Origin: Oscillospiraceae bacterium | GTDB lineage: Bacteria > Bacillota > Clostridia > Oscillospirales > Ruminococcaceae | Direction: 5' to 3' | DNA: 64,000 nucleotides | NCBI GenBank assembly: GCA_022793675.1 | Contig: JAAWDH010000020.1 | Span: 3,297 to 67,296 of the forward strand | In this document: piece by piece, positions 1 to 64,000 of the stretch | How the letters are laid out: each line of letters opens with the position of its first letter | Numbering within the stretch: the first letter of the stretch is position 1 | Notes under the pieces: model-generated | Database searches by the model: none | What the model was told of the DNA's origin: nothing | Seen by the model: only the letters and a program-made list of their open reading frames with translations | Translations under genes and position numbers: made by a program

Positions 1-1
1 G

Positions 2-154
2 GCGGCGTCGTTTCTCGCTTCTTGGTTTTTGTGCACGCAGCTGCATATCAGCGAGCTTGTCGCCAAATACCTGGTGGATATCCTGCTGGCAGTCGTCAGT
101 TATCAGATCCAGCTGCGCTGGGTCTTCCAAAGCAAGGACAGTGAAGGCACATGA
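2..154 (+). CDS. C-terminal fragment of a membrane protein (GtrA-like tail), truncated by window start
   Basis: Frame 2 is open from the window edge and reads ...LVAKYLVDILLAVVSYQIQLRWVFQSKDSEGT*. Stop TGA 152-154 overlaps ATG 151 of the next ORF (ATGA coupling). The hydrophobic tail ending in RWVF is typical of the GtrA family. Confidence 0.4.
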   Translation, partial: AASFLASWFLCTQLHISELVAKYLVDILLAVVSYQIQLRWVFQSKDSEGT

Positions 155-843
155 AGGTTTATGGAAACTGTATCCGCTTTCTGCGCTGCTGCGCGAGAGG
201 GGCGGCAGGCTGGCGGAGCGAGGAGCCGCCGGTCAGCGGCCCTGCGGTTTACCTAGTCCATCATCAAAATCTGTATGGGCCGTTTCATGTGTTGGCCTTC
301 TATCCTAAAGAGCTGCGCCCTTGGATCTATTCCCCGTTCTGCGGCCGCAAGGAGTGTTTTGACCAGTATTACCGCTATACTTTTACCAAGCGTTTCGGGA
401 TGCCCAAGCCTATCGGCTTTGCAGCCGCGGGGATCTGTTCCGTGGTGATTCCGGCGCTGATGCGGGATTACCGCGCTATCCCAGTTTATCGCGACGGGCG
501 GCGGATTAGGGAGACGATGTCCCTCTCCCAACAGGCACTGGAAAGGGGCGAAAGCCTTTTAATCTGCCCGGACGTAGATTATTCCAACAGCCAGGAAGAA
601 ACAGGGAAAATTTACCAGGGCTTTCTGCGCCTGGAAAAGGACTATTTCAAGCGGACGGGCCAGCATTTGGCATTTGTACCGATGGCCTGCGCCAAAAAGG
701 GCCGGAAAATCCTTTTTGGGGCACCGGTTTATTTTGAAGACAGCCCACTTTTTAAACAACAGCAGGACGCAGTGGCCAAACGGCTGATTGAGGGGATGAA
801 CACTGTCGGGAAACGTGCCGAGGCCTTCAAGGCCAAAAGATAG
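151..843 (+). CDS. putative acyltransferase (divergent PlsC/LPLAT-like)
   Basis: 230-aa ORF. HHQNLYG and LICPDVDYS resemble acyltransferase motifs I and III, but the motif I Asp is absent. Translationally coupled to the upstream fragment. Confidence 0.4.
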   Translation: MKVYGNCIRFLRCCARGAAGWRSEEPPVSGPAVYLVHHQNLYGPFHVLAFYPKELRPWIYSPFCGRKECFDQYYRYTFTKRFGMPKPIGFAAAGICSVVIPALMRDYRAIPVYRDGRRIRETMSLSQQALERGESLLICPDVDYSNSQEETGKIYQGFLRLEKDYFKRTGQHLAFVPMACAKKGRKILFGAPVYFEDSPLFKQQQDAVAKRLIEGMNTVGKRAEAFKAKR

Positions 844-901
844 GCAAAAAGGTTTTTGACTTGGATCAGCTGAATAAAAATTTAGGGCGGATGATGACGG
901 T

Positions 902-1246
902 ATGGATGCGTTGCTGGGCAAATTGAAAGAAATCCATTATGAGGAATTGGATATAGATGAATTTATAGATTTACGGGAAAATGACCCATTTGATAGCGAA
1001 TGGGTGCGGGTTTATCGGGCAATTGAAGGACTTAAAAAGGGCCGGGATATCAAAGATGCGAGAGAGATAGCAGAAAAAGCATATTTGTTGGTTCTTAAGC
1101 AATCCGCTTCTACTGATTTAGCAGAATTCATTTCCGATGATTTTTACATGATAGCGGACAGTAAAGCGTTAAACTATTCTGACAGATGGCTGGACAAACT
1201 GATTGCCTGCTACGAGAATGCCGTCATCCCTTGCGGAGAGTTATAG
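902..1246 (+). CDS. hypothetical protein (low-GC orphan)
   Basis: 114-aa ORF in a visibly AT-richer patch. No recognisable motif. Confidence 0.5.
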   Translation: MDALLGKLKEIHYEELDIDEFIDLRENDPFDSEWVRVYRAIEGLKKGRDIKDAREIAEKAYLLVLKQSASTDLAEFISDDFYMIADSKALNYSDRWLDKLIACYENAVIPCGEL

Positions 1247-1292
1247 GAATCCTCATTTCCTTGATTTTAGCGTTTGCCCGTTTGGGCAAAGC

Positions 1293-2195
1293 CTATCTTC
1301 CCCATCCGTCCAGCAGTCGGAAAACTGCCCCGCACTGGGGACAGCACGCATCGCCGGCCATATTCAGGCATAAATCCCCAAAGAGGATGTCCCCTTTGTC
1401 TGAACTCAGCCGTTTCAGCAGATATGCGTAAAGGAACACGGCGGCGGAAAGCGGCGTGTCCTCGTTGATCCCCTTTTCACAGACAGCATAAGCTGTGCGG
1501 ATTTCCTCATCGTTTTTGGCCGCCGCACACTTTTCCAGCAGTTTCAGCCAGGGGTTATCTGGGCAAAGCGGCAGGCTGGCAATATCGTTCAGGATATGGG
1601 CATAAGGCGTCTGAAGGCCAGGCGCTTTTTCTTTTTTGCTGTTGCAGACGCCCTTTTGGCTAATGAGGTAGAGGGCTATGTGCCCATTGGGGCAGGCGGC
1701 TTCCAGCTCGATTTCGCTGTCAAACAGTGCCGCCGCTTTTGCAAAATCAGGCCGCGCCAGCCCAAAGGGTGCGGCCAGCAGGTAATGGAGGCCTTCCGGC
1801 GCGTCTGAAAAGTCATACTGGAGAAAGAAGTGGAAGAAAGCCTTTTCGGCGTCAGCCCGCGCCTGCTTGTAAACCGCTGTTGCCTCGCCGGGGATGTTGT
1901 CTTGGTATTCCTCGTTGCCCTCGGCAAACCATGCGCCAATCCAGGCCCATAGCTCGGCAGCTTCTTTAGGCGGTTTGCCGGCGGCAGCCTCGGCCAGATA
2001 AGGGAAAGCTAGATAAAAAGGCGGATAAAGGGTGTTTGACTCGCAAAGGCGCTCGCAGAGTGAAGCGAACAGGTCGGACTCAGGGCTGGCATCAGGGCTT
2101 TTGATAAATTCTGCCAGCAGTTCCCGCACCGTAGGGGAAGGGCCAGGGTCAAGCGCCGCCCAATAAGGGCTGTCCAAAGGTATTTTGCTGATCAT
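1293..2195 (-). CDS. hypothetical protein with C-terminal CCPQC motif
   Basis: 300-aa ORF with host-like GC. Helical-looking with a Cys cluster at the C-terminus. No family recognised. Confidence 0.55.
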   Translation of the reverse strand: MISKIPLDSPYWAALDPGPSPTVRELLAEFIKSPDASPESDLFASLCERLCESNTLYPPFYLAFPYLAEAAAGKPPKEAAELWAWIGAWFAEGNEEYQDNIPGEATAVYKQARADAEKAFFHFFLQYDFSDAPEGLHYLLAAPFGLARPDFAKAAALFDSEIELEAACPNGHIALYLISQKGVCNSKKEKAPGLQTPYAHILNDIASLPLCPDNPWLKLLEKCAAAKNDEEIRTAYAVCEKGINEDTPLSAAVFLYAYLLKRLSSDKGDILFGDLCLNMAGDACCPQCGAVFRLLDGWGR

Positions 2196-2207
2196 TTTTA
2201 TGCCTCC

Positions 2208-3011
2208 TTAAAAGTGAGCGGGTTTTGTCCGCCAAACGCGCGGCGGAACGCCCATGCGCTGGCGGAACAGGCCGGAAAAATAGTGCGCGTCTTCATAGCC
2301 CAGGCGGGCCGAAATTTCCTGTATAGGCAAGGACGTATTTTGCAGCAGCAAGCAGGCAAGCTCCATCTTTTTCTCCAGCAGGTAGGCGTAAGGCGTGCAG
2401 CCATAGGTCTTTTTGAACAGCTTGGCCGTATAATCCGCAGAGCGGTAAATCGTTTCCGCTAGTTCCTGTATTTTCACCAGCCGATGGACGTTTTGGTCCA
2501 GGTAAAGTTTTATCGCCGCGGCTTCGGGCGGCTCATACCGGGCGGCATGGCGGCAGGCGTAAAGCGCCGCGCAGATTTCGTGAAATTTCAGCGCGCAGGC
2601 GGAGAGCTGTTCCGGCGAAGGCGGCTGTTTGAAAAACTCATAGAGCGACAAAAAGAGCGCTTCGGTCTTGCAGCCGGAAAAGATGACGTTCCCCGCCAGC
2701 TGGTAAGCTGAAAACAGCGCGTCCGGCAGGCTGCCGCAGAGGTTCATGAAAATTTTCCGCCAAGGGTCGGCGCTGTCGGAAAAATACTCCTGCTCCGAGC
2801 CTTTCGGCAGCAGGTAGACGTCTCCCGCCGACGCCGTGTAATGGACGCCGTCTACGATAATCCGGCCCGTCCCCTGCAAAACCTGTTCCAGCACCCAGCA
2901 TTCCGAAGCCGGGCGGCAGATATGGTAGCTGCCGTCGCACCAGGAGTACCCGGCTAGCTGTAACGTGAAAACCTCGTCCCCGCCAGGGAAATAATAGAGA
3001 TCCTCTTTCAA
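2208..3011 (-). CDS. AraC family transcriptional regulator (cupin sensor + HTH)
   Basis: The C-terminal AraC HTH signature is present (...LGYEDAHYFSGLFRQRMGVPPRVWR). The N-terminus is cupin-like. Divergent from a glycoside-hydrolase-like gene. Confidence 0.9.
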   Translation of the reverse strand: MKEDLYYFPGGDEVFTLQLAGYSWCDGSYHICRPASECWVLEQVLQGTGRIIVDGVHYTASAGDVYLLPKGSEQEYFSDSADPWRKIFMNLCGSLPDALFSAYQLAGNVIFSGCKTEALFLSLYEFFKQPPSPEQLSACALKFHEICAALYACRHAARYEPPEAAAIKLYLDQNVHRLVKIQELAETIYRSADYTAKLFKKTYGCTPYAYLLEKKMELACLLLQNTSLPIQEISARLGYEDAHYFSGLFRQRMGVPPRVWRTKPAHF

Positions 3012-3097
3012 CTTGTATTCCTCACCTTTTTGCTGGTTTTTTCTCTTGCAAAATCTCCCTAATCAGTATATCCTACAAAGGAAAGGGTTGTCAAGGC

Positions 3098-3235
3098 AGG
3101 CTTCGCCCGCTGACAGTTCGCGTTTGCTTCTTCGCACCTTGCGCACCCACCCCTCGCTGCGGGGAAGCGATAACCTGGTTCCCCCTCAAACGCTTATAAA
3201 ACAACACGGAGCGAGCTTGCTCGCGAGTCTCAAAA
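3098..3235. repeat. degenerate hybrid of C-sub/E/D modules in the AraC/DUF4965 divergent region
   Basis: GACAGTTCGCGTTTGC and CCCTCGCTGCGGGGAAGCGATAACCTGG resemble modules seen at 53466-53505 and 34355-34385. The match is weak. Confidence 0.3.
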
Positions 3236-3250
3236 AAGGAGGAGTTTTCT

Positions 3251-5152
3251 ATGAAATTGCGCCCGCCCGCACTGCCGTTAATCAATGTTGACCCTTATTT
3301 CAGCGTTTGGTCAATGGCCGACCGCATTACCGACAAAGCGCCCTGCCACTGGACAGGCAAGCCCAATTCAATTACGGGTATCGCCGTGATTGACGGCGTC
3401 CCCTACCGTTTTTTGGGCGAAGGGGAAGCACCGGCGATGGTTCAGGCTGCTGTTGAGGTAGAGGCTATGTCTACAGCTGTGACTATGGAGGCTGTCGGGG
3501 TAAAGCTGGAACTGTTTTTCCTAAGCCCTTTGCTGATAAAGGATTACGAGCGTTTAACCCGTCCAGTTTCCTATTTGCAGGTATCGGCCAGCAGTCTTGA
3601 CGGCAAGGCCCATCAGGTGATAGTCAAAATTAGCGTGTCGGAGGAGCTTTGTCTGGATAAAAAAGGCCAGAAGCCGGTTGTCAGTGAAACCCTTGTGCTG
3701 CCCGGGGGAATCAAAGCCGCCAAAATGGGCGGCATCGACCAGCCAGTTTTAGCGGTGAGCGGCGACGACATCCGCATTGATTGGGGATATGTTTACCTTG
3801 CTGTTAAGGGCAGCGGGGCTGCTGTGGGGACGGAGAAAGGCGAAATGAGCTGGATTACCGCTGAAGCCGACCTGTCGGCGGAGCCGGCGCTGTTTGCTTT
3901 TGCCTATGACGATATTGAGAGCATCGAATATTTCGGCAGCCGTCTGAAGTCCTGGTGGAATAGGGATGGTAAGACCATTGAGACGGCTATTGCCGAAAGC
4001 TACGGCGATTTTGAAGAAGTAAGGGCTGATTGCGCCGCCTTTTCCGATAGACTTTTCCGGGACGCTGTCCGCGCCGGCGGCGAGAAATACGCTGAACTGC
4101 TGCTGCTGGCCTACCGGCAGGTGCTGGGGGCCCATAAACTGGCGCTGGATAAAAACGGCGAGCTGCTTTACATCTCCAAGGAGTGCTTTTCCAACGGCTG
4201 TGCTGCGACAGCCGACGTCAGCTACCCCTCTATCCCTCTTTTTCTGCTTTATAACCCCGAGCTGGTTAAGGGGATGATGCGCCCAATCTTCCGTTATGCG
4301 AAGACGGACGCTTGGAAATATGATTTTGCGCCCCATGACGCCGGCACTTACCCCAAAGTCAACGGCCAGGTCTACGGCGGCGTCGACCCTAAGCTGGAGA
4401 TGCAGATGCCGGTGGAGGAATGCGGCAATATGATCCTGATGGCGGCGGCTGTCTGTCTAGCGGAGAAAGACCCTGCTTTCGGGATGGAGCATATCGACGA
4501 GCTGGCAGGCTGGGCGAAATATCTGTTGGAGAACGGCGCGGACCCCAATAACCAGCTTTGCACCGACGACTTTGCCGGCCATCTTGCCCACAACTGCAAC
4601 CTGTCGCTGAAAGCAATTATGGCGCTGGCGGGCTTGGGTGAAATCCTTAAAATGGCTGGGCGGCAGGAAGAGGCGGCCCAGTACGAAAGCGCTGCTCGGG
4701 AGATGGCTAAAAACTGGGTGAGCACCGCGGCCAACGGCGACGGAAGCTTTCGGCTTGCCTTTGACCAGCCTGGCAGCTTCAGCATGAAATACAATGTTGT
4801 CTGGGATAAGGTGATGGGTCTTGGCATTTTCCCTAAAGAGGTTATCGCTTCGGAGTTTGCCAGCTATAAAAAGCGCGTTAACCCCTACGGGATGCCGCTG
4901 GACAACCGTAAAGATTACACCAAATCCGACTGGCTGGTCTGGACAGCGACCCTTGCAGCCGAGCGGGAGGATTTTGAAGCTTTTGTCGAGCCGCTGTGGA
5001 AGTTCTACCACTACTCCCCTTCGCGGGTGCCGATGGGCGACTGGTATGAGACCATCACAGCTGCGGCTGTCTGTTTCCAGCACCGCACCGTGCAGGGCGG
5101 GCTGTATATGAAGCTCTTGGAGCAAAGCGGCATTTGCCGGGTTAAGCGGTAA
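3251..5152 (+). CDS. glutaminase A-like / DUF4965-DUF1793 family protein (six-hairpin glycosidase-like)
   Basis: 633 aa. Motifs DVSYPSIPLFLLYNPELVKGMMRPIF, FAPHDAGTYP and MPVEECGNMILM are characteristic of the DUF4965/DUF1793 (GtaA-like) family. RBS AAGGAGG lies upstream. Confidence 0.8.
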   Translation: MKLRPPALPLINVDPYFSVWSMADRITDKAPCHWTGKPNSITGIAVIDGVPYRFLGEGEAPAMVQAAVEVEAMSTAVTMEAVGVKLELFFLSPLLIKDYERLTRPVSYLQVSASSLDGKAHQVIVKISVSEELCLDKKGQKPVVSETLVLPGGIKAAKMGGIDQPVLAVSGDDIRIDWGYVYLAVKGSGAAVGTEKGEMSWITAEADLSAEPALFAFAYDDIESIEYFGSRLKSWWNRDGKTIETAIAESYGDFEEVRADCAAFSDRLFRDAVRAGGEKYAELLLLAYRQVLGAHKLALDKNGELLYISKECFSNGCAATADVSYPSIPLFLLYNPELVKGMMRPIFRYAKTDAWKYDFAPHDAGTYPKVNGQVYGGVDPKLEMQMPVEECGNMILMAAAVCLAEKDPAFGMEHIDELAGWAKYLLENGADPNNQLCTDDFAGHLAHNCNLSLKAIMALAGLGEILKMAGRQEEAAQYESAAREMAKNWVSTAANGDGSFRLAFDQPGSFSMKYNVVWDKVMGLGIFPKEVIASEFASYKKRVNPYGMPLDNRKDYTKSDWLVWTATLAAEREDFEAFVEPLWKFYHYSPSRVPMGDWYETITAAAVCFQHRTVQGGLYMKLLEQSGICRVKR

Positions 5153-5160
5153 ACTAGGTT

Positions 5161-5272
5161 CCCCTAAGATTGCCAAGGAAAAAAGTTTTACTCGATTTTT
5201 TTCAAAAAATCGCGGGATCCAAGGGCAGCGCCCTGGTCGCCCTCCGCAGAGGGCGAAATCCCCTTCGACAAT
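5161..5272 (-). repeat. D-type variant of the repeat family
   Basis: The reverse complement reads GAAGGGGATTTCGCCCTCTGCGGAGGGCGACCAGGGC...CGCGATTTTTTGAAAAAAATCGAGTAAAACTTTTTTCCTTGGCAATCTTAGGGG. This matches 34347-34447, 18600-18718 and 52017-52067. Confidence 0.75.
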
Positions 5273-5275
5273 TTG

Positions 5276-5312
5276 AAGCCGCCTGCGGAATTGGACCGCA
5301 GGCGGCTTTTGG
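5276..5312. terminator. bidirectional terminator between convergent DUF4965 and adhesin genes
   Basis: AAGCCGCCTGCGG-AATTGGA-CCGCAGGCGGCTT, then TTGGGCGTTT. Confidence 0.7.
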
Positions 5313-5324
5313 GCGTTTATAGGT

Positions 5325-8300
5325 TTATTCTTGCTTCCTGCGGTAGAGGGAAATGGCGATCCCCAGCCCCATCAGGGACAATAGCGCCAGCATTGCCCAG
5401 AAATAGAAGTTATCTCCGGTTTTGGGCGCTAACGGCACCTCGTCTTCGGGGATCCAGATATACTCTTCGGTTTCAGGATCCCACATCCGGATATAAGTCG
5501 TGGGGACGCCGTCTTCCAGGATGGTGATGGTGTCCGGGCTGTCGGGGAGGTTGGGGTCGGGCAGCTCGGTGGGGTAGTCGGGACGGCTGGAAGGCGGTTC
5601 AGAGCCGTCCGGATCGGAAGAAGCGGAAGGCGAAGATGGGGATGAAGGTTCCGAGGATGGTTCGGAAGAGGGTTCTAAAGGAGGCTCCGAGGACGGTTCT
5701 GAAGATGGCTCAGAGGATGGCTCCGAAGAAGGTTCAGAGCTTTCTGTTGGGGAAGAAGGCTCTGAAGGGGTGGTTGGCTTCGGCTCCTTGCTGTTGACAA
5801 AAGAGGCTATGGCTGTTTCATCTTTTTTGATTTCTAGGCTGATCGAGCCGGAAACAGGTTCGTGATAGTGCCAGCCCTCTTTCCCCGTTTCAGTTACCGT
5901 GACCTTGGTACCGGCGGGCAGGCCCTGGATGACGACTGTATCGTCATGGTGAAGCAGGATGGAAGGGTTGTCTTTGTTGATATGGCCGGCCTTATCCGTC
6001 CCCCAGAAAAAGTATGCATAATCGCCGTCCAATTCTGTGCCGTCCGGTTTGGCCAGGTTTATGGTTAAGGTAAATAATGCGTTGTAATCGGCGCTGGTGA
6101 GGCCGGTTCCGATGACCTTTTTGCTGATGGCCAGGCTGCCGGCGTCGGTTTTGGCGTTGTTTTCGTCAGTGACCACCACGACGTTGAGCAGGCTGAACAG
6201 GTTCGTGAGGTCGATCCCTCTCAAGTCGTCCTTGTTGGTATCTGGATTGGGGTTTTCGTACCGGCTGTCTGCCCCAATCAGGGCGGCGTAGTTTTGCTCT
6301 ACCCGGGCGCGGACGAAACCGGTGTCAGTGACAAAGAAGGGCCGGGTGTTTCTGCCGCCGTCAATGTCATGCAGGCCGTAGTCGTTGCACAGCCCCTTGT
6401 CCGACGAGGTGTTGATGCCGAAATGGAGGTTCATGCTGCGGGTAATATCTGTACCTTCAAGCTTTGCGTCCACCCAATCGTCTTTGCCAAAAGGATCTTC
6501 ATCGGAGGCTGGCGGCTGTGTCTGCATAAAAGCGGTAATATCCCGCAGTGTGATGTCTACGTCGCCGTCGGTGGCGTATTGGTGCATAGTCTGGGTCAGC
6601 TTGCCCACAGCGGCCATGACAGAAATATTATTGTCCGGCGCGCCCGCGTCGGCATAGATGGAGTAGTTGCCGACGACAACAGGGATGACGGTGTTGTTGA
6701 GGGTATGGCCGGCTGGCGCCGAGGTTTCTTTTAGGTAATACTGCGCGCCTTCGTCAGCCTTGGCCCATTCTACCTTTGCGTGGCCTTGGGTATTATTATT
6801 TTCAGGCGAAAACACCAGAAGGCCGTTGCTGTCGGTAACACCGGAAACGATAGCGTTACTGCATTCTTTGTTGCTGTACAGCGTAAACGTTGCGTTGCTC
6901 AGCGCGTTCCCATGCTGGTCAATCTTTTTGACCCACAGCTCCCGCCGCTCGTTGGGGATATAAATTAGCGAACGGAAGTTGCGGTTAAACTGGGAAGTGT
7001 TCAAAAAGCTGAAGCCCTTGCCGCTGCCGGTGTTCTGGCTGGCGGTGTCAACGTTCATAATTTTTATGACGGCAGCGTCCACCTCATGGGTTTTCAGGTA
7101 TTCCCGCAGCGCTTTGTAGCGCGCTTCGGCGGTGCTCTCTTGGATGCCGAGCGCTTTTAATGCGTCCGGTTCGATTATCCCGTAAACCATCCGCATATCG
7201 CCGCCCTTGTTGTTGAGCTGATAGCGGCTGGCAAGGCCGGGCAGGTCAATGAGTTCGCCTTTTAGGCGGCGGTTTTCGCTGTCCCAAGAGAGGTACCAGT
7301 CGGGGGTATCCGCATCCTTGATCTGCTGCAGCGCCGCCCACAGCACGGCGCTTCGCCATTTCTGGACATCCTTGGCGTCGGCCGCAGAGATTTTGGCGGC
7401 AGCAAAGTCTGTCAAGTTGCCGCCATAAAGGGCTTCCCAGATATTATCCGACCTTCTTTTCAGCATCGGTACCGCTACGACTAAGCCGTCGCGCCGTTTT
7501 ACCTCGCTTACAGGTTTTGCAGCGTCTGTTTCTATATCGTTGTTGTCTGGGTTAAAATGGCCGTAGGTTGGCCGGCCGGTGCCGATAATGTTGGAGATTG
7601 AGCAGGCGTAAGCGCCTGTCGTCCAGCGGTTGGCTACGGTGAGCATCGCAGATTCTACGTCATAGTGCAGCACGATGTCGATGGGCAGTGCGCGGTAGCC
7701 CAGCGGCGTGTTGACTTCTTTGAGGATGAAGAATTGGGTCTCCAAGTCGGCAAAATTGAAAGGTTCCGTGCCGCTTTTGAAGATCGCGACGCCGTCAGGG
7801 CCGGTCGTCAGTTCGGCCAACGCTTTTTGGCCCGCTTGCTGCTTCACATAGAAGATTTCGCCGTTTTCGATGTTGCTGTCTGTATAGCGGCAGCGGATCC
7901 CTTCGGGGTCGTCTTTAGCAGCCATTTCTGCTTTGTAAAGGCTGAACCCGATATTTGGGATAGGATCGCCGTTCTGGTCGACCTTTTTGATATATTGGTA
8001 CAGCTGGGGCTGAAGGTTAAAGCGCAGCGCAAGGCTGGAGTCATAATTGCCCCGTTCCAGATAGAACATCTTTAAGGTGTGGTTGCTGTCGCTGGAGAAG
8101 GTGTTGCCGCTCCAGGTAAAGTCATCTGCTTTCCCTGCCGCCTTGAATAGGTCCTTCAGCGTAGTTTTGGTGACTAGGATATCCGAGTCTTCCGGGTTTT
8201 CCGGGATGCCCAAGGCGCTGAAAGCCCGGCCAATGCAGACTACGCCGGTAGAGAAGTCAATGGTGCCGTAGATTTCGCTGTGGATGCCGCCCAGGTCGAG

Positions 8301-10616
8301 CACCAGCACATCGTCAATGAAAATCCACACGTCGTCGTCGCCGGTGAACTGGAAGGTCATCGGGACTTGTTTCGACTGGCCGTCTATGACGGAGTTGATT
8401 TTGCCGTTAACCGGCTGCCGGAACTCGACGTCGACTGTCATGCCCAGGTGGTGGTTCATCGAGTTATTGGCGCAGTAGATGCTGCTGGTCAGTTTCCCGT
8501 CGTCGCTTAAACCGTTGAACACTTCCGACGCTTTGTTGAAGGGGAAGAAGTTACCGTAGCTGCTAGGGTTGGTGTTGCGGTCGGTGCGGGTGGTCGCGGG
8601 GGCGTCGTAGAGGATAAATTTGCCGTCGCTGACCCACTTCCCGTCGTCGCCGGTTACTACGCCGCTTTGAAATTCGGCAAAGTTTTTGCGCATATTGTAA
8701 TAGTAATAGCCCTGCTCGTCCAGCTGGAATAGGCCGGTGACATTTTGATAGCTGGTTTTGTTTTCGTGTTTAACCATTGGGTCAAAGAGGTAGTCAAGGG
8801 ATTCGGTGTCGGTTTCAATATTTCCTCCCCAGGTGCCAATTACCGTTTTACTCAGGTTTTGGATGTCTGTTGAAGTATATCGATTTCCCGCTGAGTCGTC
8901 GTGGTCGCCTGTCAAATTGTAGTCCTTAATCAGCGTATAATTTCTATAGCCGTCTTCGCCTTCTTTTTTGCCAGTCAAGGTTTTTTTGGCCATCGGCAGA
9001 TTTAATTCCGGGTATCCATTTTCTGGGAGGATATTTTTTACGATGCCTTCCATACCGGCATACTGTTTGCCGTAGCGGCAGTTTTCGCCTGCGCCTTTAT
9101 TCCAAAGGCCGGCGTGAATCATGCCGTCGCCGAAAAGGAGAAGGTGGCCTTTGTTAATGCCGACGTTCCAGTCGTCTTTTGTTGAATATTTGGTCGGCGT
9201 GTTGCCGAGCGCCCCTTCGCCGCCTTCTTCGTGAAAATGGTTGTCGTTTTTAGGCAGGATATCGCCGTTGGAAGCTTCTGTAGGCTCCTTGGTTTTTGCC
9301 CAATAATCGAAAAGATTTACCGTAACATTGGCCGGATTAGCAGGGGCCACGATATGGTCGGCAGGATTTAAATCACGAATAGTGACTTCAAATGAAAGGA
9401 TATCAGGGTTAGTTGTAGTATCCCCTATATTGTTTGCATGATCTTCTTTGTTCAGGGAATTGACATGGCCTAAATACGTATGTCCATTTTCGGTTTTAGG
9501 TGGAATATAAGCAACGAGGGTAAAGGTGCTTCCATCTTCAAATGTACTAGGGAAATTTTTCCAATCAATATTGACCGATCCCCATATATAGGCGTATTTA
9601 TATAAGACAGGACCATCTTTTGTCATTTCATAAGGCTTCTCAGATTGATCTTCATCTCTAATAAACCCCAAGTATGGCAACCTAGGATCAGCAGAATTGT
9701 CAGGAGGTACCCAGCCTCTAAGTTTATTTGGGAGAATAGTATCTTTTAATATTTTAATTATTTCATCAGAGCTTTTGGCAGATAAATCTTTGATTGCGGC
9801 TATCAGCTTATTTTGCTCCATTTTACTGCCATCACGAGCGAGGAAGTTCCACTGATTAAAAAATTTATATTTGTCGTCATACGTCTCTCCCCCGCCTAAT
9901 TCCAGCTGTACCTGGATTTCCTGCGCAGTTTCCCCTAAGGTATACCCTTCAGGCAGCGCTGCCGTCAGCTGGTAGCTCCCCGCGGCTGCGCCTTCTTCCG
10001 GCAGCTCGCCAAAATCCCATTGTAGGGCGAGCGTTTCTTCTGCGCCGTCCGCCAGTACCGCCAGGATTTCCGCCGGCAGGTATTCCTCCGCCAGCATAGC
10101 CGGGGTGATGTTCCCTTCCTCGCCGGCCCCAGGCATCCCAAGGCCCCAGAACCCGCCCTCCTCGCTCCATTCCAGGTAATCGCTCTCCCAGCTCCAGCTG
10201 GCCACGGCCATTGGGGCGGGCGTTTTATCCGCTGCGCCGGCGTCTTCTTCTGTGCCCATTAGCTTTGCGTCACAAATATCACAGGCGAAAGCGCAGGGGA
10301 TTTCTGCCGCCGCTTCTGCAAAGCCGCAGTTTTCGTCATGGATGTGGGCGCAGCTGCCTTCCGTCCCTTCGATAAACTCGCAGCCCTCGCTGTGCTCGTG
10401 GGCGCAGGGGGAGCTTTCCGCCGCGGGCTGGTAGCCGCAGTCAGCAGTGTGTTCCGGGTGATGGGGGCATTCCCCATCCGGCAGCGCGGCAATGGTCACG
10501 CTGCACAAGGGCGCGGCCAGGATAAAGGCCAACGCCCCTGACAGGATTTTCAGGAACAGGTTTCGATATCGGTTCTTTTTGGCAGTATGCCAGGGATGTC
10601 CGCTGTTTTGTTTCAT
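5325..10616 (-). CDS. giant cell-wall-anchored surface adhesin (fibro-slime/PA14-like domain, SpaA/Cna-B-like folds, Ser/Pro/Glu linker, sortase signal)
   Basis: 1763 aa with an N-terminal signal peptide. [23 protein letters not shown] (8281-8349) is a PA14/fibro-slime hallmark. [10 protein letters not shown]...[14 protein letters not shown] and GFSLYKAE...[14 protein letters not shown] look like prealbumin-like SpaA folds. The C-terminus has LAPKTGD, a TM helix and an RRKQE tail. Confidence 0.9.
   Translation of the reverse strand: [1763 protein letters not shown]
5412..5432 (-). other. sortase sorting motif (L-APKTG-D) of the adhesin
   Basis: The reverse complement reads TTAGCGCCCAAAACCGGAGAT = LAPKTGD. 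It is followed by a hydrophobic helix and a basic tail. This resembles the (S/P)PxTG variant signals of clostridial sortases. Confidence 0.7.
5600..5790 (-). repeat. in-frame tandem SEPS/SSEP low-complexity linker repeats
   Basis: Protein: [48 protein letters not shown]. The DNA shows reiterated 12-nt GAAGGTTCNGAG-like units. Confidence 0.8.
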
Positions 10617-10820
10617 CTGATTGACCTCCCAAATTTATGGAATAGACAAGCTGCAACTTTTTGTGAAATATCCTCCGACATATGCAGAGCGGTATTTTCT
10701 GGATTCATTTAAAATTATAGCATATTCCCTGGCCGGAATCAAGAAGAAATTGTATAAATAAAAGGCTAAAAAGGGCATTTTTTCTCTGTATTCTGCTATT
10801 TTGCAAAGGGTGGGCCAATG

Positions 10821-10862
10821 AAAAAACAGAACCAGAAAGCTGGATTCGGCTTTCTGGTTCTG
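10821..10862 (-). terminator. intrinsic terminator downstream of the 10899-11789 gene
   Basis: 14-bp perfect stem CAGAACCAGAAAGC/GCTTTCTGGTTCTG, followed on the minus strand by TTTTTT. Confidence 0.85.
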
Positions 10863-10898
10863 CCAATATTCTGGCCGCAGCGGGCGATGAAAGGCCTA

Positions 10899-11789
10899 TT
10901 ATAGGAAAATCAATGTTTGGCCAGTGAGTTTCATCTGCGCAGTATCTATAATCCTATAGGATTTTTCCATCTGGGACGCAAAGAAGTCGAAACTGGATTT
11001 CCTATCAAAGATAGAGGTGCTTCTGGCGGGTTCGTCAAGCAGTTTGCCGCCAGTCATCTCCCGATAGGTATTTTCCACATTCTGCTTCATGCCGTCCAGT
11101 ATCCCGGAAGCGTTTTCCAACGCATCCATAATTTCCTGAGGGTCGCCTGACAAATTGGAAAGCCCCAAAGATTCAGCGGAAATGGAATTGAGCTGGTTTT
11201 CCAGGGCTTTTGATGCCAACCCGCCTGACAATTCGTCATATTCATCCACGGTAGCCCGGTGCGGATTTATATGGCTTTGGATAATATCTGTATAGTCTGA
11301 CTGGATGCTTTGCTTGTAATTATGCAGATACGTTTCCGCCAGCTCTTTCGTCATATTGGGGTCGCTATGCGTGCCGGCGCCGTTCAGGTAGTTTTCAAGT
11401 TCGGAAATTTTTGACATGGTGTACTGCAATTTGGATTTTGCGTGGTCGATTATATCAGAGACAGTCTGAATTCCATCCCTCTGTTCCAAAAGCGCGTTTT
11501 CGGCCCATTCCTCTTTGCTGAACATCCCAGCCGCGTATTTCTGATAGCCGGAAGCTGCCTCTGGGTTTTCGGCCTCATCTGTTTTTTGGGCGTCATTGGC
11601 CTTCAGCAATTCCAGTGCCTTCTGGCTCAATTCAATGGTATCGGAGCTTGTTTTTCCGCTATAATTGGCATTTACCTGCTGGATTATCTTTTTTAAGCCG
11701 GAATCCTGCACCTGCCCCATGATTTTTTGCATAGGATTTTGCATTTGCGGCCTAAACATACTTTGGGCGCTTGCCAAATGTATTTGCAT
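10899..11789 (-). CDS. hypothetical helical Q/N-rich protein
   Basis: The ORF-track start at 11855 was replaced by ATG 11789 (MQIHLASAQ...), which is preceded by GAGGAG. GC looks lower than in the neighbours. The gene has its own consensus promoter and terminator. Confidence 0.6.
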   Translation of the reverse strand: MQIHLASAQSMFRPQMQNPMQKIMGQVQDSGLKKIIQQVNANYSGKTSSDTIELSQKALELLKANDAQKTDEAENPEAASGYQKYAAGMFSKEEWAENALLEQRDGIQTVSDIIDHAKSKLQYTMSKISELENYLNGAGTHSDPNMTKELAETYLHNYKQSIQSDYTDIIQSHINPHRATVDEYDELSGGLASKALENQLNSISAESLGLSNLSGDPQEIMDALENASGILDGMKQNVENTYREMTGGKLLDEPARSTSIFDRKSSFDFFASQMEKSYRIIDTAQMKLTGQTLIFL

Positions 11790-11826
11790 AAATGGTTCAC
11801 TCCTCGCGCTTTTATAAGATACCTTA

Positions 11827-11855
11827 ATTATAATATAAGTATCTGTGTTTGTCAA
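11827..11855 (-). promoter_or_regulatory. consensus sigmaA promoter of the 10899-11789 gene, embedded in an inverted repeat
   Basis: Minus strand: TTGACA-17-TATAAT. The IR AGATACTTA...TAAGGTATCT (11817-11844) spans the -10. Confidence 0.7.
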
Positions 11856-11937
11856 TAGGCAAAATTTTAGCCCAAGGCGGCAGCATTTGGAACCTCTTTG
11901 TAGAATTTATTGGCGCAGAAGGCGGTTTTTGAGGGTG

Positions 11938-11992
11938 AATGGGTATCTTGGCAATTGAAAGTTTTACAGGCTTTCTTCAAAAACGCCCCATG
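11938..11992 (-). repeat. degenerate core-B fragment downstream of cysK
   Basis: The reverse complement, GGGGCGTTTTTGAAGAAAGCCTGTAAAACTTTCAATTGCCAAGATACCC, is collinear with CGCTTTTGAAAAAGC..GCAAAACTTTTAATCGCC.GGGTAC. Confidence 0.5.
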
Positions 11993-12010
11993 CCCTTATT
12001 GCGATAGTGT

Positions 12011-12934
12011 TCAGTCAAACATCGCTGTTGACAAATACCGTTCCCCGCTGTCCGGCAGCAGCGCCACGATGACCTTCCCAGCGTTTTCTGGGCGCTTCGA
12101 CAGCGCCATTGCCGCCCAAAGGGCCGCGCCGGAAGAAATCCCCGCCAGTATCCCTTCGGTACGGGCCAGTTCCCGCCCAGCCCAAAAGGCGTCCTCGTCC
12201 CGTACCATGACAATCTCGTCCAAAATAGAGCGGTCCAGCACCGCCGGCACAAAATTTGCGCCGATGCCCTGGATCTTATGGGGGCCGCTGTGGCCTTCGG
12301 ACAGCAGCGGCGACGAAGCCGGTTCCACAGCGACGACCTGGACAGCCGGTTTTTGGCTTTTCAGGTACTTTCCGACCCCTGTGATTGTGCCGCCGGTGCC
12401 GACTCCGGCTACGAAAATATCCACTCCGCCGTCGGTGTCTTTCCAGATTTCCGGGCCGGTGGCGGCAAAATGGGCTGCCGGGTTGGCCGGGTTGTCGAAC
12501 TGCCCGGGGATAAAAGCGTCCGGCAGCTCCGCCGCCAGCGCCTCTGCTTTCTCCACAGCCCCTGCCATACCCTTGGCCCCTTCGGTAAGCACCAGCTCCG
12601 CCCCATAGGCCGCTAGGAGGCTGCGACGCTCGGCGCTCATGGTGTCGGGCATAGTCAGGATGACCCTGTATCCCCGGGCCGACGCCACAGCCGCCAGCCC
12701 AATGCCGGTATTGCCCGAGGTGGGTTCAATGATGACGGCCCCAGGTTTAAGTTTCCCTTCCCGCTCCGCCTGTTTAATCATCGCAAGCGCCGCCCGGTCT
12801 TTGATGCTGCCGGCAGGGTTGAAGGATTCAAGTTTTGCCAGGATTGTAGCCGGGAGATGGTATTTGCGGCTGAAATTGCCGACCTGCAGCAGCGGGGTGC
12901 CGCCGATCAGCTGGTCGATGTTCTGATAAGTCAT
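12011..12934 (-). CDS. cysK: cysteine synthase A (O-acetylserine sulfhydrylase)
   Basis: [16 protein letters not shown]...[12 protein letters not shown]...[10 protein letters not shown] are PLP-dependent CysK signatures. 307 aa. Confidence 0.95.
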
Positions 12935-12943
12935 AAGGCCCTC

Positions 12944-14233
12944 CTATACTTGTGCAAAGGCATATTCTAGGTCACAGAGGATGTCATCAATGTGTTCGGT
13001 ACCGATGGAGAGGCGGATGGTGTTCGGGCGGATGCCCTGCGCTGCTAGTTCTTCCGGCGAAAGCTGGGAATGGGTGGTGGTGGCTGGATGGATAACAAGA
13101 CTTTTCACATCCGCTACATTGGCTAACAGCGAAAAGACTTGCAGGCTGTCGATAAAGCGATGCGCTTCAGTCTGTCCGCCTTTGATATCAAAGGTAAAGA
13201 TAGAGCCGCCCCCTTTTGGGAAATAGCGCTGGTAAAGGGTATAGTCGGGGTGGTCCGGCAGCGAGGGGTGGCTGACCCTTTCCACTTTGGGATGGCTTGC
13301 CAGGTAAGCCACGACTTTTTTGGTATTTTCAGCATGGCGTTCTAGCCGCAGCGATAGCGTCTCCGTTCCCTGCAGCAACAGAAAGGCGTTAAAGGGAGAG
13401 ATGGCCGCTCCGGTATCCCGTAACAGGATTGCCCGAATATAAGTTACAAAAGCTGCCGGCCCCGCCGCGTCAGCGAAAGACACGCCGTGATAGCTGGGGT
13501 TTGGGGCGGCGATAGGCGCGTATCTGCCGCTGGCTTTCCAGTCAAACCGGCCGCTGTCAACAATAATGCCGCCCAGCGAGGTACCATGGCCGCCGATGAA
13601 TTTGGTAGCTGAATGGACGACAATGTCCGCGCCATGTTCAATCGGGCGGATCAGATAAGGGGTGCCGAAAGTGTTGTCAACAACCAGCGGCAGGCCATGG
13701 CGATGGGCGATTTCAGCGATTGCTCTAATATCTGGGATATCGCTGCCGGGGTTCCCCAGCGTTTCTAGGTAGACCGCCCGTGTGTTGGGACGGATAGCCT
13801 TTTCTAGCGCCGCCAGGTTTCGGGTGTCCACGAAATCGGCTGTAATGCCGAACTGTGGGAAAGTATGGGCAAATAGGTTGTAGCTGCCGCCGTAGATAGT
13901 TTTTTGGGAAACAATATGCCCGCCGGCCTGGGCCAGTGCCTGGATGGCGTAGCTGACTGCGGCGGCTCCGGAGGCTACTGCCAGCGCTGCTGCGCCGCCT
14001 TCTAGCGCGGCGATTCGTTTTTCCAGTACTTCTTGGGTAGGGTTGGTCAATCGGCCGTAGATGTTGCCGGGATCGGTCAGCCCGAAACGGGCGGCAGCAT
14101 GGGCAGAATTATCAAAAACATAAGAAGCGGTCTGGTAAATAGGTACAGCTCGCGCGCCTGTAGCGGGGTCGGGGATTTCTTGTCCCGCATGAAGCTGCAG
14201 GGTTTCAAATCTCAGTTTTCTGGTATCAGACAT
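12944..14233 (-). CDS. O-acetylhomoserine aminocarboxypropyltransferase/sulfhydrylase (Cys/Met PLP family)
   Basis: MSDTRKLRFETLQLHAGQ... and ...HSATKFIGGHGTS (PLP Lys). Start moved to ATG 14233, behind AAGGAAGGG. Confidence 0.9.
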   Translation of the reverse strand: MSDTRKLRFETLQLHAGQEIPDPATGARAVPIYQTASYVFDNSAHAAARFGLTDPGNIYGRLTNPTQEVLEKRIAALEGGAAALAVASGAAAVSYAIQALAQAGGHIVSQKTIYGGSYNLFAHTFPQFGITADFVDTRNLAALEKAIRPNTRAVYLETLGNPGSDIPDIRAIAEIAHRHGLPLVVDNTFGTPYLIRPIEHGADIVVHSATKFIGGHGTSLGGIIVDSGRFDWKASGRYAPIAAPNPSYHGVSFADAAGPAAFVTYIRAILLRDTGAAISPFNAFLLLQGTETLSLRLERHAENTKKVVAYLASHPKVERVSHPSLPDHPDYTLYQRYFPKGGGSIFTFDIKGGQTEAHRFIDSLQVFSLLANVADVKSLVIHPATTTHSQLSPEELAAQGIRPNTIRLSIGTEHIDDILCDLEYAFAQV

Positions 14234-14358
14234 TTTATTCCCTTCCTTTACAGTTGCAAAATGTATGGACGGACAAGGCATTTTTACTTATTCGCCCATT
14301 TCTCCAATTGTGCCGCAAAAGCTTTTCTATATGCCGGAACATTGCGACCCTCCAATAT

Positions 14359-14375
14359 CCTATTAATCCCATAGG
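14359..14375. promoter_or_regulatory. dyad CCTAT-N7-ATAGG just downstream of the -10 (candidate Rrf2/CymR operator)
   Basis: cctattaatcccatagg read directly. The position fits a repressor site. The assignment to Rrf2 is inference. Confidence 0.3.
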
Positions 14376-14390
14376 TTTTATATGCTATAT

Positions 14391-14418
14391 ATTATAACGC
14401 AGTTCTGGGATTTGTCAA
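14391..14418 (-). promoter_or_regulatory. sigmaA-type promoter for the sulfhydrylase-cysK operon
   Basis: Minus strand: TTGACA-16 nt-TATAAT (TTGACAAATCCCAGAACTGCGTTATAAT), about 160 nt upstream of the ATG. Confidence 0.7.
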
Positions 14419-14444
14419 GTGGATACGGCAGTTTTTCCAAATTT

Positions 14445-14891
14445 TTAGTAAACACGGTTGCGGTTCCCTTCAGGTAACGCTTTTCCTGCCTGATCCAACA
14501 AGTCTTTTAACGTTGTGCCGTCCAGGTATTGGTTGATTGCTTCGGAAAGCCCCTGCCAGAAGGGCAAGGTCAGGCAGCCGCTGCATTGGGGGCACTGGTT
14601 TTCCTCGTCGTCCAGGCAGGCCACTGGAACCAGGTTCCCTTCCGTGACCCGCAGGATGTCTCCTACCCGGTATTCTTCCGGCGGCCGGGCGAGGCGATAG
14701 CCCCCTTGTGCGCCCCGGTTGCTTTTCAAAAAACCGGCCTTGGCCAGCAGCCCGACGATCTGTTCCAGATATTTGACCGAGATATGCTGCCGGCGGGAAA
14801 TATCCCGCAGCGAAGTCCATCCCTCTCCCCCTTGGCTGGCCAGATCCAGCATCAGCCGCAGGGCGTACCGGCCTTTGGTCGAGATTTTCAT
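14445..14891 (-). CDS. Rrf2 family transcriptional regulator (CymR/IscR-like, Cys-cluster type)
   Basis: MKISTKGRYALRLMLDLA... is a winged-helix Rrf2 N-terminus. Cys ligand cluster C-x7-C-x2-C-x2-C (CLDDEENQCPQCSGC). Lies upstream of sulfur amino-acid genes. Confidence 0.9.
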   Translation of the reverse strand: MKISTKGRYALRLMLDLASQGGEGWTSLRDISRRQHISVKYLEQIVGLLAKAGFLKSNRGAQGGYRLARPPEEYRVGDILRVTEGNLVPVACLDDEENQCPQCSGCLTLPFWQGLSEAINQYLDGTTLKDLLDQAGKALPEGNRNRVY

Positions 14892-14972
14892 CGGAATCCT
14901 CCTATCTTGTCAGGGCCGAAGCCCTCTTTTCTCTATTATACCAGTAAACCTATAGGATTTCAACTTTTTTAG

Positions 14973-15074
14973 GAATACGACGCTTTAGAGTACGACGCTT
15001 TTTGAAAAAAGCTTAGCAAAAACTTTTAATCGCTAGGGTCATTGAGTAAGCAGCCATAGCCGCCTACTGCGTCG
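14973..15074 (+). repeat. half copy of the modular repeat (A x2 - B - x - H)
   Basis: AATACGACG..AGTACGACG + CTTTTTGAAAAAAGCTTAGCAAAAACTTTTAATCGCTAGGGTC + ...GCCATAGCCGCCTACTGCGTCG. Shares all modules with 28231, 49643 and 56091. Confidence 0.85.
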
Positions 15075-15314
15075 AATGCGCTGTTAGCTGCGGCTCCCAC
15101 ATTTGGAAAACGGGTGCAGTTCAACCAGGTTTTCCCCAGACTTCACCGAGTTTTCCACATCCCATTTCCGACCGTTGGCCCGCATATTCCACCAAAAAGG
15201 CCCTCCATCCCGGATTTTCTCGCTGAAAAGCCAGGACAGAGGACTGATTTATCCCCAATGCGTTGTGATATTCTATAACTTTAATTTTTTGACCAGGGGC
15301 GCTGGTATCATGCC

Positions 15315-15872
15315 TTATTCTGCGAATTGCGCCGGGTTCCGCAAAGCCTCTGCTTCTGTTTGTGAAAGTTTTACGGCAAGGTCCAGCAGGGCGTCTTTTG
15401 CCAGCCCAGGCAGCAGCGGTACCGCGCCGGGGAAGACATCCAGCTTCGCGGCGTCGCTGCCTTCGCAGACGCTGAAGCGGAGCAATTCCTTGTAATCCCG
15501 CTTGGCTTCAGGGCTTTGCCCAGCTTTCAGTGTTTCTTCCTGCCAGAACGCGTAGGTGTATAGGAGGTTTTCCTCTGTGGTATCCCAGATGCCGGTTCCG
15601 TCGGTATCGCTGAGGAGCAGTTCGTCCAGGGCCTTGATTTGGGCTGCATCGGCGATAACGTATAGTTCGTTGCCGTCGGCGTCTAGGACTTGCCAGTAGT
15701 GCTGCTTGGCGCTGCTGATGTCAATTTGTTCCAGCGCTTCCAGCTCGCTCATAGCGCCGCCCAGCTGCTCCGTGACGTTGTGGAATAAGACGCCGCTGCA
15801 GGCGTTAAGGAGCAGGTTCAGGGGTACCAGGTAGGCAAGGATTTTCAAAAAGTTCTTCAAAAGCCATTTCAT
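15315..15872 (-). CDS. putative secreted/lipoprotein, last gene of the YtrA-ABC operon
   Basis: 185 aa. N-terminal hydrophobic signal with LLNAC (imperfect lipobox). Confidence 0.55.
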   Translation of the reverse strand: MKWLLKNFLKILAYLVPLNLLLNACSGVLFHNVTEQLGGAMSELEALEQIDISSAKQHYWQVLDADGNELYVIADAAQIKALDELLLSDTDGTGIWDTTEENLLYTYAFWQEETLKAGQSPEAKRDYKELLRFSVCEGSDAAKLDVFPGAVPLLPGLAKDALLDLAVKLSQTEAEALRNPAQFAE

Positions 15873-15887
15873 GGGTAAGCCTCCTTG

Positions 15888-16709
15888 TTAGTCCAGGTTC
15901 AGTTTGCGCTTCATAATCCAGTTGGTGAGCAGGAAACAGCCGCCGCCTAAAACAACCTGCAAAATTATCGACGACAGCAGCGCTGGGGAAGCAATCGCCG
16001 CTGGGTTGACACTGTTGCTGAGGAAAGCTTCAATGTCGCCGGAAGTGAGGGAAAGTATCAAAATCATGATGCCGACCGACAGGAACTGGGCGATTGTGTT
16101 GATAATCATATAGCCGGCCACCGAGCCTAAGAGCTTCTGCCGGGCGAAAAGCTGGCCAATAGCGATTGCGGCGTAGAACAGGCTGATCTGCGCCAGCAGC
16201 CCCACCAGCATAATAATGCCGATATAGCCAAACAGCGCGTTCAGGCTGATGCCGAATTCAGCGGCAAAGGCGGCGTTTGTTTTCCCATAAGAGCCGAGGG
16301 CCGTCCAGATTAAGTCCAGCGCTTCCCTGTTCAGAATCAGGATGGCGATGCCCGCAAGGGCGCTCAGCACCCCGAACAGCATCCAAATAGCGCCGGAAAA
16401 GGTCTTGGCGGTGATAGTGGAGAGGGGCGAGACCGGCAGCGTATGGGTCAGATAGCCCTCGTCGCAGACCATGCTTTTATAAAAACGCTGGACGATTACG
16501 AAAAAGGTCAGGATCACCGAAGCGATAATGGCAAAAATATAGAGGAACATGAACGCGCCCATAACTGTTCCGGCAAACGTGTTGTCAGAGGTGGAAAAAA
16601 TCTGGAGCATCAGCCGCCCCACAACCGACAGGATCATCACCGCGCCGTACAGCGGCGGCAGCACCTTGGACAGTGCCGCAAATTCGTATTTCATCAGTTT
16701 CCCTAGCAT
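15888..16709 (-). CDS. ABC-2 type transporter permease
   Basis: 273 aa with multiple TM helices. Overlaps the upstream ATPase gene by 7 nt. Confidence 0.7.
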   Translation of the reverse strand: MLGKLMKYEFAALSKVLPPLYGAVMILSVVGRLMLQIFSTSDNTFAGTVMGAFMFLYIFAIIASVILTFFVIVQRFYKSMVCDEGYLTHTLPVSPLSTITAKTFSGAIWMLFGVLSALAGIAILILNREALDLIWTALGSYGKTNAAFAAEFGISLNALFGYIGIIMLVGLLAQISLFYAAIAIGQLFARQKLLGSVAGYMIINTIAQFLSVGIMILILSLTSGDIEAFLSNSVNPAAIASPALLSSIILQVVLGGGCFLLTNWIMKRKLNLD

Positions 16710-17401
16710 TTGAATACCTCCCTGAAAAGGCCGTCGATGGATGTCCCTTTTTCCTCCCTGACCGCCTCGACCGACGAATGCAGCGTGACCTGGCCGTCTT
16801 TGAGGAACACTACCTCGTCCAGGATACGCTCAATATCCGCAATCAGATGGGTAGAGAGGATAACGGCGGCATTGTCGCTGTAGTTCTGGATAATTGTATT
16901 AAGGATATAGTCCCGCGCCGCCGGGTCGACGCCGCCGATTGGTTCGTCGAGCAGATAAAGCTCGGCCTCGCGGCTCATGACCAAGATCAGCTGGATTTTC
17001 TCCCTAGTGCCCTTGGACAGCGTTTTCAGCTTGGCCTGCGGGTCAAGCTTCAGCCTACCGACCATGTCGTAAGCCTTGGCCGAATTGAAATCGTCGTAAA
17101 AGTCAGCAAACAAGCCAACCATCTGCCGTACCGTCATCCAGTCGTTCAGGTAGGTGCGTTCAGGCAGATAGGAAACAATTTTCTTGCTCTCAATCCCCGG
17201 GACGAAGCCGCCCACCCGGATTTCCCCGGCAGAAGGGGTCAGCAGCCCGGCCGCCAGTTTAATCAGCGTGCTTTTGCCGCTGCCGTTCGGCCCCAATAAG
17301 CCGATAATACGCCCGCGTTCCAGCGTCAGGTCAAGCCCCGCCAGCACCTCTTTGCTGCCGTAGCGCTTGCTTAGGTTCCTGCATTCCAAAATTGCGCTCA
17401 T
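16703..17401 (-). CDS. ABC transporter ATP-binding protein
   Basis: Walker A GPNGSGKST, signature LSKGTREK, Walker B LYLLDEP. Confidence 0.9.
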   Translation of the reverse strand: MSAILECRNLSKRYGSKEVLAGLDLTLERGRIIGLLGPNGSGKSTLIKLAAGLLTPSAGEIRVGGFVPGIESKKIVSYLPERTYLNDWMTVRQMVGLFADFYDDFNSAKAYDMVGRLKLDPQAKLKTLSKGTREKIQLILVMSREAELYLLDEPIGGVDPAARDYILNTIIQNYSDNAAVILSTHLIADIERILDEVVFLKDGQVTLHSSVEAVREEKGTSIDGLFREVFKC

Positions 17402-17781
17402 GCCGTTTCCTCCTTTGTCAGCGCCGCCGTGATCTGCGCCAGCAGCTGCGCTGTTTCAGCGGGGCTGTACCCCAGTTCCTTCATTCCGGCCAGCAGGTCG
17501 TAAAGCTGCTGCATGGCCATGCTGCGCCGAAGCTCTTCAATCATATCCCGGTCCTCCGTAATAAACCTGCCGCTGGTCCGCTGGGCAAAAACCAATCTGT
17601 CGGCCTCCAGCTCGGCCAGCGCCTTTTGCATCGTGTTGGGGTTGACCGCCGCCTCTGCGGCGAGTTCCCGCACTGGCGGCAGTTTGCCGCCGGCAGGATA
17701 GAAGCCTGTTACGATACGCCGCCGCAGGATATCCACCAGCTGGGCGTAGATCGGCTTATCCGCATTCAGTTCCCATGCCAC
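17398..17781 (-). CDS. GntR family transcriptional regulator, YtrA subfamily
   Basis: Start set to GTG 17781, behind GGAGGGG. VAWELNADKPIYAQLVDILRRRIVTGFYPAGGKLPPVRELA is a GntR wHTH. The short (~127 aa) YtrA-type size and the coupling to ABC genes fit. Confidence 0.85.
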   Translation of the reverse strand: MAWELNADKPIYAQLVDILRRRIVTGFYPAGGKLPPVRELAAEAAVNPNTMQKALAELEADRLVFAQRTSGRFITEDRDMIEELRRSMAMQQLYDLLAGMKELGYSPAETAQLLAQITAALTKEETA

Positions 17782-17794
17782 TTGATCCCCTCCT

Positions 17795-18286
17795 TTACAG
17801 ATTTGGCTGCAACGAAAAAACAGCCTCAATATCCTCTGCCCCATCCGTTTCCAGCCGCAGCTTCAGCCTGCCGGGCGTAAACTCCGTAAGCGGGATTGTC
17901 AACGGCCCATCCAGCGCGCTGATGTCCCAGCTTTGCTCCTCCCCGTCCTGCTGGTAAACATAAAGCCGTAAGTCGCCTCCTTCGCTGCAGGCTGCTTCGA
18001 CTAGCAGCGACTGTTCCCCCATAAAGGTTAAGGCAGCGTGTTTTTTGAACCAGCCCGCTTTGCGGCAGCGCACCGTCCAACTGTCCGGCTGAATATCGCC
18101 GGCGTACATCAGCACCGCGCCGCTGTCCCACTCGCCGCTGATTTTTCCCAGGTTGATTGACGAGAGAAAATGGCTGACCTGCGGGTAAAGCTGCGTCTGC
18201 AAAAGGATGCTGCCCATTATCAGCAGCGAACCGGCAACGGCAGCTGTAAAGCCGACGGCCAGGTTGCGTTTTCGCTTATCCATCAA
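17795..18286 (-). CDS. membrane-anchored hypothetical protein (first gene of the YtrA operon)
   Basis: 163 aa with a single N-terminal TM helix (AVGFTAAVAGSLLIMGSILL). Confidence 0.6.
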   Translation of the reverse strand: MMDKRKRNLAVGFTAAVAGSLLIMGSILLQTQLYPQVSHFLSSINLGKISGEWDSGAVLMYAGDIQPDSWTVRCRKAGWFKKHAALTFMGEQSLLVEAACSEGGDLRLYVYQQDGEEQSWDISALDGPLTIPLTEFTPGRLKLRLETDGAEDIEAVFSLQPNL

Positions 18287-18310
18287 AACTCCTCCTTGAA
18301 TTGTCTGATT

Positions 18311-18328
18311 GTATTAAGTGATTAATAC
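18311..18328. promoter_or_regulatory. 18-bp dyad GTATTAA-N4-TTAATAC (candidate YtrA/GntR operator)
   Basis: gtattaagtgattaatac lies between the -10 and the RBS. It fits the GT...AC GntR-type palindrome. Confidence 0.5.
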
Positions 18329-18334
18329 AATAAT

Positions 18335-18362
18335 ATAATAACACAATTCTGGGAAATGTCAA
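18335..18362 (-). promoter_or_regulatory. sigmaA-type promoter of the YtrA-ABC operon
   Basis: Minus strand: TTGACA-16 nt-TATTAT with TGT extended -10 (TTGACATTTCCCAGAATTGTGTTATTAT). Confidence 0.65.
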
Positions 18363-18507
18363 GGGGGTTTTTGAAATTTTTTTCTGGCTTTTTCCAGCAG
18401 TCTAAAACCTGGCAAGAAAAGGCATACTAGAAGCGCAAAGAATTCCCAGCGATAAATCTTGAAAAACCGCGCATGGTAATTGTGTGTACCGGTTGTACCG
18501 ACAGACC

Positions 18508-18983
18508 ATTCGCGGCCAGCTGTGCTGGCAGACAGCAAGCCGGATTTCTGCTGCAGATAGACATGGCTGGTTCTCTTGCGGTCACGGGCAGGCAATTTAA
18601 GGAAGGAGATTTCGCTTGCTGCGGCAAGCGACCGAGGGCTCTGCCAGCTTTCGGCTTGACGAAAGCTAGACCCGCGATTTTTTGAAAAAAATCGAGTAAA
18701 ACTTTTTTCGCCAGGGCAACTGTGTGCAAAGCCATAAACATCTACTGCGTCGATAAGTTTTCTGGTTCTGCGCATCGACGCAGTAGGCGTGCAACTTTGC
18801 GCTGACAGGTACCCGGGCGATTAAAAGTTTTGCGGAGCTTTTTCAAAAGCGACCGTACTCCCGTACCCTATCGGCAGAACCGACGCAGTAGGCGTGCAAC
18901 TTTGCGCTGACGGGTACCCGGGCGAGTAAAAGTCTTTGCTAAGCTTTCTTCAGAAAGCGTCGTACTCTAAAAGTGTCGTATCC
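18508..18983. repeat. composite repeat locus (degenerate C, D-head, B variant, H hairpin, then two tandem H'-B'-A' units)
   Basis: 13-bp perfect hairpin CTACTGCGTCGAT (18742-18754 / 18774-18786). Units 18774-18868 and 18869-18983 both read CGACGCAGTAGGCGTGCAACTTTGCGCTGAC.GGTACCCGGGCGA.TAAAAGT.... Confidence 0.85.
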
Positions 18984-19008
18984 TTTAAAATTTAGGAGGA
19001 AACCTATT

Positions 19009-20241
19009 GTGAGAAGAATCATAAAAAAACTGACGGCAGCCGCAGCGTTGGCTGTGATGCTGGTGATGGGGGCCGTAGGCTATCTGGACTGGGCGCTGCC
19101 GGACGACTATTACACCAGCGCGCCGGAAGCGTTCGGGCTGCCGCAGTACCAGCTGCTGACTGTTGAGCGGCAGGGAGGCGCAGAGGCGGTGCGCACGGCG
19201 CTGAACCCTGTCAAGGACGAGCAGGTGACGCTGATGCTTGGGGGCGTCGTGCCGGTCAAGACGGTGTCGCTGCACCAGACCGAAAAACGTTACCTGGTGC
19301 CCTGCGGCACGCCTTTCGGGTTAAAGCTGATCGCCGACGGGATTATGGTCGTTGGCCTCAGCCCGGTGGAGACGCTGGCGGGCATCCAGTGCCCGGCTCA
19401 GAGCGCCGGTCTGCGGAAAGGGGACATTATCCGCGCAGCCAACGGCGTTTCCCTATCGTCTTTCCAGCAGCTGGCGGAGATGGTGGAGAAAGCCGGCGGG
19501 CAGACCCTGCGGCTTTCGGTAGTCCGAGGCGGCGACGCCTTTGAAGCGCTGGTGACGCCGGTGCAGTCGGTATCCGGGGTGTTCCAGTGCGGGCTTTGGG
19601 GCCGGGACAGCTCGGCAGGTATCGGTACGGTGACCTTCTACGACCCGGTGACCGGGGCTTTCGGCGGGCTGGGGCACGGGGTCTGCGACGTGGATACCGG
19701 GGATTTGATGCCGCTGGGCAGCGGCGAGGTCGTGCAGGCCTCCATCCTCGACGTCGTCCCCGGTACAGCCGGTTCCCCTGGGGAGCTGCGCGGCAGCTTT
19801 TCCAGTGGCTTTTCAGCAGGGATTCTCTTAAAAAACACGACCAGCGGGGTCTTCGGGCTGCTGCGTACAGCGCCGGTGCGAAGCGGCCCGGTGGAGGTCT
19901 GCCCCCGCCAGGAGGTAGTCGCCGGGCCGGCGCTGATCCTCGCCACCCTTTCCGGGAACGAGCCTGCCGTCTACAGCATTGAAATCGAACGGGTCAGTTA
20001 TACCGACGGCAGCGCTTCCAAAAACATGGTCATCCGGGTGACCGACCCAAACCTTTTGGCTATCACTGGCGGCATTGTCCAGGGGATGAGCGGCAGCCCG
20101 ATTTTACAGGACGGCCGTCTGGTGGGGGCGGTAACCCATGTTTTTGTCAACGATCCCCAGCGCGGATATGGGATTTTTGCCGAAAATATGATAGACGAAT
20201 TGGATGGAACAAAGGTATACGGGGACGAAAAAGCGTCATAA
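19009..20241 (+). CDS. spoIVB: SpoIVB peptidase (S55), stage IV sporulation signalling protease
   Basis: GTG 19009 lies behind AGGAGG. There is a PDZ region (GLRKGDIIRAANG) and the catalytic motif GIVQGMSGSPILQDGRLVGAVTHVFVNDPQRGYGIF. The conserved position is immediately upstream of spo0A. Confidence 0.9.
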   Translation: MRRIIKKLTAAAALAVMLVMGAVGYLDWALPDDYYTSAPEAFGLPQYQLLTVERQGGAEAVRTALNPVKDEQVTLMLGGVVPVKTVSLHQTEKRYLVPCGTPFGLKLIADGIMVVGLSPVETLAGIQCPAQSAGLRKGDIIRAANGVSLSSFQQLAEMVEKAGGQTLRLSVVRGGDAFEALVTPVQSVSGVFQCGLWGRDSSAGIGTVTFYDPVTGAFGGLGHGVCDVDTGDLMPLGSGEVVQASILDVVPGTAGSPGELRGSFSSGFSAGILLKNTTSGVFGLLRTAPVRSGPVEVCPRQEVVAGPALILATLSGNEPAVYSIEIERVSYTDGSASKNMVIRVTDPNLLAITGGIVQGMSGSPILQDGRLVGAVTHVFVNDPQRGYGIFAENMIDELDGTKVYGDEKAS

Positions 20242-20405
20242 TTGGAAAAACAGAATATACAATTTCCAGTAAACAAAATTTTAATACACGATGCGATGAA
20301 TTCTTGCCTTATTTTGGTATTAAAGAATGATAAATCCATGTAATGAACAGAACGTTTTCCTGCCATTAGGTGAAAAAATCCTATAATCTACGCTATCTTT
20401 TATAT

Positions 20406-20412
20406 TTCGACA
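20406..20412. promoter_or_regulatory. 0A box (TTCGACA = reverse complement of TGTCGAA) upstream of spo0A
   Basis: Exact match to the Bacillus/Clostridium 0A-box core, 180 nt upstream of the spo0A ATG in an AT-rich region. Confidence 0.5.
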
Positions 20413-20502
20413 AAATGCACGTTTATTTTATAGCGATAGTTACAAACATAGAACGTTATACTTGAAACAAAAAGAGAAATTCAGAATCTGTCAACAAAAT
20501 AC

Positions 20503-20531
20503 TTGCTATTTTCCGAAAATAGTGCTAAAAT
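20503..20531 (+). promoter_or_regulatory. candidate sigmaA promoter of spo0A
   Basis: TTGCTA-17-TAAAAT, 60 nt upstream of the ATG. Confidence 0.4.
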
Positions 20532-20590
20532 ATTGCTGTACAAATCAACAGCAGAACGGTTTGGGAACATCAAAACTGGAGGATAAACAA

Positions 20591-21373
20591 ATGGGAATGT
20601 ATAAACGGATTTTGATCAGCGACGATTCGGCTGAATTCCGGGCCTTATGCCAGGAAAGGCTGACCGAAAAGGGGTATTATGTCATCCTCAAGAAACGGGA
20701 TGGCCTGGAAGTCCTGTCTGCCATCCAGTCTGAGCGTCCAGACTTAGTGGTGATGGATGTCCAGATGCGGGGCATTGACGCATTGGGGATCCTGGGTGCG
20801 CTGAAAGGGCAGGCTGCGGATACGACCTTCCTCGTGACTTCGTCCTTTGAAAACAATATTGTCGAACGGGCTGTGTCGGAGGATTCCCGCTGCTGCTATA
20901 TGCTCAAACCGGCGGACGCCAACGTCTTGCTTGACCGGATCGATTTTATTTGCAGCCGGGACTTTTCGTCGCCGCAGGCCAGGCAGCCCAAAACGGTCAC
21001 CGTCCAGCAGCTGGAGGTCATGGTCACCGGGATCCTCCATAATATCGGCGTCCCAGCCCATATCAAAGGCTACCATTACCTGCGCGATGGCATCATCCTA
21101 TCTTTGACCGAGCCGGCTGCCATGAGTTCAGTGACCAAGGAGCTTTACCCCACCATCGCCAAGCATTTCAGCACCACAGCCTCCCGCGTAGAACGCGCCA
21201 TCCGTCACGCCATCGAAGTCGCTTGGGACAGAGGGGATGTGGACGTGCTCAACTCCTACTTCGGCTACACCATCCAGAATACCAGAGGGAAACCTACTAA
21301 TTCGGAGTTTATCGCGATGATTACGGATAAGATCCGGTTACAGGTACATCTGGAAGAACAAGGACAGCTTTAA
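20591..21373 (+). CDS. spo0A: sporulation master regulator Spo0A
   Basis: The receiver has SDD, D in VVMDVQM, T in LVTSS and K in MLKP. The C-terminal Spo0A_C domain reads HNIGVPAHIKGYHYLRDGI...TASRVERAIRHAIEVAWDRG...KPTNSEFIAMITDKIRL. ATG 20591 lies behind GGAGGA. Confidence 0.95.
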   Translation: MGMYKRILISDDSAEFRALCQERLTEKGYYVILKKRDGLEVLSAIQSERPDLVVMDVQMRGIDALGILGALKGQAADTTFLVTSSFENNIVERAVSEDSRCCYMLKPADANVLLDRIDFICSRDFSSPQARQPKTVTVQQLEVMVTGILHNIGVPAHIKGYHYLRDGIILSLTEPAAMSSVTKELYPTIAKHFSTTASRVERAIRHAIEVAWDRGDVDVLNSYFGYTIQNTRGKPTNSEFIAMITDKIRLQVHLEEQGQL

Positions 21374-21391
21374 GCTGCTGGCCTTAGAAAG

Positions 21392-21430
21392 CTGCCATGG
21401 CAAGTATACGCTATGGCAGTTGAATTTTTT
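21392..21430 (+). terminator. spo0A terminator
   Basis: CTGCCAT...ATGGCAG stem, then TTGAATTTTTT. Confidence 0.7.
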
Positions 21431-21440
21431 AGGGAAATTT

Positions 21441-21534
21441 GTCGCTTTCTGGCCGCTTTCTGAAGAGAAGCTCTAGCTTAGCAAAGACTTTTAATCGCCA
21501 GGGTACGCATCTGCGCAGATTTGCCCGCGTCGAT
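21441..21534 (+). repeat. partial copy (B with AGCTTAGC insertion + degenerate H)
   Basis: CGCTTTCTGAAGAGAAGCTCTAGCTTAGCAAAGACTTTTAATCGCCAGGGTAC matches the left arm of 41274 and 56091. Confidence 0.75.
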
Positions 21535-21628
21535 AACTGCTGCTAATTTAAAAAATTTGCAGCAGGGCTTTATTTTTGAGGAAAAAAGGTGTATACTGAT
21601 AAAAGTAAAAAGAAAGGTGGCGGGGGCG

Positions 21629-22318
21629 TTGGGGCTGGAGCTTCTGGCGGATGAAGCGCTTGTGCTGACGGGGCATTATGGCTGCGGCAAGACAAGCCTA
21701 GCGGTGACAATGGCTGCGGCGCTGGCCAAAAAGGGGCGGGCGGTGAGCCTTATTGACCTAGATATCGTCAACCCTTATTTCCGAGCGGCAGATTTTGCCA
21801 AGCAGCTGGGCGGGATGGGCGTTTCGGTTGTCGCGCCGGTTTATGCAGGCTCTGGGCTGGATGTCCCGGCGCTGTCCGCCCGGGTGGACGCGGCGCTGGA
21901 AAGCAGCGGCACCGTGATCCTCGACGCGGGCGGGGACGACGCCGGGGCCGCTGTGCTGGGTCGGTATGCTGCAAAGCTGATGGGGCGTCCGCATAAGATG
22001 CTTTACCTGTTTAACAGCTGCCGCTACCTGACTTCTACGCCCGCGGCCTGCGTGGAGACGCTGAAAGAGATTGAAAGGGCGGCGCGGCTGGCGGCCGACG
22101 GTGTCCTTAACAGCACAAACCTAGGGCCGGAAACGACGGCGGCGTTGGTCCGCGGGTCGGCGGCCTTTGCGGAGGAGACCGCCCGGCTGGCCGGGCTGCC
22201 GCTTATGGGGACGGTTGTGCCGGGTCGGCTTTGGGCGGCGCTTGCGGATGTCCCGGACAAGGTTTTGCTGGATATGAGGGTGGCGCTGCCTTGGGAGGGG
22301 CGGCTGGACAATATATAG
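21629..22318 (+). CDS. P-loop NTPase (MinD/ParA/CooC-like), start uncertain (TTG 21629 or GTG 21617)
   Basis: Deviant Walker A, LTGHYGCGKTSLAV, about 10 residues from the proposed start. Sits immediately upstream of the oxidoreductase operon. Confidence 0.65.
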   Translation: MGLELLADEALVLTGHYGCGKTSLAVTMAAALAKKGRAVSLIDLDIVNPYFRAADFAKQLGGMGVSVVAPVYAGSGLDVPALSARVDAALESSGTVILDAGGDDAGAAVLGRYAAKLMGRPHKMLYLFNSCRYLTSTPAACVETLKEIERAARLAADGVLNSTNLGPETTAALVRGSAAFAEETARLAGLPLMGTVVPGRLWAALADVPDKVLLDMRVALPWEGRLDNI

Positions 22319-22331
22319 AAGACGGAAAGGG

Positions 22332-22565
22332 ATGGAGGAAATTATGCCAGAGGTTATCATTGACCAGGACCGCTGCAAGGGCTGCGGGTTATGCGTGAAC
22401 GCCTGCCCGAAAAAGGTGTTGGAGCTGCTTGTCGGAAAGCTGAACCAGAAGGGCTATCATCCGGCAGCACCCGTCCGTCCGGCAGACTGTATTGGCTGCG
22501 CAATCTGTGCGCTGTTCTGTCCCGATGTGGCCATTACAGTGAAAAAGGAAGGGGGCAAAGGCTGA
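22332..22565 (+). CDS. 2-oxoacid:ferredoxin oxidoreductase delta subunit (2x[4Fe-4S] ferredoxin)
   Basis: Two CxxCxxCxxxCP motifs (CKGCGLCVNACP, CIGCAICALFCP). Confidence 0.85.
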   Translation: MEEIMPEVIIDQDRCKGCGLCVNACPKKVLELLVGKLNQKGYHPAAPVRPADCIGCAICALFCPDVAITVKKEGGKG

Positions 22566-23623
22566 TGGGCAGGAAGTTTTTGATGAAAGGCAACGAAGCG
22601 CTGGCAGAAGCGGCGCTTCGGGCGGGCTGCCGCCATTTTTTCGGTTACCCGATTACCCCGCAGACGGAGGTTGCCGCCTATATGGCCAAGCGGATGCCGA
22701 AAATCGGCGGTACCTACCTTCAGGCGGAAAGCGAAGTAGCGGCCATTAACATGGTGCTGGGGGCCGCGGCGGCCGGGGCTAGGGCGATGACCTCTTCCTC
22801 CTCGCCGGGCATCAGCTTGAAAACGGAGGGCATTTCCTACATCGCCGCTTCCGACCTGCCGGCGCTGATTGTCAACGTGATGCGGGGCAGCCCTGGGCTG
22901 GGCGGGATCCAGCCTTCGCAGGCCGACTATTGGCAGGCTACTAAGGCTCCCGGCCATGGCGACGCCCAGCTGTTGGTCTTTGCGCCGTCTTCGGTGCAGG
23001 AGATAGTCGACCTAGTAGGCAGGGCTTTTGATTTGTCTGAGCAGTACCGCGTCCCGGCCATGCTGCTGGCAGACGGGATGCTGGGGCAGATGATGGAACC
23101 GGTGGAGTTTGGGCCGGAGGCGGCTGGGGCGCAGGAAAAGCCCTGGGCGTTGGTTGGGACAAAGGGGAAGCGTCCGCCCAATGTTGTGAATTCCCTGCAC
23201 CTGCAGCCCGCCCGTTTAGAGGAAATCGTCCGGGAACGCTTTCAGCGTTATGAGGCCATCAAGAAGAAAGAGGTCCTGTTGGAGCAGTACCGGATGGAGG
23301 ACGCCCGCTTTGCAGTTGCGGCCTATGGGGCGACGGCACGGATTGTCAAGAGCGCTGTTGACAAGGCCCGGGAAGAAGGCATCCCAGTGGGGCTTATCCG
23401 CCCCATTACTGTCTGGCCATTCCCCGAGCGGGAAATCGCCGCCGCGGCAGGAACGGTCGAACAGTTCCTCTGTGTCGAGATGAGCATGGGGCAGATGGTG
23501 GAGGATGTGCGGCTGGCCGTGAACGGGAGGCGGCCGGTGGCCTTTTACGGCCGGACCGGCGGTGTGGTGCCTGTGCCGGCCGAGATACTTGCTGAAATTA
23601 GGAAAATGGCAGGGAGGGCGTAA
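22565..23623 (+). CDS. 2-oxoacid:ferredoxin oxidoreductase alpha subunit
   Basis: ATG 22565 overlaps the delta-subunit stop (ATGA). MGRKFLMKGNEALAEAALRAGCRHFFGYPITPQTE is the conserved KorA/PorA N-terminus. Confidence 0.9.
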   Translation: MGRKFLMKGNEALAEAALRAGCRHFFGYPITPQTEVAAYMAKRMPKIGGTYLQAESEVAAINMVLGAAAAGARAMTSSSSPGISLKTEGISYIAASDLPALIVNVMRGSPGLGGIQPSQADYWQATKAPGHGDAQLLVFAPSSVQEIVDLVGRAFDLSEQYRVPAMLLADGMLGQMMEPVEFGPEAAGAQEKPWALVGTKGKRPPNVVNSLHLQPARLEEIVRERFQRYEAIKKKEVLLEQYRMEDARFAVAAYGATARIVKSAVDKAREEGIPVGLIRPITVWPFPEREIAAAAGTVEQFLCVEMSMGQMVEDVRLAVNGRRPVAFYGRTGGVVPVPAEILAEIRKMAGRA

Positions 23624-23626
23624 GCG

Positions 23627-24382
23627 ATGGCAGTAATTTTTGAGCGTACAGAGGGCCTGACCGATAAGGATACCCATTACTGCCCTGGCTGCACCCATGG
23701 CATTATCCACCGGCTGGCGGCGGAGTCGCTGACGGAACTAGGGGTGTTGGGAGAGGCGATTGGGGTCTGCCCGGTGGGCTGCGCGGTGATGGCGTATGAC
23801 TATTTCAACTGCGATATGGCCGAAGCCCCCCACGGCCGCGCGCCGGCTGTGGCGACCGGCATCAAGCGGGTGCATCCCGACAGCGTCGTCTTTACCTACC
23901 AAGGCGACGGCGACCTGGCGGCGATCGGCACCGCCGAAACGGTCCATGCCGCCGCCCGCGGCGAGAATATAACCGTTATTTTCGTCAACAACGCCATCTA
24001 CGGTATGACCGGCGGCCAGATGGCCCCGACCACCCTGCCCGGCCAGGTGACCCAGACTACCCCTTATGGCCGGGATACGGCCTATTCAGGTTTCCCGCTG
24101 CGGGTGTGCGAATTGCTGGCTGCAGTGGACGGCGTTGCCTACGCTGAGCGCGTCGCAGTCAATACGCCCGCCCATATCCGCGCCGCCAAAGCGGCCATTA
24201 AAAAAGCCTTCCAAGCCCAGATTGACAAGAAAGGCTTTTCCATTGTCGAAGTGCTCTCCACCTGCCCCACCAACTGGGGGATGACCCCTGTCGAGGCGCT
24301 TGGCTGGGTGGAGGAGAAGATGGTCCCCTATTACCCGCTTGGGGTTACGGTGGACAGGACGGAAAAGGGGGTGCGGGGATGA
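23627..24382 (+). CDS. 2-oxoacid:ferredoxin oxidoreductase beta subunit (TPP-binding)
   Basis: YCPGCTHGI and GDGDLAAIG...[11 protein letters not shown] are TPP-binding motifs. Confidence 0.9.
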
Positions 24383-24936
24383 AACTGAACCTGCTGATTG
24401 CCGGCTTTGGCGGCCAGGGGGTGCTGTTTATGGGCAAGGTAGCCGCGCACACCGCCCTGCTGGAGGATCTGTTTGTCTCTTGGCTGCCTTCCTATGGGCC
24501 GGAAATGCGGGGCGGTACCGCCAACTGCGCCGTTTGCATCGATGACAAAGAAATCAGCTGCCCGCTCATTACCGAGCCGGAGCTGCTGGCAGTGCTGAAC
24601 CAGCCCTCTTTTGACCGCTTTGCCGAGACCGTCCAGCCTGGCGGCAAAATCTTCCTTGACAGCGCCCTGATTGAGGCGTCCCAGGCGCAGGCCGCCCGCT
24701 GCGCCGAACGGGGCGTCAGCCTTTACCCGATCCCCTGTACATCCATGGCCGAAACGGAAGGGCTTGCCGGCCGGGCCAACCTGATTATGTTGGGGAAGGT
24801 ATTGCGGGAAACAGGCTTTACCAGCTACGATACCCTCTGCGAAGCGCTGAAAGCCTGCATCCCAGCTTCCAAAGAAGCCCTGCTGGAAAGCAACCTAAAA
24901 GCTGTTGCGCTGGGGTATTCTTTTGGCGGGCAGTAA
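24379..24936 (+). CDS. 2-oxoacid:ferredoxin oxidoreductase gamma subunit
   Basis: [15 protein letters not shown]...[13 protein letters not shown] is the typical gamma-subunit signature. 4-nt overlap with the beta subunit. Confidence 0.9.
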
Positions 24937-24940
24937 AACG

Positions 24941-26062
24941 ATGGACCAGACAGTTTATCAAAAGCTCCTCTCCCCGCTGTCCCTGGAAGAGGCGGAAGGG
25001 CGTATCCGCAAAGCCGGCGCGGCGCTGACAACCTGGTATAAGGCCGCAGCCCGCGACCTTCCCTGGCGCAGGACAAAGGACCCTTATGCTATCTGGGTAT
25101 CGGAGGTTATGCTGCAGCAGACCCGGGTCGAAACCGTCATTCCGTACTACCGGCGCTTTTTGTCGGCGCTGCCGGATATCAAGGCGCTGGCGGAAGCAGA
25201 TGAGATGCAGCTGCATAAACTCTGGGAAGGGCTGGGCTATTATTCCCGCGTCCGCAACCTGCAGCGGGCCGCCCGGCAGATAATGGCTGATTACGGCGGC
25301 GTTATGCCCCAGAGTAGGGACGCCCTGCTTAGCCTCTGCGGCATTGGCAGCTACACCGCGGGGGCAGTTGCTTCGATTGCCTTCGGCGAGCGGACGCCGG
25401 CTGTGGACGGCAATGTGCTGCGGGTGGTATCAAGGCTGCTGGCGGCAGAAGGGGACATCCTTTCCCCCAGCGTGCGCAAAGGGGTTGAAGCGCTGCTGCT
25501 AAGCCAGATGCCCGACGATGCCGGCAGCTTCAACCAAGCGGTGATGGATTTGGGGGCAGGCGTCTGCCTGCCGAACGGCGCGCCGGAATGCGCCGCCTGC
25601 CCGGTCTGCGATTGCTGTCTTGCCGCCCAGCGCGGGCAGCAGCTTGCCTTCCCAGTCAAGGCCCCAAAGGCCAAACGGCGGATAGAAGAACGCACCGTAT
25701 TCCTGATCCGCACCGCAGCAGGGGAAACGCTGCTGCGCCGGCGGCCGGAGGAAGGGCTGCTGGCGGGGCTGTGGGAGTTCCCAAACGAAGAAGGGCGCCT
25801 GGGCCGGGAAGAAGCGGCGGCGCTGCTGGCTGGGCGGGGTATCCGCCCCCAGAAGCTCCAGACGCTGGGGAAATCAAAGCATATCTTCACGCATCTGGAA
25901 TGGCAGATGGCCGGGTACCTGGCCATCTGCGGCGATGTCCCGCTGCAGCCCGGCGAAGTGCTGGCTACAGATAGGGAACGGCGGCAGGCTTATACCATCC
26001 CCAGCGCTTTCGACGCTTACAAGCAGGTGCTGGACAGCATTGCAAAGGAGAAAGGGATATGA
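24941..26062 (+). CDS. mutY: A/G-specific adenine DNA glycosylase
   Basis: WYKAAARDLPWR..DPYAIWVSEVMLQQTRV, an HhH-GPD core, an Fe-S cluster loop CLPNGAPECAACPVCDCC and a C-terminal NUDIX-like domain. ATG 24941. Confidence 0.9.
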   Translation: MDQTVYQKLLSPLSLEEAEGRIRKAGAALTTWYKAAARDLPWRRTKDPYAIWVSEVMLQQTRVETVIPYYRRFLSALPDIKALAEADEMQLHKLWEGLGYYSRVRNLQRAARQIMADYGGVMPQSRDALLSLCGIGSYTAGAVASIAFGERTPAVDGNVLRVVSRLLAAEGDILSPSVRKGVEALLLSQMPDDAGSFNQAVMDLGAGVCLPNGAPECAACPVCDCCLAAQRGQQLAFPVKAPKAKRRIEERTVFLIRTAAGETLLRRRPEEGLLAGLWEFPNEEGRLGREEAAALLAGRGIRPQKLQTLGKSKHIFTHLEWQMAGYLAICGDVPLQPGEVLATDRERRQAYTIPSAFDAYKQVLDSIAKEKGI

Positions 26063-26607
26063 ATGGGATTAGGGAAGCGGCGCAGGCTGCGCTGACAGAG
26101 CTGTTGGCGGCGGCAAAACTCCGGCAGGGGGAAATCGTCGTCGTCGGCTGTAGTTCCAGCGAAATCTTAGGCAGCCGGATCGGTTCGGTCGGGAGCTTGG
26201 AGGCCGCGGAAGCAGTCTATCAGGGGTTTGCACCGGTACTGGCTGAACAGGGCCTTTATCTTGCCGCCCAGTGCTGCGAGCATCTGAACCGGGCGCTGGT
26301 GGTTGAGCGGGCGGCTGCCGAGCGCTATGGCCTTGACGAGGTAAACGCCGTCCCGCAGATGCACGCCGGCGGCTCCTTTGCAACTGTAGCTTACAGCCGT
26401 ATGCGGGAGCCTGTGCTGGTGGAGCGGGTGCGGGCTGCGGCGGGTTTGGATATTGGCGGCACGCTGATCGGGATGCATCTGAAAGAGGTGGTGGTACCGG
26501 TGCGGGTCAGTATTGATAAAATCGGCGAGGCCACTTTGGTCTTAGCGCGGACACGGCCGAAATATGTCGGCGGCATCCGCGCGGCCTATAACGAGGCGCT
26601 GGAATAA
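26059..26607 (+). CDS. TIGR01440/UPF0340 family protein
   Basis: 182 aa. ...GEIVVVGCSSSEILGSRIG...AAQCCEHLNRALVVER... matches the UPF0340 (YwlG-like) pattern from memory. Confidence 0.75.
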   Translation: MNGIREAAQAALTELLAAAKLRQGEIVVVGCSSSEILGSRIGSVGSLEAAEAVYQGFAPVLAEQGLYLAAQCCEHLNRALVVERAAAERYGLDEVNAVPQMHAGGSFATVAYSRMREPVLVERVRAAAGLDIGGTLIGMHLKEVVVPVRVSIDKIGEATLVLARTRPKYVGGIRAAYNEALE

Positions 26608-26623
26608 TAGGGTGACCTAGGAC

Positions 26624-27091
26624 ATGGATATTTATGAACTCGGCAAAAAATACGAAAGCTTGCTGCGTCCGGTGTTCGGCGATAATTTTCGCCTGGATGA
26701 CAGCGAAGCAGATAAGGATTGGCTTGCTATTATCCTTGACGGCGGACAGGAAGACTTTATATTTTCCCTTTATGGGACAGGCTGCGTCCGGCTGTACTGG
26801 CAAAACGAATGCTTTATTTTTGACAAGCGCCGGGACAGCCTCGTTTCTTCCGATACCTACGGCGAGATTGTATACGAGGAAGGTTTTGACGAGGAAGCGC
26901 TGCCAGGGCTGGTTGCGGCGCTAATCTTGCAGCTGAAAGATTGTACTTATATCGGCAAAACAGAGACCGTCAAAGGGAAAACCCTATTCGGTTATGACGA
27001 TATCAAGGACTATCTTGTGACAGCAAAAACCGCAAATCCTCCCCAACGCCCATACCGGCTCGGCAACATTACGATTACTTATGAAAAATAA
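26624..27091 (+). CDS. hypothetical protein
   Basis: 155-aa ORF followed by an intrinsic terminator. No family recognised. Confidence 0.55.
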   Translation: MDIYELGKKYESLLRPVFGDNFRLDDSEADKDWLAIILDGGQEDFIFSLYGTGCVRLYWQNECFIFDKRRDSLVSSDTYGEIVYEEGFDEEALPGLVAALILQLKDCTYIGKTETVKGKTLFGYDDIKDYLVTAKTANPPQRPYRLGNITITYEK

Positions 27092-27094
27092 AAT

Positions 27095-27128
27095 GCCTTC
27101 CAGGCCGTTAAGCCCAGAAGGCGTTTTT
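27095..27128 (+). terminator. terminator after the 26624-27091 ORF
   Basis: GCCTTC...GAAGGC stem with an inner GGC/GCC helix, then GTTTTT. Confidence 0.6.
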
Positions 27129-27141
27129 GCTGGCGCTGCCG

Positions 27142-28131
27142 TTATTTTTTCCGGTTGCCTATAGCCTTTATGATGCAGAGGACAGCGGGATAGAGGACGC
27201 CCGCGACGGCCCAGATAACCCAGCTGTACTGCCAGGAATTAGTAGGCAGGCTAATTGCCAGAAAAATCGCGGTAACCGCCATCCAGTAAGCGGTGGAGAA
27301 GGCAGACAGCACCCCTTTTCCCCGTTTTTCCCGCCGGGAGTATTCGCCTTCTTCCAGTAAGCGTTCAAAGCTTCCCCAGATCGTGCCGTTATAGGTGAAT
27401 ATTGCCGCTCCTATCCCGGCAATCAAAAAGGTTAGGGCGAGCATTGCCACGAGAAACAGCGTGTTTTCGCTGAAAATTATGCCGCCGAAAAGTGGGAGCA
27501 GTGAGCCGACGCAAGCGGCCGCGCCGATGATGTTCAGGTGGGTGTGCGTGTCCTTGTAAAGGGCCTGTTGTTCTTTGACCAGCCCTGTCACGCCGTATTC
27601 GGTTTCGATATTTTCTGTTTCAAGGTAGTCGAAGGCGGATAGCTTGCTGCTATTGGCGATGAAAATCGCCACAGCCGCCGCGACAATCAAAATCATAACA
27701 ACCATACCGATCCCGCCGGCGGCGTTTTCCGACAGCCGCTTGGGGTATTGGCTGTTTATTGCGCCTAAAAACAGCAGGCAGACCGGCGACAGTACGCATA
27801 AAAGGACGCCCAAAGCCATCCATTTTGCCGAAGCAAGCTTCAGCGCCAGGAACTGCTGGGCTTCGGCCAGCGAAATCCGCCGGAGTTTCGGCGCATCTTC
27901 CGCCGGGATAGCGCCGACAGCCTCTGCCGTTTCCAGCTCATCCTTTAATAGGTAGTCGGTGGAAACGCCGAAGATTCGGGCCAGCTGCAAAATCTTTTCC
28001 AGCTCGGGCACTGATTGCGCGCCTTCCCATTTGGAAACAGACTGCCGGGTAACCCCCATCTGCTCAGCCAGGTCCTCCTGCGACCAGCCGCTCCTTTTGC
28101 GAAGCTCAATCAATTTGTCTGCAAAAATCAT
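27142..28131 (-). CDS. XRE-family HTH regulator fused to a multi-pass membrane domain
   Basis: N-terminus LRKRSGWSQEDLAEQMGVTRQSVSKWEGAQSVPELEKILQLARIFGVSTDYLL (Cro/C1 HTH), followed by about 5-6 TM helices. Confidence 0.85.
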   Translation of the reverse strand: MIFADKLIELRKRSGWSQEDLAEQMGVTRQSVSKWEGAQSVPELEKILQLARIFGVSTDYLLKDELETAEAVGAIPAEDAPKLRRISLAEAQQFLALKLASAKWMALGVLLCVLSPVCLLFLGAINSQYPKRLSENAAGGIGMVVMILIVAAAVAIFIANSSKLSAFDYLETENIETEYGVTGLVKEQQALYKDTHTHLNIIGAAACVGSLLPLFGGIIFSENTLFLVAMLALTFLIAGIGAAIFTYNGTIWGSFERLLEEGEYSRREKRGKGVLSAFSTAYWMAVTAIFLAISLPTNSWQYSWVIWAVAGVLYPAVLCIIKAIGNRKK

Positions 28132-28230
28132 GGTTCATCTCTCCTTGTCGGTTTTGATGAAACAAGTCTATCATTTTCCCCGGTTGCCTGCCACCAACCG
28201 CCGCCTTTCAATTTGTCAACCGCTGGTTGC

Positions 28231-28332
28231 GGGGGGTACGGGAGTACGGGTCGCTTTTGAAAAAGCTCCGCAAAACTTTTAATCGCGGGGCAGTCGTCAG
28301 CACTCACAAAACATCCTACAGCGTCGTGTAGG
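28231..28332 (+). repeat. half copy (A-B-x-H)
   Basis: GGGGGGTACGGGAGTACGGGTCGCTTTTGAAAAAGCTCCGCAAAACTTTTAATCGC...CCTACAGCGTCGTGTAGG. The A-B part is nearly identical to 38392-38440. Confidence 0.85.
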
Positions 28333-28386
28333 CTAGTAGCAATTATCGCCGCATTGATGAATAAAACGGAGAAGCAGTTCTGTCAG

Positions 28387-29298
28387 TTAGTTATCGGCAA
28401 AGTAGTCACTATCGATTCGTTTCAAATTATACGTTTTTTGAACAGAGACGCCAACCCCATGTTCAATCATCAGTTTAGTTAGCTGTTTGCCATCTACAAG
28501 AATGATGTGTTGGCTTTCGGCAAACTCTCTAGCTCCCTTGGAAAATTTTGCTGTTGTAATAAACAGTCCCTTTTCTACCTTGGGCGGCCCGGCCATTGCA
28601 CCTAAAAATTGCTGTATGTCCGATCGTTCGATAGTTCGCTCAGCCGCCCAACGCTTAGCCTGAACATAAATTAAATTAAAACCTAGTTTATCCTCATGAA
28701 TAATGCCATCAATTCCTCCATCATGGCTGTCCTGTGTTTTTAAACCGCTGCCGTAACCCATGGCTTCCATTAAATCTAACACAAGCTTTTCAAAAAAGTA
28801 AGGAGTTTGATCAAAAATTTCAGATAATAATTCTTCTGCCAACTGGTCGTTAAGCAATTGGTACATCCGCTCCATAGTTTCTTGAGGAGGAGTGTCTGTT
28901 TCTGAGTTAAAGCTAGAATCCGGAGGGGATGTTTTAGCTCCTTTCTTAGCAGCTCTAGCTCTTTCATGTTCTGCAAACTCTGGCGATGTTTCAATTAATA
29001 TGGCGTATGTAATTTCAATATTACGTTCGCACAACTGCTTTCCTCTTTCCGTAATTTTGAGATAGCCTCTCCTTGGGTTTTCAATCGCTTTTGCATTAAG
29101 TAGATTCGTTCTTGCCCATCCTATTAAACTAGCATATTGTGTCTGCTGACCACTTGCTACGCGTAAAGTTAATTCCTCTCCCGACAATTCCAATAAATCG
29201 GCAATACGTTCACGTACCTCTTTAAGTTCATGTTCTTTTTCGTCACTGAGTACTTTGAGGATGGGGAGGTGTAGAGCGATAATTTTTGGTAATGCCAT
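28387..29298 (-). CDS. mrr: Mrr-like type IV (modification-dependent) restriction endonuclease
   Basis: Mrr_N winged helix at the N-terminus. The C-terminal catalytic core DGGIDGIIHEDKLGFNLIYVQAKRW has a (D..D/E-x-K)-type motif. The gene is clearly AT-richer than its flanks. Confidence 0.8.
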   Translation of the reverse strand: MALPKIIALHLPILKVLSDEKEHELKEVRERIADLLELSGEELTLRVASGQQTQYASLIGWARTNLLNAKAIENPRRGYLKITERGKQLCERNIEITYAILIETSPEFAEHERARAAKKGAKTSPPDSSFNSETDTPPQETMERMYQLLNDQLAEELLSEIFDQTPYFFEKLVLDLMEAMGYGSGLKTQDSHDGGIDGIIHEDKLGFNLIYVQAKRWAAERTIERSDIQQFLGAMAGPPKVEKGLFITTAKFSKGAREFAESQHIILVDGKQLTKLMIEHGVGVSVQKTYNLKRIDSDYFADN

Positions 29299-29367
29299 GA
29301 TGTTGCCCTCTTTTCTTGAATTTTTATTTATATTTTACATGATTTTGTCGTTTGGTGCAACCCCTAT

Positions 29368-29979
29368 CTACTTTCTTTTTTCATCAGTCCACTGTTTCGC
29401 TTCCTCAAGCACCCGTTCCATATAGTCGTGCTTGCCGTCGGTGTAGGCAGTCTGGACGTTGCCGCATTCCTGGGCCAGCCTGGCTTTCAGCGCTTCGTAT
29501 TCCCTGGCCTTTTCGGGGAAAGCGTTCATGTAGTCCCTGAAGTCGACATAATTGTGCCATTGAAGGCTGTCATAAACGAGGATGTGTACCTGGCAGGTCC
29601 GGATATTGTCTTCGCTTTGGATAATATAGAGCAGGTTATTGCTGAAACGGTTGTGGGCTTTTTGGAAGCCGGCGGCCTCCAGCTGGGCGAGCACTGGCTC
29701 CAGCCCCTCAAGGCTCGCTGTTCCGACCGCAATGTCGAGGATGGGTTTAGCCTGGATACCGGCAATAGCAGTGCTGCCGATGTGCTGGATGTCCAGCGCG
29801 GCCGTCCCGAAAATCCCTTTCAGCTGGGCGATAATTTTTTCAGCTGCCGGTGCCCAGGCTTCTTGGTGCGGGACAATTTGTACTGTTCCGCGTTTCAGAC
29901 CGATAATGGGCAATTCCTTGTCTAGGTAATCCTGCCCCAGCGGCGTAAGCATCAGGCGCTCGGTTTTGATTTCAGTCAT
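29368..29979 (-). CDS. GrpB family protein (UPF0157)
   Basis: IQHIGSTAIAGIQAKPILDI and VHILVYDSLQWHNYVDFRDYM are typical GrpB motifs. Confidence 0.8.
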   Translation of the reverse strand: MTEIKTERLMLTPLGQDYLDKELPIIGLKRGTVQIVPHQEAWAPAAEKIIAQLKGIFGTAALDIQHIGSTAIAGIQAKPILDIAVGTASLEGLEPVLAQLEAAGFQKAHNRFSNNLLYIIQSEDNIRTCQVHILVYDSLQWHNYVDFRDYMNAFPEKAREYEALKARLAQECGNVQTAYTDGKHDYMERVLEEAKQWTDEKRK

Positions 29980-31339
29980 CTGTCTTTCCCCTTCGTGTCA
30001 GCAGCGCGGCGCATTCTACATGGCCTGTCCGCGGGAACAGGTCCACGCCGCGGTAGCGTTCGAGCCGATAGCCCTTTTCGCAGAGCATTTTCGCATCCCT
30101 GGCCGCAGTGGCGGGGTTGCAGGAGATCATCACCACTTTTTTGGGGGCCATCCGCAGGATGCTTTCCAGCACTTCGGCGCTGCAGCCCTTCCGGGGCGGG
30201 TCGATGATAACCACGTCCGGCGTTTCGCCCCGGTCGGCCAGCGCCTTTGCCGCTTCTCCGGCGTCGGCGCAGAGGAACTCTGCCTCCATCCCATTACGGC
30301 GGGCATTTTTCTGGGCGGAAGCCACCGCTTCGGCCACCACTTCGACGCCGATGAGCTTTTTTACCTGGCTGTAGGCCCCAAGCCCGATGGAACCGATGCC
30401 GCAGTAAAGGTCGAGCAGGCGTTCCTTTCCGGTAAAGCCGGCGTATTCATACGCCAGCCGGTAGAGCGTTTCGGCCTGCGGGCTGTTGACCTGGTAAAAG
30501 GCGGCTGCTGGGATGGAAAGCTGCACGTCAAGCAAAGTATCGTCAATACCATCCTTGCCGTAAAGCAGGATGCTGTGTTTCCCTAGGATGACGTTGGTCT
30601 TGTCGGCGTTGATGTTCAGCATCACGCTGACGATTTCCGGGAAGGCCGCCGTCAGCGCCTGGACAAACTCTTCTAAAAAGGGCACTTTGCGGCTGGTGGA
30701 GACCAGGCAGACCATCAGCTCGCCGCTTTTCGCCCCTTTCCGCAGGAACAGGTGCCGCAGAAGCCCTTTGCCGGTCGTTTCATCGTAGGCACTGACCTTG
30801 TAGCGCTCCATCAGCCCCAGCACCGTCCGCACCACCGGCCCGAACATCTCGTCCTGTAGCAGGCAGTCGTCTGCTTTGACCAGCCTGTGGCTGCGCCGGG
30901 CGTAGAACCCCGCCGTAGGCCGTCCGTCCTTATCCGTCCCCAGCGGGTACTGGGCCTTATTGCGGTAATGCTCCTGGGCGTCGCAGCCGATAATCGGTTC
31001 CGGCGTCAGCGCAAAGCCGCCCAGCCGTTGGAAGGCGTCCTGTACCGCCTTCCCCTTCAGCCGCAGCTCCTCCTCATAACGGATATGCCGGAAGGCGCAG
31101 CCGCCGCACTGGCGGAAAACAGGGCAGTCAACCGGCTGCCTGGCCGGCGACGGTGTAATCACCTGTTCCAAAATGCCGTATCCCACGTTTTTCTGCACTT
31201 TGACCGCCTTAAAACGGACCCTATCGCCGACAGCTGTCATCGGCACGAATACCGCAAAGCCGTCCACCCGGCAAAGCCCGCTGCCCTCCAGCGTCAAATC
31301 CTCTATGACAGCCTCATAGCTCTTATTTTTCTGGATCAC
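29972..31339 (-). CDS. 23S rRNA (uracil-5-)-methyltransferase RlmD/RumA family
   Basis: GTG 31339 lies behind AAGAAGGGGG. TRAM-like N-terminus, Fe-S Cys cluster (CPVFRQCGGCAFRH), SAM fold DLYCGIGSIGL and catalytic ISCNPAT. The upstream 147 codons of the ORF-track call look non-coding. Confidence 0.85.
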   Translation of the reverse strand: MIQKNKSYEAVIEDLTLEGSGLCRVDGFAVFVPMTAVGDRVRFKAVKVQKNVGYGILEQVITPSPARQPVDCPVFRQCGGCAFRHIRYEEELRLKGKAVQDAFQRLGGFALTPEPIIGCDAQEHYRNKAQYPLGTDKDGRPTAGFYARRSHRLVKADDCLLQDEMFGPVVRTVLGLMERYKVSAYDETTGKGLLRHLFLRKGAKSGELMVCLVSTSRKVPFLEEFVQALTAAFPEIVSVMLNINADKTNVILGKHSILLYGKDGIDDTLLDVQLSIPAAAFYQVNSPQAETLYRLAYEYAGFTGKERLLDLYCGIGSIGLGAYSQVKKLIGVEVVAEAVASAQKNARRNGMEAEFLCADAGEAAKALADRGETPDVVIIDPPRKGCSAEVLESILRMAPKKVVMISCNPATAARDAKMLCEKGYRLERYRGVDLFPRTGHVECAALLTRRGKTDD

Positions 31340-31430
31340 GATGTTTCCCCCTTCTTTGCAGCCTGCGGATAGGCGCTGAATAACGCAAGCCTGCTGCAAA
31401 AAAGCTGCGCAGCAGGCTTGCAAAGGCGGC

Positions 31431-33632
31431 TTATTCGCCTTCAGGTTTGGGATTGGTGCTGAAGCTGGGGCCGGTGGGCGGCGCGGAAGGCGCGTCCCCA
31501 TTCTCCTCCGACTCCTTCTGGTGGAGCGCGTCGCAGGGCTCCGGTTTGGCGTTGGTCTTATAGTAGCCCCTCGCCGTTTCAGGACAGGCCGAAGTGGCGG
31601 CCATGCCCGAAATCTTACAATATTCAATCTGGACGATATTCTCGCTGAGCGTAAAGTCCTTAACTTCCAGCCCCTCGTGCAGTTCCCGCATGACATTCGA
31701 CCAGACGGTATCGGTGTCGTACATACTCCGCCAAGGCAGCTCTTTGGGGGTGTCGTAACCCGTCCAAACCCCCGCGACATAATATGGGGTCAGCCCGACA
31801 AAACTCATATCGTTGTAATCCTGCGTCGTACCGGTCTTGCCGACGACAGGCATCGCCCCAATGTTGGATTCACGGCCGGTACCGCTTTGGGTGACCACCT
31901 GCAGCAGCCGGTTCATCACCGACGCCGTGTCCTCGCTGAAGGCGCGGGTCTTTTTGGGCGTATTATCAAGGATAACATTGCCGCTGGCGTCCTCAATGCG
32001 GGTATAGCTGACCGGGCTGTAATAGACGCCGCCGTTGCCGAAGGGCAGGTACGCCGCTGTCAGCTCCCGCAGGTAAATGCCGTCGGTCAGCGACCCCAGC
32101 GCCAGCGAAGGGCCGAAGTCATTGTGATCGCCGCTGGTGACCAGCGTGGAAATGCCCAGCTTTTTCTGCATGAAGCTGATGCTCTTTTCCGTCGTCAGCT
32201 GCTGCAAGATCTTAACAGGGATGGTATTGCGGGAAATCCGCAGCGCTTCCACTACCGTCATATCGCCGCGGTAATCCATCTCATAGTTTTTAGGCCAATC
32301 CCGGCCGTTAATTTTCATCACCGGGCCGTCGTTGAGCACCGTCGACCAGTTGATAATATCGTACTCCAGCGCTGGGCCGTAGACAGCCAGCGGCTTGATA
32401 GAAGAGCCGGAAGGCCGTTTGGCCATCGTCGCGCGGTTAAAGCTTAAGGTCTGGGTTTTCTCCCCCTTGCCGCCGACAACTGCCAGCACATGGCCGTTAT
32501 AATCCATAATCACAAAGGCGGACTCCGGGATCTCCCCATTTTCATTGGGCGTCAGCTCCGCCGCCGAGAAGGTCGCCGGGTCGTTGTATTTCTCCTCCAA
32601 ATAATGCTGCATCTGCTGGTTTTCGGTCATATAAATCCGGTAGCCGCCGTTGCGCAGCATATAATTGGCATAATTGCGCGACCAGTCGTTATGCTCGCTC
32701 AGGTCGGCAATCACGTCCTCAATGACCATATCGGTGAAGTAGGAAGTAACCCCCTGTTGGGTTGCGCCGCCGGAAGAAGCGCCGCTATTGTTGGTTCGCT
32801 TTACCGCGACAACCGGCTCGGCGCAATACTTTTCATATTCCGCTTCGGTGATATAGCCGCTGTTCAGCATACATTCCAGCGCATAATTCCGATAAATTTT
32901 GGCATTCTCCGGGTGCAGGTCGGGCCGGCGCTTGTTGGGCGAACGGGTCATCCCCGCCAGTGTCGCCGCCTGGGGGACGGTCAGGTCCATGGCGCTGCAG
33001 CCGAAATAATACTGGCTTGCCGCCTCTACGCCGTAGACGTTGCCGCCTAGGAAGAGGATATTTAAGTAACAGGTTAAAATCTCATCTTTTGTGTAATTGC
33101 GTTCCAGCTCCAGCGCGCGGAAAATCTCCCGCAGCTTGCGCACCGGTGTCACCTCGTCGTCCTTCGTGACATTCTTGATCACCTGCTGGGTGATGGTGGA
33201 GCCGCCCTGGTTCTCCCCTTTAAAAATCATCTTAAGGGATACGCCGATCGTGCGGTACCAGTCCACCCCTTCGTGGTTATAGAAACGCTTGTCCTCGATG
33301 GCCACATAGGCATCTTTAAGAAGCTGGGGGATTTCGCTGCTGCTGACCTCGATGCGGTTTTGGTCGCCGGACATCCGGAACAGCTCTTCAGGCTGCCCGT
33401 TCTGGTCGTTGGCGTAGAACATCGTTGTGAAGCTGAGGTTGACGTTGTCCAGGTTGACGTTGGTGTCGGTCTCCATAAAGTTCATCACATAGATGGTCAT
33501 GGCCGCTGCCACGATACATCCGGTGATGACGCAGATCAAGAAAACCGTCGCCAGCAGCCTTCCCACTTGGCTGACGCCGAATTTCAGGAATCGCAGCACT
33601 TTTTTGGTGCTGCGGTTTTTGACTGTGCTCAA
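31431..33632 (-). CDS. class A penicillin-binding protein (PBP1A family: GT51 transglycosylase + transpeptidase)
   Basis: TTG start behind GGGAGGG. GT51 motifs EDKRFYNHEGVD, GGSTITQQ and RKLREI. Transpeptidase motifs SGSSIKP (SxxK) and KTGTT. Confidence 0.9.
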   Translation of the reverse strand: MSTVKNRSTKKVLRFLKFGVSQVGRLLATVFLICVITGCIVAAAMTIYVMNFMETDTNVNLDNVNLSFTTMFYANDQNGQPEELFRMSGDQNRIEVSSSEIPQLLKDAYVAIEDKRFYNHEGVDWYRTIGVSLKMIFKGENQGGSTITQQVIKNVTKDDEVTPVRKLREIFRALELERNYTKDEILTCYLNILFLGGNVYGVEAASQYYFGCSAMDLTVPQAATLAGMTRSPNKRRPDLHPENAKIYRNYALECMLNSGYITEAEYEKYCAEPVVAVKRTNNSGASSGGATQQGVTSYFTDMVIEDVIADLSEHNDWSRNYANYMLRNGGYRIYMTENQQMQHYLEEKYNDPATFSAAELTPNENGEIPESAFVIMDYNGHVLAVVGGKGEKTQTLSFNRATMAKRPSGSSIKPLAVYGPALEYDIINWSTVLNDGPVMKINGRDWPKNYEMDYRGDMTVVEALRISRNTIPVKILQQLTTEKSISFMQKKLGISTLVTSGDHNDFGPSLALGSLTDGIYLRELTAAYLPFGNGGVYYSPVSYTRIEDASGNVILDNTPKKTRAFSEDTASVMNRLLQVVTQSGTGRESNIGAMPVVGKTGTTQDYNDMSFVGLTPYYVAGVWTGYDTPKELPWRSMYDTDTVWSNVMRELHEGLEVKDFTLSENIVQIEYCKISGMAATSACPETARGYYKTNAKPEPCDALHQKESEENGDAPSAPPTGPSFSTNPKPEGE

Positions 33633-33930
33633 AATTTTCCCTCCCTTGCGGCCGTAAGCCGCCTTTTGGTTTTTTTCTGCGGCCGGATTGTTCCGGTTCG
33701 CCTTATCAGCGTTTTAGGTTGGTTTGCGCTGAGGCCCGCCGCAGGGCAGTCAGGATACTCTTTTATAGTATACCACATTTTCTGCTGAATGTTAACCCCT
33801 AAATATTTCAAAGGAATGAATCCCCTATAAAAAAGCTGGAAATTTTGTTCCAGCCTCTTTGCATAAACCGCCTTTTTTTGCCCAGACTTTTGATCGAAAA
33901 AACTCCTTAATCAAGAAAGGAAGGATCGCC

Positions 33931-34284
33931 ATGAAACAGCTCCGTCCGCCGCCTGCCCGCAAGCAGGACCCTTACAGAAAGCACCTGATCGCCGCATCCG
34001 TTCTACTGGCCGCGGCAGTTCTGCTCTTTGCAGCCGCCGTCTGCTTCCTTTTCTGGGGCGGGCAGCTGCTGGGGGAACCGCCCGAACAGCCGGCCTCTTT
34101 TTGTTACAGGCTTGGCGTATATGAAGACAGGCTGGCTGTCTACACTGGCAGCAGCACCCGCCCCGACCGCATCCTAGACATCCCGCTTTCGTCGCTGCCG
34201 GAAGGCGACCAGCGCCTGTTGCAGCAGGGCATCGACCTGGACAGCGAGGAAGCGCTGCGCCAGGCTATCGAAGACTTTTTCTAA
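33931..34284 (+). CDS. membrane-anchored small protein (possible BofC-N-like fold, weak)
   Basis: ATG 33931 lies behind AAAGGAAGG. One TM helix, then LGVYEDRLAVYTG...LPEGDQRLLQQGIDLDSEEALRQAIEDF. A terminator follows. Confidence 0.55.
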   Translation: MKQLRPPPARKQDPYRKHLIAASVLLAAAVLLFAAAVCFLFWGGQLLGEPPEQPASFCYRLGVYEDRLAVYTGSSTRPDRILDIPLSSLPEGDQRLLQQGIDLDSEEALRQAIEDFF

Positions 34285-34305
34285 AAGCATACTCAAATCT
34301 AAAAA

Positions 34306-34346
34306 GGGAGGCCTTCGCAGGGCTTCCCTTTTGGTCTGTTTTTTGG
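34306..34346 (+). terminator. terminator after the 33931-34284 ORF
   Basis: GGGAGGCC-loop-GGCTTCCC, then TTTTGGTCTGTTTTTT. Confidence 0.7.
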
Positions 34347-34551
34347 AAGGGGATTTCGCTCGCTGCGGCGAGCGACCAAGGGCTCTGCCCTGGACCCGCT
34401 CAAGGGGCGCGCCCCTTGAGAATCCCAATCCTTGGCAACATTAGGAACTTGTTTTCGACGCAGTAGGCGTGCGGGTCTGTGCTGACGTGTATCCGGGCGA
34501 TTAAAAGTTTTGCGGAGCTTTTTCAAAAGCGACCGTACTCCCGTACCCCCC
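34347..34551. repeat. composite copy (D-head, 22-bp perfect palindrome, H'-B'-A'), ends 1 nt from the glnN stop
   Basis: GAAGGGGATTTCGCTCGCTGCGGCGAGCGACCAAGGGC..., then CTCAAGGGGCGCGCCCCTTGAG (34399-34420), then CGACGCAGTAGGCGTGC...CCGGGCGATTAAAAGTTTTGCGGAGCTTTTTCAAAAGCGACCGTACTCCCGTACCCCCC. Confidence 0.85.
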
Positions 34552-34552
34552 G

Positions 34553-36640
34553 TTAGTCCATATACCACAACATCCGGCTGTAGTTAGGCAGCGGCCAGTA
34601 TTTTTCACCGCAGACGGCTTCCGCAGAATCTGCCGCTGCGCGGAGCACGTTCATGGCGGGGATGACCTGGTCATGGTACGCCCTAGCCGAAGCGAGGGCG
34701 TCCTTTTCCGCAGCCGCCGCTCCGCGGGCTTTGTCCAGTACTTCAATGGCGTCGCTCATGGCGTCGGCGCTGGCGGAAAGCTTTTGCAGCAGCGTAGTTT
34801 CTGCCCGGACGGAGATGGCCTGGGAAACCGCCTTCTTAGCGGCGGCGGCAGCGGCGATTTTCTCCATATAGGCGGCAATCGCCGGCATCAGCTCTTGGTT
34901 GGCCATTTGCAGCATCGTCAGCGCCTCAATATTCAGCACCTTGGCATACCCTTCCAGCGATACCTCGTAGCGGGCGTGCATCTCCACCGGGCTTAGCACC
35001 CCAAACTCTTCAAAAAGCGCAATGTTCTTTTCCCGGAGCAGCGCCGGCAGGGCGTCTATCGTAGAAGGCAGGTTCTGAAGCCCGCGGCGGCCGGCTTCCT
35101 CCACCCATTCGTCGGCGTAGCCGTTGCCGTTAAAAATAATGTTCTTATGCGCCTTCAGTGTCGCCTTGATCAGCCCCATTGCAGCAGCGCTGAAATCCTC
35201 CGCCTTTTCCAGCGCGTCGGCAAATTCCCGCAGCACTTTGGCCGTTGCCGTGTTGATGACCGTATTGGCGTCGGCAATGTTCATATTCGAGCCAGGCATC
35301 CTAAACTCAAACTTATTGCCAGTGAAGGCAAACGGCGAGGTGCGGTTGCGATCGGTGTTGTCTTTCGTAAACTTCGGCAGCACCGCGACCCCCAGGTCCA
35401 TCGCCACCCGTTCGGGGCAGGTGTAAGCCACATCGTCCGCCAGCGAATCGATAATCGCCCCCAGCTCGTCGCCGACAAAAATCGAAATAATGCTGGGCGG
35501 GGCTTCGTTGGCTCCTAGGCGCCGATCGTTGCCGGCGCTGGCTACTGCCGCCCGCAGCAGATCCTGGTAATCGTCCACAGCCTTGATAACAGCCGCAAAA
35601 AACAGCAAGAATTGCAGGTTTTCCATCGGGGTCTTGCCTGGGTCGAGCAGATTGGCGTCCGGCGTGGAGATTGACCAGTTGTTGTGTTTGCCGGAACCGT
35701 TGACGCCGGCAAACGGCTTTTCGTGCAGCAGGCAGACCAGGCCGTGGCGTTCGGCCACCTTTTTCATCATTTCCATCGTCAGCAGGTTTGCGTCTACCGC
35801 GGCGTTGGTGGTCGTAAAAACCGGCGCTAGCTCGTGCTGGGCGGGGGCGACCTCGTTATGCTCCGTCTTAGCTGGGATCCCCAGCTTCCAAAGCTGGCCG
35901 TCCAGCTCCTTCATATAAGCCGATACCCGGGTGCGCAGCGTGCCGAAGTAGTGTTCGTCCAGCTCCTGCCCTTTGGCGGGCGGGCAGCCGAACAGGGTGC
36001 GCCCAGTGAGGATCAAGTCCAGCCGTTTGGCGTAATCCTCCTTGTCAATCAAAAAGTATTCCTGTTCCGCCCCGACCGTGGTCATCACCTGGGGGACTTC
36101 CTTGCCAAAAAGCTTCAAAATCCGCCGGGCCTCATTGCTGATGGCGCTCATCGAGCGCAGCAGCGGCGTCTTTTTATCCAGCGCTTCGCCAGTGTAGCTG
36201 CAAAAGGCGGTGGGGATGCACAGCACCCCGTCTTTGATAAAGGCGTAGCTGGTGGGGTCCCAGGCGGTGTAGCCCCTGGCTTCGCAGGTAGCCCGCAGCC
36301 CCCCCGACGGGAAAGAGGAGGCGTCCGGCTCGCCCTTAATCAGCTCCTTGCCGGAAAATTCCATGATTACGCCGCCGTTCTGGCTGGGGTTGATGAAGCT
36401 GTCATGCTTTTCGCTGGTGATGCCGTTTAAAGATTGGAACCAGTGCGTAAAATGGGTCGCGCCCTTTTCGCAGGCCCAGTCCTTCATGGCGTTGGCTACG
36501 ACATTGGCCACCCCCAGATCGAGCGGCTTGCCTTCGTCGATGGTCTTGCGCAGCGCTTTATAGGTATCGTGGGGCAGGCGCTGGCGCATCACGGCGTCGC
36601 CGAAAACCATACTGCCGAAAAGTTCGGGGATCGTACTCAT
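34553..36640 (-). CDS. glnN: glutamine synthetase type III
   Basis: 695 aa. The N-terminus MSTIPELFGSMVFGDAVMRQRLP.DTYKALRKTIDEGKPLD and the size are typical of GSIII. Confidence 0.9.
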   Translation of the reverse strand: MSTIPELFGSMVFGDAVMRQRLPHDTYKALRKTIDEGKPLDLGVANVVANAMKDWACEKGATHFTHWFQSLNGITSEKHDSFINPSQNGGVIMEFSGKELIKGEPDASSFPSGGLRATCEARGYTAWDPTSYAFIKDGVLCIPTAFCSYTGEALDKKTPLLRSMSAISNEARRILKLFGKEVPQVMTTVGAEQEYFLIDKEDYAKRLDLILTGRTLFGCPPAKGQELDEHYFGTLRTRVSAYMKELDGQLWKLGIPAKTEHNEVAPAQHELAPVFTTTNAAVDANLLTMEMMKKVAERHGLVCLLHEKPFAGVNGSGKHNNWSISTPDANLLDPGKTPMENLQFLLFFAAVIKAVDDYQDLLRAAVASAGNDRRLGANEAPPSIISIFVGDELGAIIDSLADDVAYTCPERVAMDLGVAVLPKFTKDNTDRNRTSPFAFTGNKFEFRMPGSNMNIADANTVINTATAKVLREFADALEKAEDFSAAAMGLIKATLKAHKNIIFNGNGYADEWVEEAGRRGLQNLPSTIDALPALLREKNIALFEEFGVLSPVEMHARYEVSLEGYAKVLNIEALTMLQMANQELMPAIAAYMEKIAAAAAAKKAVSQAISVRAETTLLQKLSASADAMSDAIEVLDKARGAAAAEKDALASARAYHDQVIPAMNVLRAAADSAEAVCGEKYWPLPNYSRMLWYMD

Positions 36641-36697
36641 TGGGGTTTTCCTCCTTTGATGTCCAGAAAAGGCCGTGCTTATGCTCTGGCAGGCTGG

Positions 36698-36738
36698 AAA
36701 ATGAAGAAGGCGCTGGCGGGAAAAGGCCCCGCAGCGCC
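36698..36738 (-). terminator. intrinsic terminator inside the glnN 5' leader (attenuator candidate)
   Basis: RNA sense: GGCGCUGCGGGGCCUUUUCCCGCCAGCGCC (7+4 bp stem, 1 bulge), then UUCUUCAUUUU. Lies between the promoter and the start codon at 36640. Confidence 0.6.
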
Positions 36739-36756
36739 GTTATTGTTACCGCTCCC

Positions 36757-36785
36757 ATTATATGCCCTGCTGGGGCAAATGTCAA
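36757..36785 (-). promoter_or_regulatory. consensus sigmaA promoter of glnN
   Basis: Minus strand: TTGACA-17-TATAAT (TTGACATTTGCCCCAGCAGGGCATATAAT). Confidence 0.7.
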
Positions 36786-36906
36786 GGGGAAATCTGCAGT
36801 TTTGCAGGATTTGTTTATTTAAACTGCATTCTATGGCGCCCCTTGTTCCCATTTTTAGAATAATCGCTGAAATTGTCCAGGAAGATATTTTTTGCCAGCC
36901 AAATAA

Positions 36907-36935
36907 TTGACAGCGCTTTGAAAATGACGTATAAT
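36907..36935 (+). promoter_or_regulatory. consensus sigmaA promoter upstream of purA
   Basis: TTGACA-17-TATAAT (TTGACAGCGCTTTGAAAATGACGTATAAT). Confidence 0.7.
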
Positions 36936-36959
36936 AATCTAAGCGATGGACAAAGGCGT

Positions 36960-37019
36960 TCATCAGAGGGCCCGCCTGGACAGCAAGGATGGAAACCAGC
37001 CCTCTGATGGGCGTTTTTT
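36960..37019 (+). terminator. intrinsic terminator inside the purA leader (attenuator or short sRNA end)
   Basis: CATCAGAGGGC (36961-36971) pairs with GCCCTCTGATG (36999-37009). An inner CCTGG/CCAG helix follows, then GCGTTTTTTA. 65 nt upstream of the purA ATG. Confidence 0.65.
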
Positions 37020-37084
37020 ACTTACTTCCGGCGGCGGGGGAAGCACCCTGCCGCTAAGCCTGGAAAGAGAAAGGGAACGGGTTT

Positions 37085-38365
37085 ATGTTAACGGCAATCA
37101 CCGGCATCAACTGGGGCGACGAGGGCAAGGGGCGGATGGTCGACCTGCTTGCAGGGCAGAACGATATCGTCGTGCGTTACCAGGGCGGCAACAACGCCGG
37201 CCACACCATCGTCAACCCCCAGGGGAAATTTGTCCTGAACCTCCTGCCCAGCGGCATTTTCCACGAAGGCGTGGTCAATGTCATGGGCGGCGGCATGGTC
37301 GTCGACCTGCAGCATTTGGACGGCGAGATTGCAAAGCTGCGGGAAAAGGGGGTGGAAGTCTCTCCGGCGCGGCTGAAAATCAGCGACCGCGCGACGATCT
37401 GTATGCCCTACCATGTCCAGCAGGACGGGCTGGAGGAAGACCGGCTCGGGGATGCGAAGTTCGGGTCGACCCGCCGCGGCATCGCCTATGTCTACGGCGA
37501 TAAGTATATGAAGAAGGCTGTCCGTATGGGCGACCTGCTCCATCTGGACAGCTTAAAGCCCCGGCTTTCGGCGATTGCCCAGTGGAAAAATCTGACGCTT
37601 ACAAAGGTGTATGGCGCGCCGCCAATTGATTTTGACGAGCTTTGGTGTTGGGTAGAAAAGTACGCGGCGGTTTTTGCCCCCTATATCTGCGATACCGGCG
37701 AGTTTTTGGACGAAGCCGACCGCGCAGGCAAGCGGATCCTTTTCGAGGCGCAGCTGGGGGCTTTACGGGACGTAGATTTCGGTATCTATCCCTTTACCTC
37801 TTCCTCTAACGTTATCAGCGCTTACGCCCCCATTGGGGCGGGCATCCCTGGGCGGAAAATCGGGCGCTCAGTCGGGGCGATGAAAGCTTACTCCTCCTGC
37901 GTCGGGGAAGGCCCCTTTACGGCTGAAAAAGCGATGACGGAAGCGGAGAAGCATTTGCTGCGGGAGGCCGGCCACGAATACGGTGCGGCTACCGGCCGTC
38001 CCCGCCGGGTGGGGCCGTTTGATCTGGTCGCCAGCCGTTACGGGGTGCGCTGCCAGGGGGCGGACGAGTTGGCGCTGACGCTTTTGGACGTGCTGGACTA
38101 TATGGAGGAAATCCCTGTCGTAGCAAGATACCGCCTTGACGGCGAGGAAACGAGCCGTTTCCCGATGGGCGAAGCGCTGAACCGGGCTGAACCGGTAGTC
38201 GAAACCCTGCCCGGCTGGCGGTGCGACATCACGGGCTGTCGTAAGCCTGCCGACCTGCCGGAAAACGCCCTTGCCTATATCCGTTATATTGAAGCAGGCG
38301 TGGGCTGCCAAATCCGCTATGTTTCAGTTGGCCCTGGCCGGGAGCAGATCGTCATCATGGATTAG
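37085..38365 (+). CDS. purA: adenylosuccinate synthase
   Basis: ITGINWGDEGKGRMVDLL (P-loop), GGNNAGHT and TTRRGI-like motifs. 426 aa. Confidence 0.95.
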   Translation: MLTAITGINWGDEGKGRMVDLLAGQNDIVVRYQGGNNAGHTIVNPQGKFVLNLLPSGIFHEGVVNVMGGGMVVDLQHLDGEIAKLREKGVEVSPARLKISDRATICMPYHVQQDGLEEDRLGDAKFGSTRRGIAYVYGDKYMKKAVRMGDLLHLDSLKPRLSAIAQWKNLTLTKVYGAPPIDFDELWCWVEKYAAVFAPYICDTGEFLDEADRAGKRILFEAQLGALRDVDFGIYPFTSSSNVISAYAPIGAGIPGRKIGRSVGAMKAYSSCVGEGPFTAEKAMTEAEKHLLREAGHEYGAATGRPRRVGPFDLVASRYGVRCQGADELALTLLDVLDYMEEIPVVARYRLDGEETSRFPMGEALNRAEPVVETLPGWRCDITGCRKPADLPENALAYIRYIEAGVGCQIRYVSVGPGREQIVIMD

Positions 38366-38750
38366 GAGGATACGAGAGGTACGGAGAGTACGGGGGTACG
38401 GGTCGCTTTTGAAAAAGCTCCGCAAAACTTTTAATCGCCCGGGTACGCATCAGCACAGCTTAATCCACCTACTGCGTCGGTACCGCTGACCAACCGCGAC
38501 ATCTCACGCCATGTTTTTCGCTTACAAGCCGCCGAGCAGAGCCAGGCGGCAAACGTGAACAGTCTGCCGGCACAGCCGGCCGCCTACTGCGTCGATAAGC
38601 AGATGGAACAGCCTGCCTGTAACCGCGGGAGAACCGGCTATGCCTTTCCGCAGCAGAAATCCGGCTTGCTGGATTTCCGACGCGAAGTAAAAGTTTTGCG
38701 AACTTAGCTCTGCTAAGCTTGGCTTTCTTTAAAAGCGACCGTACTCTAGG
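38366..38750. repeat. full composite copy filling the purA-guaA spacer (A x4 - B - H - E - H - C' - B' - A')
   Basis: Starts the nucleotide after the purA stop and ends 20 nt before the guaA ATG. 38431-38579 is the inverted twin of 53474-53622. Confidence 0.9.
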
Positions 38751-38770
38751 CATAAGAAGGGAGAATGCTA

Positions 38771-40300
38771 ATGGAAAAGGAAAAAATTGTCGTATTGGAT
38801 TTCGGGGGTCAGTATACCCAGCTGATTGCCCGCTGTATCCGCGAAGCTGGCGTTTATAGCGAGATTTACCCCGCCCATACCCCTGCGGAAAAGTTCGCCG
38901 ACGGGAGCCTGAAAGGCGTTGTCCTTAGCGGCGGCCCGGACAGCGTTTACGCCCCTGGGGCTAAGCGCCTGCGCCCAGATGTGCTGGCGCTGGGGCTGCC
39001 GGTCCTTGGCATCTGCTATGGGATGCAGGAGCTTTGCTGCCAGCTGGGCGGGCAGGTCGCCGCGCCGGAAAGCCGGGAATACGGGCCTACCCCTATTACA
39101 TTTGGTGCCCATCCGCTTTTTAGAGGCATTGACGCCCAGACGGTTTGGATGAACCACAACGACCAGGTGATGGCGCTGCCCGACGGCTTTGTTTCGATTG
39201 CCCGCACGGCAAACTGCCCGGCAGCCGCTTTTGCCGATAACGGGCGGAAAATCTACGGCGTCCAGTTTCATCCGGAGGTTACCCATGGGCAGATGGGCGC
39301 AAAGCTCTTTTACAACTTCTGCCGGGAACTCTGCGGCTGCGAAGGCAGCTGGCGGGTTGAGGACTTGGCCGGGCAGCTGGTTGCTGAAATTAAAGAGAAG
39401 GCTGGCGGCAAAAAGATTATCTGCGGGCTTTCCGGCGGCGTAGATTCGTCGGTTGCGGCGGTGCTGGCCCATAGGGCTGTCGGCGACGACCTGACCTGTA
39501 TTTTTGTCGACCACGGCCTGCTGCGGAAAAATGAAGCCGAGGAGGTCATGGGCTTTTACGGCGGCAGCCTGGGCATGAAGATTGTTAAGGTGGACGCCGC
39601 CGCGCTGTTCCTGGGCAGGCTTCAGGGCGTGACCGACCCGGAGCAGAAGCGTAAAATTATTGGCGAGGAGTTTATCCGCGTGTTTGAGCAGAAGGCGGCG
39701 GAACTCGGCGGCGCAGACTATCTTGTCCAGGGAACCATCTATCCTGACGTGGTCGAGTCCGGCGCTGGGGAAAGCGCCGTCATCAAAAGCCACCATAACG
39801 TCGGCGGGCTGCCGGAGGATATTTCTTTTCGGGGGCTTATCGAGCCGCTGCGCCTCTTTTTCAAGGATGAGGTTCGGCGGCTGGGTGAAAGCCTTGGCAT
39901 TCCCCATCAGCTTGTCTGGCGGCAGCCTTTCCCCGGCCCTGGGTTGGCTATCCGGGTTATCGGTGAGATCACCGAGGAAAAGCTGCGGATTGTCCGGGAG
40001 ACTGACCAGATTCTCCGCGATGAGATTGCCGCCGCCCATCTGGATGAAAAAATCTGGCAGTATTTCACCGTAATGACCGGCGTACAGACGGTCGGCGTTA
40101 TGGGGGACGGCCGAACCTACGAATATGTAGTTGCCGTCCGGGCCGTGACCAGCGACGATGCGATGACCTCTTCCTTCGCCGAAATCCCCTATCCCATCCT
40201 GGCGAAGATATCCAGCCGGATGGTCAACGAAGTACAGGGCTGCAGCCGGGTGGTTTACGATATTACCTCGAAGCCGCCAGCCACCATTGAGTGGGAATGA
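38771..40300 (+). CDS. guaA: glutamine-hydrolysing GMP synthase
   Basis: GATase domain (VLDFGGQYTQLIARCIRE, ICYGMQ), ATP-PPase motif SGGVDSSV and C-terminal PPATIEWE. ATG 38771 lies behind GGGAG. Confidence 0.95.
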   Translation: MEKEKIVVLDFGGQYTQLIARCIREAGVYSEIYPAHTPAEKFADGSLKGVVLSGGPDSVYAPGAKRLRPDVLALGLPVLGICYGMQELCCQLGGQVAAPESREYGPTPITFGAHPLFRGIDAQTVWMNHNDQVMALPDGFVSIARTANCPAAAFADNGRKIYGVQFHPEVTHGQMGAKLFYNFCRELCGCEGSWRVEDLAGQLVAEIKEKAGGKKIICGLSGGVDSSVAAVLAHRAVGDDLTCIFVDHGLLRKNEAEEVMGFYGGSLGMKIVKVDAAALFLGRLQGVTDPEQKRKIIGEEFIRVFEQKAAELGGADYLVQGTIYPDVVESGAGESAVIKSHHNVGGLPEDISFRGLIEPLRLFFKDEVRRLGESLGIPHQLVWRQPFPGPGLAIRVIGEITEEKLRIVRETDQILRDEIAAAHLDEKIWQYFTVMTGVQTVGVMGDGRTYEYVVAVRAVTSDDAMTSSFAEIPYPILAKISSRMVNEVQGCSRVVYDITSKPPATIEWE

Positions 40301-40461
40301 CCGTCAAAACGGCGCAAATCCCGCATGAATACAGGTGCTGAATACCCTGGGAAACAGTGTGAAAGGTAGTTGTATTTTCCCGCCTGAGAAATATCAAGTG
40401 CGGCCCCCTCTGGCTTGAGGCGGCAGGAACTGCGAATTTTCAGCGCCAGAATGGAACAGGG

Positions 40462-41172
40462 GTGATTTTCTTGACCTACGTCTTTTCTGACATCCACGGC
40501 TGCTATGGCCAGTACAAAACGATGCTGGAAAAGATCCGTTTTGGGCCGTCGGATAGCCTTTATATCCTCGGCGACGTAATCGACCGCGGCCCGGACGGCG
40601 TCAAAATCCTGCAAGATATGATGGGGCGGCCCAATGTCTTCCCCATCTTGGGCAACCACGAGCTGACCGCTGCCCTCTGTCTGCCCTGGCTTTTGAAGGA
40701 GATTACCCACGAAAGCCTTGCCGAGTTGGACGGGATAACGCTTGCCGCCCTTGGCGACTGGCTGGAAAACGGCGGCGAGCCGACCCTCAAGGCCATCCGG
40801 CAGCTTAGCCGCGAAGAGCAGGCGGAGCTGTTGTCCTATATCCGGGATATGGAGCTTTACGCGGAAGTGGAAGTACAGGGCCGCAGTTTTGTCCTTGTCC
40901 ATGCCGGGCTTGACCATTTTGAGCCGGACAAGCCGCTAGACGAGTATGACCTGGAAGATTTCCTTTACGCCAGGCCAGACGCCGACAGCGCCTATTGGCC
41001 GGAAAAAACGGTAGTTTTGGGCCACACCCCCACGAGGCTTTTGAGCGGGCAGGATAAAATCCTGTCAAAGGGAACCATGATCCGCATTGACTGCGGCTGT
41101 AATTTCGGCGGCCCATTGGGCTGCCTTTGCTTAGACACCATGGAGGAATTTTATGTCGAAGCAAACCGATAA
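40462..41172 (+). CDS. metallophosphoesterase (PrpE/ApaH-like Ser/Thr phosphatase family)
   Basis: SDIHGCY, GDVIDRGPDG and GNHE motifs. Confidence 0.85.
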   Translation: MIFLTYVFSDIHGCYGQYKTMLEKIRFGPSDSLYILGDVIDRGPDGVKILQDMMGRPNVFPILGNHELTAALCLPWLLKEITHESLAELDGITLAALGDWLENGGEPTLKAIRQLSREEQAELLSYIRDMELYAEVEVQGRSFVLVHAGLDHFEPDKPLDEYDLEDFLYARPDADSAYWPEKTVVLGHTPTRLLSGQDKILSKGTMIRIDCGCNFGGPLGCLCLDTMEEFYVEANR

Positions 41173-41273
41173 GACAATAAAAATACAGCGCGTCCTGCCA
41201 GGTACGCCGCTGTGGGCGGAGCTTATCCGCTATGCGGCGACCTCGACTTTATCTTTGAGAGAAAGCTTTAATT

Positions 41274-41516
41274 GGGGGAATACGGGAGTACGACGCTTTC
41301 TGAAGGAAAGCCTAGCTTAGCAGAGCTAAACTGCAAAGACTTTTCATCGCCAGGGTACCTAAATGCCCTAACATAAAATCCTACTGCGTCGGTAACAGGT
41401 GGTTCCGCTTACCGACGCAGTAGGATATTTTTAAGAGGCACTCAGATGTCTTAGCGATTAAAAAGTTTTGCAAGGCTTTTTCAAAAGCCGTCGTACTCCC
41501 GTATTCCCCCGTATCC
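41274..41516. repeat. complete palindromic copy of the modular intergenic repeat (MITE-like): A-B-H | H'-B'-A'
   Basis: 41274-41295 GGGGGAATACGGGAGTACGACG is the exact reverse complement of 41489-41510. There is an internal 17-bp perfect hairpin, TCCTACTGCGTCGGTAA (41379-41395 / 41409-41425). Core B is on both arms (left arm with an AGCCTAGCTTAGCAGAGCTAA insertion). Confidence 0.9.
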
Positions 41517-44102
41517 TTAGATATAGACGACGGGCAGCAGGATTTCGATTTCATTGCCGTTGTCCCAGCGGACGTTGATCCGGCAGAGGCCGCGTTCGCC
41601 TTCTTTCCCCTCCAGGATGGTGAAATAGTTGTCTTTGGCGGTCTCGCTGCCGTCTTCCGCTTCCCAGCGGACGGTAATTTCTGATGAGGAGAAGTTTCCA
41701 AATCCTATTTCCAGCAGCGCGCCGCTGGGGATGGTGTTATAGCCGATTTCTTCCGCTGCAAGCATCTGCAGCTGGCGGGCGTTCTGTTCCTCATTGTCTT
41801 CGCTGTTCCAGCGTTTGAACAAGACGGCTGTCTCTGGGATGATTTCCAACGCCATCCCTTGCGGCAGCATACGGCTTAGGTGGGCGGTGAGCACCTTGAC
41901 GGAAATGGGTAGGTCCTTGCTGGCAATATAGGCGGTGTTGGCCGGGGCGTTTCCGTCTTCCCAGCTTTCCAGTTGTAGGCCGCCTGCGCCGTCGGGGGCA
42001 AAGGACAGGATGCGGGTCAGGGTGCTGCCGTCGGTTTGCAGGACGTGGATGGCGGCTTCTATGCTGTCTGCCGCCGGATCCAGCGGCGCAGCGTAGGTTT
42101 CGCCGGGGACCCAGTTTGCCCCGTCGCTGATGTCTTGGAACATACCGCTGACCGTGACATTGAAGGTGCCAGGGATCGCGTCTTCCGGGATCGTAATGGT
42201 GAAGCTGCCGTTTTCGTAACGGATACCGCTTTGGATCTTATCGACCATAATCTGGCGTTCGTAGCTTGCAAATTCCGGTTCCAGTACCTCGGTTTTGTAA
42301 GCTTTCAGCTGGTCGAGAAGGGGCGCGTCTTCGCTTAGGGAAGTCTTCCCTTTCAGCCAGTCCATATACTCGAACATAGCTGCTTTTTGGTCTTCCCTGC
42401 TGAAGGTGATATGGCCGTCTAAGCTGCTGCAGAGTAAGAAGCTGTCAAGGAGGTGGTTATTCAGTTTGGCCGTGAAGCCGGCGATTTCCTCTGGCTCAAA
42501 CTCCATCCCATGCGGCCCAGTCGTCATTGCAAAGGATACCGAGGCTTCATCGGCGATCTGCGTTTCGCCCTTCTCGTTCAGCCAGAACAGCTGGTAGCTG
42601 TATTCTGCCGCGCCTTGGTAGACGGCGGGGCTATAACAGAGGAGGTAGTCTTTGCCGTCTATGGCGCAGAGGCTGTAGGCGCGCCAGCCCACATGGGAGG
42701 TGGAGGCTATATCGCTCCAAAGGGTTTCCCCAGCGGCATTGGTTACGGTGAGGGTAACGTTGCCGTTGCCGTTTTCCAGCCCGGTCAAGTCGCAGGTTAT
42801 CGTTTCTGCCGTCCCATCATGGGTCAGGTCAGCGGTGAAGGTGGTCGTATCTGGGTAATAGGCGTCATTCTGCTCTTTTAGGAAGGTTTCAAAGCCGCCT
42901 TCGCGGATATCCATTTCCCCGCCGAATGGGGACGACAACAGGACATAGTCCGGCGGGCCTTCCATTTCTCCGCTGCCGGCCGTCAGCGTCCAGCCGTTTT
43001 CCTTTAAAGGGTAACGCATCACATAAAGGCCGCTGCCGATGTCTTCCCCTTCAAAGCCTGCAAGGTCGTCCCAGGAAAGCCCTTCCCCTTTTTGGGCAAG
43101 CGCGCGGACGTCATCGATACCCATTGCCTGGAGGCTGCCGCTGGGGGGAGCGCTGCCTGCCGCGGTCCTGGGGTTGGCGGCCAAACCCAGCGCCAGCGCT
43201 GCTGCCGCCGCCATAGCCGCCGCCGTCAACCAGAAGGCTGGTTTCTTATAATTCAGCACATTTTTGATTCTCATCTTGATATTCTCCTCTCCAAAGGCCA
43301 GCGGGCCGGCGTACCAAACCTGCCGCCCTGCCGCCATTGACAAAAGCGAAGCCGAATATTCCTTTTTGATCTCCGGCCCCAGTTTTTTAAGCACTTGTTC
43401 ATCGCAGGACATTTCCATATCCGCCGCCATCAGCCGGAAGGCCAGCCAGGCCAGCGGGTTGAACCAGTGGATGCAGAGTGTAAGGTTCGCCAGCGCCTTT
43501 ATCAGATAATCCCGCCGGCGGATGTGGGTCAGCTCATGCAGCAGCACATATTCCTTTTCACGCTCCGGAAGTCCGGCTGGCAGGTAAACGCGGGGTTTTA
43601 TCAGCCCCAGCACAAACGGGGTCTTCAGCCCGGACTGCTCGTAGATATTCCCCTGCTGCCAGCGGGCGTTTTTCAGCTTCCCGTGCAGCCGGATTGAAAG
43701 GGCGGCGCTTCCGCCCAGCATCGCCGCCCCTACGCCCAGCCAAACCATAGCCAGCGCCGTCATTGCGTCGGGCCGCTTTGCCGGCGTCGGAACCGGCGAG
43801 ACATCGGCGGGAGACGTCGGCCCCGGCAGGATTTGAGCGGGCGGCAAAGGCTGCGCCGCTGCCGGCGGCGTCCAGACAGGGCCTGCGGCGGGGGACTGCG
43901 CGGCGGGTATCCTCGGCAGCAGGCTGAAGCCGCTTTCAAAAGAGACTGGGCAGCAAAGCCTGAAAAGCACGACTATCCAAAGGCAGTAGGAAGCCGTCCG
44001 GGGCGCCTTTTTCAAGCAAAACCTCGCTAAAGTTACCGCTGCGATGACAAACGATCCTGTCAGACTCATCCGTAAAACGGCGGCGAAAACCTCCCGCAGC
44101 AT
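41517..44102 (-). CDS. M56-family BlaR1/MecR1-like membrane metalloprotease with a large non-PBP extracellular domain
   Basis: HEXXH in LLHELTHIRRRDYL and the TM topology fit BlaR1. The C-terminal ~550 aa lack SxxK/KTG penicillin-binding motifs. 1-nt overlap with blaI. Confidence 0.85.
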   Translation of the reverse strand: MLREVFAAVLRMSLTGSFVIAAVTLARFCLKKAPRTASYCLWIVVLFRLCCPVSFESGFSLLPRIPAAQSPAAGPVWTPPAAAQPLPPAQILPGPTSPADVSPVPTPAKRPDAMTALAMVWLGVGAAMLGGSAALSIRLHGKLKNARWQQGNIYEQSGLKTPFVLGLIKPRVYLPAGLPEREKEYVLLHELTHIRRRDYLIKALANLTLCIHWFNPLAWLAFRLMAADMEMSCDEQVLKKLGPEIKKEYSASLLSMAAGRQVWYAGPLAFGEENIKMRIKNVLNYKKPAFWLTAAAMAAAAALALGLAANPRTAAGSAPPSGSLQAMGIDDVRALAQKGEGLSWDDLAGFEGEDIGSGLYVMRYPLKENGWTLTAGSGEMEGPPDYVLLSSPFGGEMDIREGGFETFLKEQNDAYYPDTTTFTADLTHDGTAETITCDLTGLENGNGNVTLTVTNAAGETLWSDIASTSHVGWRAYSLCAIDGKDYLLCYSPAVYQGAAEYSYQLFWLNEKGETQIADEASVSFAMTTGPHGMEFEPEEIAGFTAKLNNHLLDSFLLCSSLDGHITFSREDQKAAMFEYMDWLKGKTSLSEDAPLLDQLKAYKTEVLEPEFASYERQIMVDKIQSGIRYENGSFTITIPEDAIPGTFNVTVSGMFQDISDGANWVPGETYAAPLDPAADSIEAAIHVLQTDGSTLTRILSFAPDGAGGLQLESWEDGNAPANTAYIASKDLPISVKVLTAHLSRMLPQGMALEIIPETAVLFKRWNSEDNEEQNARQLQMLAAEEIGYNTIPSGALLEIGFGNFSSSEITVRWEAEDGSETAKDNYFTILEGKEGERGLCRINVRWDNGNEIEILLPVVYI

Positions 44103-44467
44103 TACGATCCCTCCTTATAGCCGTCAATCAGCGCCTTCAGCTCCTCGATCTGCTTATCCGACAGCTTGCGCCGTTCCATAAACGCCGTCACAAACCGCGG
44201 CAGCGAACCGTTAAAAGCCTCTTCGACGAACTGCTCGCTTTGGATGCTTTGATACTCCTTCCTAGAGATCAGCGAAGTCACCACTGCCTGCTCGTTCTTG
44301 AAAAAACCGCGGCTGCAAAGCTTTTTCAGCACCGTATAGGTGGTAGATTTTTTCCACTGGAAAGCCTCCTCGCAAAGGCGGCAAAGCTCCCCTGATGGCA
44401 GCGGTTCCCTCTCCCAGATTAGCTCGGCGAACCGCAGTTCGCCCTCTGCCAGCTGATAACGGACCAT
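44102..44467 (-). CDS. BlaI/MecI/CopY family transcriptional repressor
   Basis: 121-aa winged helix (...WKKSTTYTVLKKLCSRGFFKNEQ...). Coupled to the M56 gene. Confidence 0.9.
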   Translation of the reverse strand: MVRYQLAEGELRFAELIWEREPLPSGELCRLCEEAFQWKKSTTYTVLKKLCSRGFFKNEQAVVTSLISRKEYQSIQSEQFVEEAFNGSLPRFVTAFMERRKLSDKQIEELKALIDGYKEGS

Positions 44468-44488
44468 GGTACCTGCTCCTTTCCGCTT

Positions 44489-44507
44489 GGTCTATTTACA
44501 ATAGACC
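44489..44507. promoter_or_regulatory. BlaI-type operator dyad 1 (GGTCTATT-TAC-AATAGACC)
   Basis: Perfect 19-bp palindrome, 22 nt upstream of the blaI start. Confidence 0.6.
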
Positions 44508-44522
44508 GTCCTTATGGCTATA

Positions 44523-44539
44523 GTCTATCATGAATAGAC
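44523..44539. promoter_or_regulatory. BlaI-type operator dyad 2 (GTCTAT-N5-ATAGAC), overlapping the promoter spacer
   Basis: gtctatcatgaatagac has the same half-site as dyad 1. It lies within TTGACA-17-TAGACT (44522-44550, minus strand). Confidence 0.55.
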
Positions 44540-44574
44540 CTATTTGTCAAGGGGTTTAAAAACTTTTTTGCAAG

Positions 44575-44606
44575 TAAAAAGCGGATTCCCCGTAAAAGGA
44601 ATCCGC
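44575..44606 (-). terminator. hairpin terminator between the repeat array and the blaI promoter
   Basis: GCGGATTCC/GGAATCCGC 9-bp stem, followed on the minus strand by TTTTTA. Confidence 0.6.
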
Positions 44607-45183
44607 TGCCAAGCAGTGGTTGCCGACAGTAGGCGTCGGCCGGCGTGTCGCCGCAGACAATTCGCGGCCGGCTGTGCCGGCAGACAATTCGCGGCCGGCT
44701 GTGCCGGCAGACAATTCGCGCCGGAAATCCAGCAAGCCGGATTTCTGCTGCGGAAAGGCATAGCCGGTTCTCCCGCGGTTACGGGCAGCCGGCTGTGCCG
44801 GCAGACAATTCGCGCCGGAAATCCAGCAAGCCGGATTTCTGCTGCGGAAAGGCATAGCCGGTTCTCTCGCGGTTACGGGCAGCCGGCTGTGCCGGCAGAC
44901 AATTCGCGCCGGAAATCCAGCAAGCCGGATTTCTGCTGCGGAAAGACATAGCCGGTTCTCCCGCGGTTACGGGCAGCCGGCTGTGCCGGCAGACAATTCG
45001 CGCCGGAAATCCAGCAAGCCGGATTTCTGCTGCGGAAAGGCATAGCCGGTTCTCCCGCGGTTACGGGCAGGTGATTCCAGCTGCTCCTATCGGCAGTAAC
45101 TACCGACGCAGTAGGCGGCTATGGCTGCGCACAAAGGTACCCTAGCGATGAAAAGTCTTTGCCAAGCTTTCTTCAGAAAGCGG
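44607..45183. repeat. composite locus: 2 extra 27-bp sub-units + 4 x 94-bp tandem C units + H'-B'
   Basis: Period exactly 94 bp (units start at 44695, 44789, 44883 and 44977), with 2 SNPs between units. Followed by CCGACGCAGTAGGCGGCTATGGCTGC...GGTACCCTAGCGATGAAAAGTCTTTGCCAAGCTTTCTTCAGAAAGCG. Confidence 0.9.
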
Positions 45184-45221
45184 AAAAAAGCGGCAAGCGT
45201 CCTTAAAAGGAAGCCTGCCGC
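45184..45221 (-). terminator. terminator of the small acidic protein gene
   Basis: Minus strand: GCGGCAGGC...GCTTGCCGC, then TTTTTT. Confidence 0.7.
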
Positions 45222-45236
45222 CTGAAAGAAGCGCTT

Positions 45237-45527
45237 TTACTGTGCGTCTTCGTCTTTTTCCTTTTCAGCTTCGTTTTCGGCAAAGGGGCAGTTTTCGCAG
45301 TCCTCTTCGTCCGGCTCGTTCTCACACTCAAAGCCGCACTGGATAGGCTCTTCCTCTTCGTCGGTGAGGTTTTCCTCGTCCGCTTCGAAATACTCTTCAG
45401 GGTCGTAGTCCAGGTGGTCGGAAAGCGCTTCACTCTTGCGTTTGATAAAGGCGGCGATAGCCACAGCTGCCGCTGCGATAGCTGCCGCGCCTGCAATAAT
45501 CGATACCCAAACATTTTTCTTTTTCAT
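45237..45527 (-). CDS. small membrane-anchored acidic protein with C-terminal 4-Cys motif
   Basis: N-terminal TM helix (VWVSIIAGAAAIAAAAVAIAAFI) and a D/E-rich tail with CGFEC...CENC. A terminator follows. Confidence 0.5.
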   Translation of the reverse strand: MKKKNVWVSIIAGAAAIAAAAVAIAAFIKRKSEALSDHLDYDPEEYFEADEENLTDEEEEPIQCGFECENEPDEEDCENCPFAENEAEKEKDEDAQ

Positions 45528-45566
45528 AAGATCATTCCTTTCTGCCAGTTGTCCAGATTTTGCCCT

Positions 45567-46280
45567 TCAAATGTCCCCAGCTAGCGCAAAGATCACCGAC
45601 AGCCCGCAAAGCGGCGCTGTCTCGCAGCGCAGGATTCGCTTCCCCAGCGTTGCTGGGCGCGCCCCTGCCTGTCGGAGGATACCGACCTCTTCCGGCGAAA
45701 AGCCGCCTTCGCTGCCCACAAACAAGTTCAGGGCCTCTTCCTCCCCATTGACCAGCTCGCAGAGCCGCTGCCCGCCGCCCTCATAGAGCAGCAGGCTTTT
45801 GCCCGCCAGCGAGGCCGCCGCTTCCTTTAGCGTTACCATCGGCAGCACCTTGGGGACGATACCCCGCCCGCACTGCTTGGCGGCCTCTAAAGCGATTTTC
45901 TGATAGCGCGGGAGCTTTTTGGCCATAGCCTTCCCGTCTGGGCGGGCGACGCAGCGCTCGGTAAGCATCGGCACAATGGCCGCGGCCCCCAGCTCGACGG
46001 CCTTTTGGATAATCGTTTCCAGCTTGTCGCCTTTGGGGACAGCCTGGTAAAGCGTCACCCGCAGCCGCGGCTCGCTTTCGTTGGGGCGGCGGGCGAGTAT
46101 TTTCACCGTCACCGTCTCGCCGACAGCCAGCAGCTCGCCGTCATAGTCGGTGCCGGCCCCGTCGCAGAGGGTCACCGCTTCGCCGGGGCGCAGCCGGAGA
46201 GAACGGGAGATATGGGCAGCGTCCTCGCCGGCCAGGCAGGCTGTCTCCCCGTCAAAAGGTTCGATAAAAAACCTTGGCAA
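45567..46280 (-). CDS. rsmE: 16S rRNA (uracil1498-N3)-methyltransferase
   Basis: MPRFFIEP... N-terminus and the C-terminal SPOUT knot GSEGGFSPEE...LGKRILRCETA. Confidence 0.9.
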   Translation of the reverse strand: MPRFFIEPFDGETACLAGEDAAHISRSLRLRPGEAVTLCDGAGTDYDGELLAVGETVTVKILARRPNESEPRLRVTLYQAVPKGDKLETIIQKAVELGAAAIVPMLTERCVARPDGKAMAKKLPRYQKIALEAAKQCGRGIVPKVLPMVTLKEAAASLAGKSLLLYEGGGQRLCELVNGEEEALNLFVGSEGGFSPEEVGILRQAGARPATLGKRILRCETAPLCGLSVIFALAGDI

Positions 46281-46396
46281 AACGCTTCCTCCCCCAGTCC
46301 ATCCGGTTTTATTTAGTATATACCCATTTTGTCACAGATGCAGATTTTGCGGATGAACAAGCCATAAAATATTAGTGGACAAATTATAAATTTATG

Positions 46397-47743
46397 CTAG
46401 TCGCGGGTGACGTTCTTAATCCACTTATTCCCCCGCAGCCGGATAAAGGCAATCAGCCATTTATAGCACTGGTCGATGCGGGTGCAGAGGTAGACCACCG
46501 GCAGCGGCAGCTTCAGCACAAACCCCGATAGGAAGGTCAGCGGCAGCACCACCAGCCAGCCGCAGATCATATCGACCTTCATCACGAACTTGCCGTCGCC
46601 GGCCCCGCGGTTGATGCCCACAAAGCAGGCCGCATGGTAACAAGTGCCGATGTGGGTAAACGCCCCAATCATTAGGAACGTCGACGCCAGCGCCTTGGTT
46701 TCAGCCGAAACGTTATAGAGCATCGGCGGCAGGCTGCGGATCGAGAAGACCAACGCCGCTACGCAGACGCCGATAATCGCGAACATAATCTGGATCGTAT
46801 TCGAATATTCGCGGGTTTTGTCGTACTGCTTAGCGCCCACCGACTTGCCGATGACGACGCAGGCGCCGTTGGAAAGGCCGTTGGTGAACACCATCGCCAG
46901 CGACAGCACCACATCGGCAATCGCATTGGCCGAGGTCATCATAATCCCCAGCCGGCCGATCATCATTGCCTTGACCGTCCCGACAAGCCCCCACTGCAGG
47001 TCGCCGATCACAATCGGGATGGAATTGGCTACAAAGTCCTTGAACATCTCTCGGTTATGAACCAGCAGGTCGCGGGGCCGCATTTTCAGCCGCTGTTCCT
47101 TGTGGAACAGGTAGTAGGCCGCAATGCCGAACTCGACAATCCTCGCCAGCACCGTCGCCAGCGCCGCGCCTTCAATGCCCATCGCCGGCAGCCCCAGCTT
47201 GCCGAAAATCAGCACATAGTTGAAAATCAGGTTGGTGAACAGCGAGACGGTGGAGATGATAAGCCCCACCTTGATAATCTCGATCCAACGCAGCATCGTC
47301 ACAATGCTGTTGGCCAGCGCGAAGAAAATGTACGAGAAACAGACGATCCGCACGTAAGGCATCCCTGTCCGGATCATCTCGGCGTCATTGGTGAAAATGC
47401 GCATTACTGCCTGCGGGAACAGGAACATCAACAGCGATACCAGGCTGATGGCTGCAAAAGCGAAACGCAGGATGACCGCGAAAATCTCGCGGATATGGGG
47501 CATATCCTTCTTGCCCCAATACTGGGACACCAGAACCGCTGACCCGCCGGCAATGCCGTTAATGAGGAAGGTTAGCAGCGAGGTGGCCTGGTTGGCCAGC
47601 GAGACCGCCGCCAGCGACACGTCCCCCAGCGACCCCACCATAATGTTGTCCAGCATATTGACGCTCAGCGAGATCAGCGACTGGAATGCGGCCGGGATGG
47701 CCACAATCAGCAGGGATTTGTAAAAGCTCTTGTCTTTGACCAT
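46397..47743 (-). CDS. MATE family efflux transporter
   Basis: ~12 TM helices with a MATE-like N-terminus (SLLIVAIPAAFQSLISLSVNMLDNIMVGSLG). ATG 47743 lies behind AGGTG. Confidence 0.9.
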   Translation of the reverse strand: MVKDKSFYKSLLIVAIPAAFQSLISLSVNMLDNIMVGSLGDVSLAAVSLANQATSLLTFLINGIAGGSAVLVSQYWGKKDMPHIREIFAVILRFAFAAISLVSLLMFLFPQAVMRIFTNDAEMIRTGMPYVRIVCFSYIFFALANSIVTMLRWIEIIKVGLIISTVSLFTNLIFNYVLIFGKLGLPAMGIEGAALATVLARIVEFGIAAYYLFHKEQRLKMRPRDLLVHNREMFKDFVANSIPIVIGDLQWGLVGTVKAMMIGRLGIMMTSANAIADVVLSLAMVFTNGLSNGACVVIGKSVGAKQYDKTREYSNTIQIMFAIIGVCVAALVFSIRSLPPMLYNVSAETKALASTFLMIGAFTHIGTCYHAACFVGINRGAGDGKFVMKVDMICGWLVVLPLTFLSGFVLKLPLPVVYLCTRIDQCYKWLIAFIRLRGNKWIKNVTRD

Positions 47744-48031
47744 GATGTCACCTACCAAATCGTTATTTCATCAACCAGTATAGCACAATCCCGCCCTAGA
47801 ATCCAGCAAAAGTCAATATCGTGCTAACTTTGAAAAAGATTCTGCTAACGGCCCGCAGCCCGCGGGGCGCGTATCCCGGCACGGGTTATAAAATCGCCGT
47901 CTTTCCAACGGATTTTCTTGGTCAGGTTTTCGTCATTTTTCTGTGGGCGAAACCTAAAAAGTGTGGTATAATATTTTCCAGATAGATTTAGGCCCCACAT
48001 GGATGATGAAAAATAAAGGAGACAACTGTCT

Positions 48032-48988
48032 ATGCTGTATCTGCTCCCGATTGAAAACACGCGCCTGCTGGCGCTTACCGGCATCCTTGCCGCCTTTGCG
48101 GCCGCTTTCCCGGTTATCCAGCTCTGCCAAGGCCGCCTGCCGCGGGACGGCGGCCGCAAATACGCCGTCAACGGCGCCCTTTCCCGCGGCAAGCCCCGGG
48201 GCGCGGGCCTTCTGATGGTGCTGGTGTTCACGGCCTGCGGGATCCTGTTCGCGCCCTTTTCGGCAGAGAACCTGATTTACCTGCTGCTGACAGTAGGGGC
48301 TATGCTCAGCGGCTATCTGGACGACGCCTCCGAGACGCCGTGGGGGGAGTATAAAAAGGGGCTTATCGACCTGGCGCTGGCGCTGGCGGGGGCCTTTACT
48401 TATGTCAATTTTAACGGCTCAGCTTTGCAGATACCCTTTACGGACATTGTGCTGGCCCTGCCGCGCTGGCTGTTTATCCTGCTGGCGGTGGTGCTGATTT
48501 GGGCTTCTATCAACGTCACCAACTGCAGCGACGGGGTGGACGGGCTAAGCGGCAGCCTCAGCGTTGTGACGCTGTCGTCGTTTTTGTTCCTCTGCCTGCG
48601 CACCGACCGGTCCTTCTCGCTGCTGGTGGGGATGCTGGTTGCGGTGATTTTGGCCTACCATTGGTTCAACGCCTCGCCGAGCAGCCTGATGATGGGGGAC
48701 GCCGGTTCCCGCGCGCTGGGGCTTTTTATCGCTTTTGCCGCCCTGAAGAGCGGCAGCCCGCTGCTTTACATCCCGCTGGCGCTGGTGCTGATTCTGGACG
48801 GCGGCTTGGGGATGGCCAAAATTTCGCTCAAGCGTTTTTTGAAGATTTCCATTCTTAAAAACATCCGCACGCCGCTTCACGACCATGTGCGGAAAAATAA
48901 AGGTTGGTCGGATACTCAGGTGGTGTTCCGTTTTGTGATTATGCAGATTGCGCTCTGTTTTGCCGTGCTGGCCCCTCTGTTAGGGTAA
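48032..48988 (+). CDS. MraY-like polyprenyl-phosphate glycosyl-1-phosphate transferase (GT4 family paralog)
   Basis: LDDASE, NVTNCSDGVDGLSG, MGDAGSRALG and PLHDHVRKNKGWS align with MraY motifs. The canonical HHH is HDH here. Not in a dcw cluster. Confidence 0.8.
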   Translation: MLYLLPIENTRLLALTGILAAFAAAFPVIQLCQGRLPRDGGRKYAVNGALSRGKPRGAGLLMVLVFTACGILFAPFSAENLIYLLLTVGAMLSGYLDDASETPWGEYKKGLIDLALALAGAFTYVNFNGSALQIPFTDIVLALPRWLFILLAVVLIWASINVTNCSDGVDGLSGSLSVVTLSSFLFLCLRTDRSFSLLVGMLVAVILAYHWFNASPSSLMMGDAGSRALGLFIAFAALKSGSPLLYIPLALVLILDGGLGMAKISLKRFLKISILKNIRTPLHDHVRKNKGWSDTQVVFRFVIMQIALCFAVLAPLLG

Positions 48989-48997
48989 GCAGGCAGC

Positions 48998-49597
48998 TTA
49001 ACGCCGCCGGGCGTCCCTATGGAGGAAGTACCCCAGGTTGACCCTCACCTCCCGCCTGCCAATATCGTTGTTTGTGTAGCAACAGGTGTCAAAACCGATC
49101 AGCTCAAACCCTTGGTGAAGGTAGAAGCCGATGGCGTTCGTATTGCAGGACTGTGTTTCTAGGATGATAGCGCGCCGGTTTTGGTCTGCGGCAATTTCTT
49201 TTGCCTTATCCATCAGCCTTTTCCCGACCCCTCGATGGCGAAGCCCGTCGGATACCCATAGTTCTGTCACCATCAGCCTATTGGACCATTCCTCCGGGCA
49301 TACCTCAATGCAGGCCAGCAGCTCCCCGCCCTCGCCGACAATGCCGAAGGCTTCTGCCTTTTCCCAATGTTCCTGATATAGCGAATCGGGGAAATCATAT
49401 TCTTCAGGCGTGTGGACGATTTCCTCTTCCGCTTGTTTTTTGGTTAAGGAAATGGTGCATCCGCGGCTGTCCAGCGGCTGTATTTCCAAGTCATAGTAGC
49501 TGTCGCTTCTTGTCGCCATCGGTATCGTTGTGCCCTGCCATTTTTCTTTTGGCAGCGCGATGATTTCGTCCTTGTAAGCTACTGTTTGCTTTTCCAT
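48998..49597 (-). CDS. GNAT N-acetyltransferase, streptothricin acetyltransferase (SatA)-like
   Basis: ATG 49597 lies behind GGAGGA. WSNRLMVTELWVSDGLRHRGVGKRLM...ILETQSCNTNAIGFYLHQGFELIGFDTCCY follows the SatA/Nat pattern from memory. The ORF-track N-terminal extension lies in repeat DNA. Confidence 0.75.
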   Translation of the reverse strand: MEKQTVAYKDEIIALPKEKWQGTTIPMATRSDSYYDLEIQPLDSRGCTISLTKKQAEEEIVHTPEEYDFPDSLYQEHWEKAEAFGIVGEGGELLACIEVCPEEWSNRLMVTELWVSDGLRHRGVGKRLMDKAKEIAADQNRRAIILETQSCNTNAIGFYLHQGFELIGFDTCCYTNNDIGRREVRVNLGYFLHRDARRR

Positions 49598-49642
49598 ATG
49601 TGATCCTCCATGAATCCAAATTGCTTGTACAGGCGGCAGCAA

Positions 49643-49873
49643 GGGTACGGGGATACGAGGGGTACGGGGAGTACGACGCTTTCTGAAGAAAGCTTGGCAA
49701 AGACTTTTAATCGCCCGGGTACCCGCCGGCACAGCTTTACACGCCTACTGCGTCGGTAGGGATAGCTGGAATGACCTGCCCGTAACCGCGGGAGAACCGG
49801 CTAAATTTTTCCGCAGCAGAAATCCGGCTTGCTGGATTTCCGGCGCGAATAGTCCGCGGCGACACGCCGCCCG
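49643..49873 (+). repeat. copy A x4 - B - x - H - C' (+ C-sub')
   Basis: GGGTACGGGGATACGAGGGGTACGGGGAGTACGACGCTTTCTGAAGAAAGCTTGGCAAAGACTTTTAATCGCCCGGGTAC...CCTACTGCGTCGG...CCCGTAACCGCGGGAGAACCGGCT...GCAGCAGAAATCCGGCTTGCTGGATTTCCGGCGCG. Confidence 0.85.
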
Positions 49874-49911
49874 CAAAACACCGCCTGCGGCTGGGTATAC
49901 GCAGGCGGTGT
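49873..49911 (-). terminator. terminator of the Gfo/Idh/MocA-isomerase operon
   Basis: 12-bp perfect stem ACACCGCCTGCG/CGCAGGCGGTGT, followed on the minus strand by TTTTG. Confidence 0.75.
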
Positions 49912-49928
49912 CCGTGCTTTTGGGGATG

Positions 49929-50987
49929 TTACCGTTCAAAGGGGACCGGCGCGCCGACGCGGTCGGACTCAAAAGCGGCTTCCATCACTTTCATCACCCG
50001 CATCATCTGCGGATGGGTAATCAGCTGCGGCTCGACGCCGTCCACAGCCTTGCAGATATTGCGGTAGAAGTCGTGGACATCAGGCGACAGCTTGGGGATC
50101 GGGTGCTCGGTCAGGGTTTCAGCCTTGCGCGGGGCCATCGTCTTAGTCAGCCCTGCCGCTGTGATAATCGGGGTGACCTCGCCTTCCTCCTGGTCGTCGC
50201 AGGTGATCGCTTTGCCGCTTAAATCCCAGTCGTTGATGATTGCGGTGCCTTTTGTGCCCTGCATATACCAGCGCGGGAGGTTGATGAAGTTGGTGGTGCC
50301 GACTTCAATGCGGACAACCCGGCCGTTTTTATAGTAGAGGTCCATTTTGAAGCCGTCGTCGACTTCGTCGTTGGTGATATGGTCCATCCGGGCGTAGATG
50401 GAATCGATGGGGTCGGGGACCATCTGCAGCATCTGGTCAATCAGGTGCACGCCCCAGTCCAGCATCATGCCGCCGCCGTGCGCTTTTAAATGCCGCCAGT
50501 CGCCAGGGATACCGCGGGGGCCGTGGACGCGGGATTCGATGTTGAACACCTCGCCCAGCAGGCCGCTTTCGAAAATCTGTTTCATCGCCAGGAAATCAGC
50601 GTCCCAACGCCGGTTCTGATGGACGACAAACAAGCGGCTGTATTTTTCGGAGGCGTCAAACATCTCCTGCAAATCGCTGCTGCACAGGGTGACGGGCTTT
50701 TCGCTGATGACGTTTTTACCGGCGGCCATTGCCTTGATAGCCAGCTCCTTATGTACGTCGTTGGGGGTGGCGATGGTAACGATATCCACAGCCGGGTCGG
50801 CGAGCAGCTGCTCCAGCGAATCATAGGCGCGGATACCGCGTTCCCTCGCCAGCTCCTGGCGGCTTTCTTTAATATCGAAAATGCCGATCAAGTTGGCGCA
50901 GTCGCTCTCCAGCAGATGCTTGGCGTGCCAGCCGCCCATGCCGCCGTAACCGATAATTGCAACGTTTTTCTTGGACATGATAGTCAC
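49929..50987 (-). CDS. Gfo/Idh/MocA family oxidoreductase
   Basis: Rossmann N-terminus VAIIGYGGMGGWHAK. 352 aa. Confidence 0.9.
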   Translation of the reverse strand: MTIMSKKNVAIIGYGGMGGWHAKHLLESDCANLIGIFDIKESRQELARERGIRAYDSLEQLLADPAVDIVTIATPNDVHKELAIKAMAAGKNVISEKPVTLCSSDLQEMFDASEKYSRLFVVHQNRRWDADFLAMKQIFESGLLGEVFNIESRVHGPRGIPGDWRHLKAHGGGMMLDWGVHLIDQMLQMVPDPIDSIYARMDHITNDEVDDGFKMDLYYKNGRVVRIEVGTTNFINLPRWYMQGTKGTAIINDWDLSGKAITCDDQEEGEVTPIITAAGLTKTMAPRKAETLTEHPIPKLSPDVHDFYRNICKAVDGVEPQLITHPQMMRVMKVMEAAFESDRVGAPVPFER

Positions 50988-51054
50988 TCCTTTTATAGGT
51001 CCGGCAGGGTTTCCTGCTGGACGGGCCTGTTCCCTGGCGCAGGCCAGGGAAGGT

Positions 51055-51777
51055 TTATTCCAAAGTTTTCAGGTAGTCAAAGCAGCCGGCCGCTTCCTCA
51101 ATCCCAGAAGGGCAAAGGCCTTCGCTTTCAACAACCATCGGCAGCCCCATTGCCAGCGCGGCCTTTCGGACTTCCGCGACAGGCGCGGACCCCTTCCCCA
51201 GCCAGCGCGCGCCGTGGCCGCCCGCGCCGTCTTTCAGGTGGATCAGCCGCACCCGGTCTTTCAGCCGGCGCAGGGTCGCAATGGGATCCTGGCAAGCGGC
51301 GTAAGCCCAGTAGGTGTCGATCTCGAAAAGCAAAGCTGTGCGTTTGACCAGCTCGTTATGGATCAGCAGGCCGTCTTTGTTGGGGAAGAACTCGTGGCTG
51401 TGATTGTGGTAGAGCAGGGCAATGCCTTCCGCCGCCAGCCGAGGGATAAGGCCGTTAACTTGGTCAATAAAAATATCGAGCTTTTCCTTTGTAGAAAGGT
51501 CCCAGCCGGGGATAACCAGGTTTGCGCAGCCGATGGCTTTGTGATAGGCGACTGTGCCGTCGAAATCGTCCAAAAGCTCCTGGAAATTGGTGTGGGTGCC
51601 GATGGGGCAAAGGCTGTATTTGTCCAGCCAGCCCTTGACCTCTTCTGCTGGGTGGCCGAAAAATCCAGCAAATTCCACCATTTTATAGCCGATTTCAGCG
51701 GCGGCCCGCAGGCCTTTTTCCAGGTCTTTGCTGGTAACGTCCCGCAGGCTGTAAAGCTGCAATCCATATTCTGTCAC
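51055..51777 (-). CDS. sugar phosphate isomerase/epimerase (xylose isomerase-like TIM barrel)
   Basis: GTG 51777 lies behind AAAGGAG. YGLQLYSLRD...YKMVEFAG...HNHSHEF...HLKD are family motifs. Confidence 0.85.
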   Translation of the reverse strand: MTEYGLQLYSLRDVTSKDLEKGLRAAAEIGYKMVEFAGFFGHPAEEVKGWLDKYSLCPIGTHTNFQELLDDFDGTVAYHKAIGCANLVIPGWDLSTKEKLDIFIDQVNGLIPRLAAEGIALLYHNHSHEFFPNKDGLLIHNELVKRTALLFEIDTYWAYAACQDPIATLRRLKDRVRLIHLKDGAGGHGARWLGKGSAPVAEVRKAALAMGLPMVVESEGLCPSGIEEAAGCFDYLKTLE

Positions 51778-52016
51778 AATCAAACGCTCCTTTTCGATTG
51801 CCTGGTTCTGCCGCCAGGCAATGTAATCGTTTTCACTTTTAGTATACACAGTTGTCTGCCCTAGCGCAATAGGCAAAAGGGATAAACTTTCCGGCTGCAT
51901 CTTGTAGGAACCTACAATTCTGTCGTTCGGCCCGCTTTTCCATTTGCAGAATATCGAAGGAAGGCAGCCGATTTGCTCCTTAGCAGGTTGGGAAGCAGAA
52001 TCAACAAAAACAGTCT

Positions 52017-52067
52017 CCGCGATTTTTGAAAAAAACGCGTAAAACCTTTTTCCTTGGCAATCTTAGG
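52017..52067 (+). repeat. D-tail/B-variant fragment
   Basis: CCGCGATTTTTGAAAAAAACGCGTAAAACCTTTTTCCTTGGCAATCTTAGG is near-identical to the reverse complement of 5161-5215. Confidence 0.7.
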
Positions 52068-52075
52068 AAAAGGTA

Positions 52076-52103
52076 GAGCCGCCATAAAGGCGGCCCGTTT
52101 TTT
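52076..52103 (-). terminator. terminator downstream of trxB
   Basis: GAGCCGCC-ATAAA-GGCGGC(C)C hairpin flanked by A/T tracts (bidirectional look). Confidence 0.55.
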
Positions 52104-52104
52104 A

Positions 52105-53019
52105 TTAAGCTTCCCTTAGGAATTCCAGCGCCGCCAGCGCAGCAGCTGCGCCGTCCGCGGCCGCAGTAGCCAGCTGCCTGACCGTTTTGGTACGGCAGTC
52201 CCCTGCGGCAAATACGCCCGGCGTGCTGGTTTTGCAGTCCTCGCCAGCGATAATGTAACCGTTTTCGTCCAGCTTGGCAAAATCGGCAAAGGGCGTATTC
52301 TGCGGCATCTGGCCGATGGCCACGAAAAGCCCGTCGAGCGGCAGGCGATCTTCCCCGCCGGTTTTCAGGTTCTTGACTACTACCGCTGACAGGCGCTTTT
52401 CGCCTTCAAGCGCCGTAACGACCGCCGAACGGCGGATGGTAATCTTTGGATGCGCTTCAGCTTTTTCTAGGGTACGGCGTTCCCCGCGGAACTCGTCCCG
52501 CCGGTGGATCAGGTAAACGGCGCGGCAAAGCTCCGCCAGTACCAGCGCGTCGTCCAGCGCGGTATTGCCGCCCCCGACCACCGCTACCGTTTTGTCCCGG
52601 TAAAAGGCTCCGTCGCAGGTAGCGCAGTAGGAAATGCCCCGCCCGGTGAAACCCTCTTCGCCAGGCAGCCCCAGCGGGCGGTTCTTGGCCCCGCCGGCGA
52701 GGATGACGGCCTTGCAGCATAAAGGTTCGCCGTCTGTCAGCACCTCAAAACCGTCCGCTGTCCGGCGCAGGCCCCGGGCCTCCTGGAAATCGAATTCAGC
52801 GCCCGCGGCGGACGCCTGTTCGAATAGGCTTGCTGAAAAGTCAGCGCCGGAGACGGCGGGGATGCCGGGGTAATTTTCCACCTGGGCGGCGCTGACGATC
52901 TGCCCGCCGCAGACCAGCCCTTCGAGCACTACTGCCTGCCGTCCGGCCCTAGCGGCGTATAGCGCAGCGGTCATGCCAGCGGTGCCGCCGCCGATAACCG
53001 CGATATCACAGCTTCTCAT
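52105..53019 (-). CDS. trxB: thioredoxin-disulfide reductase (NADPH type)
   Basis: VIGGGTAGMTAALYAARAG (FAD), redox CATCDG, GGGNTA and HRRDEFRG (NADPH). ATG 53019. Confidence 0.9.
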   Translation of the reverse strand: MRSCDIAVIGGGTAGMTAALYAARAGRQAVVLEGLVCGGQIVSAAQVENYPGIPAVSGADFSASLFEQASAAGAEFDFQEARGLRRTADGFEVLTDGEPLCCKAVILAGGAKNRPLGLPGEEGFTGRGISYCATCDGAFYRDKTVAVVGGGNTALDDALVLAELCRAVYLIHRRDEFRGERRTLEKAEAHPKITIRRSAVVTALEGEKRLSAVVVKNLKTGGEDRLPLDGLFVAIGQMPQNTPFADFAKLDENGYIIAGEDCKTSTPGVFAAGDCRTKTVRQLATAAADGAAAALAALEFLREA

Positions 53020-53023
53020 CCTG

Positions 53024-53341
53024 TCACCCGACCAGCATACTGATGATAGCCGCTTTGGGGCGCAGGCCGACCGCTTGGTTGACAAGCTCGCCGTCTTTGA
53101 ATACCAGCAGCGTGGGGAAAGCCTCAATGTTGTAGGTTTCCACCAGTTCTGGTTCTTCGTCGACGTTGACCTTGCAGACCCGGATGCCGTCTACTTCTTC
53201 GGCGATCTGGTCGACGATAGGCGAAAGCATTTTGCAGGGGCCGCACCAGGCCGCCCAGAAATCCACCAGCACCGGCTGGCCCTTGGGGGCGTTAAGGACA
53301 TCGTTGTGGAAAGAAAGGGTTGTTGTTGTGATTACCGCCAT
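53024..53341 (-). CDS. trxA: thioredoxin
   Basis: WAAWCGPCK active site. ATG 53341 lies behind AAGGAGG. Confidence 0.9.
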   Translation of the reverse strand: MAVITTTTLSFHNDVLNAPKGQPVLVDFWAAWCGPCKMLSPIVDQIAEEVDGIRVCKVNVDEEPELVETYNIEAFPTLLVFKDGELVNQAVGLRPKAAIISMLVG

Positions 53342-53415
53342 AATTTTTACCTCCTTGAATTGCACGGGAACAAAATGCCCGCAAAAAATCGAAAAAGAGT
53401 TGAGTTTACTCTTCT

Positions 53416-53444
53416 ATTATAGTATAATAAAATCAATTTGTCAA
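53416..53444 (-). promoter_or_regulatory. consensus sigmaA promoter of trxA-trxB
   Basis: Minus strand: TTGACA-17-TATAAT. The -35 abuts the repeat element that starts at 53447. Confidence 0.7.
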
Positions 53445-53446
53445 AG

Positions 53447-53770
53447 CCGGCTGTGCCGGCAGACAGTTCGCGGCCGGCTGTGCCGGCAGACTGTTCGCGT
53501 TTGCCGCCTGGCTCTGCTCGGCGGCTTGTAAGCGAAAAACATGGCGTGAGATGTCGCGGTTGGTCAGCGGTACCGACGCAGTAGGTGGATTAAGCTGTGC
53601 TGATGTGTACCCGGGCGATTAAAAGTTTTGCGAGCTTAGCTCTGCTAAGCTTGGCTTTCTTCAAAAGCGACCGTACTTCTCGTACTCCTCGTACCCCTCG
53701 TACTCCTCGTACCCCTCGTACTCCTCGTACCCCTCGTACCCCTCGTACTCCTCGTACCCCCGTATTCTCC
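53447..53770 (-). repeat. copy C-sub x2 - E' - H' - B' - A' x11
   Basis: Inverted twin of the 38.4-kb copy. Ends in an 11-unit 9-bp tract (53672-53770, CGTACYCCT). Confidence 0.9.
53672..53770. repeat. 9-bp microsatellite, 11 units (CGTACYCCT)
   Basis: Read directly: cgtacttct cgtactcct cgtacccct cgtactcct cgtacccct cgtactcct cgtacccct cgtacccct cgtactcct cgtaccccc gtattctcc. Confidence 0.95.
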
Positions 53771-53814
53771 CCGTTTCTGGGAAAGATATGCAAGCGGCAA
53801 TGAAAGGAGCTGTT

Positions 53815-54996
53815 ATGGAAAAGTCCACCTTTCGCGACTGGATGCTTTATCTGGCCGTCCTTGTTTTCAGCGCCGCCTTTTTGGCGGGCGGCTGGCGCTA
53901 CGCCACTGCCGGCCGGCAGCTGCTGGGGCAGAATATCAACGGGACGGTGTCCCCGTCGGTCAAGGCGAAGCTTGTTGAAACAATCGCCAGCAACGAAATC
54001 TACAGCCAATATACCGGCGCTGTCACCGAGACCCGTACCGTCAGCTACGCCGTTTTTACCGAAGGGGCCGACAAAGGCAAACAGGTGCTGGTCACCCAAG
54101 TCATGGACAGCACAGCGATGCTGCTGGAAACGCCGTTTTCGCCTGGCGACCGGGTGTTCGTTTACCAAGGCGAGAACGAGTACGGCGAGGCCCAATGGTT
54201 CGTAGCCGGGCCGGTGCGGACGCCCTGGCTTTTGGGGCTGACAGCAGCCTTTGTGCTGCTGGTGGTGCTGTTTGGGCGGGGGAAAGGGGTCCGGACGATC
54301 CTTTCGCTGGCCTTGACCTGCATGGCGGTGTTTTTTGTGCTGGTACCGGCGATTGTCAGCGGCCGCAACATTTATCTGTGGTCGATTATAACCTGCATTT
54401 ATACCATTATTGTAACCTTGTCGCTGGTAAGCGGCTGCACTTTCAAGAGCTTGGCGGCGGCGCTGGGGTGCCTAGGCGGCGTTGGGGTGGCGGGGGCGAT
54501 CACGTTAATCAGCGAGCGCGCTTTGCGCATGACGGGCTTGGTGGACGAGGACTCGATGCTGCTTCTGTTTATCAATGAAGAGCGCCCCATCGACTTGAAA
54601 GCGCTGATTTTTGCCGCCATTATCATTGGCGCGCTGGGGGCGACGATGGATGTTGCGATGTCCATCAGCTCCGCCCTTACCGAGCTGATGCGCAACCTGC
54701 CGGGGATGCCTTTCTGGTCTGTTGTCCGTTCGGGGCTTTCCATCGGCCAGGATATTATGGGCACAATGTCCAACACTTTAGTGTTGGCTTATGTAGGAAG
54801 CGGACTTCATGTAACGCTGCTGTTTTTGACCTATTACGAGCGGCTGGAAGACATCTTAAACGTAGAAATGATCGCAGCAGAGCTGCTTCAGGCGCTGGCG
54901 GGGAGCATCGGCATCCTTTTCGCCATCCCAGCTACGACGTTGGCCGCCGCCTTTTTCCGGCGGCCCTTCAGCAGACAAGAAAAGGAGGCCTCTTGA
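53815..54996 (+). CDS. YibE/F family membrane protein
   Basis: ATG 53815 lies behind AAAGGAG. One N-terminal TM helix, an extracellular segment and ~7 further TM helices. The YibE/F-like pattern is recognised from memory. Confidence 0.7.
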   Translation: MEKSTFRDWMLYLAVLVFSAAFLAGGWRYATAGRQLLGQNINGTVSPSVKAKLVETIASNEIYSQYTGAVTETRTVSYAVFTEGADKGKQVLVTQVMDSTAMLLETPFSPGDRVFVYQGENEYGEAQWFVAGPVRTPWLLGLTAAFVLLVVLFGRGKGVRTILSLALTCMAVFFVLVPAIVSGRNIYLWSIITCIYTIIVTLSLVSGCTFKSLAAALGCLGGVGVAGAITLISERALRMTGLVDEDSMLLLFINEERPIDLKALIFAAIIIGALGATMDVAMSISSALTELMRNLPGMPFWSVVRSGLSIGQDIMGTMSNTLVLAYVGSGLHVTLLFLTYYERLEDILNVEMIAAELLQALAGSIGILFAIPATTLAAAFFRRPFSRQEKEAS

Positions 54997-56090
54997 TGAA
55001 CAAAATCGGTCTTTACATCCATGTGCCCTTCTGCGCCTCAAAGTGCGGCTACTGCGATTTTTACTCCCGGGTGCGCCCCGACCTGATTGCGCCTTATATT
55101 GCTGCGCTGAAAGAGGAGCTTCGGCGCTGGGAGGGGCGTGGTCTGCAGGCGGACACCCTCTTTTTCGGGGGCGGGACGCCTTCGCTGCTGCCGCCAAGGG
55201 AAGTCGGCGCGCTGATAAGCCTTTGCCGGCGCATTTTCTCCCTTGGGGCGGAGGCGGAGGTTACGCTGGAAGCCAATCCCGATACCGTCAGCCTTGAAAG
55301 CCTTGCAGGATACCGCCGGGCCGGCGTCAACCGCCTTTCGATGGGGATGCAGTCGGCGGTGGCCAAGGAGCTGCGCCTGCTGGCCCGTTCCCACAGCCCC
55401 GAGGCGGTAAAGCTGGCGGTCGGCGCGGCTAGGGAGGCGGGCTTCGATAATCTAAGCCTGGATTTGATGCTGGGGCTGCCCCGCCAGACGATGGACAGCC
55501 TAAAATATTCCCTAGAAGCCGCCACAGCCCTAAACCCCGAACACCTCTCCTGCTATATCCTGAAGATAGAAAAAAACACCGCCTTTAACCGCCGGCTGAT
55601 GCAGCGTTACTGCCCCAGCGACGACCTGACCGCTGATTTTTACCTGGCTGTTTCCCATTTTTTGCAGGAACACGGCTACGCCCACTATGAAATCTCCAAT
55701 TTTGCTCAGCCCGGCCGCGAAAGCCTCCACAACCTGAAATACTGGCGCAGCGAAGATTACCTGGGGTTTGGCCCGGCTGCCCACAGCTGTTTTGCGGGCC
55801 AGCGCTTTTTCCATCCGGCCGACGTTGTGCAATATATCAACACCAAAGGCCAGGATCGGATTGCCGACGGGCCAGCCGGGTCGGCGGAGGAACGGCTGAT
55901 GCTCGCCCTGCGGCTGGCGGAAGGGGTCTGCCCCCAAAACCTGCCCGACAGTTTTGACTGGGCGGATTTTATCAGCCGCTGTGCCCCCTATGAAAAAGGC
56001 GGCCTGATGGCCCGGACCGACGCCGGCGGCATCCGCCTCACCGAGCGGGGCTTCCTGCTCTCCAACAGCATCCTCGCCAACCTTTTATAG
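54996..56090 (+). CDS. hemW: radical SAM heme chaperone HemW (HemN-like, oxygen-independent coproporphyrinogen oxidase family)
   Basis: LYIHVPFCASKCGYCDF (CxxxCxxC), GGGTPS and RLSMGMQS. ATG 54996 lies behind AAAGGAGG and overlaps the upstream stop. Confidence 0.9.
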   Translation: MNKIGLYIHVPFCASKCGYCDFYSRVRPDLIAPYIAALKEELRRWEGRGLQADTLFFGGGTPSLLPPREVGALISLCRRIFSLGAEAEVTLEANPDTVSLESLAGYRRAGVNRLSMGMQSAVAKELRLLARSHSPEAVKLAVGAAREAGFDNLSLDLMLGLPRQTMDSLKYSLEAATALNPEHLSCYILKIEKNTAFNRRLMQRYCPSDDLTADFYLAVSHFLQEHGYAHYEISNFAQPGRESLHNLKYWRSEDYLGFGPAAHSCFAGQRFFHPADVVQYINTKGQDRIADGPAGSAEERLMLALRLAEGVCPQNLPDSFDWADFISRCAPYEKGGLMARTDAGGIRLTERGFLLSNSILANLL

Positions 56091-56357
56091 GGGTACGGGA
56101 GATACGAGAGTACGACGCTTTTTTGAAAAGAAAGCCTAGCTTAGCAAAGCTAAGCTGCAAAAAACTTTAATCGCTAGGATACACGCCTGCACAGCCATAG
56201 CCGCCTACTGCGTCGATAGCTGCTGGAACCACCTGCCCGTAACCGCGGGAGAACCGGCTATGTTTATCCGAAGCAGAAATCCGGCTTGCTGGATTTCCGG
56301 CGCGAATTAAAAGTTTTGCGGAGCTTTTTCAAAAGCGACCGTATTCCCCCGTATCCC
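56091..56357. repeat. full composite copy (A x3 - B(ins) - x - H - C' - B' - A' x2), starts 1 nt after the hemW stop
   Basis: Left end GGGTACGGGAGATACGAGAGTACGACGC, right end GCGACCGTATTCCCCCGTATCCC (inverted). The internal modules match 38366 and 49643. Confidence 0.9.
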
Positions 56358-56505
56358 GAGATGGAAATTACAAAACGGTTACAAATTTTGGGGCAGAGTG
56401 GATTCCTGCTGGGAAATTGTTGTGAATATACCAAAAAATATCCCGGAAATTTTAGGCTATTCCTACGAAGTTTTCTTTTTGAGGCAGAAATGGGTAACAA
56501 AACAG

Positions 56506-56533
56506 TTGCAAAATCCTGAGGTTGTGTTATAAT
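56506..56533 (+). promoter_or_regulatory. sigmaA promoter with extended -10 upstream of the M23 peptidase gene
   Basis: TTGCAA-16-TATAAT, with TGT immediately upstream of the -10. Confidence 0.6.
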
Positions 56534-56540
56534 AGGCATT

Positions 56541-56556
56541 GGTTACAGCTGTAACC
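56541..56556. promoter_or_regulatory. perfect 16-bp palindrome GGTTACAGCTGTAACC at about +1 of the M23 promoter (operator candidate)
   Basis: Read directly. 8 nt downstream of the -10. Confidence 0.45.
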
Positions 56557-56587
56557 GCTTTGTAATCAGCGAAAGGAGACGGTTCAG

Positions 56588-58474
56588 ATGGTGATTCATA
56601 ACGGCGAGCCCGCCGCTCCCCTGACCAAAACTGCCTCTGTCCTGACAAAAGGATGTGCTGCCGCGAAAGAAGCGATGCGGCAGTGGAAATTATATATGGA
56701 GGCCCATATATGGCCCGCCTGCCGGAAAGCCGGCGGCGCGGCGTGCAGCTTATGCGGGAAGGTCGGGGCTGCTTCGGCCCGAATGCTCGGCATTGCTGCC
56801 AAAGGCGCTGGGCAGGGGCTTGTGGCTGCCGGACGGGCTGCCGGAAAATTCTGCGGTTTCGTGGGGGCGGCTGCCGCCCGCGATTTGGCGCTGGTTCACG
56901 GCGCTGTGGCCGGAAGGCTCTCGGCCTTTGGCGGCCGGGTGCTGGATAGGGCGGTCCGGGTGACCGATCGCTGCGGCGAAAAGATTTACGGCTTCTTCTA
57001 CGGCCTTGCGCGGCCGGTGCGCAGCGTTTGCCACGCCCCCCGGCTTTTAGCCGACGGCTATCGGAAAGGCGGCGTCCGCGAGGCTTTCTTTACGGTAGTC
57101 GAGGGCGTCTACAATAACCTGTACATCCTGCGCACAGCGGTCAATTACACGTTGCCGGTAGTCGGGATCTTTTTCCTGGTCAATGTCATCCAGAGCGGCA
57201 CCCAGCTTAATTACGCGCTGGCGTTGGAGCAGGACGGCCAGGTCATCGCTTATGTGGCGGATGAATCGGTCTATACCACCGCCCAGCGCGACCTGAAGAG
57301 CCGTATCATTACCACCGACGGCGAAGCCGAGCTGAACCTGCGGCCGACCTTTATGATGGCGGCTGTCAACCCCGAAGATGTTACAACGGCGGCTGAGCTG
57401 ACCGATGAGCTGATCCAGCTGAGCACCGACGATATCCAGCAGGCCCAGGGGCTTTACATCGACGGCGAGTTTTACGGCGCGGTCACTTCTGCCGGCCTGA
57501 TTGAGGATGTCCTTGATGATACGCTGGATCAGTATGCCTCCGGCGCCGAGGGCGAGGTTTTGGAATTTACCCGCGATATCCAGCTGCGGGACGGTCTTTA
57601 TCCCACCGATAGCTTGGCTGATGCCGGGGAACTGACCGCACTGCTGACTTCTGAGGTGCAGTCGCGGAAGACCTATACGATTGAACAGGGCGACAGCCCC
57701 ATCGTTATCGCCAATAAAAACGGCCTTACCTACAGCGAGTTTAAAGCTTTGAACCCCGGTATCGAAGAGGAATGCATGGTCGGGCAGGAAACGGTTATCG
57801 CCCAGTCGGAACCTTTCCTCGGCGTGCGCAGCACCAAGACGATTACCTATAACGAGGAAATCCCCTTTGAAACCGAGGTTACTAAAGACAGCAATAAGGC
57901 AAAGGGCTACCGCGAAGTGACCCAGGAAGGGCAGAAAGGGCAGAAATCCATCACGGCCCGTGTGGTCACCGTCAACGGCCATGAAGAGAGCCGGGAGGTC
58001 CTTTCTGAAATTGTTACAGCTGAAGCTGTGCCCCAGAAGGTCGTCGAAGGCACCAAGTCTGAAACGACTTACCGCGCTGCCTATTCTGCGCCTACCTATG
58101 GTTCCGGCCAGTACAGCGGCACCTTTATCTGGCCCACTTCCGGCGGTTACATCAGCTGCTATTACGGCAGCGGCGGCCATAAGGGCCTGGATATCGCCAA
58201 TTCCTACGGCAAGCCGGTCTATGCCTCTATGGCGGGCAAAGTCGTTGTTGCGGGCTGGTATTACAGCTACGGCAAATGCGTGGTCATCGACCACGGCAAC
58301 GGCGTACGGACCCTTTATGGGCACAATTCCAGCCTCAATGTGGCAGTCGGCCAGACAGTCGGCCAGGGCGAAGTGATTGCCCAGGTGGGCAGCACCGGTT
58401 ATTCTACCGGCAACCATGTCCATTTTGAGGTTCAGATCAACGGCCGCACCCAGAACCCGCTTAACTATCTGTAA
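56588..58474 (+). CDS. M23 family metallopeptidase with LysM and G5 domains
   Basis: LysM (YTIEQGDSPIVIANKNGLTYSEFKALNP), G5 (ITYNEEIPFETEVTKDSN...VTQEGQKGQKSI...VVEGTK) and M23 motifs HKGLD and GNHVHFEV. Confidence 0.85.
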   Translation: MVIHNGEPAAPLTKTASVLTKGCAAAKEAMRQWKLYMEAHIWPACRKAGGAACSLCGKVGAASARMLGIAAKGAGQGLVAAGRAAGKFCGFVGAAAARDLALVHGAVAGRLSAFGGRVLDRAVRVTDRCGEKIYGFFYGLARPVRSVCHAPRLLADGYRKGGVREAFFTVVEGVYNNLYILRTAVNYTLPVVGIFFLVNVIQSGTQLNYALALEQDGQVIAYVADESVYTTAQRDLKSRIITTDGEAELNLRPTFMMAAVNPEDVTTAAELTDELIQLSTDDIQQAQGLYIDGEFYGAVTSAGLIEDVLDDTLDQYASGAEGEVLEFTRDIQLRDGLYPTDSLADAGELTALLTSEVQSRKTYTIEQGDSPIVIANKNGLTYSEFKALNPGIEEECMVGQETVIAQSEPFLGVRSTKTITYNEEIPFETEVTKDSNKAKGYREVTQEGQKGQKSITARVVTVNGHEESREVLSEIVTAEAVPQKVVEGTKSETTYRAAYSAPTYGSGQYSGTFIWPTSGGYISCYYGSGGHKGLDIANSYGKPVYASMAGKVVVAGWYYSYGKCVVIDHGNGVRTLYGHNSSLNVAVGQTVGQGEVIAQVGSTGYSTGNHVHFEVQINGRTQNPLNYL

Positions 58475-58481
58475 ACCAGGG

Positions 58482-58519
58482 CGCCGCGTATCGGACTCAG
58501 CCGAGACGCGGCGTTTTTA
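58482..58519 (+). terminator. terminator of the M23 peptidase gene
   Basis: CGCCGCGT...ACGCGGCG stem, then TTTTT. Confidence 0.75.
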
Positions 58520-58538
58520 TCGGAAGGTTGGTGTTTTG

Positions 58539-58913
58539 ATGGAACAGATTGCGGCCCTTCTCGCTAAGATCAGCCCGACGATTGCCCTGCCTGGCCGCGA
58601 GCCGCTGGCTTATGCGATTTTCTGTGCAATGCAGCTGTTTGAGCGGACGCCGCCGCCAGAAACGGTCCGCGTTACCGAAATGGTCTACGCCCCCGCTGCC
58701 AGGATGCTGGGAAAGGACGTGTCTACGGTGGTCAAAGCGTCTGCGCGGGCGCTGAAATGCTGTTGGCTGGACGGCCAAAACCAGCGGCTTAACGCGGTTA
58801 TCGGCGCGGAGCTGCCGCTTTGCCCTACCGTCAAAGAGTTTGTCCTCTGCTGCGCCTATTATCTCACATTTAAGGTCCCTTATTACAAATCGATGTCGTC
58901 TATTGTGTTTTGA
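58539..58913 (+). CDS. stand-alone Spo0A C-terminal (DNA-binding) domain-like protein
   Basis: 124 aa. By eye it aligns with Spo0A_C of the spo0A gene in this window: LAKISPTIALPGREPLAYAI / HNIGVPAHIKGYHYLRDGI, VTEMVYAPAARMLGKDVSTVVKASARALKCCW / [32 protein letters not shown] and PTVKEFVLCCA / PTNSEFIAMIT. No receiver domain. Confidence 0.6.
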   Translation: MEQIAALLAKISPTIALPGREPLAYAIFCAMQLFERTPPPETVRVTEMVYAPAARMLGKDVSTVVKASARALKCCWLDGQNQRLNAVIGAELPLCPTVKEFVLCCAYYLTFKVPYYKSMSSIVF

Positions 58914-58920
58914 ATTTGGA

Positions 58921-58967
58921 AGCTGGCAGCATTTTTCCGATAGATGCTGGCGGCTTTTTGTTTTTTG
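58921..58967 (+). terminator. terminator after the Spo0A_C-like gene
   Basis: AGCTGGCAGCAT/ATGCTGGCGGCT (one mismatch), then TTTTTGTTTTTT. Confidence 0.7.
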
Positions 58968-59060
58968 CTGTTGAATTGCACCTAAAAAGAGCAGGCGTTG
59001 TCACATTCCCCTGCCCATTCATAGTCTGGAGCAACCCCAAAGAAAGAGGTGTTGCAGCTT

Positions 59061-59264
59061 ATGGAAAAAGTTGAACCCAAAAAATGCTGCCATGTGTTCG
59101 GCGAGAACGAAGTCCTAGACTCCCTCCCGCTGGCGATGGCCTATGTCCCGATGCAGCGCTGGGAGAAGCTCTACGAGCCTGCCGTGGCTTTTGACCGCGG
59201 TACCCTGTTCTGCAAGCTCGACCTGCCGTTTAAAGGGAAGGGGGCGGTTTCGGATGGAAAATAA
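59061..59264 (+). CDS. cotJA: spore coat-associated protein CotJA
   Basis: LPLAMAYVPMQRWEKLYEPAVAFDRGTLFCKLDLPF matches the CotJA signature. ATG 59061 lies behind GAGGTG. Confidence 0.8.
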   Translation: MEKVEPKKCCHVFGENEVLDSLPLAMAYVPMQRWEKLYEPAVAFDRGTLFCKLDLPFKGKGAVSDGK

Positions 59265-59511
59265 CACCGTCAACAAGTCGGCGCTGCTGCGGGAAATCCA
59301 GATCTGCCAGTTTGCGCTGATCGAAACGCAGCTCTATCTGGATTCCCATCCCTGCGACCAGGAGGCGCTGCGCTATTTTACCGCCCACCGGGAGCATCTT
59401 AAGGAGCTGACGGCTCGCTGGGAAAAGGTCTGCGGCAAGGTGCGGGAAAACGGTTCGGAATTATGTTGGGCCTGGACAGATACCCCCTGGCCCTGGCAGG
59501 TGGAGGGTTAA
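59254..59511 (+). CDS. cotJB: spore coat protein CotJB
   Basis: LLREIQICQFALIETQLYLDSHPCDQEALRYF...H...L is the CotJB signature. Overlaps the cotJA 3' end. Confidence 0.85.
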   Translation: MENNTVNKSALLREIQICQFALIETQLYLDSHPCDQEALRYFTAHREHLKELTARWEKVCGKVRENGSELCWAWTDTPWPWQVEG

Positions 59512-59514
59512 GCT

Positions 59515-59631
59515 ATGTGGAGTTACGAGAAACGGTTGATTCACCCCGTGAAGATCAAATGCCCCGACCCCCAGGCGGCTACCGTGATCATGAGCCAGCT
59601 TGGTGGGCCGCATTCCAATAAGTTATACTAG
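59515..59631 (+). pseudogene. cotJC: 5' fragment of cotJC (Mn-catalase-family spore coat protein), interrupted after ~codon 32
   Basis: The ATG is 3 nt after the cotJB stop. MWSYEKRLIHPVKIKCPDPQAATVIMSQLGGP matches the conserved CotJC N-terminus (B. subtilis MWVYEKKLQYPVKV...IEQYGGADGELAA). The sequence then diverges to HSNKLY* inside the element end. This ORF is not in the ORF track (<60 aa). Confidence 0.8.
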
Positions 59632-61052
59632 AGCCAATAAAAAATATCGAACTTATTCTCTGCCCGATAGAAGACGATTTTTTCAATAAACTGTTTGGCA
59701 GCACTGTTTCGTTCGGCATTTGTAGCCTGGGGGTCCAACAGGATCTCCAGGTTCTTTTTATTTTTGTCAAGAAAACGCCGGCGGATTTCTTCGGGCGACC
59801 ATTCCTCTTTTGGCGTGAGGGAAGCTTCCAGCTTATGGATGTCGGCTTCGATCCGCGCCTTGCTGTCCTGGAATTCTTCCAGCGTGTAGGCTCCAGCTTC
59901 ATAAGCTTCGCGGGCGCGGCGCATCCGGGCCTTGGCCTGCTCCAGCTGCTTTTTAGCGAGCTTGCTGCCGGCGTCGTCTTCCTTGCTTGTCAGGTGCAGG
60001 TGGGACAGGAAAGCTCCGCTTTCAAAGGTCGCGGCCAGTACCGGCAGCACAGCTGCCGAGACGGCGTCGGTGGTGGTGTAATGGCTGACTTTGCAGGTGC
60101 CATGGGCATAGCGGGTACACTGCCAGGAATCCGTTTTGCCGCCGCTTGCGAGGGTTGCGCCGCAGGCTGAGCAGCGCAGCAGCCCGTTATAGAGCCGGGG
60201 CGCGGCGTTTGCGGTATGGTCATGGCGGCGGTAACGCGCTTTCTGTTCAGCGATGCGCTGCTGGACGGCCTCCCAAAGCTCTTTGCCGATAATTGGCTGA
60301 TGCTGGCCGTCAACGACTTCGACCTGTTCGCCGTAGTAATCCCGGCCGCCGTTATGGCTGGTGCCGCTGCGCAGCTTGCCGATGTAGACAGGGTTCCTGA
60401 GGATGTATTCGACCGTCCGGTTCTCCCAAAGCCGCCCTGTCCCCAGTGTGTTGGCCCATCCTGCCAGCGTCCGCAGCGGCTCGCCGGCGGCATAGCGGGT
60501 AAAGAGCTGCTGGACGAGTTCTGCTTCCTGCGGCACGACCTGATAGCAGCCGTCCTGATAGCAGTAGCCGTAAGGCGCGCCGCTGGTTGGCAGCCCGCGG
60601 GAAAGCCGTTCCTTCATGCCGCGTTTGACCTCGCCGCTGAGGTTGACGCTGTAATATTCGTCCATCCACTCAATGATCCGCTCAATCAGGCCGCCGAAGG
60701 GGCCGTCGGCCAGCGGCTCGGACACTGACACGACCTCAATGCCTTCCCGGCGGAGCAGCGACTTATAGACGATGGATTCCTCTTGGTTGCGGGCGAAGCG
60801 GGAAAACTTCCAGACCAGGATGACCTCAAAAGGCGTCGGCTTTTGGCGGGCCGCGGCAATCATCCGCTGGAACTCCGGACGCTTTTCAGCTTTCCGGCCG
60901 CTGATGCCGTCGTCTTCGCGGAAAACAAATTCTTCCGGCAATAGCAGCTCATGGCTTTTGGCATAATCCAGAATTATTTTCAGCTGGCTGTCGGGGCTGT
61001 ATTCCAGCTGGTCGTCGGTCGACACCCGAACGTAACAGGCGGCCGTGCGCAT
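59628..61052 (-). CDS. large serine recombinase (phage integrase type)
   Basis: Resolvase catalytic N-terminus AACYVRVSTDDQ, a recombinase domain, a zinc ribbon (CSACG...C..Y.HGTC) and a C-terminal coiled coil. 474 aa. RBS AGGAGG. Confidence 0.95.
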   Translation of the reverse strand: MRTAACYVRVSTDDQLEYSPDSQLKIILDYAKSHELLLPEEFVFREDDGISGRKAEKRPEFQRMIAAARQKPTPFEVILVWKFSRFARNQEESIVYKSLLRREGIEVVSVSEPLADGPFGGLIERIIEWMDEYYSVNLSGEVKRGMKERLSRGLPTSGAPYGYCYQDGCYQVVPQEAELVQQLFTRYAAGEPLRTLAGWANTLGTGRLWENRTVEYILRNPVYIGKLRSGTSHNGGRDYYGEQVEVVDGQHQPIIGKELWEAVQQRIAEQKARYRRHDHTANAAPRLYNGLLRCSACGATLASGGKTDSWQCTRYAHGTCKVSHYTTTDAVSAAVLPVLAATFESGAFLSHLHLTSKEDDAGSKLAKKQLEQAKARMRRAREAYEAGAYTLEEFQDSKARIEADIHKLEASLTPKEEWSPEEIRRRFLDKNKKNLEILLDPQATNAERNSAAKQFIEKIVFYRAENKFDIFYWL

Positions 61053-61163
61053 TATGGGTTATTCCTCCTATTTTTATTTTTAAGTGTTACTAGAGCAACC
61101 GACCTAGTTTTGTAACAATCTACTTGTTAGTTTCCTTTGGGGCCATACTTCTTCTGTTAAACT

Positions 61164-62030
61164 TTATTCGTAATCTTCTTGCTCTAACGTATCAGGTAAT
61201 TTTTCTGCGGAACTTGATAATTTTTTAATATCAGATTCTGCGCGCCGTTCAACTTTTTTAATGTCTTCTGCAGGTGGGAGTTCTTCAGGGATAATACCAC
61301 GCTTTAACAGCATATCTCTAATACTGGTATTGTTTTGAACATGTTCTCTGGTTATAAAAAGTTCACCGCGAAGATCATCGGTTTCAACATGTAAATTTGT
61401 CATTTCTGTTGCTAAATTCTTGGCTGCTAAAGTTATAGGGGGTAAGAAATCAGCTAACGGACGAGCTTGTTTAATTTTATACCGTACCTTCATGTCAGCA
61501 GTTGAAGAGCCAAATAATGCTTTGTCTCCTTTAGAACGAATTCGAGCGAACCCAGTATCGTCAACACCCCGTTCATAAATATTCTGAGAAAGTCTCTTTT
61601 CGGCTTCACGAAGTTGAGAACGGATTTGCATTCGGTGTAAATCTTCTAAACGTTCTTCAAGGATTTCTAATTTCCTTGTTTGTAGAGCAAAATAGGTTTG
61701 CGCAAACGCAATCTCAGTTTTACTGGCATCGCCATTTTGTGCAATAAGATAGCATGCATATCTGGTCAGAAAAAAATCAGATATTTTTCTGACGCTAGCA
61801 GAGCCTATTTTTGTTAATTTCGTTGTTTCACGAAAATGGTCTTCGATATTCCCTCCAGAATTTAAACAAGCTTTTTGGGCGCGGGTTAAGACTTCAAAAA
61901 AGTTTTCCCAGCGCTTATAGCCCAATATTTGCTGGAGTTCTCTTGCGCACCAATACTCAAGTCCTGATGATGTTTTGTGAGCAATTTGGTCGAAAGTCAT
62001 TTTCATTTGTGTAAGGAGTTCCTTGTCCAT
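61164..62030 (-). CDS. dinD: DNA-damage-inducible protein D (DinD) family protein
   Basis: WCARELQQILGYKRWENFFEVLTRAQKACLNSGGNIEDHF...KIGSASVRKISDFFLTRYACYLIAQNGDASKTEIAFAQTYFALQTR is collinear with E. coli DinD as recalled. Low GC. ATG 62030. Confidence 0.8.
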   Translation of the reverse strand: MDKELLTQMKMTFDQIAHKTSSGLEYWCARELQQILGYKRWENFFEVLTRAQKACLNSGGNIEDHFRETTKLTKIGSASVRKISDFFLTRYACYLIAQNGDASKTEIAFAQTYFALQTRKLEILEERLEDLHRMQIRSQLREAEKRLSQNIYERGVDDTGFARIRSKGDKALFGSSTADMKVRYKIKQARPLADFLPPITLAAKNLATEMTNLHVETDDLRGELFITREHVQNNTSIRDMLLKRGIIPEELPPAEDIKKVERRAESDIKKLSSSAEKLPDTLEQEDYE

Positions 62031-62044
62031 GTTATCAGTTCCTT

Positions 62045-62383
62045 TCAAAATCTTATTGTGTTGTTGGTGTCTATCCATTTTCGTTGCTGGTATCGCCGTT
62101 TTTGTGGGCTGAGCACGAATGCGTTAGAGCCAGATTCGTTTTTAAACCTCTCGAATTCGAGAGGTTTAAAATTAGGATTGTTGAGTTGCTCCCAAAGGCC
62201 TAAAAATTCGATAGTACTTCGATTGCGCATCCAATTGCAAATAACGGCATAGGCTTCGCTAGTGCTCCGGTATCTTGCAATATCAGTAAGCGAAATATAG
62301 TCATCAGTTCCAGTTTGGGACAGTACGACAATTTCTGTGTCTTGTGCGTGGATAACGCTCTTGACTGGTTTTTGCTTTGCCAT
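62045..62383 (-). CDS. KilA-N domain protein (domain-only, 112 aa)
   Basis: YISLTDIARYRS...VICNWMRNRSTIEFLGLWEQLNNPNFKPLEFERF is a KilA-N signature. Low GC. Confidence 0.75.
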   Translation of the reverse strand: MAKQKPVKSVIHAQDTEIVVLSQTGTDDYISLTDIARYRSTSEAYAVICNWMRNRSTIEFLGLWEQLNNPNFKPLEFERFKNESGSNAFVLSPQKRRYQQRKWIDTNNTIRF

Positions 62384-62413
62384 TTTATCACTCCTTAAAT
62401 TTTTGCAATAGTT

Positions 62414-62866
62414 TCAGCTCTCCATCCTCTCTGGGCTGATCTGCTCGAACCGCCATCTCACCAGATTTTCCGGCAGCCCCATCGCAAAAGAAAGCCGCTC
62501 ATAAGAATAGTCGGCATATTCTAAAAGCTCGTCATCATCCGGCCAGAGCAGAAAGGCAGCAAACCGGTCGGCGGCGTTCTCCAGCTTTCCCATTACCTGG
62601 TAAGTGCGGGTATCCAGATAAACGGCATTATAGTCTGCATGGAGCAGCGCGTGCCCCAGTTCATGGGCGCAGACGAATTCCTGGACATAGCCGTTGAGGC
62701 TGTCGTCAATATAGATGGTATCCACGTTGAGGGCACGATGGAAAAAACCGCGAGTCCCGTTCAAATCTGTGAAGGCCACATTGATCCCCATCATGTCACA
62801 GATTTTGAAAGGGTTTCGGGTTTGGTATCTGCTGAGAACAGCAGCCGCAACCTTTTTCATATTCAT
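62414..62866 (-). CDS. ImmA/IrrE family metallo-endopeptidase (anti-repressor protease)
   Basis: HEXXH in CAHELGHALLH. Sits immediately downstream of and coupled to the XRE repressor. The start (62866 or 62887) is uncertain. Confidence 0.85.
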   Translation of the reverse strand: MNMKKVAAAVLSRYQTRNPFKICDMMGINVAFTDLNGTRGFFHRALNVDTIYIDDSLNGYVQEFVCAHELGHALLHADYNAVYLDTRTYQVMGKLENAADRFAAFLLWPDDDELLEYADYSYERLSFAMGLPENLVRWRFEQISPERMES

Positions 62867-62883
62867 AAAGCAGCCCTCTTCTG

Positions 62884-63351
62884 TCAATCTTCCATTGCTT
62901 CTGCTTCGGCGAGGATTTCAGCTTTCAGTTTGGCGGCGCGTTCCTTTTCTGCCTGAGTTTTTGTTTTGGCAAGCTCCAGCCCGATCTTCATGGCAGCGAG
63001 AATGCTTTCAATTGCTTCATCGGTGGCGACGCCGCCTTCGAACATTAGCCCTTCCTGATTCAGCAGCTGCTCCCTGGCCTGTTCCAGGATTTCTTCTACG
63101 CTGCGCGTATCTGCTTCAGAGGCAGGCGCTTTTGTTTTTTCAGGTTCGGTTTCGGTCCCCAGCAGCAAATCTGTGGGAACGCCAAAATAGCCAGAGACTT
63201 TTGCCAGATTTTCTGCCGATAATTTTTTGGTTCTTCCAGCTTTTAGGTCTCCCATAATGCCTCTGCTTATCCCTAAGTCAGCACACATTTTGCCCGGTTT
63301 TATCCCACGTTTTTCGCAAAGCTGCTCAATGATTTCATACATATTGCACAT
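62884..63351 (-). CDS. XRE-family phage repressor (ImmR/CI-like)
   Basis: HTH KPGKMCADLGISRGIMGDLKAGRTKKLSAENLAKVSGYFGVPTDLLLG. ATG 63351 lies behind GGGAG. Confidence 0.85.
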   Translation of the reverse strand: MCNMYEIIEQLCEKRGIKPGKMCADLGISRGIMGDLKAGRTKKLSAENLAKVSGYFGVPTDLLLGTETEPEKTKAPASEADTRSVEEILEQAREQLLNQEGLMFEGGVATDEAIESILAAMKIGLELAKTKTQAEKERAAKLKAEILAEAEAMED

Positions 63352-63409
63352 ATTGTACGCTCCCAATTCGTACGAAGTTCCAAATTACGGAAAGCCGTAC
63401 TTTTTAGGC

Positions 63410-63438
63410 TTGACTTGTACGGAATACAGTGCTAAAAT
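63410..63438 (+). promoter_or_regulatory. rightward (Cro-side) promoter of the element switch
   Basis: TTGACT-17-TAAAAT. The spacer contains GTACGGAAT. Confidence 0.65.
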
Positions 63439-63487
63439 AGAATCAACAGGAACGGTATCCCGTACAACTTCAAGTCTTAACACTTTT

Positions 63488-63516
63488 AGTATAGTACAGC
63501 ATTCCGTACCTGTCAA
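63488..63516 (-). promoter_or_regulatory. leftward (repressor-side) promoter of the element switch
   Basis: Minus strand: TTGACA-17-TATACT. The spacer contains the same GTACGGAAT at the same offset. Confidence 0.65.
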
Positions 63517-63542
63517 TATAAAATTTAGAGAAAGGGGGGTAT

Positions 63543-63788
63543 TTGGTGAATCCGTGCAAATTCACTCCGTTTGGTTTGTACGTAAAGACCAAACTTTTGC
63601 AGTGCGGTAAGACCCAAAAATGGTTGGAATCTGAAATCAATGCCCGTACAGGGATGTATGTGGACGACAGCTATTTGTATAAAATATTTACGGGTCGCCG
63701 GAGTGCACCAAAGATTTCTCAAGCAATTCAAGAAATTCTGCAGCTTGAGGATGCAGCGGGTGAAAGGGGGGTGATATGGTGCGAGTAA
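63543..63788 (+). CDS. Cro-like small HTH protein (start TTG 63543 or GTG 63546)
   Basis: 81 aa. ...CGKTQKWLESEINARTGMYVDDSYLYKIFTGRRSAPK is an HTH pattern. Divergent from the repressor across the operator region. RBS AAAGGGGGG. Confidence 0.6.
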   Translation: MVNPCKFTPFGLYVKTKLLQCGKTQKWLESEINARTGMYVDDSYLYKIFTGRRSAPKISQAIQEILQLEDAAGERGVIWCE

Positions 63789-63793
63789 AAAAA

Positions 63794-63874
63794 ATGATTG
63801 CTTATTTAAAAGAGCATATCTGTTCTGTCATGGCGATTATTTTGGGATTTATCGCCCTTATTAGAACGTTCTAA
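63794..63874 (+). CDS. possible 26-aa hydrophobic peptide (MIAYLKEHICSVMAIILGFIALIRTF)
   Basis: The ATG is 6 nt after the Cro-like stop. The 3' end lies inside a 34-bp perfect palindrome. Very short, so weak. Confidence 0.25.
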   Translation: MIAYLKEHICSVMAIILGFIALIRTF

Positions 63875-64000
63875 TAAGGGCGATAAATGCGACAAGAAGA
63901 GCTAAAAAATCAATCCACTTTTCCATCACGTATTTTTTAGCTTCTGCCCATGTCATTTCTTCTTTGTGCATTCCTTTATGAGATAAACGAAAGGCGACTG
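63861..64000 (-). CDS. 3' end of an ORF entering from beyond the window (...MTWAEAKKYVMEKWIDFLALLVAFIALIRTF*)
   Basis: The frame is open from the window edge. C-terminal hydrophobic helix. The last 7 codons are the mirror image of the plus-strand peptide because of the palindrome. Confidence 0.35.
   Translation of the reverse strand, partial: VAFRLSHKGMHKEEMTWAEAKKYVMEKWIDFLALLVAFIALIRTF

Follow-up and report, generated by a model that had tools for sequence, protein, structure and literature searches.

Small modular inverted repeats of a lineage-specific family in the intergenic DNA of an uncultured gut Oscillospiraceae bacterium

The intergenic DNA of an uncultured gut Oscillospiraceae bacterium carries a single family of small inverted-repeat elements, which are modular and specific to the lineage. 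These are probably non-autonomous, MITE-like mobile repeats with a TA or TAG target (NTAR), whose insertion into a TAA or TAG stop codon would regenerate the stop. In the window, i.e. the whole 64-kb stretch of DNA that was analysed, the repeats make up 5 % of the sequence and about 39-40 % of the non-genic DNA, and they occupy convergent, tandem and divergent spacers alike. The elements are 100-570 nt long, and the ORFs overlapping them are all spurious. A search with an HMM of the arm resulted in 18 matches in the 64 kb, of which 16 are arms, one is a degenerate arm and one is half an arm. The family adds to a well-known type of bacterial 'junk' repeat and involves no new mechanism or biological principle. 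All 12 loci listed in the first-pass annotation were recovered by self-BLASTN (Table 1), ten of them with starts within 0-14 nt, and the starts placed at 18508 and 44607 were off by 19 nt and 30 nt, respectively. Two of the additional degenerate loci suggested there were also found, and the description of the family as a BOX/BIME-like mosaic proved accurate.

Table 1. Repeat loci in the window. Coordinates are based on a self-BLASTN of the window; the degenerate match at 11912-11988 was added by the arm HMM.
Position	BLASTN extent	Strand	Feature and context	Source
5163..5266		-	second-family module, 10 nt past the stop of a glutaminase-like gene	self-BLASTN
11872..12003		-	degenerate solo arm, present or absent among strains	arm HMM match 11912-11988
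14973..15086	14966-15081	+	solo arm (A-B-variable-H) located upstream of the Rrf2 gene, TTAG on both sides	self-BLASTN, arm HMM
18489..18990		.	composite between divergent genes, ending 18 nt before spoIVB	self-BLASTN, arm HMM
18489-18597			composite 18489-18990, part 1: P/C fragment	
18600-18758		+	composite 18489-18990, part 2: second-family module fused to an arm	
18773-18868, 18878-18990		-	composite 18489-18990, part 3: two arms	
21441..21536	21427-21528	+	solo arm, A tract and H motif degenerate, directly following the T-run of the spo0A terminator	self-BLASTN, arm HMM
28231..28328	28230-28326	+	solo arm between the start of an HTH regulator and the stop of Mrr	self-BLASTN, arm HMM
34345..34552	to 34553	-	second-family module (34345-34446) and arm (34453-34552)	self-BLASTN, arm HMM
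38366..38747	from 38363	+	complete composite A-B-H-x-P-H-C'-B'-A', TAG on both sides	self-BLASTN
41276..41516	to 41522	.	inverted arm pair, right tip at the stop of the M56 gene	self-BLASTN, arm HMM, folding
44637..45185	to 45208	-	three 27-nt P units, four 94-nt P+C units, then H'-B'; no A tract	
49643..49877		+	A-B-H-C'-P' element, 45 nt upstream of a GNAT gene	self-BLASTN, arm HMM
51997..52068	52017-52067	+	second-family fragment adjoining the terminator 52076-52096	self-BLASTN
53445..53780	to 53748	-	two P units, x', H', B' and an A' tract of 9.6 9-mers	
56091..56362	from 56089	+	complete composite A-B-H-C'-B'-A', directly after the hemW TAG	self-BLASTN

The arm is the basic unit of the family. 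It has a total length of ~100 nt. An outer 9-mer tract (RRRGTACGR) is followed by a UGAA-loop hairpin, AAAACTTTTAATCGC, a variable segment and CCTACTGCGTCGGTA. Arms occur solo, as inverted pairs or around inner modules, which include a 94-nt unit found as a tandem of 4.0 copies with 98 % identity. The 9-mer tract at 53445-53780 has 9.6 tandem copies. The 9-mer units of the family are GGGAGTACG-like and purine-rich, with a Shine-Dalgarno-like sequence in each and a G-quadruplex pattern in some copies. Exact matches to GTACGRGRR occur 17 times in the window compared to 1.8 expected, and CCTACTGCGTCG with at most one mismatch occurs 15 times compared to 0.2 expected. Each arm contains a short inverted repeat (TACGACGC...GCGTCG(G)TA), and the A-B(-H) arms at both ends of complete elements form terminal inverted repeats. 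The two arms of a single element are of different subtypes, mutually unmatched and not co-adapted. Interleaved with the arms is a second family of hairpin modules, the one at 5163-5266 being composed of three small hairpins followed by GATTTTTTGAAAAAAATCGAGTAAAACTTTT. The stems of this second family and of the B hairpin show compensated changes with constant loops, and the B hairpin and its UGAA loop are retained across arm variants.

The family is restricted to this lineage. The arm HMM detected no arms in ~1.3 Mb of sequence from 88 relatives, among them purA relatives at 84 % and 76 % identity. A strict B-H pattern (CTTTTMATCGC N25-33 CCTACTGCGTCG) had no matches among the GTDB species representatives, one in the JGI metagenome contigs and one in IMG/VR. 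Complete elements did not match anything in plasmid and phage collections using BLASTN, and a search of the whole window with the Rfam covariance models found no matches at the gathering threshold or at E <= 1. When 'pseudo-proteins' translated from the repeats were used as protein queries, only 8-9 small ORFs were found, mostly on contigs shorter than 1 kb. Further copies are located on two phage- or prophage-like contigs (L091 and L112), the latter presumably of this type as judged by the resemblance of its flanking proteins. Empty sites for these two copies were sought in related phages, and no relatives were found. A homologous copy of the second-family module is present in Negativibacillus (L054:16497-16600). 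An account of this repeat family was not found in the literature.

The elements were confirmed to abut stop codons exactly at four genes. The element begins at 38366 directly after the TAG of purA (38363-38365) and at 56091 directly after the TAG of hemW (56088-56090), and it ends at 34552 and 41516 next to the TAA codons of glnN (complement of 34553-34555) and the M56 gene (complement of 41517-41519). Tested within the window against a uniform placement of each element in its spacer, these four zero-distance ends compare to 0.2 expected (P = 3e-5). The accompanying remark that the A tract faces the gene in each case is trivial, since a complete element has an A tract at either tip. The abutting stop codons are TAG or TAA in all six known cases (purA, hemW, glnN, M56, L112 and L152). 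Across the outer junctions, TA followed by a purine was found in 9 of 15 compared to a background of 25 % in the remaining intergenic DNA (P = 0.004), and in 11 of 17 (P = 6e-4) when two extra loci (L151 and L152) are added, under a rule formulated post hoc after seeing the data. At 4-6 of the 15-17 junctions, TA is absent. TAG or TTAG direct repeats flank only three elements (11872, 14973 and 38366), and the complete elements at 41276 and 56091 have no clean flanking direct repeat. The TAG ahead of the 14973 copy is no stop codon, because the real gene at this site encodes an Rrf2 regulator on the opposite strand. Elements also come close to the next start codon, with gaps of 25 nt for guaA, 18 nt for spoIVB and 7 nt for YibE/F, and the element at 38366-38747 takes up 382 nt of the 407-nt purA-guaA spacer. 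Of the 13 loci, two are located between divergent genes; at others, the element separates a promoter from its gene.

A TA(G/A) target in combination with a purine-first tip would account in simple mechanistic terms for repeats that lie exactly on stop codons. The arms may insert at TA within an NTAR context (TTAG, CTAA, ATAG or CTAG), probably with a duplication of TA or TAG, using a transposase that would be supplied from elsewhere in the genome. No transposase gene with matching ends was found in a search that covered the 64 kb and overlapping contigs, and the window has no transposase gene apart from a prophage serine recombinase. Since the element tip begins with a purine, an insertion into the TA of TAA or TAG would restore the stop (TA+R) and leave the protein unchanged. 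With such a target and tip, insertion at a stop codon would therefore be favoured and at the same time harmless. Afterwards, copies could be reshuffled by recombination or gene conversion between them, and slippage could alter the numbers of tandem 9-mers and 94-nt units.

Comparing orthologous spacers in related strains revealed one filled/empty arm, an arm swap and tandem copy-number changes. The arm at 11872-12003, the only locus with a presence/absence polymorphism, is present in the window and on at least six contigs (L129-L131, L134, L137 and L138) and absent from at least five independent contigs (L092, L132, L133, L135 and L136) of strains that are roughly 99 % identical. The ends of the polymorphism are precise, and the flanking TAG is single in the empty allele. 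However, the flanks of this pair are ~10 % diverged, and for this reason it may also stem from a deletion or allele replacement. Nearly all loci are fixed in the sampled strains with 99-100 % identity, and thus there is no sign of ongoing transposition. In strain L001, the left arm of the purA element is another arm variant that starts exactly after the TAG. The 94-nt array at 44637-45185 has two units fewer in L102 (2 compared to 4 in the window), a 16-nt A-unit deletion was found within 18489-18990 in L092 and L093, and an 11-nt indel within 21441-21536 in L092. The 497-nt hemW spacer with the 56091 element is also present in L139 and L140. Between strains, the repeats diverge by 4.5-4.7 % and the genes by 0.7-0.9 %, i.e. 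about five times faster, although repeat differences between metagenome assemblies could partly be assembly noise. The native C-termini of purA and glnN are unchanged in relatives without the element. These relatives include those with 76-84 % purA identity, which have no element at these genes, and the 76 % identity relative, in which it is absent from the glnN stop.

Another possible origin, although an unlikely one, is that the elements are REP/BIME- or REPIN-like. The small hairpins (H, B, P and those of the second family) would then be recognised as single-stranded DNA by a HUH tyrosine transposase (RAYT, related to IS200/IS605) without target duplication, and the adjoining TAG would belong to the site that is recognised or cleaved. 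Such an origin agrees with the lack of a clear target duplication at most elements, with the compensated stem changes around constant loops and with the inverted arm dimers, as in REPINs. In addition, H' reads CGACGCAGTAGG and contains GTAG and, as complement, CGTC, the tags that define REP super-families, and GTAG termini of REPs have been reported as a source of TAG stop codons (PMC3733652). However, the palindrome that defines a REP or REPIN measures 20-40 bp and bears a GTAG or CGTC tag that is not base-paired (PMC3733652), whereas the unit described here is ~100 nt long and the GTAG in H' is base-paired within the H/H' stem. Moreover, the junction TAG is located at the tip of the A tract, ~100 nt from H and without a preceding G, and flanking direct repeats exist at three loci. 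There is no Y1-transposase gene and no RAYT gene flanked by the repeats in the window, and Firmicutes and Clostridia are nowhere mentioned in the text of PMC3733652.

The first-pass annotation had left the choice between a strong insertion-site preference and a selected role at mRNA 3' ends. The former is favoured by the TA-purine junctions, the TAG/TTAG direct repeats at three elements and the filled/empty pair with its single TAG. The latter, in which purine-rich Shine-Dalgarno-like 9-mers and a long hairpin would serve to stabilise, insulate or process the transcript and thereby explain the position at stop codons, is doubtful. Several copies are located between a stop and the gene's own terminator and are therefore part of the 3' UTR, for example between the glnN stop, which is abutted by the A tract of the 34453-34552 arm, and the bidirectional terminator 34302-34332. 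The 44637-45185 locus is enclosed in the same way by the stop of the 45203 gene and the terminator 44580-44607. The RNA begins with a G-rich tract in either orientation of the element, the UGAA-loop B hairpin is kept across variants, and complete elements exceed shuffled sequence in folding stability (z = -14, -3.9 and -2.7), with the inverted arm pair at 41276-41516 forming a 241-nt hairpin of -128.9 kcal/mol (z = -14.3). Nevertheless, copies are also located in divergent promoter regions and 5' UTRs, such as those at 18489-18990 and at 53445-53780, the latter with a consensus promoter pair (53400-53444) on one side and the YibE/F start (53788) on the other. A long hairpin is impossible for solo arms, and the unmatched arm subtypes, the roughly fivefold faster divergence and the lack of the element at the same genes in the purA relatives also argue against a selected transcript end. 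Consensus folding of the arm showed neither covariation nor a common structure beyond the small B hairpin, and as covariation was also absent from the 67-nt C module, the interpretation of this module as a structured RNA was dropped. The terminator scan found no convincing hairpin-plus-U-tract terminator inside the elements, its sole matches there being two low-ranked ones in the hairpin-2 module (38703-38717 and 53631-53653); genuine strong terminators adjoin the elements. A function of the stop-codon position itself was regarded as improbable. This would require either that the 9-mers after stops are a selected RNA or DNA signal that holds terminating ribosomes or 30S subunits or blocks exonucleases, or that the arms are moved by an undescribed transposase reading multiple 9-mer binding sites. 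Collapsed or chimeric repeat copies are practically no explanation. Short-read contigs do often end inside arms, and one metagenome contig (L001) has a different purA arm, but the purA stop codon at which this switch starts is unique and has no shared repeat k-mer. Furthermore, the same elements were found at the same sites with 99-100 % identity in SPAdes, JGI, MAG and Logan assemblies of many samples (ENA ERZ14651004/5, JGI 3300051405, MAGs GCA_948504515.1 and GCA_949738835.1, and many Logan runs), which refutes an assembly-collapsed artefact. A promoter role was rejected since a search inside the elements found no sigma-70-like site, and integron attC sites, CRISPR and riboswitches were dismissed in view of the housekeeping flanking genes, the absence of spacer arrays and the lack of Rfam matches.

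Regarded as MITE-like repeats, the elements share features with several known systems. IS630 prefers TA within CTAG. RUP of S. pneumoniae and Correia/NEMIS of Neisseria are IS630-type MITEs of 100-160 bp with hundreds of intergenic copies inserted at TA (PMC2229807). Their likeness to the present family lies in small, non-coding units with terminal inverted repeats, in co-transcription with neighbouring genes and, probably, in TA insertion (PMC2229807). Compared to RUP and Correia, the present family has longer arms, variable tandem 9-mer tips, inner modules and no known parent insertion sequence. BOX elements of S. pneumoniae have the architecture boxA-boxB(n)-boxC. They resemble this family as a mosaic of few modules with a tandem middle module of varying number, here the 94-nt unit with four copies in the window and two in another strain. 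However, the sequences are unrelated, and the end modules described here are inverted copies of each other and also occur solo. The likeness to REP, BIME and REPIN sequences consists in clustered small GC-rich hairpins of alternating orientation with compensated stem variants, mostly after genes, while the differences include the unit length, the paired GTAG, the direct repeats at some copies and the fact that no RAYT is known for this organism. ERIC/IRU sequences are imperfect palindromes of 100-170 bp in transcribed intergenic regions, with internal insertions that lead to size classes (PMC2229807, PMC2759123). These and other enterobacterial small mobile repeats are similar in being palindromic intergenic repeats with internal insertions, but ERIC is conserved across genera at low copy number, whereas this family is found in one lineage at very high density. 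No sequence similarity to described repeat families was detected in Rfam or in the plasmid and phage collections.

The family provides a further case for studying non-autonomous elements that fill about 40 % of bacterial non-coding DNA. Its dense, modular and polymorphic loci, including the 9-mer and 94-nt copy numbers, the arm swaps and the one filled/empty site, are markers for strain typing in metagenomes. The repeats also explain the poor short-read assembly of this Oscillospiraceae lineage, as contigs repeatedly end inside arms. Logan contigs, for example, break inside the 28231-28328 arm, and the longest public contigs bearing the genes that were looked up have lengths of about 2-47 kb.

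The dense family of intergenic repeats reported by the first-pass annotation is confirmed by motif counts, self-comparison, tandem-repeat detection and a profile model. The window contains 17 copies of the 9-mer GTACGRGRR (1.8 expected) and, with at most one mismatch, 15 copies of CCTACTGCGTCG (0.2 expected). Self-BLASTN of the window resolved 13 repeat loci, which match all 12 start coordinates listed earlier, ten of them within 0-14 nt and the remaining two (18508 and 44607) 19-30 nt off. Tandem Repeats Finder recovered 4.0 copies of a 94-nt unit with 98% matches, together with a sub-unit of 27 nt and a stretch in which the 9-mer is repeated 9.6 times. An HMM trained on 16 aligned arms, the arm being the basic unit of about 100 nt, gave 18 hits in the window: 16 arms, a degenerate one at 11912-11988 and a half arm. 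Repeats account for 5.2% of the window and, by an approximate gene map, for about 39% of the DNA outside its genes. An assembly artefact is ruled out, since the same elements occur at the same sites with 99-100% identity in contigs from many independent samples and assemblers. Short-read contigs often terminate within arms, which is the effect of a real dispersed repeat on the assembler. Two Logan contigs from other samples (L095:1-456 and L096:1-586) track window positions 18383-18633 up to or into the repeat locus at 18489 and run on into different genes beyond it; this points either to rearrangement between strains with breakpoints in the repeats or to chimeric contigs.

The modular anatomy of the arms supports the earlier description of the family as a BOX/BIME-like mosaic. 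Arms occur alone, as inverted pairs, or enclosing inner modules. Each arm contains a short inverted repeat formed by an outer TACGACGC and an inner GCGTCG(G)TA. The UGAA loop of the B hairpin is constant, and its stem varies in length and composition. Within an element, the two arms are of different subtypes and thus not co-adapted. On the G-rich strand, some A tracts match the G-quadruplex pattern of four G3+ runs separated by N1-7 (49643-49676; complement of 53672-53757), and every A-tract unit contains a Shine-Dalgarno-like GGAG or GAGG.

Modules, arrangements and locations of the two repeat families
Feature	Location	Description
A		outermost arm part; 1-10 9-mers of the form RRRGTACGR
B		next inward; hairpin GCTTT(C)-TGAA-(G)AAAGC, optional second hairpin (CTAGCTTAGCAGAGCTAAGCT), then GCAAAACTTTTAATCGCCCGGGTAC
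Variable part		about 20 nt, between B and H
H		innermost arm part; CCTACTGCGTCGGTA
P		inner module; 27-nt hairpin unit
C		inner module; 67 nt
P+C		94-nt tandem unit
x		inner module; about 75 nt
Solo arms	11872, 14973, 21441, 28231; viral contig L091
Inverted arm pair	41276-41516	fold -128.9 kcal/mol, z = -14
Second family, window	5163-5266, 18600-18712, 34345-34446, 51997-52068	interleaved with arms
Second family, outside the window	L054 (Negativibacillus contig):16497-16600 and 7944-8028; L052 (contig of a relative):13696-13778

The abutment of elements on stop codons holds up statistically. Among the 15 element ends facing the 3' end of a gene, four lie at distance 0 (purA, hemW, glnN and the M56 gene), while 0.2 are expected under uniform placement within each spacer (P = 3e-5). 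A fifth case was found on a metagenome contig, where the TAG of a gene resembling that of a phage head-tail adaptor is followed directly by AGTACGG. The sixth is a gene end on an ENA contig, at which TAA is followed by AGGAGTACG and whose repeats are only 80-90% identical to those of the window. Each of the six abutting stops is either TAG or TAA; the window genes use TAA 30 times, TAG 10 times and TGA 9 times.

The proposed insertion-site preference is likewise supported by the junctions and by strain variation. T-A-purine lies just outside the A tract in 9/15 arms, or in 11/17 when two more loci are counted, compared to a background of 25% in other intergenic DNA (P = 0.004 and 6e-4, respectively, for a rule that was formulated post hoc). 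The four-base junction contexts are TTAG, CTAA, ATAG and CTAG, and direct repeats flank the element at 38366-38747 (TAG...TAG) and the solo arm at 14973 (TTAG...TTAG). For the arm at 11872-12003, the filled allele occurs in the window and in at least six other contigs, and an empty allele in at least five contigs of other samples; TAG stands on both sides of the insert and only once in the empty allele. Since the adjacent spacer is about 10% diverged between the filled and empty alleles, this difference may reflect either insertion or deletion. No element was found in the relatives with 84% and 76% purA identity. The last residue of purA in the former and of glnN in the latter is the same as in the window, which indicates that the elements arrived without altering the proteins.

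The repeats diverge by 4.5-4.7% between strains, compared to 0.7-0.9% for genes. In another strain, the left arm at purA is wholly swapped for a different arm variant from the first base after TAG onwards, with flanks that are 99% identical. Further strain differences are a 94-nt tandem with two units fewer, a 16-nt A-unit deletion and an 11-nt indel.

These observations are probably explained by insertion into the TA of an NTAR target by an element whose tip begins with a purine. Where the target TA is part of a TAA or TAG stop, insertion would recreate TA plus a purine, again a stop codon, so that such a site would be both preferred and harmless. The empty purA-guaA site can be reconstructed as GAT TAG GCATAAGAAGGGAGAATGCTA ATG, which would be a normal operon junction. 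This behavior agrees with that of MITEs that target TA, such as RUP (PMC2229807), and with the reported supply of TAG stops by GTAG REPs (PMC3733652). No transposase is encoded within the 64-kb window.

The alternative of a selected role at mRNA 3' ends, also raised by the first-pass annotation, is not supported by the sequence analysis. The 13 loci lie in convergent (3), tandem (8) and divergent (2) spacers. Some elements separate a stop codon from the terminator of the same gene (glnN and the gene at 45203); others lie downstream of a terminator (spo0A, with the terminator judged by eye, and the second-family fragment at 51997) or between a promoter and its gene (53445-53780). A scan of the elements in the window found no promoter-like sites and only two terminator-like matches, both low-ranked and on the hairpin-2 module; Rfam gave no matches even at E <= 1. 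The left end of the 53445 element adjoins a minus-strand promoter of perfect consensus (TTGACA-17-TATAAT, 53444-53416); transcription from a promoter on the plus strand (53400-53428) would cross the entire 336-nt element and enter the YibE/F gene. The repeats constitute a new family within a familiar class of elements, notable for its density, its tandem 9-mer tips and the clean account it offers of stop-codon abutment.

A search of about 1.3 Mb from 88 related genomes recovered no member of the arm family, and a strict pattern gave none in GTDB representatives. Two short ENA contigs carry diverged copies with the same architecture and junctions, and one annotated ORF of an NCBI Oscillospiraceae MAG is the translation of a copy. 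The family is thus lineage-restricted, yet extends beyond one strain. A second repeat family, which has a TTTTTGAAAAA...TAAAACTTTT core in common with the main family, is made up of GC hairpins, whose stems come in four different compensated variants, and the GATTTTTTGAAAAAAATCGAGTAAAACTTTT that follows them. It extends across genera, occurring in Negativibacillus (e.g. Negativibacillus massiliensis) and in two other relatives. The resemblance of its TTTTTGAAAAA/AAAACTTTT core to module B suggests a wider superfamily in Oscillospirales.

The window represents an ordinary part of a spore-former's chromosome, in which Pfam scans identified purA, guaA, a type III glutamine synthetase, a BlaR1/BlaI pair, spo0A, spoIVB, a hemW-like radical SAM gene and the YibE/F gene, among others. 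An identical purA occurs in the MAG GCA_948504515.1 and in ENA, JGI and Logan assemblies, and the neighbourhood gene at 15888-16709 is carried by GCA_949738835.1; the two MAGs represent the same species as the window. The next-nearest purA proteins, from uncultured bacteria, share 84%, 82% (labelled Oscillospiraceae) and 76-77% identity; those of Fournierella, Gemmiger and Faecalibacterium share about 72%.

Several loci stand apart from the repeats. The surface protein at 5325-10616 (1763 residues; SpaA, DUF7601 and DUF5979 domains) contains a 12/36-nt tandem repeat in its gene (5646-5739) and varies in length between strains, with at least 1739 residues in contig L092 from another sample. At 28000-30000, GC content dips to 0.47 over the genes for an Mrr-type restriction endonuclease (28387-29298) and a GrpB-like protein, which may be a small acquired island. 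A small ORF at 58377-58913 matches only the Spo0A C-terminal domain and is a second, receiver-less Spo0A_C paralogue besides spo0A (20591-21373). In the region 59143-63366, which extends past the window end, the ORF downstream of cotJB is cut at about 59620 and encodes no more than about 35 residues similar to the N-terminus of CotJC (MWSYEKRLIHPVKIK...QLGGP). Directly after it lie a large serine recombinase gene (59628-61052, minus strand) and genes for a Bro-N protein, an ImmA/IrrE peptidase and a Cro/C1 repressor; here GC content drops to 0.45-0.50. The arrangement resembles a prophage or skin-like intervening element that has integrated in cotJC; the cotJC junction is also present in other samples (L139, L141).

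Follow-up and report, generated by a model that had tools for sequence, protein, structure and literature searches.

Judged from its sequence, the element at 41274-41516 is an atypical AT-rich head-to-head (E-to-E) dimer of two diverged ~100-120-bp units, and it belongs to a lineage-restricted, dense, and modular family of non-coding repeats that are probably selfish, non-autonomous mobile DNA of the MITE/REPIN/BIME/BOX kind. A blastn search and a profile HMM built from aligned units located 15 full or near-full units and three partial units at 13 loci in the 64-kb window, by which we mean the whole stretch of DNA analyzed. The family and its associated modules occupy ~3.0 kb, or ~5% of the window. 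No description of it was found in Rfam or in the searched literature, and no paper was returned by a full-text search for its B motif; the type of element, exemplified by REP/BIME/REPIN, BOX, and Correia sequences and by MITEs, is well known. Genes for Spo0A, SpoIVB, and CotJ are present in the window, which places the host among the spore-forming Clostridia; the G+C content is 55%.

The perfect 22-bp terminal inverted repeats and the perfect 17-bp central hairpin reported in the preliminary description are both exact. Two copies of the 22-mer GGGGGAATACGGGAGTACGACG, at 41274-41295 (+) and 41489-41510 (-), agree at every position (22/22, 0 mismatches), and shuffled sequences gave 0 matches to it; the 17-mer TCCTACTGCGTCGGTAA at 41379-41395 is the exact complement of 41409-41425, with a 13-nt loop between them. 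A repeat finder delimited outer arms of 31 nt (90%; 41274-41304/41480-41510) and inner arms of 64 nt (72%; 41332-41395/41409-41472), and comparison of the left arm with the right gave 88 matches and 11 mismatches. The extra insert in the left arm was likewise confirmed as CTAGCTTAGCAGAGCTAAACT at 41312-41332, with no counterpart in the right arm, whereas the ~45-nt core ascribed to each arm fits the right arm only loosely. A 253-nt stretch containing the element is predicted to fold as DNA into one long hairpin (-77.4 kcal/mol, z -14.4), and as RNA with -127 kcal/mol (z -14.3) on the + strand and -141.8 kcal/mol (z -17.8) on the - strand.

The element lies between convergent metallophosphoesterase and blaR1-like (M56) genes, a gap that it was said to fill. 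This holds on the right, where an extra GTATCC repeat unit extends the element from 41274-41510 to 41516 and brings it against the stop codon (TTA, 41517-41519) of the Peptidase_M56 gene (861 aa), but 101 nt remain on the left, where the metallophosphoesterase gene ends at 41172. A 55-aa ORF (41153-41320) that would bridge this left gap has no Pfam match and is uncalled in public assemblies of the species; it and an antisense ORF are the only ORFs that overlap the 243-bp element. The modular, non-coding character of the element and its terminal inverted repeats are borne out, and there is no transposase inside it or anywhere in the 64-kb window. Transposase, RAYT, and recombinase genes are absent from the window apart from a prophage serine recombinase, and no autonomous relative with the same ends plus a transposase was found in the window or at any fetched locus.

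Two parts of the preliminary description did not survive the comparison of copies. The element is not an archetype, as the recurrent unit is its ~100-bp half, which stands alone at 14988, 21452, 28231, and 34452. A further half-unit, at 45099, is the end of a larger mosaic. Nor is the terminal inverted repeat fixed: the ends are 8-9-nt tandem repeats of variable number, and solo units have no second end. Uniqueness to the window, which had been named as counting against a mobile element, does not apply, since a self-search with 41274-41516 matched 12 other loci of what is a multi-copy dispersed family. One more fragment, at 5176-5215, falls outside the profile HMM tally, and a second inverted dimer lies at 18678-18860. 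The units are oriented without bias (8 on the + strand and 7 on the - strand) in a window that has no skew switch, and they occupy convergent, co-directional, and divergent gene contexts, including the divergent promoter regions at 18287-19008 and 53341-53815. The mosaic at 53446-53771 reaches the -35 box of the thioredoxin promoter at one end and the next gene's ribosome-binding site at the other. The density of the family is uneven along the window, with decayed fragments at 5176, 11912, and 21452.

From the outside inwards, a unit of ~100 bp comprises the usual TAG/TAA, A, B, an optional hairpin, C, D, and E. A is an array of GGRGWACG repeats that ranges from ~2 copies to 9.6 copies (53672-53757), and hairpin B lies ~15 to 95 nt from the outer end, depending on how long this array is. 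B is a short hairpin, GCTTTC-TGAA-GAAAGC or GCTTTT-GA-AAAAGC, whose pairing is kept through compensatory changes (GGC/GCC in the right arm of 41274-41516; CGA/TCG at 18706 and 5181). The optional second hairpin is CTAGCTTAGCAGAGCTAAGCT, the C box has the consensus GCAAARACTTTTAATCGCC, and the E box is CCTACTGCGTCG, with the consensus CCTACTGCGTCGRTA in the unit alignment. Between C and E lies D, a 30-nt segment of free sequence and fixed length. The pattern ACTTTTMATCGC-N30-CTACTGCGTCG (C-core, N30, E-core) has 8 matches, expected 0, with a spacer of always 30 nt; pairwise identity between units is 90% for C, 89% for E, and 54% for D, and D shows 0 gaps across 476 alignment cells. D can thus drift in sequence while the cores of C and E keep a constant start-to-start distance of 42 bp. 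Beyond E, units continue into unique DNA (solo units 14988, 21452, 28231, and 34452), into a loop and an inverted E (41274-41516 and 18678-18860), or into an F module, a 27-bp repeat, or a G module, the last forming a 94-bp tandem array with four copies at 44694-45070. The coordinates are collected in Table 1.

Table 1. Modules of the element at 41274-41516 and the other copies of the family in the 64-kb window
Feature	Position	Strand	Details
Module A, left outer end	41274-41295	+	GGGGGAATACG-GGAGTACG-ACG, exact 22-nt inverted repeat
Module B, left	41295-41311	+	Hairpin GCTTTC-TGAAG-GAAAGC
Optional hairpin, left arm only	41312-41332	+	CTAGCTTAGCAGAGCTAAACT; also in units 53629, 56160, and 38700 and in L091
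Module C, left	41333-41350	+	GCAAAGACTTTTCATCGC
Module D, left	41351-41380	+	30-nt spacer, fixed length, variable sequence
Module E, left	41379-41395	+	TCCTACTGCGTCGGTAA, 5' half of central stem
Central loop, 13 nt	41396-41408		CAGGTGGTTCCGC
Module E, right inverted unit	41409-41425	-	
Module D, right unit	41426-41453	-	17/30 against left D, as for unrelated members
Module C, right unit	41454-41471	-	GCAAAACTTTTTAATCGC on the - strand
Module B, right unit	41474-41489	-	GGCTTTT-GA-AAAAGCC; clamp GGC/GCC against GC/GC elsewhere, a compensatory change
Module A, right outer end	41489-41516	-	Exact 22-nt inverted repeat plus one GGATAC unit; abuts M56 stop codon
B-C fragment	5176-5215	-	CGATTTTTT...AAAAAATCG variant
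Degenerate solo unit	11912-11994	-	Starts immediately after the stop codon of the upstream gene
Solo unit	14988-15080	+	
Mosaic between divergent genes	18506-18985		G-like relic, inverted dimer (18678-18757 +, 18773-18860 -), third unit (18876-18967 -)
Solo unit, degenerate E box	21452-21538	+	
Solo unit	28231-28330	+	
Solo unit	34452-34552	-	A end abuts glutamine synthetase III stop codon (34553-34555)
Composite, purA/guaA gap	38366-38750		Unit (+), F module, one 27-mer, second E box, G module, inverted A-B-C end
Mosaic	44617-45185		E relic, 27-bp repeat x3.3, 94-bp tandem unit x4, unit 45099-45183 (-)
Unit with A array before and G module after	49643-49880	+	Unit at 49668-49761
Mosaic	53446-53771	-	27-mer x2, F module, unit 53568-53677, 9-nt A repeat x9.6 (53672-53757)
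Composite	56091-56358		Unit (+) immediately after stop codon, G module, inverted A-B-C end

The two arms of 41274-41516 are not equally alike along their length. Their A and E parts are identical, unlike D, and the exact 22-nt and 17-nt inverted repeats have in common private variants (GGGGGAATACGG; TCC...GGTAA) that occur at no other copy, as would be expected if the element were a local, one-off inverted duplication of no wider significance. The two D segments, however, match at only 17 of 30 positions, no closer than unrelated copies, whose mean is 54%, and the more than 15 related units found elsewhere, in the window and on other contigs, refute this reading, which in our view has practically no chance of being correct.

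Evidence for insertion and rearrangement comes from the purA-guaA gap, which measures 38 bp in a related genus (GuaA 68% identical) and contains a 399-bp mosaic in the window. PurA stops at the same C-terminal residue position in the two, so that the repeat begins exactly at the ancestral stop codon. Between strains of ~99.2% identity (~0.7% apart), the left unit in this gap is swapped for the other subtype, and one strain lacks a ~100-bp F/E segment that the other has; 27 of the 44 differences lie inside 117 bp of repeat. Two assemblies have a 94-bp array of lower copy number, and the 243-bp element at 41274-41516 is invariant in four other assemblies. Presence/absence polymorphism, which the preliminary description had anticipated, was not seen for whole elements among the available strains, which are almost clonal (99-100% identical).

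A host-beneficial function at the RNA level was considered next to these observations, with 41274-41516 acting in cis as a bidirectional terminator or 3'-end stabilizer and the other family members as regulatory RNA modules. The very stable hairpin in both transcript senses is compatible with such a role, as are the compensatory changes in the B stems (GC/GC to GGC/GCC, and CGA/TCG) and the precise placement of units in operons between a stop codon and the next ribosome-binding site; in addition, no canonical terminator-like site follows the stop codon of either convergent gene. However, consensus scans found no terminator-like site in 41274-41516, with no U tract on either strand, and no sigma-70-like site in the element, the outward C'-B'-A' ends appearing weakly sigma-70-like by hand. 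Solo units are unstructured, folding like shuffles (z +0.9 to -2.2), and RNAalifold gave no consensus structure among them. The mismatches between the arms, when sorted into G-U and A-C, number 3 and 4, an absence of asymmetry that speaks against RNA-level selection on one strand. Units are found in both orientations and in promoter regions too, they are absent at the same intergenic site in the related genus, and a strong terminator within a ~400-bp mosaic between purA and guaA, where the relative has a gap of 38 bp, would be harmful. No Rfam family corresponds to the repeats: Rfam 15 gave 0 matches in the window at gathering thresholds and, at relaxed thresholds, chance miRNA-like hairpin matches only. 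We regard a beneficial RNA element as very improbable.

Several other identities were tried and rejected. ARAGORN found no tRNA- or tmRNA-like element. The D segment does not behave as a guide or spacer, as no D segment has a match of at least 13 nt outside the repeats in the window, and the units are not mini-ORFs, having no consistently open frame, no start codon, and no ribosome-binding site. Resemblances to CodY, CcpA, sigma-54, and lambda boxA/boxB sites, and to CsrA-type GGA loops in GUAC-GRGGA-GUAC repeats, were by-eye comparisons that proved unconvincing and were not used.

The outer ends of the units have a recurrent position relative to genes. At 10 of 17 ends, the triplet that immediately precedes the A array, in the outside-to-inside reading, is TAG or TAA; an intergenic frequency of 0.026 per position gives P ~3e-12, for end boundaries that were drawn by eye. 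Six of these triplets are real stop codons, belonging to purA, the radical-SAM gene ending at 56090, glutamine synthetase III, M56, the gene ending at 12011, and a phage connector gene on contig L091. The triplet may be the target, a duplication, or the element's own terminus. No consistent target-site duplication was found: the flanks are TT at 41274-41516, TAG/CTAG at 38366-38750, AG at 56091-56358, and AATTT for the element on contig L122, and some flanks are palindromic and could belong to the inverted repeat. Ends that coincide with stop codons are not new in kind, since a TAG stop is often provided by the termini of GTAG REPs, and where REPs separate convergent genes both ORFs are within 20 bp of them (PMC3733652).

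This likeness bears on the link to REP sequences and RAYT enzymes that the preliminary description had raised, in which the inverted pair would be mobile as single-stranded hairpin DNA by means of a RAYT or TIRYT (Y1 HUH) enzyme encoded once in the genome. The REP, REPIN, and BIME sequences of Proteobacteria are similarly extragenic and high-copy, and they occur as singles, as inverted dimers that form one hairpin, and as mosaics (PMC2817692, PMC3733652, PMC3116915). Their ends often touch or supply stop codons, as noted for GTAG REPs (PMC3733652), and singletons are found beside dimers, from which they can derive as remnants. Like them, the family described here is extragenic, high-copy, and mosaic, its inverted doublet has a short (13-nt) spacer and folds as one hairpin, its E box includes GTAGG, and its ends lie against stop codons. 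Some RAYT-like genes, moreover, have long inverted repeats, not REPs, on either side.

A REP, however, is an imperfect palindrome of 20-40 nt whose head stays unpaired and reads GT(A/G)G (PMC2817692, PMC3733652), GTAG or CGTC, whereas the unit here is ~100 bp and its GTAGG lies inside the E:E' stem. CAGTAGG, on which the proposed link had been based, falls within a stem solely because the dimer sets two E boxes against each other; no palindrome adjoins an E box that stands alone, and solo units are unfolded. The outer ends, unlike those of REPs, are variable tandem 8-9-mers, and an end-to-B distance of ~15-95 nt is hard to square with HUH cleavage geometry. Palindrome-associated elements derived from IS200/IS605 are marked by subterminal hairpins at both ends, a fixed distance away from the cleavage sites, and by strand-biased insertion; here B alone is conserved, and with 8 units on the + strand and 7 on the - strand there is no strand bias, while divergent-gene sites and their promoter regions are occupied as well. 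The A repeats do not conform to GGGGWSAS, the motif of TIRYT inverted repeats. The window contains no RAYT and no Y1 transposase, none being seen in the ~66 kb of genome inspected, and the host belongs to the Clostridia; Firmicutes go unmentioned in the main text of the REP survey (PMC3733652). Taken together, the structure does not support the proposed REP/RAYT link, and a REPIN mobilized by such an enzyme appears unlikely to us.

Other families of small repeats provide further comparisons for the selfish, modular family that we prefer. BOX elements are modular, consisting of boxA, a variable number of boxB, and boxC, and no transposase is known for them. BOX, and also RUP and SPRITE, of Streptococcus pneumoniae resemble the present family in having a Firmicutes host, in being species-restricted and judged parasitic, and in their slow turnover, extensive secondary structure, and co-transcription with neighboring genes; they are reported to move rarely (PMC3049150). 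There is no sequence similarity between BOX and the family here, whose variable-number module is the outermost 9-mer and not, as in BOX, an internal 45-mer, and which has extra 27-bp and 94-bp tandem modules and a variable spacer of fixed length. Correia elements are non-coding sequences of 100-160 bp with inverted ends that are inserted at TA, adjoin genes, and are co-transcribed as hairpins, and no transposase is known for them; neisserial intergenic mosaics contain several repeat families per region. The inverted ends, gene-adjacent positions, and mosaic intergenic regions are features that these have in common with the Clostridia family, although the sequences are unrelated, and the fixed 26-bp inverted repeat and clear TA duplication of Correia elements are not seen in it. 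The neisserial repeat dRS3 is mentioned in the REP survey (PMC3733652). DDE-derived MITEs are likewise small, non-coding, and multi-copy, with conserved ends and variable interiors (as in the composites of the window and on contig L122) and with solo ends. Unlike them, the family has no known parent insertion sequence and no consistent target duplication, its ends are variable-number tandem repeats, and its end modules can form tandem arrays (contigs L110 and L125).

Contigs of the same species, 99-100% identical to the window, are present in GCA_949738835.1 and GCA_948504515.1 (NCBI metagenome-assembled genomes), in JGI sample 3300051405, and in a large number of Logan runs. The lineage stands apart: among 5.8 billion proteins, the closest GuaA from beyond the species is 71% identical, and the best among 185,579 species genomes is 64% identical. 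Short-read contigs of the species end within units, at 41472-41474, 28261-28273, 21479, 15058, 56317, and 53623, and for the adjacent gene blaI the longest contig is below 5 kb in 97 of 102 collection blocks. These breaks and short contigs are the mark of a genome-wide repeat, whose copy number across the genome is an extrapolation from one window and the contig breaks. The exact unit pattern has 0 matches in the 185,579 species genomes and no blastn match in plasmid or cultured-phage collections, and family members are absent from 80 Firmicutes guaA loci and from the contigs of the nearest relatives.

On other contigs, the unit pattern was found once among JGI metagenome contigs (L091), immediately 3' of the stop codon that closes a phage head-tail connector gene, once in IMG/VR (L114), where it sits exactly in the interval that separates a stop codon from the following ribosome-binding site of a phage tail operon, and in one copy adjoining a Clostridia S10 leader (L111). 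A protein search with the translated repeat gave three weak matches, which led to L110, L111, and L112. This search, together with a degenerate scan of viral contigs, showed that the outer A-B-C module occurs with other interiors in other organisms: L122 carries a ~530-bp element with inverted A-B-C ends and 62% G+C, L112 has two type-I ends, L110 has five tandem 101-bp units with B-C at the start of each, and L125 has tandem 104-bp units with 43% G+C. A near-identical B-C motif, GCTTTTTGAAAAAAGC-N3-GCAAAAACTTTT, is present in unrelated phage contigs of 32-65% G+C. On sequence grounds, the combination of constant ends and free interiors has the look of transposon-derived miniature elements.

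A host or phage function could instead account for the constant 30-nt length of the spacer and for the conservation of B-C across organisms. One version of this would have the repeats as architectural DNA, providing phased sites for a host DNA-binding protein, as BIMEs do with gyrase or IHF, and spreading by recombination rather than by transposition. A C-to-E distance of exactly 42 bp between core starts is four helical turns, and its maintenance without indels in D at 54% identity agrees with this, as do the almost base-for-base conservation of B-C in other organisms and the strain differences, which resemble gene conversion. Architectural DNA leaves unexplained, however, the copies in phage gene clusters, the TAG/TAA end motif, the variable interiors, and the absence from relatives; it has no known candidate protein, and the uneven density and the decayed fragments (5176, 11912, 21452) also count against it. 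On balance we consider it quite unlikely.

In a bolder form of the preferred mobile-repeat reading, to which we assign a small chance, the A-B-C end would define an undescribed superfamily shared by uncultured Clostridia and phage-like contigs and moved by a hypothetical enzyme that reads C and E 42 bp apart and inserts at TAG/TAA. If this were true, stop codons would be habitual landing sites, and GCTTTTTGAAAAAAGC-N3-GCAAAAACTTTT would be a widely shared recognition site and not a coincidence.

For the lineage-restricted family itself, we propose that the units would depend for their movement on a trans-acting enzyme whose gene lies elsewhere in the genome. This enzyme would recognize double-stranded DNA, at the A-B-C end and probably also at the C and E boxes with their constant phasing. 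Insertion may prefer TA-containing sites of the form TAG/TAA, a preference that would explain the frequent coincidence of ends with stop codons. Inserted copies would then be reshuffled by recombination between copies and by replication slippage, and at 41274-41516 two units would have ended up back to back between convergent genes. Because the copies have diverged, the family looks old, and it may no longer move, or move rarely. Once in place, the element would give either convergent transcript a very stable predicted hairpin without a U tract and would be part of at least the M56 transcript. The hairpin may affect the 3' end of the M56 mRNA, through stabilization or RNase III cleavage, which would probably be a by-product and not the reason for the element.

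Dense REP/BIME-like mosaics are textbook knowledge in Proteobacteria and hardly documented in Clostridia, and here ~5% of 64 kb of an uncultured spore-former consists of such repeat DNA. The repeats are the break points of short-read assemblies of the species and a source of spurious ORF calls, and they put large hairpins in operons (purA-guaA), directly against stop codons and ribosome-binding sites; they therefore matter for genome binning, annotation, and expression studies in this lineage. Given a complete genome, the end module that recurs across hosts and phages, together with the fixed-length spacer between two boxes, would provide a handle on the mobilizing enzyme.

In the mosaic lying within 53340-53815, one edge of the repeats coincides with the base adjoining the -35 box of the thioredoxin-like gene promoter, and the other edge lies about 30 nt 5' of the ribosome-binding site of a + strand gene starting near 53815. 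The non-repeat DNA upstream of that + strand gene is too short to hold a promoter of its own, and guaA (38771) and spoIVB (about 19009) likewise have no promoter space outside the repeats. The coordinates of the features discussed here are collected in the table.

Features of the window, with coordinates and strand
Feature	Coordinates	Strand	Remarks
Strong TTGACA / TATAAT promoter	53445-53410	-	thioredoxin-like gene
27-bp repeat	44637-44724		3.3 copies; precedes the 94-bp array
94-bp tandem repeat	44694-45070		4.0 copies, 98% matches
blaI-like repressor and Peptidase_M56 genes	41517-44467	-	
Promoter-like site TTGACA-17-TAGACT	44550-44522		upstream of the blaI-like/M56 pair
1763-aa ORF	5325-10616	-	
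Large serine recombinase gene	59628-61052	-	directly after the cotJC start fragment

The 27-bp and 94-bp tandem repeats (together 44637-45070) are both hairpin-rich. The 94-bp unit varies in copy number within the species: the window carries four copies, assembly L002 one fewer and assembly L001 two fewer. Tandem repetition was also seen in another organism with a G+C content of 55.6% (contig L110, from JGI 3300058023), where five 101-bp units at 9950-10460 fill the entire intergenic gap between two co-directional genes, each unit starting with a type-II B-C module and ending with a T-rich tract.

A B-C-like motif, GCTTTTTGAAAAAAGC-N3-GCAAAAACTTTT, possibly related to the window family, is present in unrelated viral contigs with G+C contents of 61-65% (L119, L121, L123, L124, L126, L129, and L130), 53% (L115), and 32-43% (L113, L117, L120, and L127), and it has no match in Rfam. 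In most of these contigs the stem is lengthened by 3 covarying nucleotides on either side of the hairpin (GGCC/GGC, CCC/GGG, CGC/GCG). In the G+C-rich contigs the motif lies within a stretch of about 130 nt, arranged as B, C, hairpin, C' and B'-like hairpin, which is sited between structural genes and occurs twice per contig, in some as inverted copies on either side of a scaffold-like gene.

Within the M56 gene pair, the gene for the blaI-like repressor (Penicillinase_R, 121 aa) shares one base with the gene for an 861-aa Peptidase_M56 protein, whose long C-terminal part has no recorded domain. No Pfam domain is recorded for the 1763-aa ORF, which has internal 12/24/36-nt tandem repeats at 5646-5739.

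In the related genus, one strain (L095) carries an integrase-bearing island directly downstream of guaA (11647-21530), which encodes Mob_Pre and a DNA methylase together with an RE_SinI enzyme and also has SMODS and SLATT genes; the locus comparison found no such island in L093 and L094. In the window, only the first ~33 codons of cotJC (MWSYEKRLIHPVKIKCPDPQAATVIMSQLGGP...) lie 3' of cotJA and cotJB, in a region spanning 59515-61052 and continuing to 64000, and this fragment is followed by the serine recombinase gene and by phage-like genes (Bro-N, KilA-N, and M78). The cotJC gene appears to be interrupted, and the region looks like an intervening prophage of the skin/SPbeta type within a sporulation gene.

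Follow-up and report, generated by a model that had tools for sequence, protein, structure and literature searches.

A putative temperate prophage splits cotJC in a gut Oscillospiraceae bacterium and may be excised during sporulation

The window, a 64,000-nucleotide stretch of DNA from an uncultured gut Oscillospiraceae bacterium, ends inside an element that interrupts the coding sequence of cotJC, the last of the three genes in the spore-coat operon cotJA-cotJB-cotJC. We propose with moderate confidence that the element is a temperate prophage, inserted by its large serine recombinase (LSR) and excised in the mother cell in a manner similar to SPbeta. Sporulation genes that are split and then rebuilt by phage excision are a classic programmed DNA rearrangement in bacteria. 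Excision of the element in silico restores cotJC exactly, with the encoded protein unchanged.

The cotJA and cotJB genes preceding the junction are intact, as the sequence-only reading had proposed, and both match their Pfam families (Table 1). The cotJA gene is also called in related contigs, and the exact CotJB protein occurs in 153 index blocks. The third open reading frame (59515–59631), which translates as MWSYEKRLIHPVKIKCPDPQAATVIMSQLGGPHSNKLY followed by a stop codon, had been read as the N-terminus of CotJC. This identification holds, since its residues 1–33 agree with the start of intact 211-aa CotJC from the same species at 100% identity and match positions 1–33 of Pfam Mn_catalase with 28.5 bits (cut-off 27, gathering score). 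After codon 33, the frame runs into foreign DNA, from which it reads five phage-derived codons (SNKLY) before the stop at 59629–59631. The earlier claim that cotJC is split was therefore correct, but the shared sequence extends through codon 33 (His, ending at 59613) and not 32. The remainder of the gene was rightly placed outside the window, as tblastn identified no second cotJC piece within it, but 178 codons are missing and not about 160. Both the rebuilt and the natural 211-aa CotJC proteins contain PF05067, and the gene order cotJA-cotJB-cotJC is kept in all related loci. The cotJ operon of B. subtilis is expressed in the mother cell under the control of sigma-E. Its counterpart in the Oscillospiraceae host is presumably expressed in the same compartment; the sole local hint of this is the sequence TTGTCA-16-CATAGT upstream of cotJA.

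Table 1 Features of the cotJ operon and of the inserted element within the window
Feature	Position	Strand	Evidence
cotJA, intact, 67 aa	59061..59264	+	Pfam CotJA PF11007, E 1.6e-16
cotJB, intact, 85 aa	59254..59511	+	Pfam CotJB PF12652, E 3.6e-23
cotJC 5' fragment, native codons 1-33	59515..59613	+	Identity to intact CotJC; Pfam Mn_catalase
attL	59583..59629	.	attL/attR/attB comparison; outer limits approximate
Large serine recombinase (LSR, integrase), intact, 474 aa	59628..61052	-	Pfam Resolvase, Recombinase and Zn_ribbon_recom
dinD-like gene (Bro-N domain), integrase-adjacent cargo	61164..62078	-	NCBIfam and Pfam Bro-N
KilA-N domain protein	62045..62383	-	Pfam PF04383; PHROG match
ImmA/IrrE-type metalloprotease, anti-repression partner of the repressor	62414..62887	-	Pfam Peptidase_M78, E 3e-14; PHROG 87 metallo-protease
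XRE/CI-type repressor	62884..63366	-	Pfam HTH_26/HTH_19; PHROG transcriptional repressor families
Lysis-lysogeny switch region	63367..63542	.	Divergent sigma-70-like promoters and 33-nt inverted repeat
Cro-like early regulator, 81 aa	63543..63788	+	PHROG 1468 transcriptional repressor, E 1.6e-9; divergent from repressor gene
Start of early region	63789..64000	.	Element continues beyond window end

The gene next to the junction encodes a large serine recombinase, and the three Pfam domains bear out its earlier identification. The Resolvase domain spans residues 4–153 (E 7.5e-26) and contains the motif YVRVSTDDQ (residues 7–15, read in the translation), which in this family holds the catalytic serine. 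It is followed by the Recombinase domain (residues 174–269, E 5e-19) and by a zinc ribbon (Zn_ribbon_recom, residues 288–336), which scores below its gathering score (E 5.5e-4; 20.7 bits against 25.3) and contains four cysteines in CSACG...CTRYAHGTC. A heptad-like stretch at residues 355–410, judged by eye, probably forms a coiled coil. Residues 153–431 align to structures of the SPbeta integrase with a weak but significant match, and the match to the structure of TP901-1 integrase is weak. The exact LSR protein is present on 12 contigs. Its gene does adjoin the junction, as had been noted, but the stop codon (59628–59630) is 14 nt from the last shared base, not about 17.

The dinD, KilA-N, ImmA/XRE and Cro-like genes beyond the LSR gene, also recognised in the sequence-only reading, each have domain or profile matches; that of DinD to the NCBIfam DNA damage-inducible protein D scores 345 bits (cut-off 242). 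A sister variant of the element carries a RhuM gene where the dinD-like gene sits, so that the two variants differ in the cargo adjoining LSRs that are 97.5% identical. The switch region contains the promoters TTGACT-17-TAAAAT on the plus strand and TTGACA-17-TATACT on the minus strand, and the arms of its inverted repeat I2 lie at 63410–63442 and 63484–63516. Contig L001, which is 99.9% identical to window positions 53623–64000, extends the element by 2.2 kb with an Ant-type anti-repressor and small zinc-ribbon open reading frames. The right end of the element was found only in other assemblies (L195, L102), and there an endolysin with Amidase_2 and LysM domains, an HTH open reading frame and a terminator-like hairpin (identified by eye) precede attR. 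Because the interior of the window's element was neither assembled nor found, we infer its completeness from relatives. Tail, baseplate and holin genes are known only from a relative with a 92% identical endolysin, which encodes tape-measure, baseplate, sheath-initiator and holin proteins; terminase and capsid genes are absent from the recovered parts of the window's element.

Those checks suggested by the sequence-only reading that sequence data could address all supported its structural interpretation. Comparison of the loci allowed all four attachment sites, attL, attR, attB and attP, to be defined. The 3' fragment of cotJC lies at the other end of the element in the same orientation, beside the downstream gene of intact loci, and uninterrupted cotJC alleles exist in the same species. 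From left to right, attL comprises the host B arm, GG at 59605–59606, a polymorphic position at 59607, the shared CCGCAT at 59608–59613 and the phage P' arm, in which an inverted-repeat half, AATAAGTTATACT (59617–59629), overlaps the stop codon of the LSR gene. The stretch common to the phage and host sites is GG(G/A)CCGCAT. The rebuilt attP, AGTATAACTTATT-N22-AATAAGTTATACT, consists of 13-nt perfect inverted repeats with GG at the centre of symmetry, and the same GG centre is found in three related phages for which both free and integrated forms are known. The crossover dinucleotide is most likely this GG, which corresponds to positions 1 and 2 of Gly codon 31. Joining the attL of the window to the attR of L102 after CCGCAT gives a 211-aa CotJC identical in 636/636 nt to the intact allele L013, and the sequence downstream of the rebuilt gene is identical to L013 in 462/464 nt. 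A join at GG would be expected to introduce one synonymous difference.

The same attL was found on at least 16 contigs from independent samples, and attR on 20 contigs, where the next gene encodes the flavoprotein also found downstream of cotJC in intact loci. The contigs were drawn from NCBI, ENA, JGI and Logan. Five samples contain attL and attR together (3300051405, SRR29764181, SRR32882047, ERZ14651004 and ERZ14651005); attB was not found alongside attL or attR in any one of the samples listed, and a search for the attP junction of the window's phage gave no match. The 176-aa 3' fragments of cotJC are present on at least 23 contigs, versus intact 211-aa alleles on at least 15. The insertion varies between samples, even inside the series SRR256616xx. 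With some samples carrying it and others lacking it, the element behaves like an active temperate phage. Modules are also exchanged with a phage found in its free form, with attP joined.

Insertions at this position are not confined to one phage. Of the 124 related LSR loci for which flanking DNA was available, 58 adjoin a piece of cotJC that is interrupted at these same Gly-Gly codons, and both insertion orientations occur. One human-gut lineage carries a 10.6-kb locus, L381-type, without phage structural genes, in which the LSR is intact and under purifying selection (dN/dS 0.12–0.29) and both cotJC halves remain open. These 58 loci and the selected L381-type LSR provide indirect support for a link between excision and sporulation.

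Based on these comparisons, a mechanism of insertion and gene restoration can be proposed. The phage's own LSR would integrate the phage by recombining attP with attB, leaving cotJC codons 1–33 at attL in the window and codons 34–211 at attR outside it. In the reverse reaction, the LSR and a putative recombination directionality factor (RDF) would remove the phage and restore cotJC encoding the same protein. The phage may excise both on induction and in the mother cell as it differentiates terminally, the compartment in which the cotJ operon would be expressed. Lysogens would then still place CotJC in their spores, and the prophage would be inherited through the forespore genome. Such excision in the mother cell during sporulation is plausible. 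We identified no CATA-type -10 box or other sporulation-type promoter upstream of the LSR gene, no RDF and nothing else in the recovered sequence that ties excision to sporulation. A scan for sigma-E and sigma-K promoters over the approximately 8 kb of recoverable element (approximately 16 kb of strand) returned one weak sigma-K-like match, AC-N16-CATACAATA, located outside the window, 20 nt upstream of an 86-aa orphan open reading frame; one match versus an estimated 0.5 or so expected by chance is roughly chance level.

It is quite possible, if short of an even chance, that the same LSR prophage occupies the same site without any developmental programme, so that the interruption of cotJC is merely tolerated, excision occurs on induction only and the spores lack the coat catalase. 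LSR phages frequently use conserved genes as integration sites, with no connection to development. In its genes, including an ImmA/repressor switch, the element matches an ordinary inducible temperate phage, and both the polymorphism of the insertion and the outcome of the promoter and RDF searches fit a tolerated insertion. In B. subtilis, spores without CotJC had no apparent defect, according to work cited in PMC12122855, and the insertion could therefore be tolerated without excision. Mere tolerance, however, leaves unexplained why many diverged LSRs target one and the same pair of codons in a gene of a mother-cell operon, and why purifying selection acts on the LSR of the short version, which is devoid of phage genes and has both cotJC halves open. 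For the elements tested so far in sigK, spsM, spoVFB, spoVR, gerE and yabG, excision took place during sporulation or depended on the growth phase (PMC4191935, PMC5595907, PMC5025042, PMC10747680). Excision in sporulating cultures was observed for every comparable element examined by experiment (PMC4191935, PMC5595907, PMC10747680), which also argues against mere tolerance.

The element is unlikely to be a defective, vertically inherited remnant of the skin type that has lost the ability to form particles and persists solely because of its excision unit. The unrecovered interior would be consistent with such a remnant, and the L381-type locus shows that one exists in the LSR clade. However, the element is both present and absent within the species, its cargo differs between the two variants, and its switch, anti-repressor and endolysin are intact; near relatives have full tail and lysis modules, and the exchange of modules with a free phage also argues against a remnant. 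A chimeric contig produced by assembly or binning, a general possibility in metagenome-derived sequence and nothing more, has a negligible probability and was rejected, because more than 30 independent assemblies contain these junctions, with attL and attR contigs coming from different samples and assemblers, and both junctions fit to the base.

The closest known system is SPbeta in spsM of B. subtilis (SprA integrase, SprB RDF), also an active temperate phage inserted by an LSR into a mother-cell spore-envelope gene, with the integrase gene at one end beside the att site and a reading frame rebuilt by excision. The two differ in target gene, phage and host class (here cotJC in Clostridia, Oscillospiraceae), their LSRs are only remotely similar, and neither an SprB-like RDF nor a sporulation promoter was found in the element studied here. 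Sporulation excision of SPbeta is proven (PMC4191935, PMC5499854), whereas that of the window's element is a proposal. The skin elements in sigK (B. subtilis SpoIVCA; C. difficile CD1231 with RDF CD1234) likewise split a mother-cell sporulation gene by means of an LSR and, like the 10.6-kb L381-type relative, are without phage structural genes. Unlike the window's element, which looks active and polymorphic and interrupts a probably dispensable gene, skin is defective and lies in a gene that sporulation requires. The elements gin in gerE (Bacillus cereus ATCC 10987), vfbin in spoVFB and yin in yabG also split sporulation genes, encode their own recombinases and are excised during sporulation; they differ in targets and recombinases, and gin is without any phage genes (PMC5595907). 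So far yin is unique to one strain (PMC10747680), in contrast to the widespread LSR clade targeting cotJC. The A118-like prophage in comK of Listeria monocytogenes (active lysogeny) similarly re-activates a host gene by excising under a specific condition, as summarised in PMC6957869, but its trigger is intracellular growth and its excision is not confined to a terminal cell.

Interruption of cotJC was noted in silico by Abe et al. 2013, cited in bioRxiv 10.1101/2021.11.22.469490; bioRxiv 10.1101/2022.02.25.481979 names Laceyella sacchari for a cotJC-interrupting element. The earlier cases share the target gene and a mobile skin-like element with ours, but concern Bacilli. Our literature search found no report of a cotJC insertion in gut Oscillospiraceae, of the common Gly-Gly site or of two orientations in cotJC, and no experimental test of a cotJC element.

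Split sporulation genes are already known as a kind, and the locus in the window leaves that concept unchanged. What it adds is the recurrence at the same two cotJC glycine codons in many gut bacteria. To our knowledge, only a few cultured Bacilli and Clostridium species have supplied the tested examples of split sporulation genes. The same architecture is now found in gut Clostridia, among them uncultured Oscillospiraceae, at one recurrent cotJC site with att sites defined to the base. This adds a serine integrase family with a known and highly conserved target, and the attB, attP and LSR sequences make up a concrete testable system, which could be used to ask whether, in gut commensals, carrying the phage changes the composition of the spore coat and the oxidative resistance of spores. 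We tentatively speculate, and consider it doubtful as a whole, that the Gly-Gly codons of cotJC are a common landing site for an LSR clade across gut Clostridia and that the insertions act as a developmentally excised catalase switch. The elements may range from active phages to short domesticated units with ordinary host genes, for example spoIIM and proC, and their orientation may flip via inversion of the central GG/CC dinucleotide of attP. If this were true, programmed DNA rearrangement in sporulation would be common in the gut microbiota and not a curiosity of a few Bacilli.

The third gene of the spore-coat operon cotJA-cotJB-cotJC is interrupted in the window by a prophage, whose large serine recombinase (LSR) gene lies at the junction. 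Residues 1–33 of the short reading frame behind cotJB match positions 1–33 of the Pfam family Mn_catalase above the gathering score, and a tblastn search with full-length CotJC found these 33 codons as the only match in the 64-kb window. The exact 474-residue LSR protein is present in 12 contigs from NCBI, ENA and Logan assemblies, and its gene abuts cotJB-cotJA in all of them in which the flank is present. Identical copies of CotJB are widespread, and in the ten that were listed, cotJB is followed by the LSR gene in seven cases, by uninterrupted cotJC in two, and by the contig end in one. The sequence of attL, in which cotJC codons 1–33 meet the phage end, is the same in 16 contigs, save for a few host polymorphisms.

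Features of the split cotJC locus, its attachment sites and the prophage genes next to it (window coordinates unless a contig is named)
Feature	Position	Strand	Description
cotJA	59061-59264		intact; Pfam family match
cotJB	59254-59511		intact; Pfam family match
cotJC 5′ fragment ORF	59515-59631		begins 3 bases past the cotJB stop; translation MWSYEKRLIHPVKIKCPDPQAATVIMSQLGGPHSNKLY, then stop
attB			...CAGCTTGGTGG(G/A)CCGCATGGCGAG...
attL			...CAGCTTGGTGGGCCGCATTCCAATAAGTTATACTAGAGCC...
attR			...GAGTATAACTTATTACAATTAAGAGG(A/G)CCGCATGGCGAG...
attP (rebuilt)			AGTATAACTTATT, 22 nt, AATAAGTTATACT
LSR, 474 aa	59628-61052	minus	Resolvase, Recombinase and zinc-ribbon domains
DinD	beyond LSR	minus	NCBIfam 345 bits, cut-off 242
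KilA-N protein, ImmA-type metalloprotease, XRE repressor	beyond LSR	minus	
Switch region	past XRE repressor		divergent sigma-70-like promoters and 33-nt inverted repeat; Cro-like gene next
Orphan ORF, 86 aa	L001:26-332 (~65898-66204 in extended window coordinates)	minus	promoter-like motif upstream

The remainder of cotJC was identified in other assemblies. An uninterrupted 211-residue CotJC from the same species, encoded among the same flanking genes (contig L013), served as the search query, and its 90% cluster was listed. The cluster contains six full-length variants on at least 15 contigs and five 176-residue variants on at least 23 contigs, the latter starting at the first internal methionine past the break. 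In the contigs encoding the 176-residue product (L102–L111 and L192–L201), foreign DNA leads into ...AAGAGG(A/G)CCGCAT and the remaining cotJC, which constitutes attR, and cotJC is followed by the same flavoprotein (DFP) gene as behind the intact gene. Five samples (3300051405, SRR29764181, SRR32882047, ERZ14651004 and ERZ14651005) hold both attL and attR. Joining attL of the window to attR of contig L102 in silico, and thus rebuilding attB as the sequence-only reading had advised, produced a 636-nt gene in which every base is the same as in the uninterrupted same-species allele of L013, and 462 of the 464 nt downstream of the rebuilt gene also match. That reading, which described the features of the window correctly apart from small coordinate details, had proposed that a sporulation intervening element splits cotJC, and had named three ways in which this could be wrong: an absent 3′ fragment, an N-terminus not belonging to CotJC, or a misassembled junction. 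As the 3′ fragment was found and the junctions fit, all three fall away. The fragment is present at attR, with the DFP gene following; the 33-residue N-terminus belongs to CotJC, given its Mn_catalase match and the identity of 636 of 636 nt between the rebuilt gene and L013; and the cotJC/phage junction is real, not an assembly artefact, with attL in 16 contigs and a rebuilt gene identical to the intact one.

In the rebuilt attP, the junction of the free phage, two 13-nt arms form a perfect inverted repeat centred on the GG directly before a polymorphic base. Three related phages were found both free and integrated (L144/L146, L401/L399 and L128/L407), and the inverted repeats of their attP sites are centred on the same GG, which forms bases 1–2 of the second glycine codon of a GG-P motif. 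Because the rebuilt attP and the three phages share this centre, the putative crossover is most likely located at window positions 59605–59606, and the shared CCGCAT (59608–59613) would represent flanking identity. In a second lysogen lineage, a host allele that does occur is predicted only by the model with the crossover at GG. The polymorphic base between GG and CCGCAT was also considered as a crossover marker; since it is A or G alike in attL, attR and intact alleles, it does not discriminate clearly and favours the GG model only slightly. The rebuilt protein is identical whichever model holds. A copy of the P′ arm of attP (TAAGTGTTACTAGAGC; 14 of 16 positions, window 61081–61096 versus 59619–59634) is located immediately before the start codon of the LSR gene, and could be a putative autoregulatory binding site of the integrase or a product of chance.

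The LSR contains the serine motif YVRVSTDDQ and four ribbon cysteines, and has weak matches to the structures of the SPbeta and TP901-1 integrases. Contig L001, which is 99.9% identical to the final 10.4 kb of the window and runs 2.2 kb further, extends the left arm by an Ant-type anti-repressor gene and small zinc-ribbon ORFs. At the far end of the element (contig L195), an endolysin gene (Amidase_2 and LysM domains) is followed by a 153-residue double-HTH ORF, a hairpin with a T-run, read as a putative terminator, and attR. Judged by its genes, the element is laid out as an active temperate phage would be, and its tail is probably contractile. Genes for a tape-measure protein, baseplate J, a sheath initiator and a holin are present in a relative whose endolysin is 92% identical. 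We only infer the size and completeness of the window's element, the interior of which was not recovered; most IMG/VR contigs with related LSRs measure 33–45 kb. Within the 3′-terminal part of the LSR gene (59724–59753), the plus strand, which is that of cotJ, contains a hairpin with a 13-bp stem followed by CTTTTTATTT; transcripts reading through from the cotJ promoter could be stopped there, about 100 nt past the junction.

All attR contigs break 100–1366 nt inside the phage, with the assemblies ending about 270 nt from attR, because of mosaicism: a related phage with a 96% identical endolysin has the endolysin-HTH block in common, followed by an unrelated LSR (29% identity) in a free attP arrangement. 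In a second variant of the element, whose LSR is 97.5% identical, RhuM replaces DinD and KilA-N, and the identity ends exactly at the LSR start codon. The G+C content is 52–64% over the host region and the LSR gene, versus 39–50% in the rest of the left arm (61053–64000). The position at which the identity stops, the G+C contrast of the LSR gene, and the related contig L449 together show that the integration module is swapped as a unit between phages.

The 4.4-kb left arm had no megablast match in INPHARED. Searches of IMG/VR with the LSR, endolysin and anti-repressor returned only relatives with 35–65% identity, and the attP junction of this phage was not found there; the LSR of the nearest named phage is 39% identical. 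The right-arm pattern had no match in the metagenome collection, which weighs little, as the collection evidently omits the carrier sample JGI 3300051405. No exact record of the 81-residue Cro-like protein was returned by the protein look-up. The 3′ cotJC fragment is labelled by NCBI as an Oscillospiraceae MAG, the best CotJC match in GTDB representative genomes reaches only 81% identity, and one intact cotJC allele originates from a mouse gut metagenome. Two MAGs, GCA_948504515.1 and GCA_949738835.1, belong to the host species. Split and intact alleles occur in different samples within one study series, and none of the listed samples contains both.

Two further features of the window were recorded. 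A 124-residue protein encoded just upstream of cotJA (58539–58913) has a Spo0A_C-like DNA-binding domain (E 5e-6, 26.9 bits versus a 25-bit cut-off) and no NCBIfam match, and its gene is a conserved neighbour of cotJ in every related contig. Dispersed GC-rich repeats of 76–170 nt with an internal hairpin (CCGGAAATCCAGCAAGCCGGATTTCTG) occupy positions 44713–45085, 56160–56358, 38566–38700, 49690–49850 and at least eight further sites, and the family includes four tandem 94-nt units. The repeats at 44713–45085 resemble a tRNA array at first look but are not tRNA; an Rfam search of the window matched no family, GC-rich repeats included, and they have the look of host intergenic repeats of the REP or MITE type.

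Excision in the mother cell would restore cotJC, and we regard the chances that excision of the window's element is tied to sporulation as evenly balanced. The intervening elements tested in six other sporulation genes, sigK, spsM, spoVFB, spoVR, gerE and yabG, underwent excision in cultures that were sporulating, or did so depending on the growth phase (PMC4191935, PMC5595907, PMC5025042, PMC10747680, PMC6957869), which speaks against plain lysogeny with cotJC as a tolerated landing place. Such lysogeny is nevertheless a serious possibility, if short of probable, since B. subtilis spores without CotJC have no apparent defect, as cited in PMC12122855. No CATA-type −10 box is present upstream of the window's LSR gene, which is probably transcribed from the lysogeny operon or from a weak TTACAA-17-TAGTAA promoter. 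The sequence-only reading had suggested looking inside the element for a small recombination directionality factor gene with a sigma-E- or sigma-K-type promoter. A regex scan for such promoters over the approximately 8 kb recovered of the element gave one match, AC-N16-CATACAATA, where we estimate about 0.5 to be expected by chance. This sigma-K/sigma-E-type −10 box is located 20 nt before the 86-residue ORF, which has a GAGGTGA ribosome-binding site and no Pfam or PHROG match. The suggestion has thus yielded one candidate directionality factor, and because its promoter motif is at chance level, the ORF is a lead only.

A split cotJC as such was already known. Kohm et al., citing Abe et al. 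2013, count cotJC, gerE, yaaH and yhbH among the genes that are frequently targeted by integration (bioRxiv 10.1101/2021.11.22.469490), and Galperin et al. describe a Laceyella sacchari cotJC that contains a skin-like element (bioRxiv 10.1101/2022.02.25.481979). The literature searched contained no experimental test of a cotJC element, no report of one from gut Oscillospiraceae, and no description of a common Gly-Gly site or an orientation flip.

The main extension beyond the window is a wider LSR clade targeting cotJC, a pattern worth following up. From IMG/VR and metagenomes, 160 loci with LSRs 37–67% identical to that of the window were collected, 124 of which have at least 150 nt past the LSR stop. 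A cotJC 3′ fragment lies directly downstream of the LSR gene and co-directional with it in 45 of the 124, and a 5′ fragment is antiparallel to it, as in the window, in 13; many of the remaining loci look like free phage genomes. The break in all cotJC-abutting loci (58 of 58) falls at codons 19–33, mostly 25–33, at the motif GG-P-(D/H)-GE. Both orientations are intermixed inside LSR clusters at 60% identity, and the nearest relative of the window's LSR for which a flank is available (L363, 62% identical) shares the P′ arm TAGTATAACTTATTG but has the opposite orientation. Serine integrases take their direction of integration from the central dinucleotide of the site, which is non-palindromic. 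Read in the direction of the LSR, the attP centre is CC for the window type but GG for the opposite one, as expected if the central dinucleotide determines the direction.

Two elements interrupt cotJC in one isolate genome (L113:9971-21365, IMG 2593339269): the first, with a 487-residue LSR, at codon ~30, and the second, of ~9 kb and with a 531-residue LSR (L113:19021-20616), at codon ~63; a third break may be present past codon ~136. INPHARED records from human faeces contain cotJC pieces ending or starting at codons 59–68, so that integration into cotJC recurs at no fewer than two sites. A sister LSR cluster, 39–40% identical to the window's LSR (L430:11492-11932 and about 30 related loci), abuts a truncated gene with a PG_binding_1 domain instead of cotJC. 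The start of the L430 fragment (QWGSKYLADQGYSTIEILRYYYG) resembles by eye what we take to be the end of a SpoIID/LytB-type domain, and the truncated gene may be a further sporulation-related target.

A short relative of the element was found in 15 human-gut contigs (L379–L394, L410), in which the LSR gene directly adjoins the cotJC 3′ fragment. The eight contigs that reach far enough upstream have the order cotJA-cotJB-cotJC(1–31), 10.6 kb, LSR, cotJC(30–end) (for example L381:685-11990), with the common core AGTACGGTGG. The 10.6-kb interval encodes SpoIIM, ProC, a DnaJ-TPR protein, DUF5685, a HAD hydrolase and an SH3-lysozyme, and contains no phage structural genes. The 14 alleles of its LSR diverge by at most 2%, with a dN/dS of 0.12–0.29, and the LSR is under purifying selection. 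In 12 of the 15 contigs, the 3′ half of cotJC stays open for 180 residues and has the same stop; in the other three it is cut by the contig end or ends differently. A motif located ~40 nt upstream of the LSR gene, ACATATT-N13-CATATTAT, is close to what we take to be the sigma-E consensus. This element looks domesticated. Selection that keeps an excision unit in a former phage is what excision tied to sporulation predicts; this evidence bears on the LSR clade, not on the window's element. Excision of the interval in the mother cell, if it happens, would take spoIIM and proC along.
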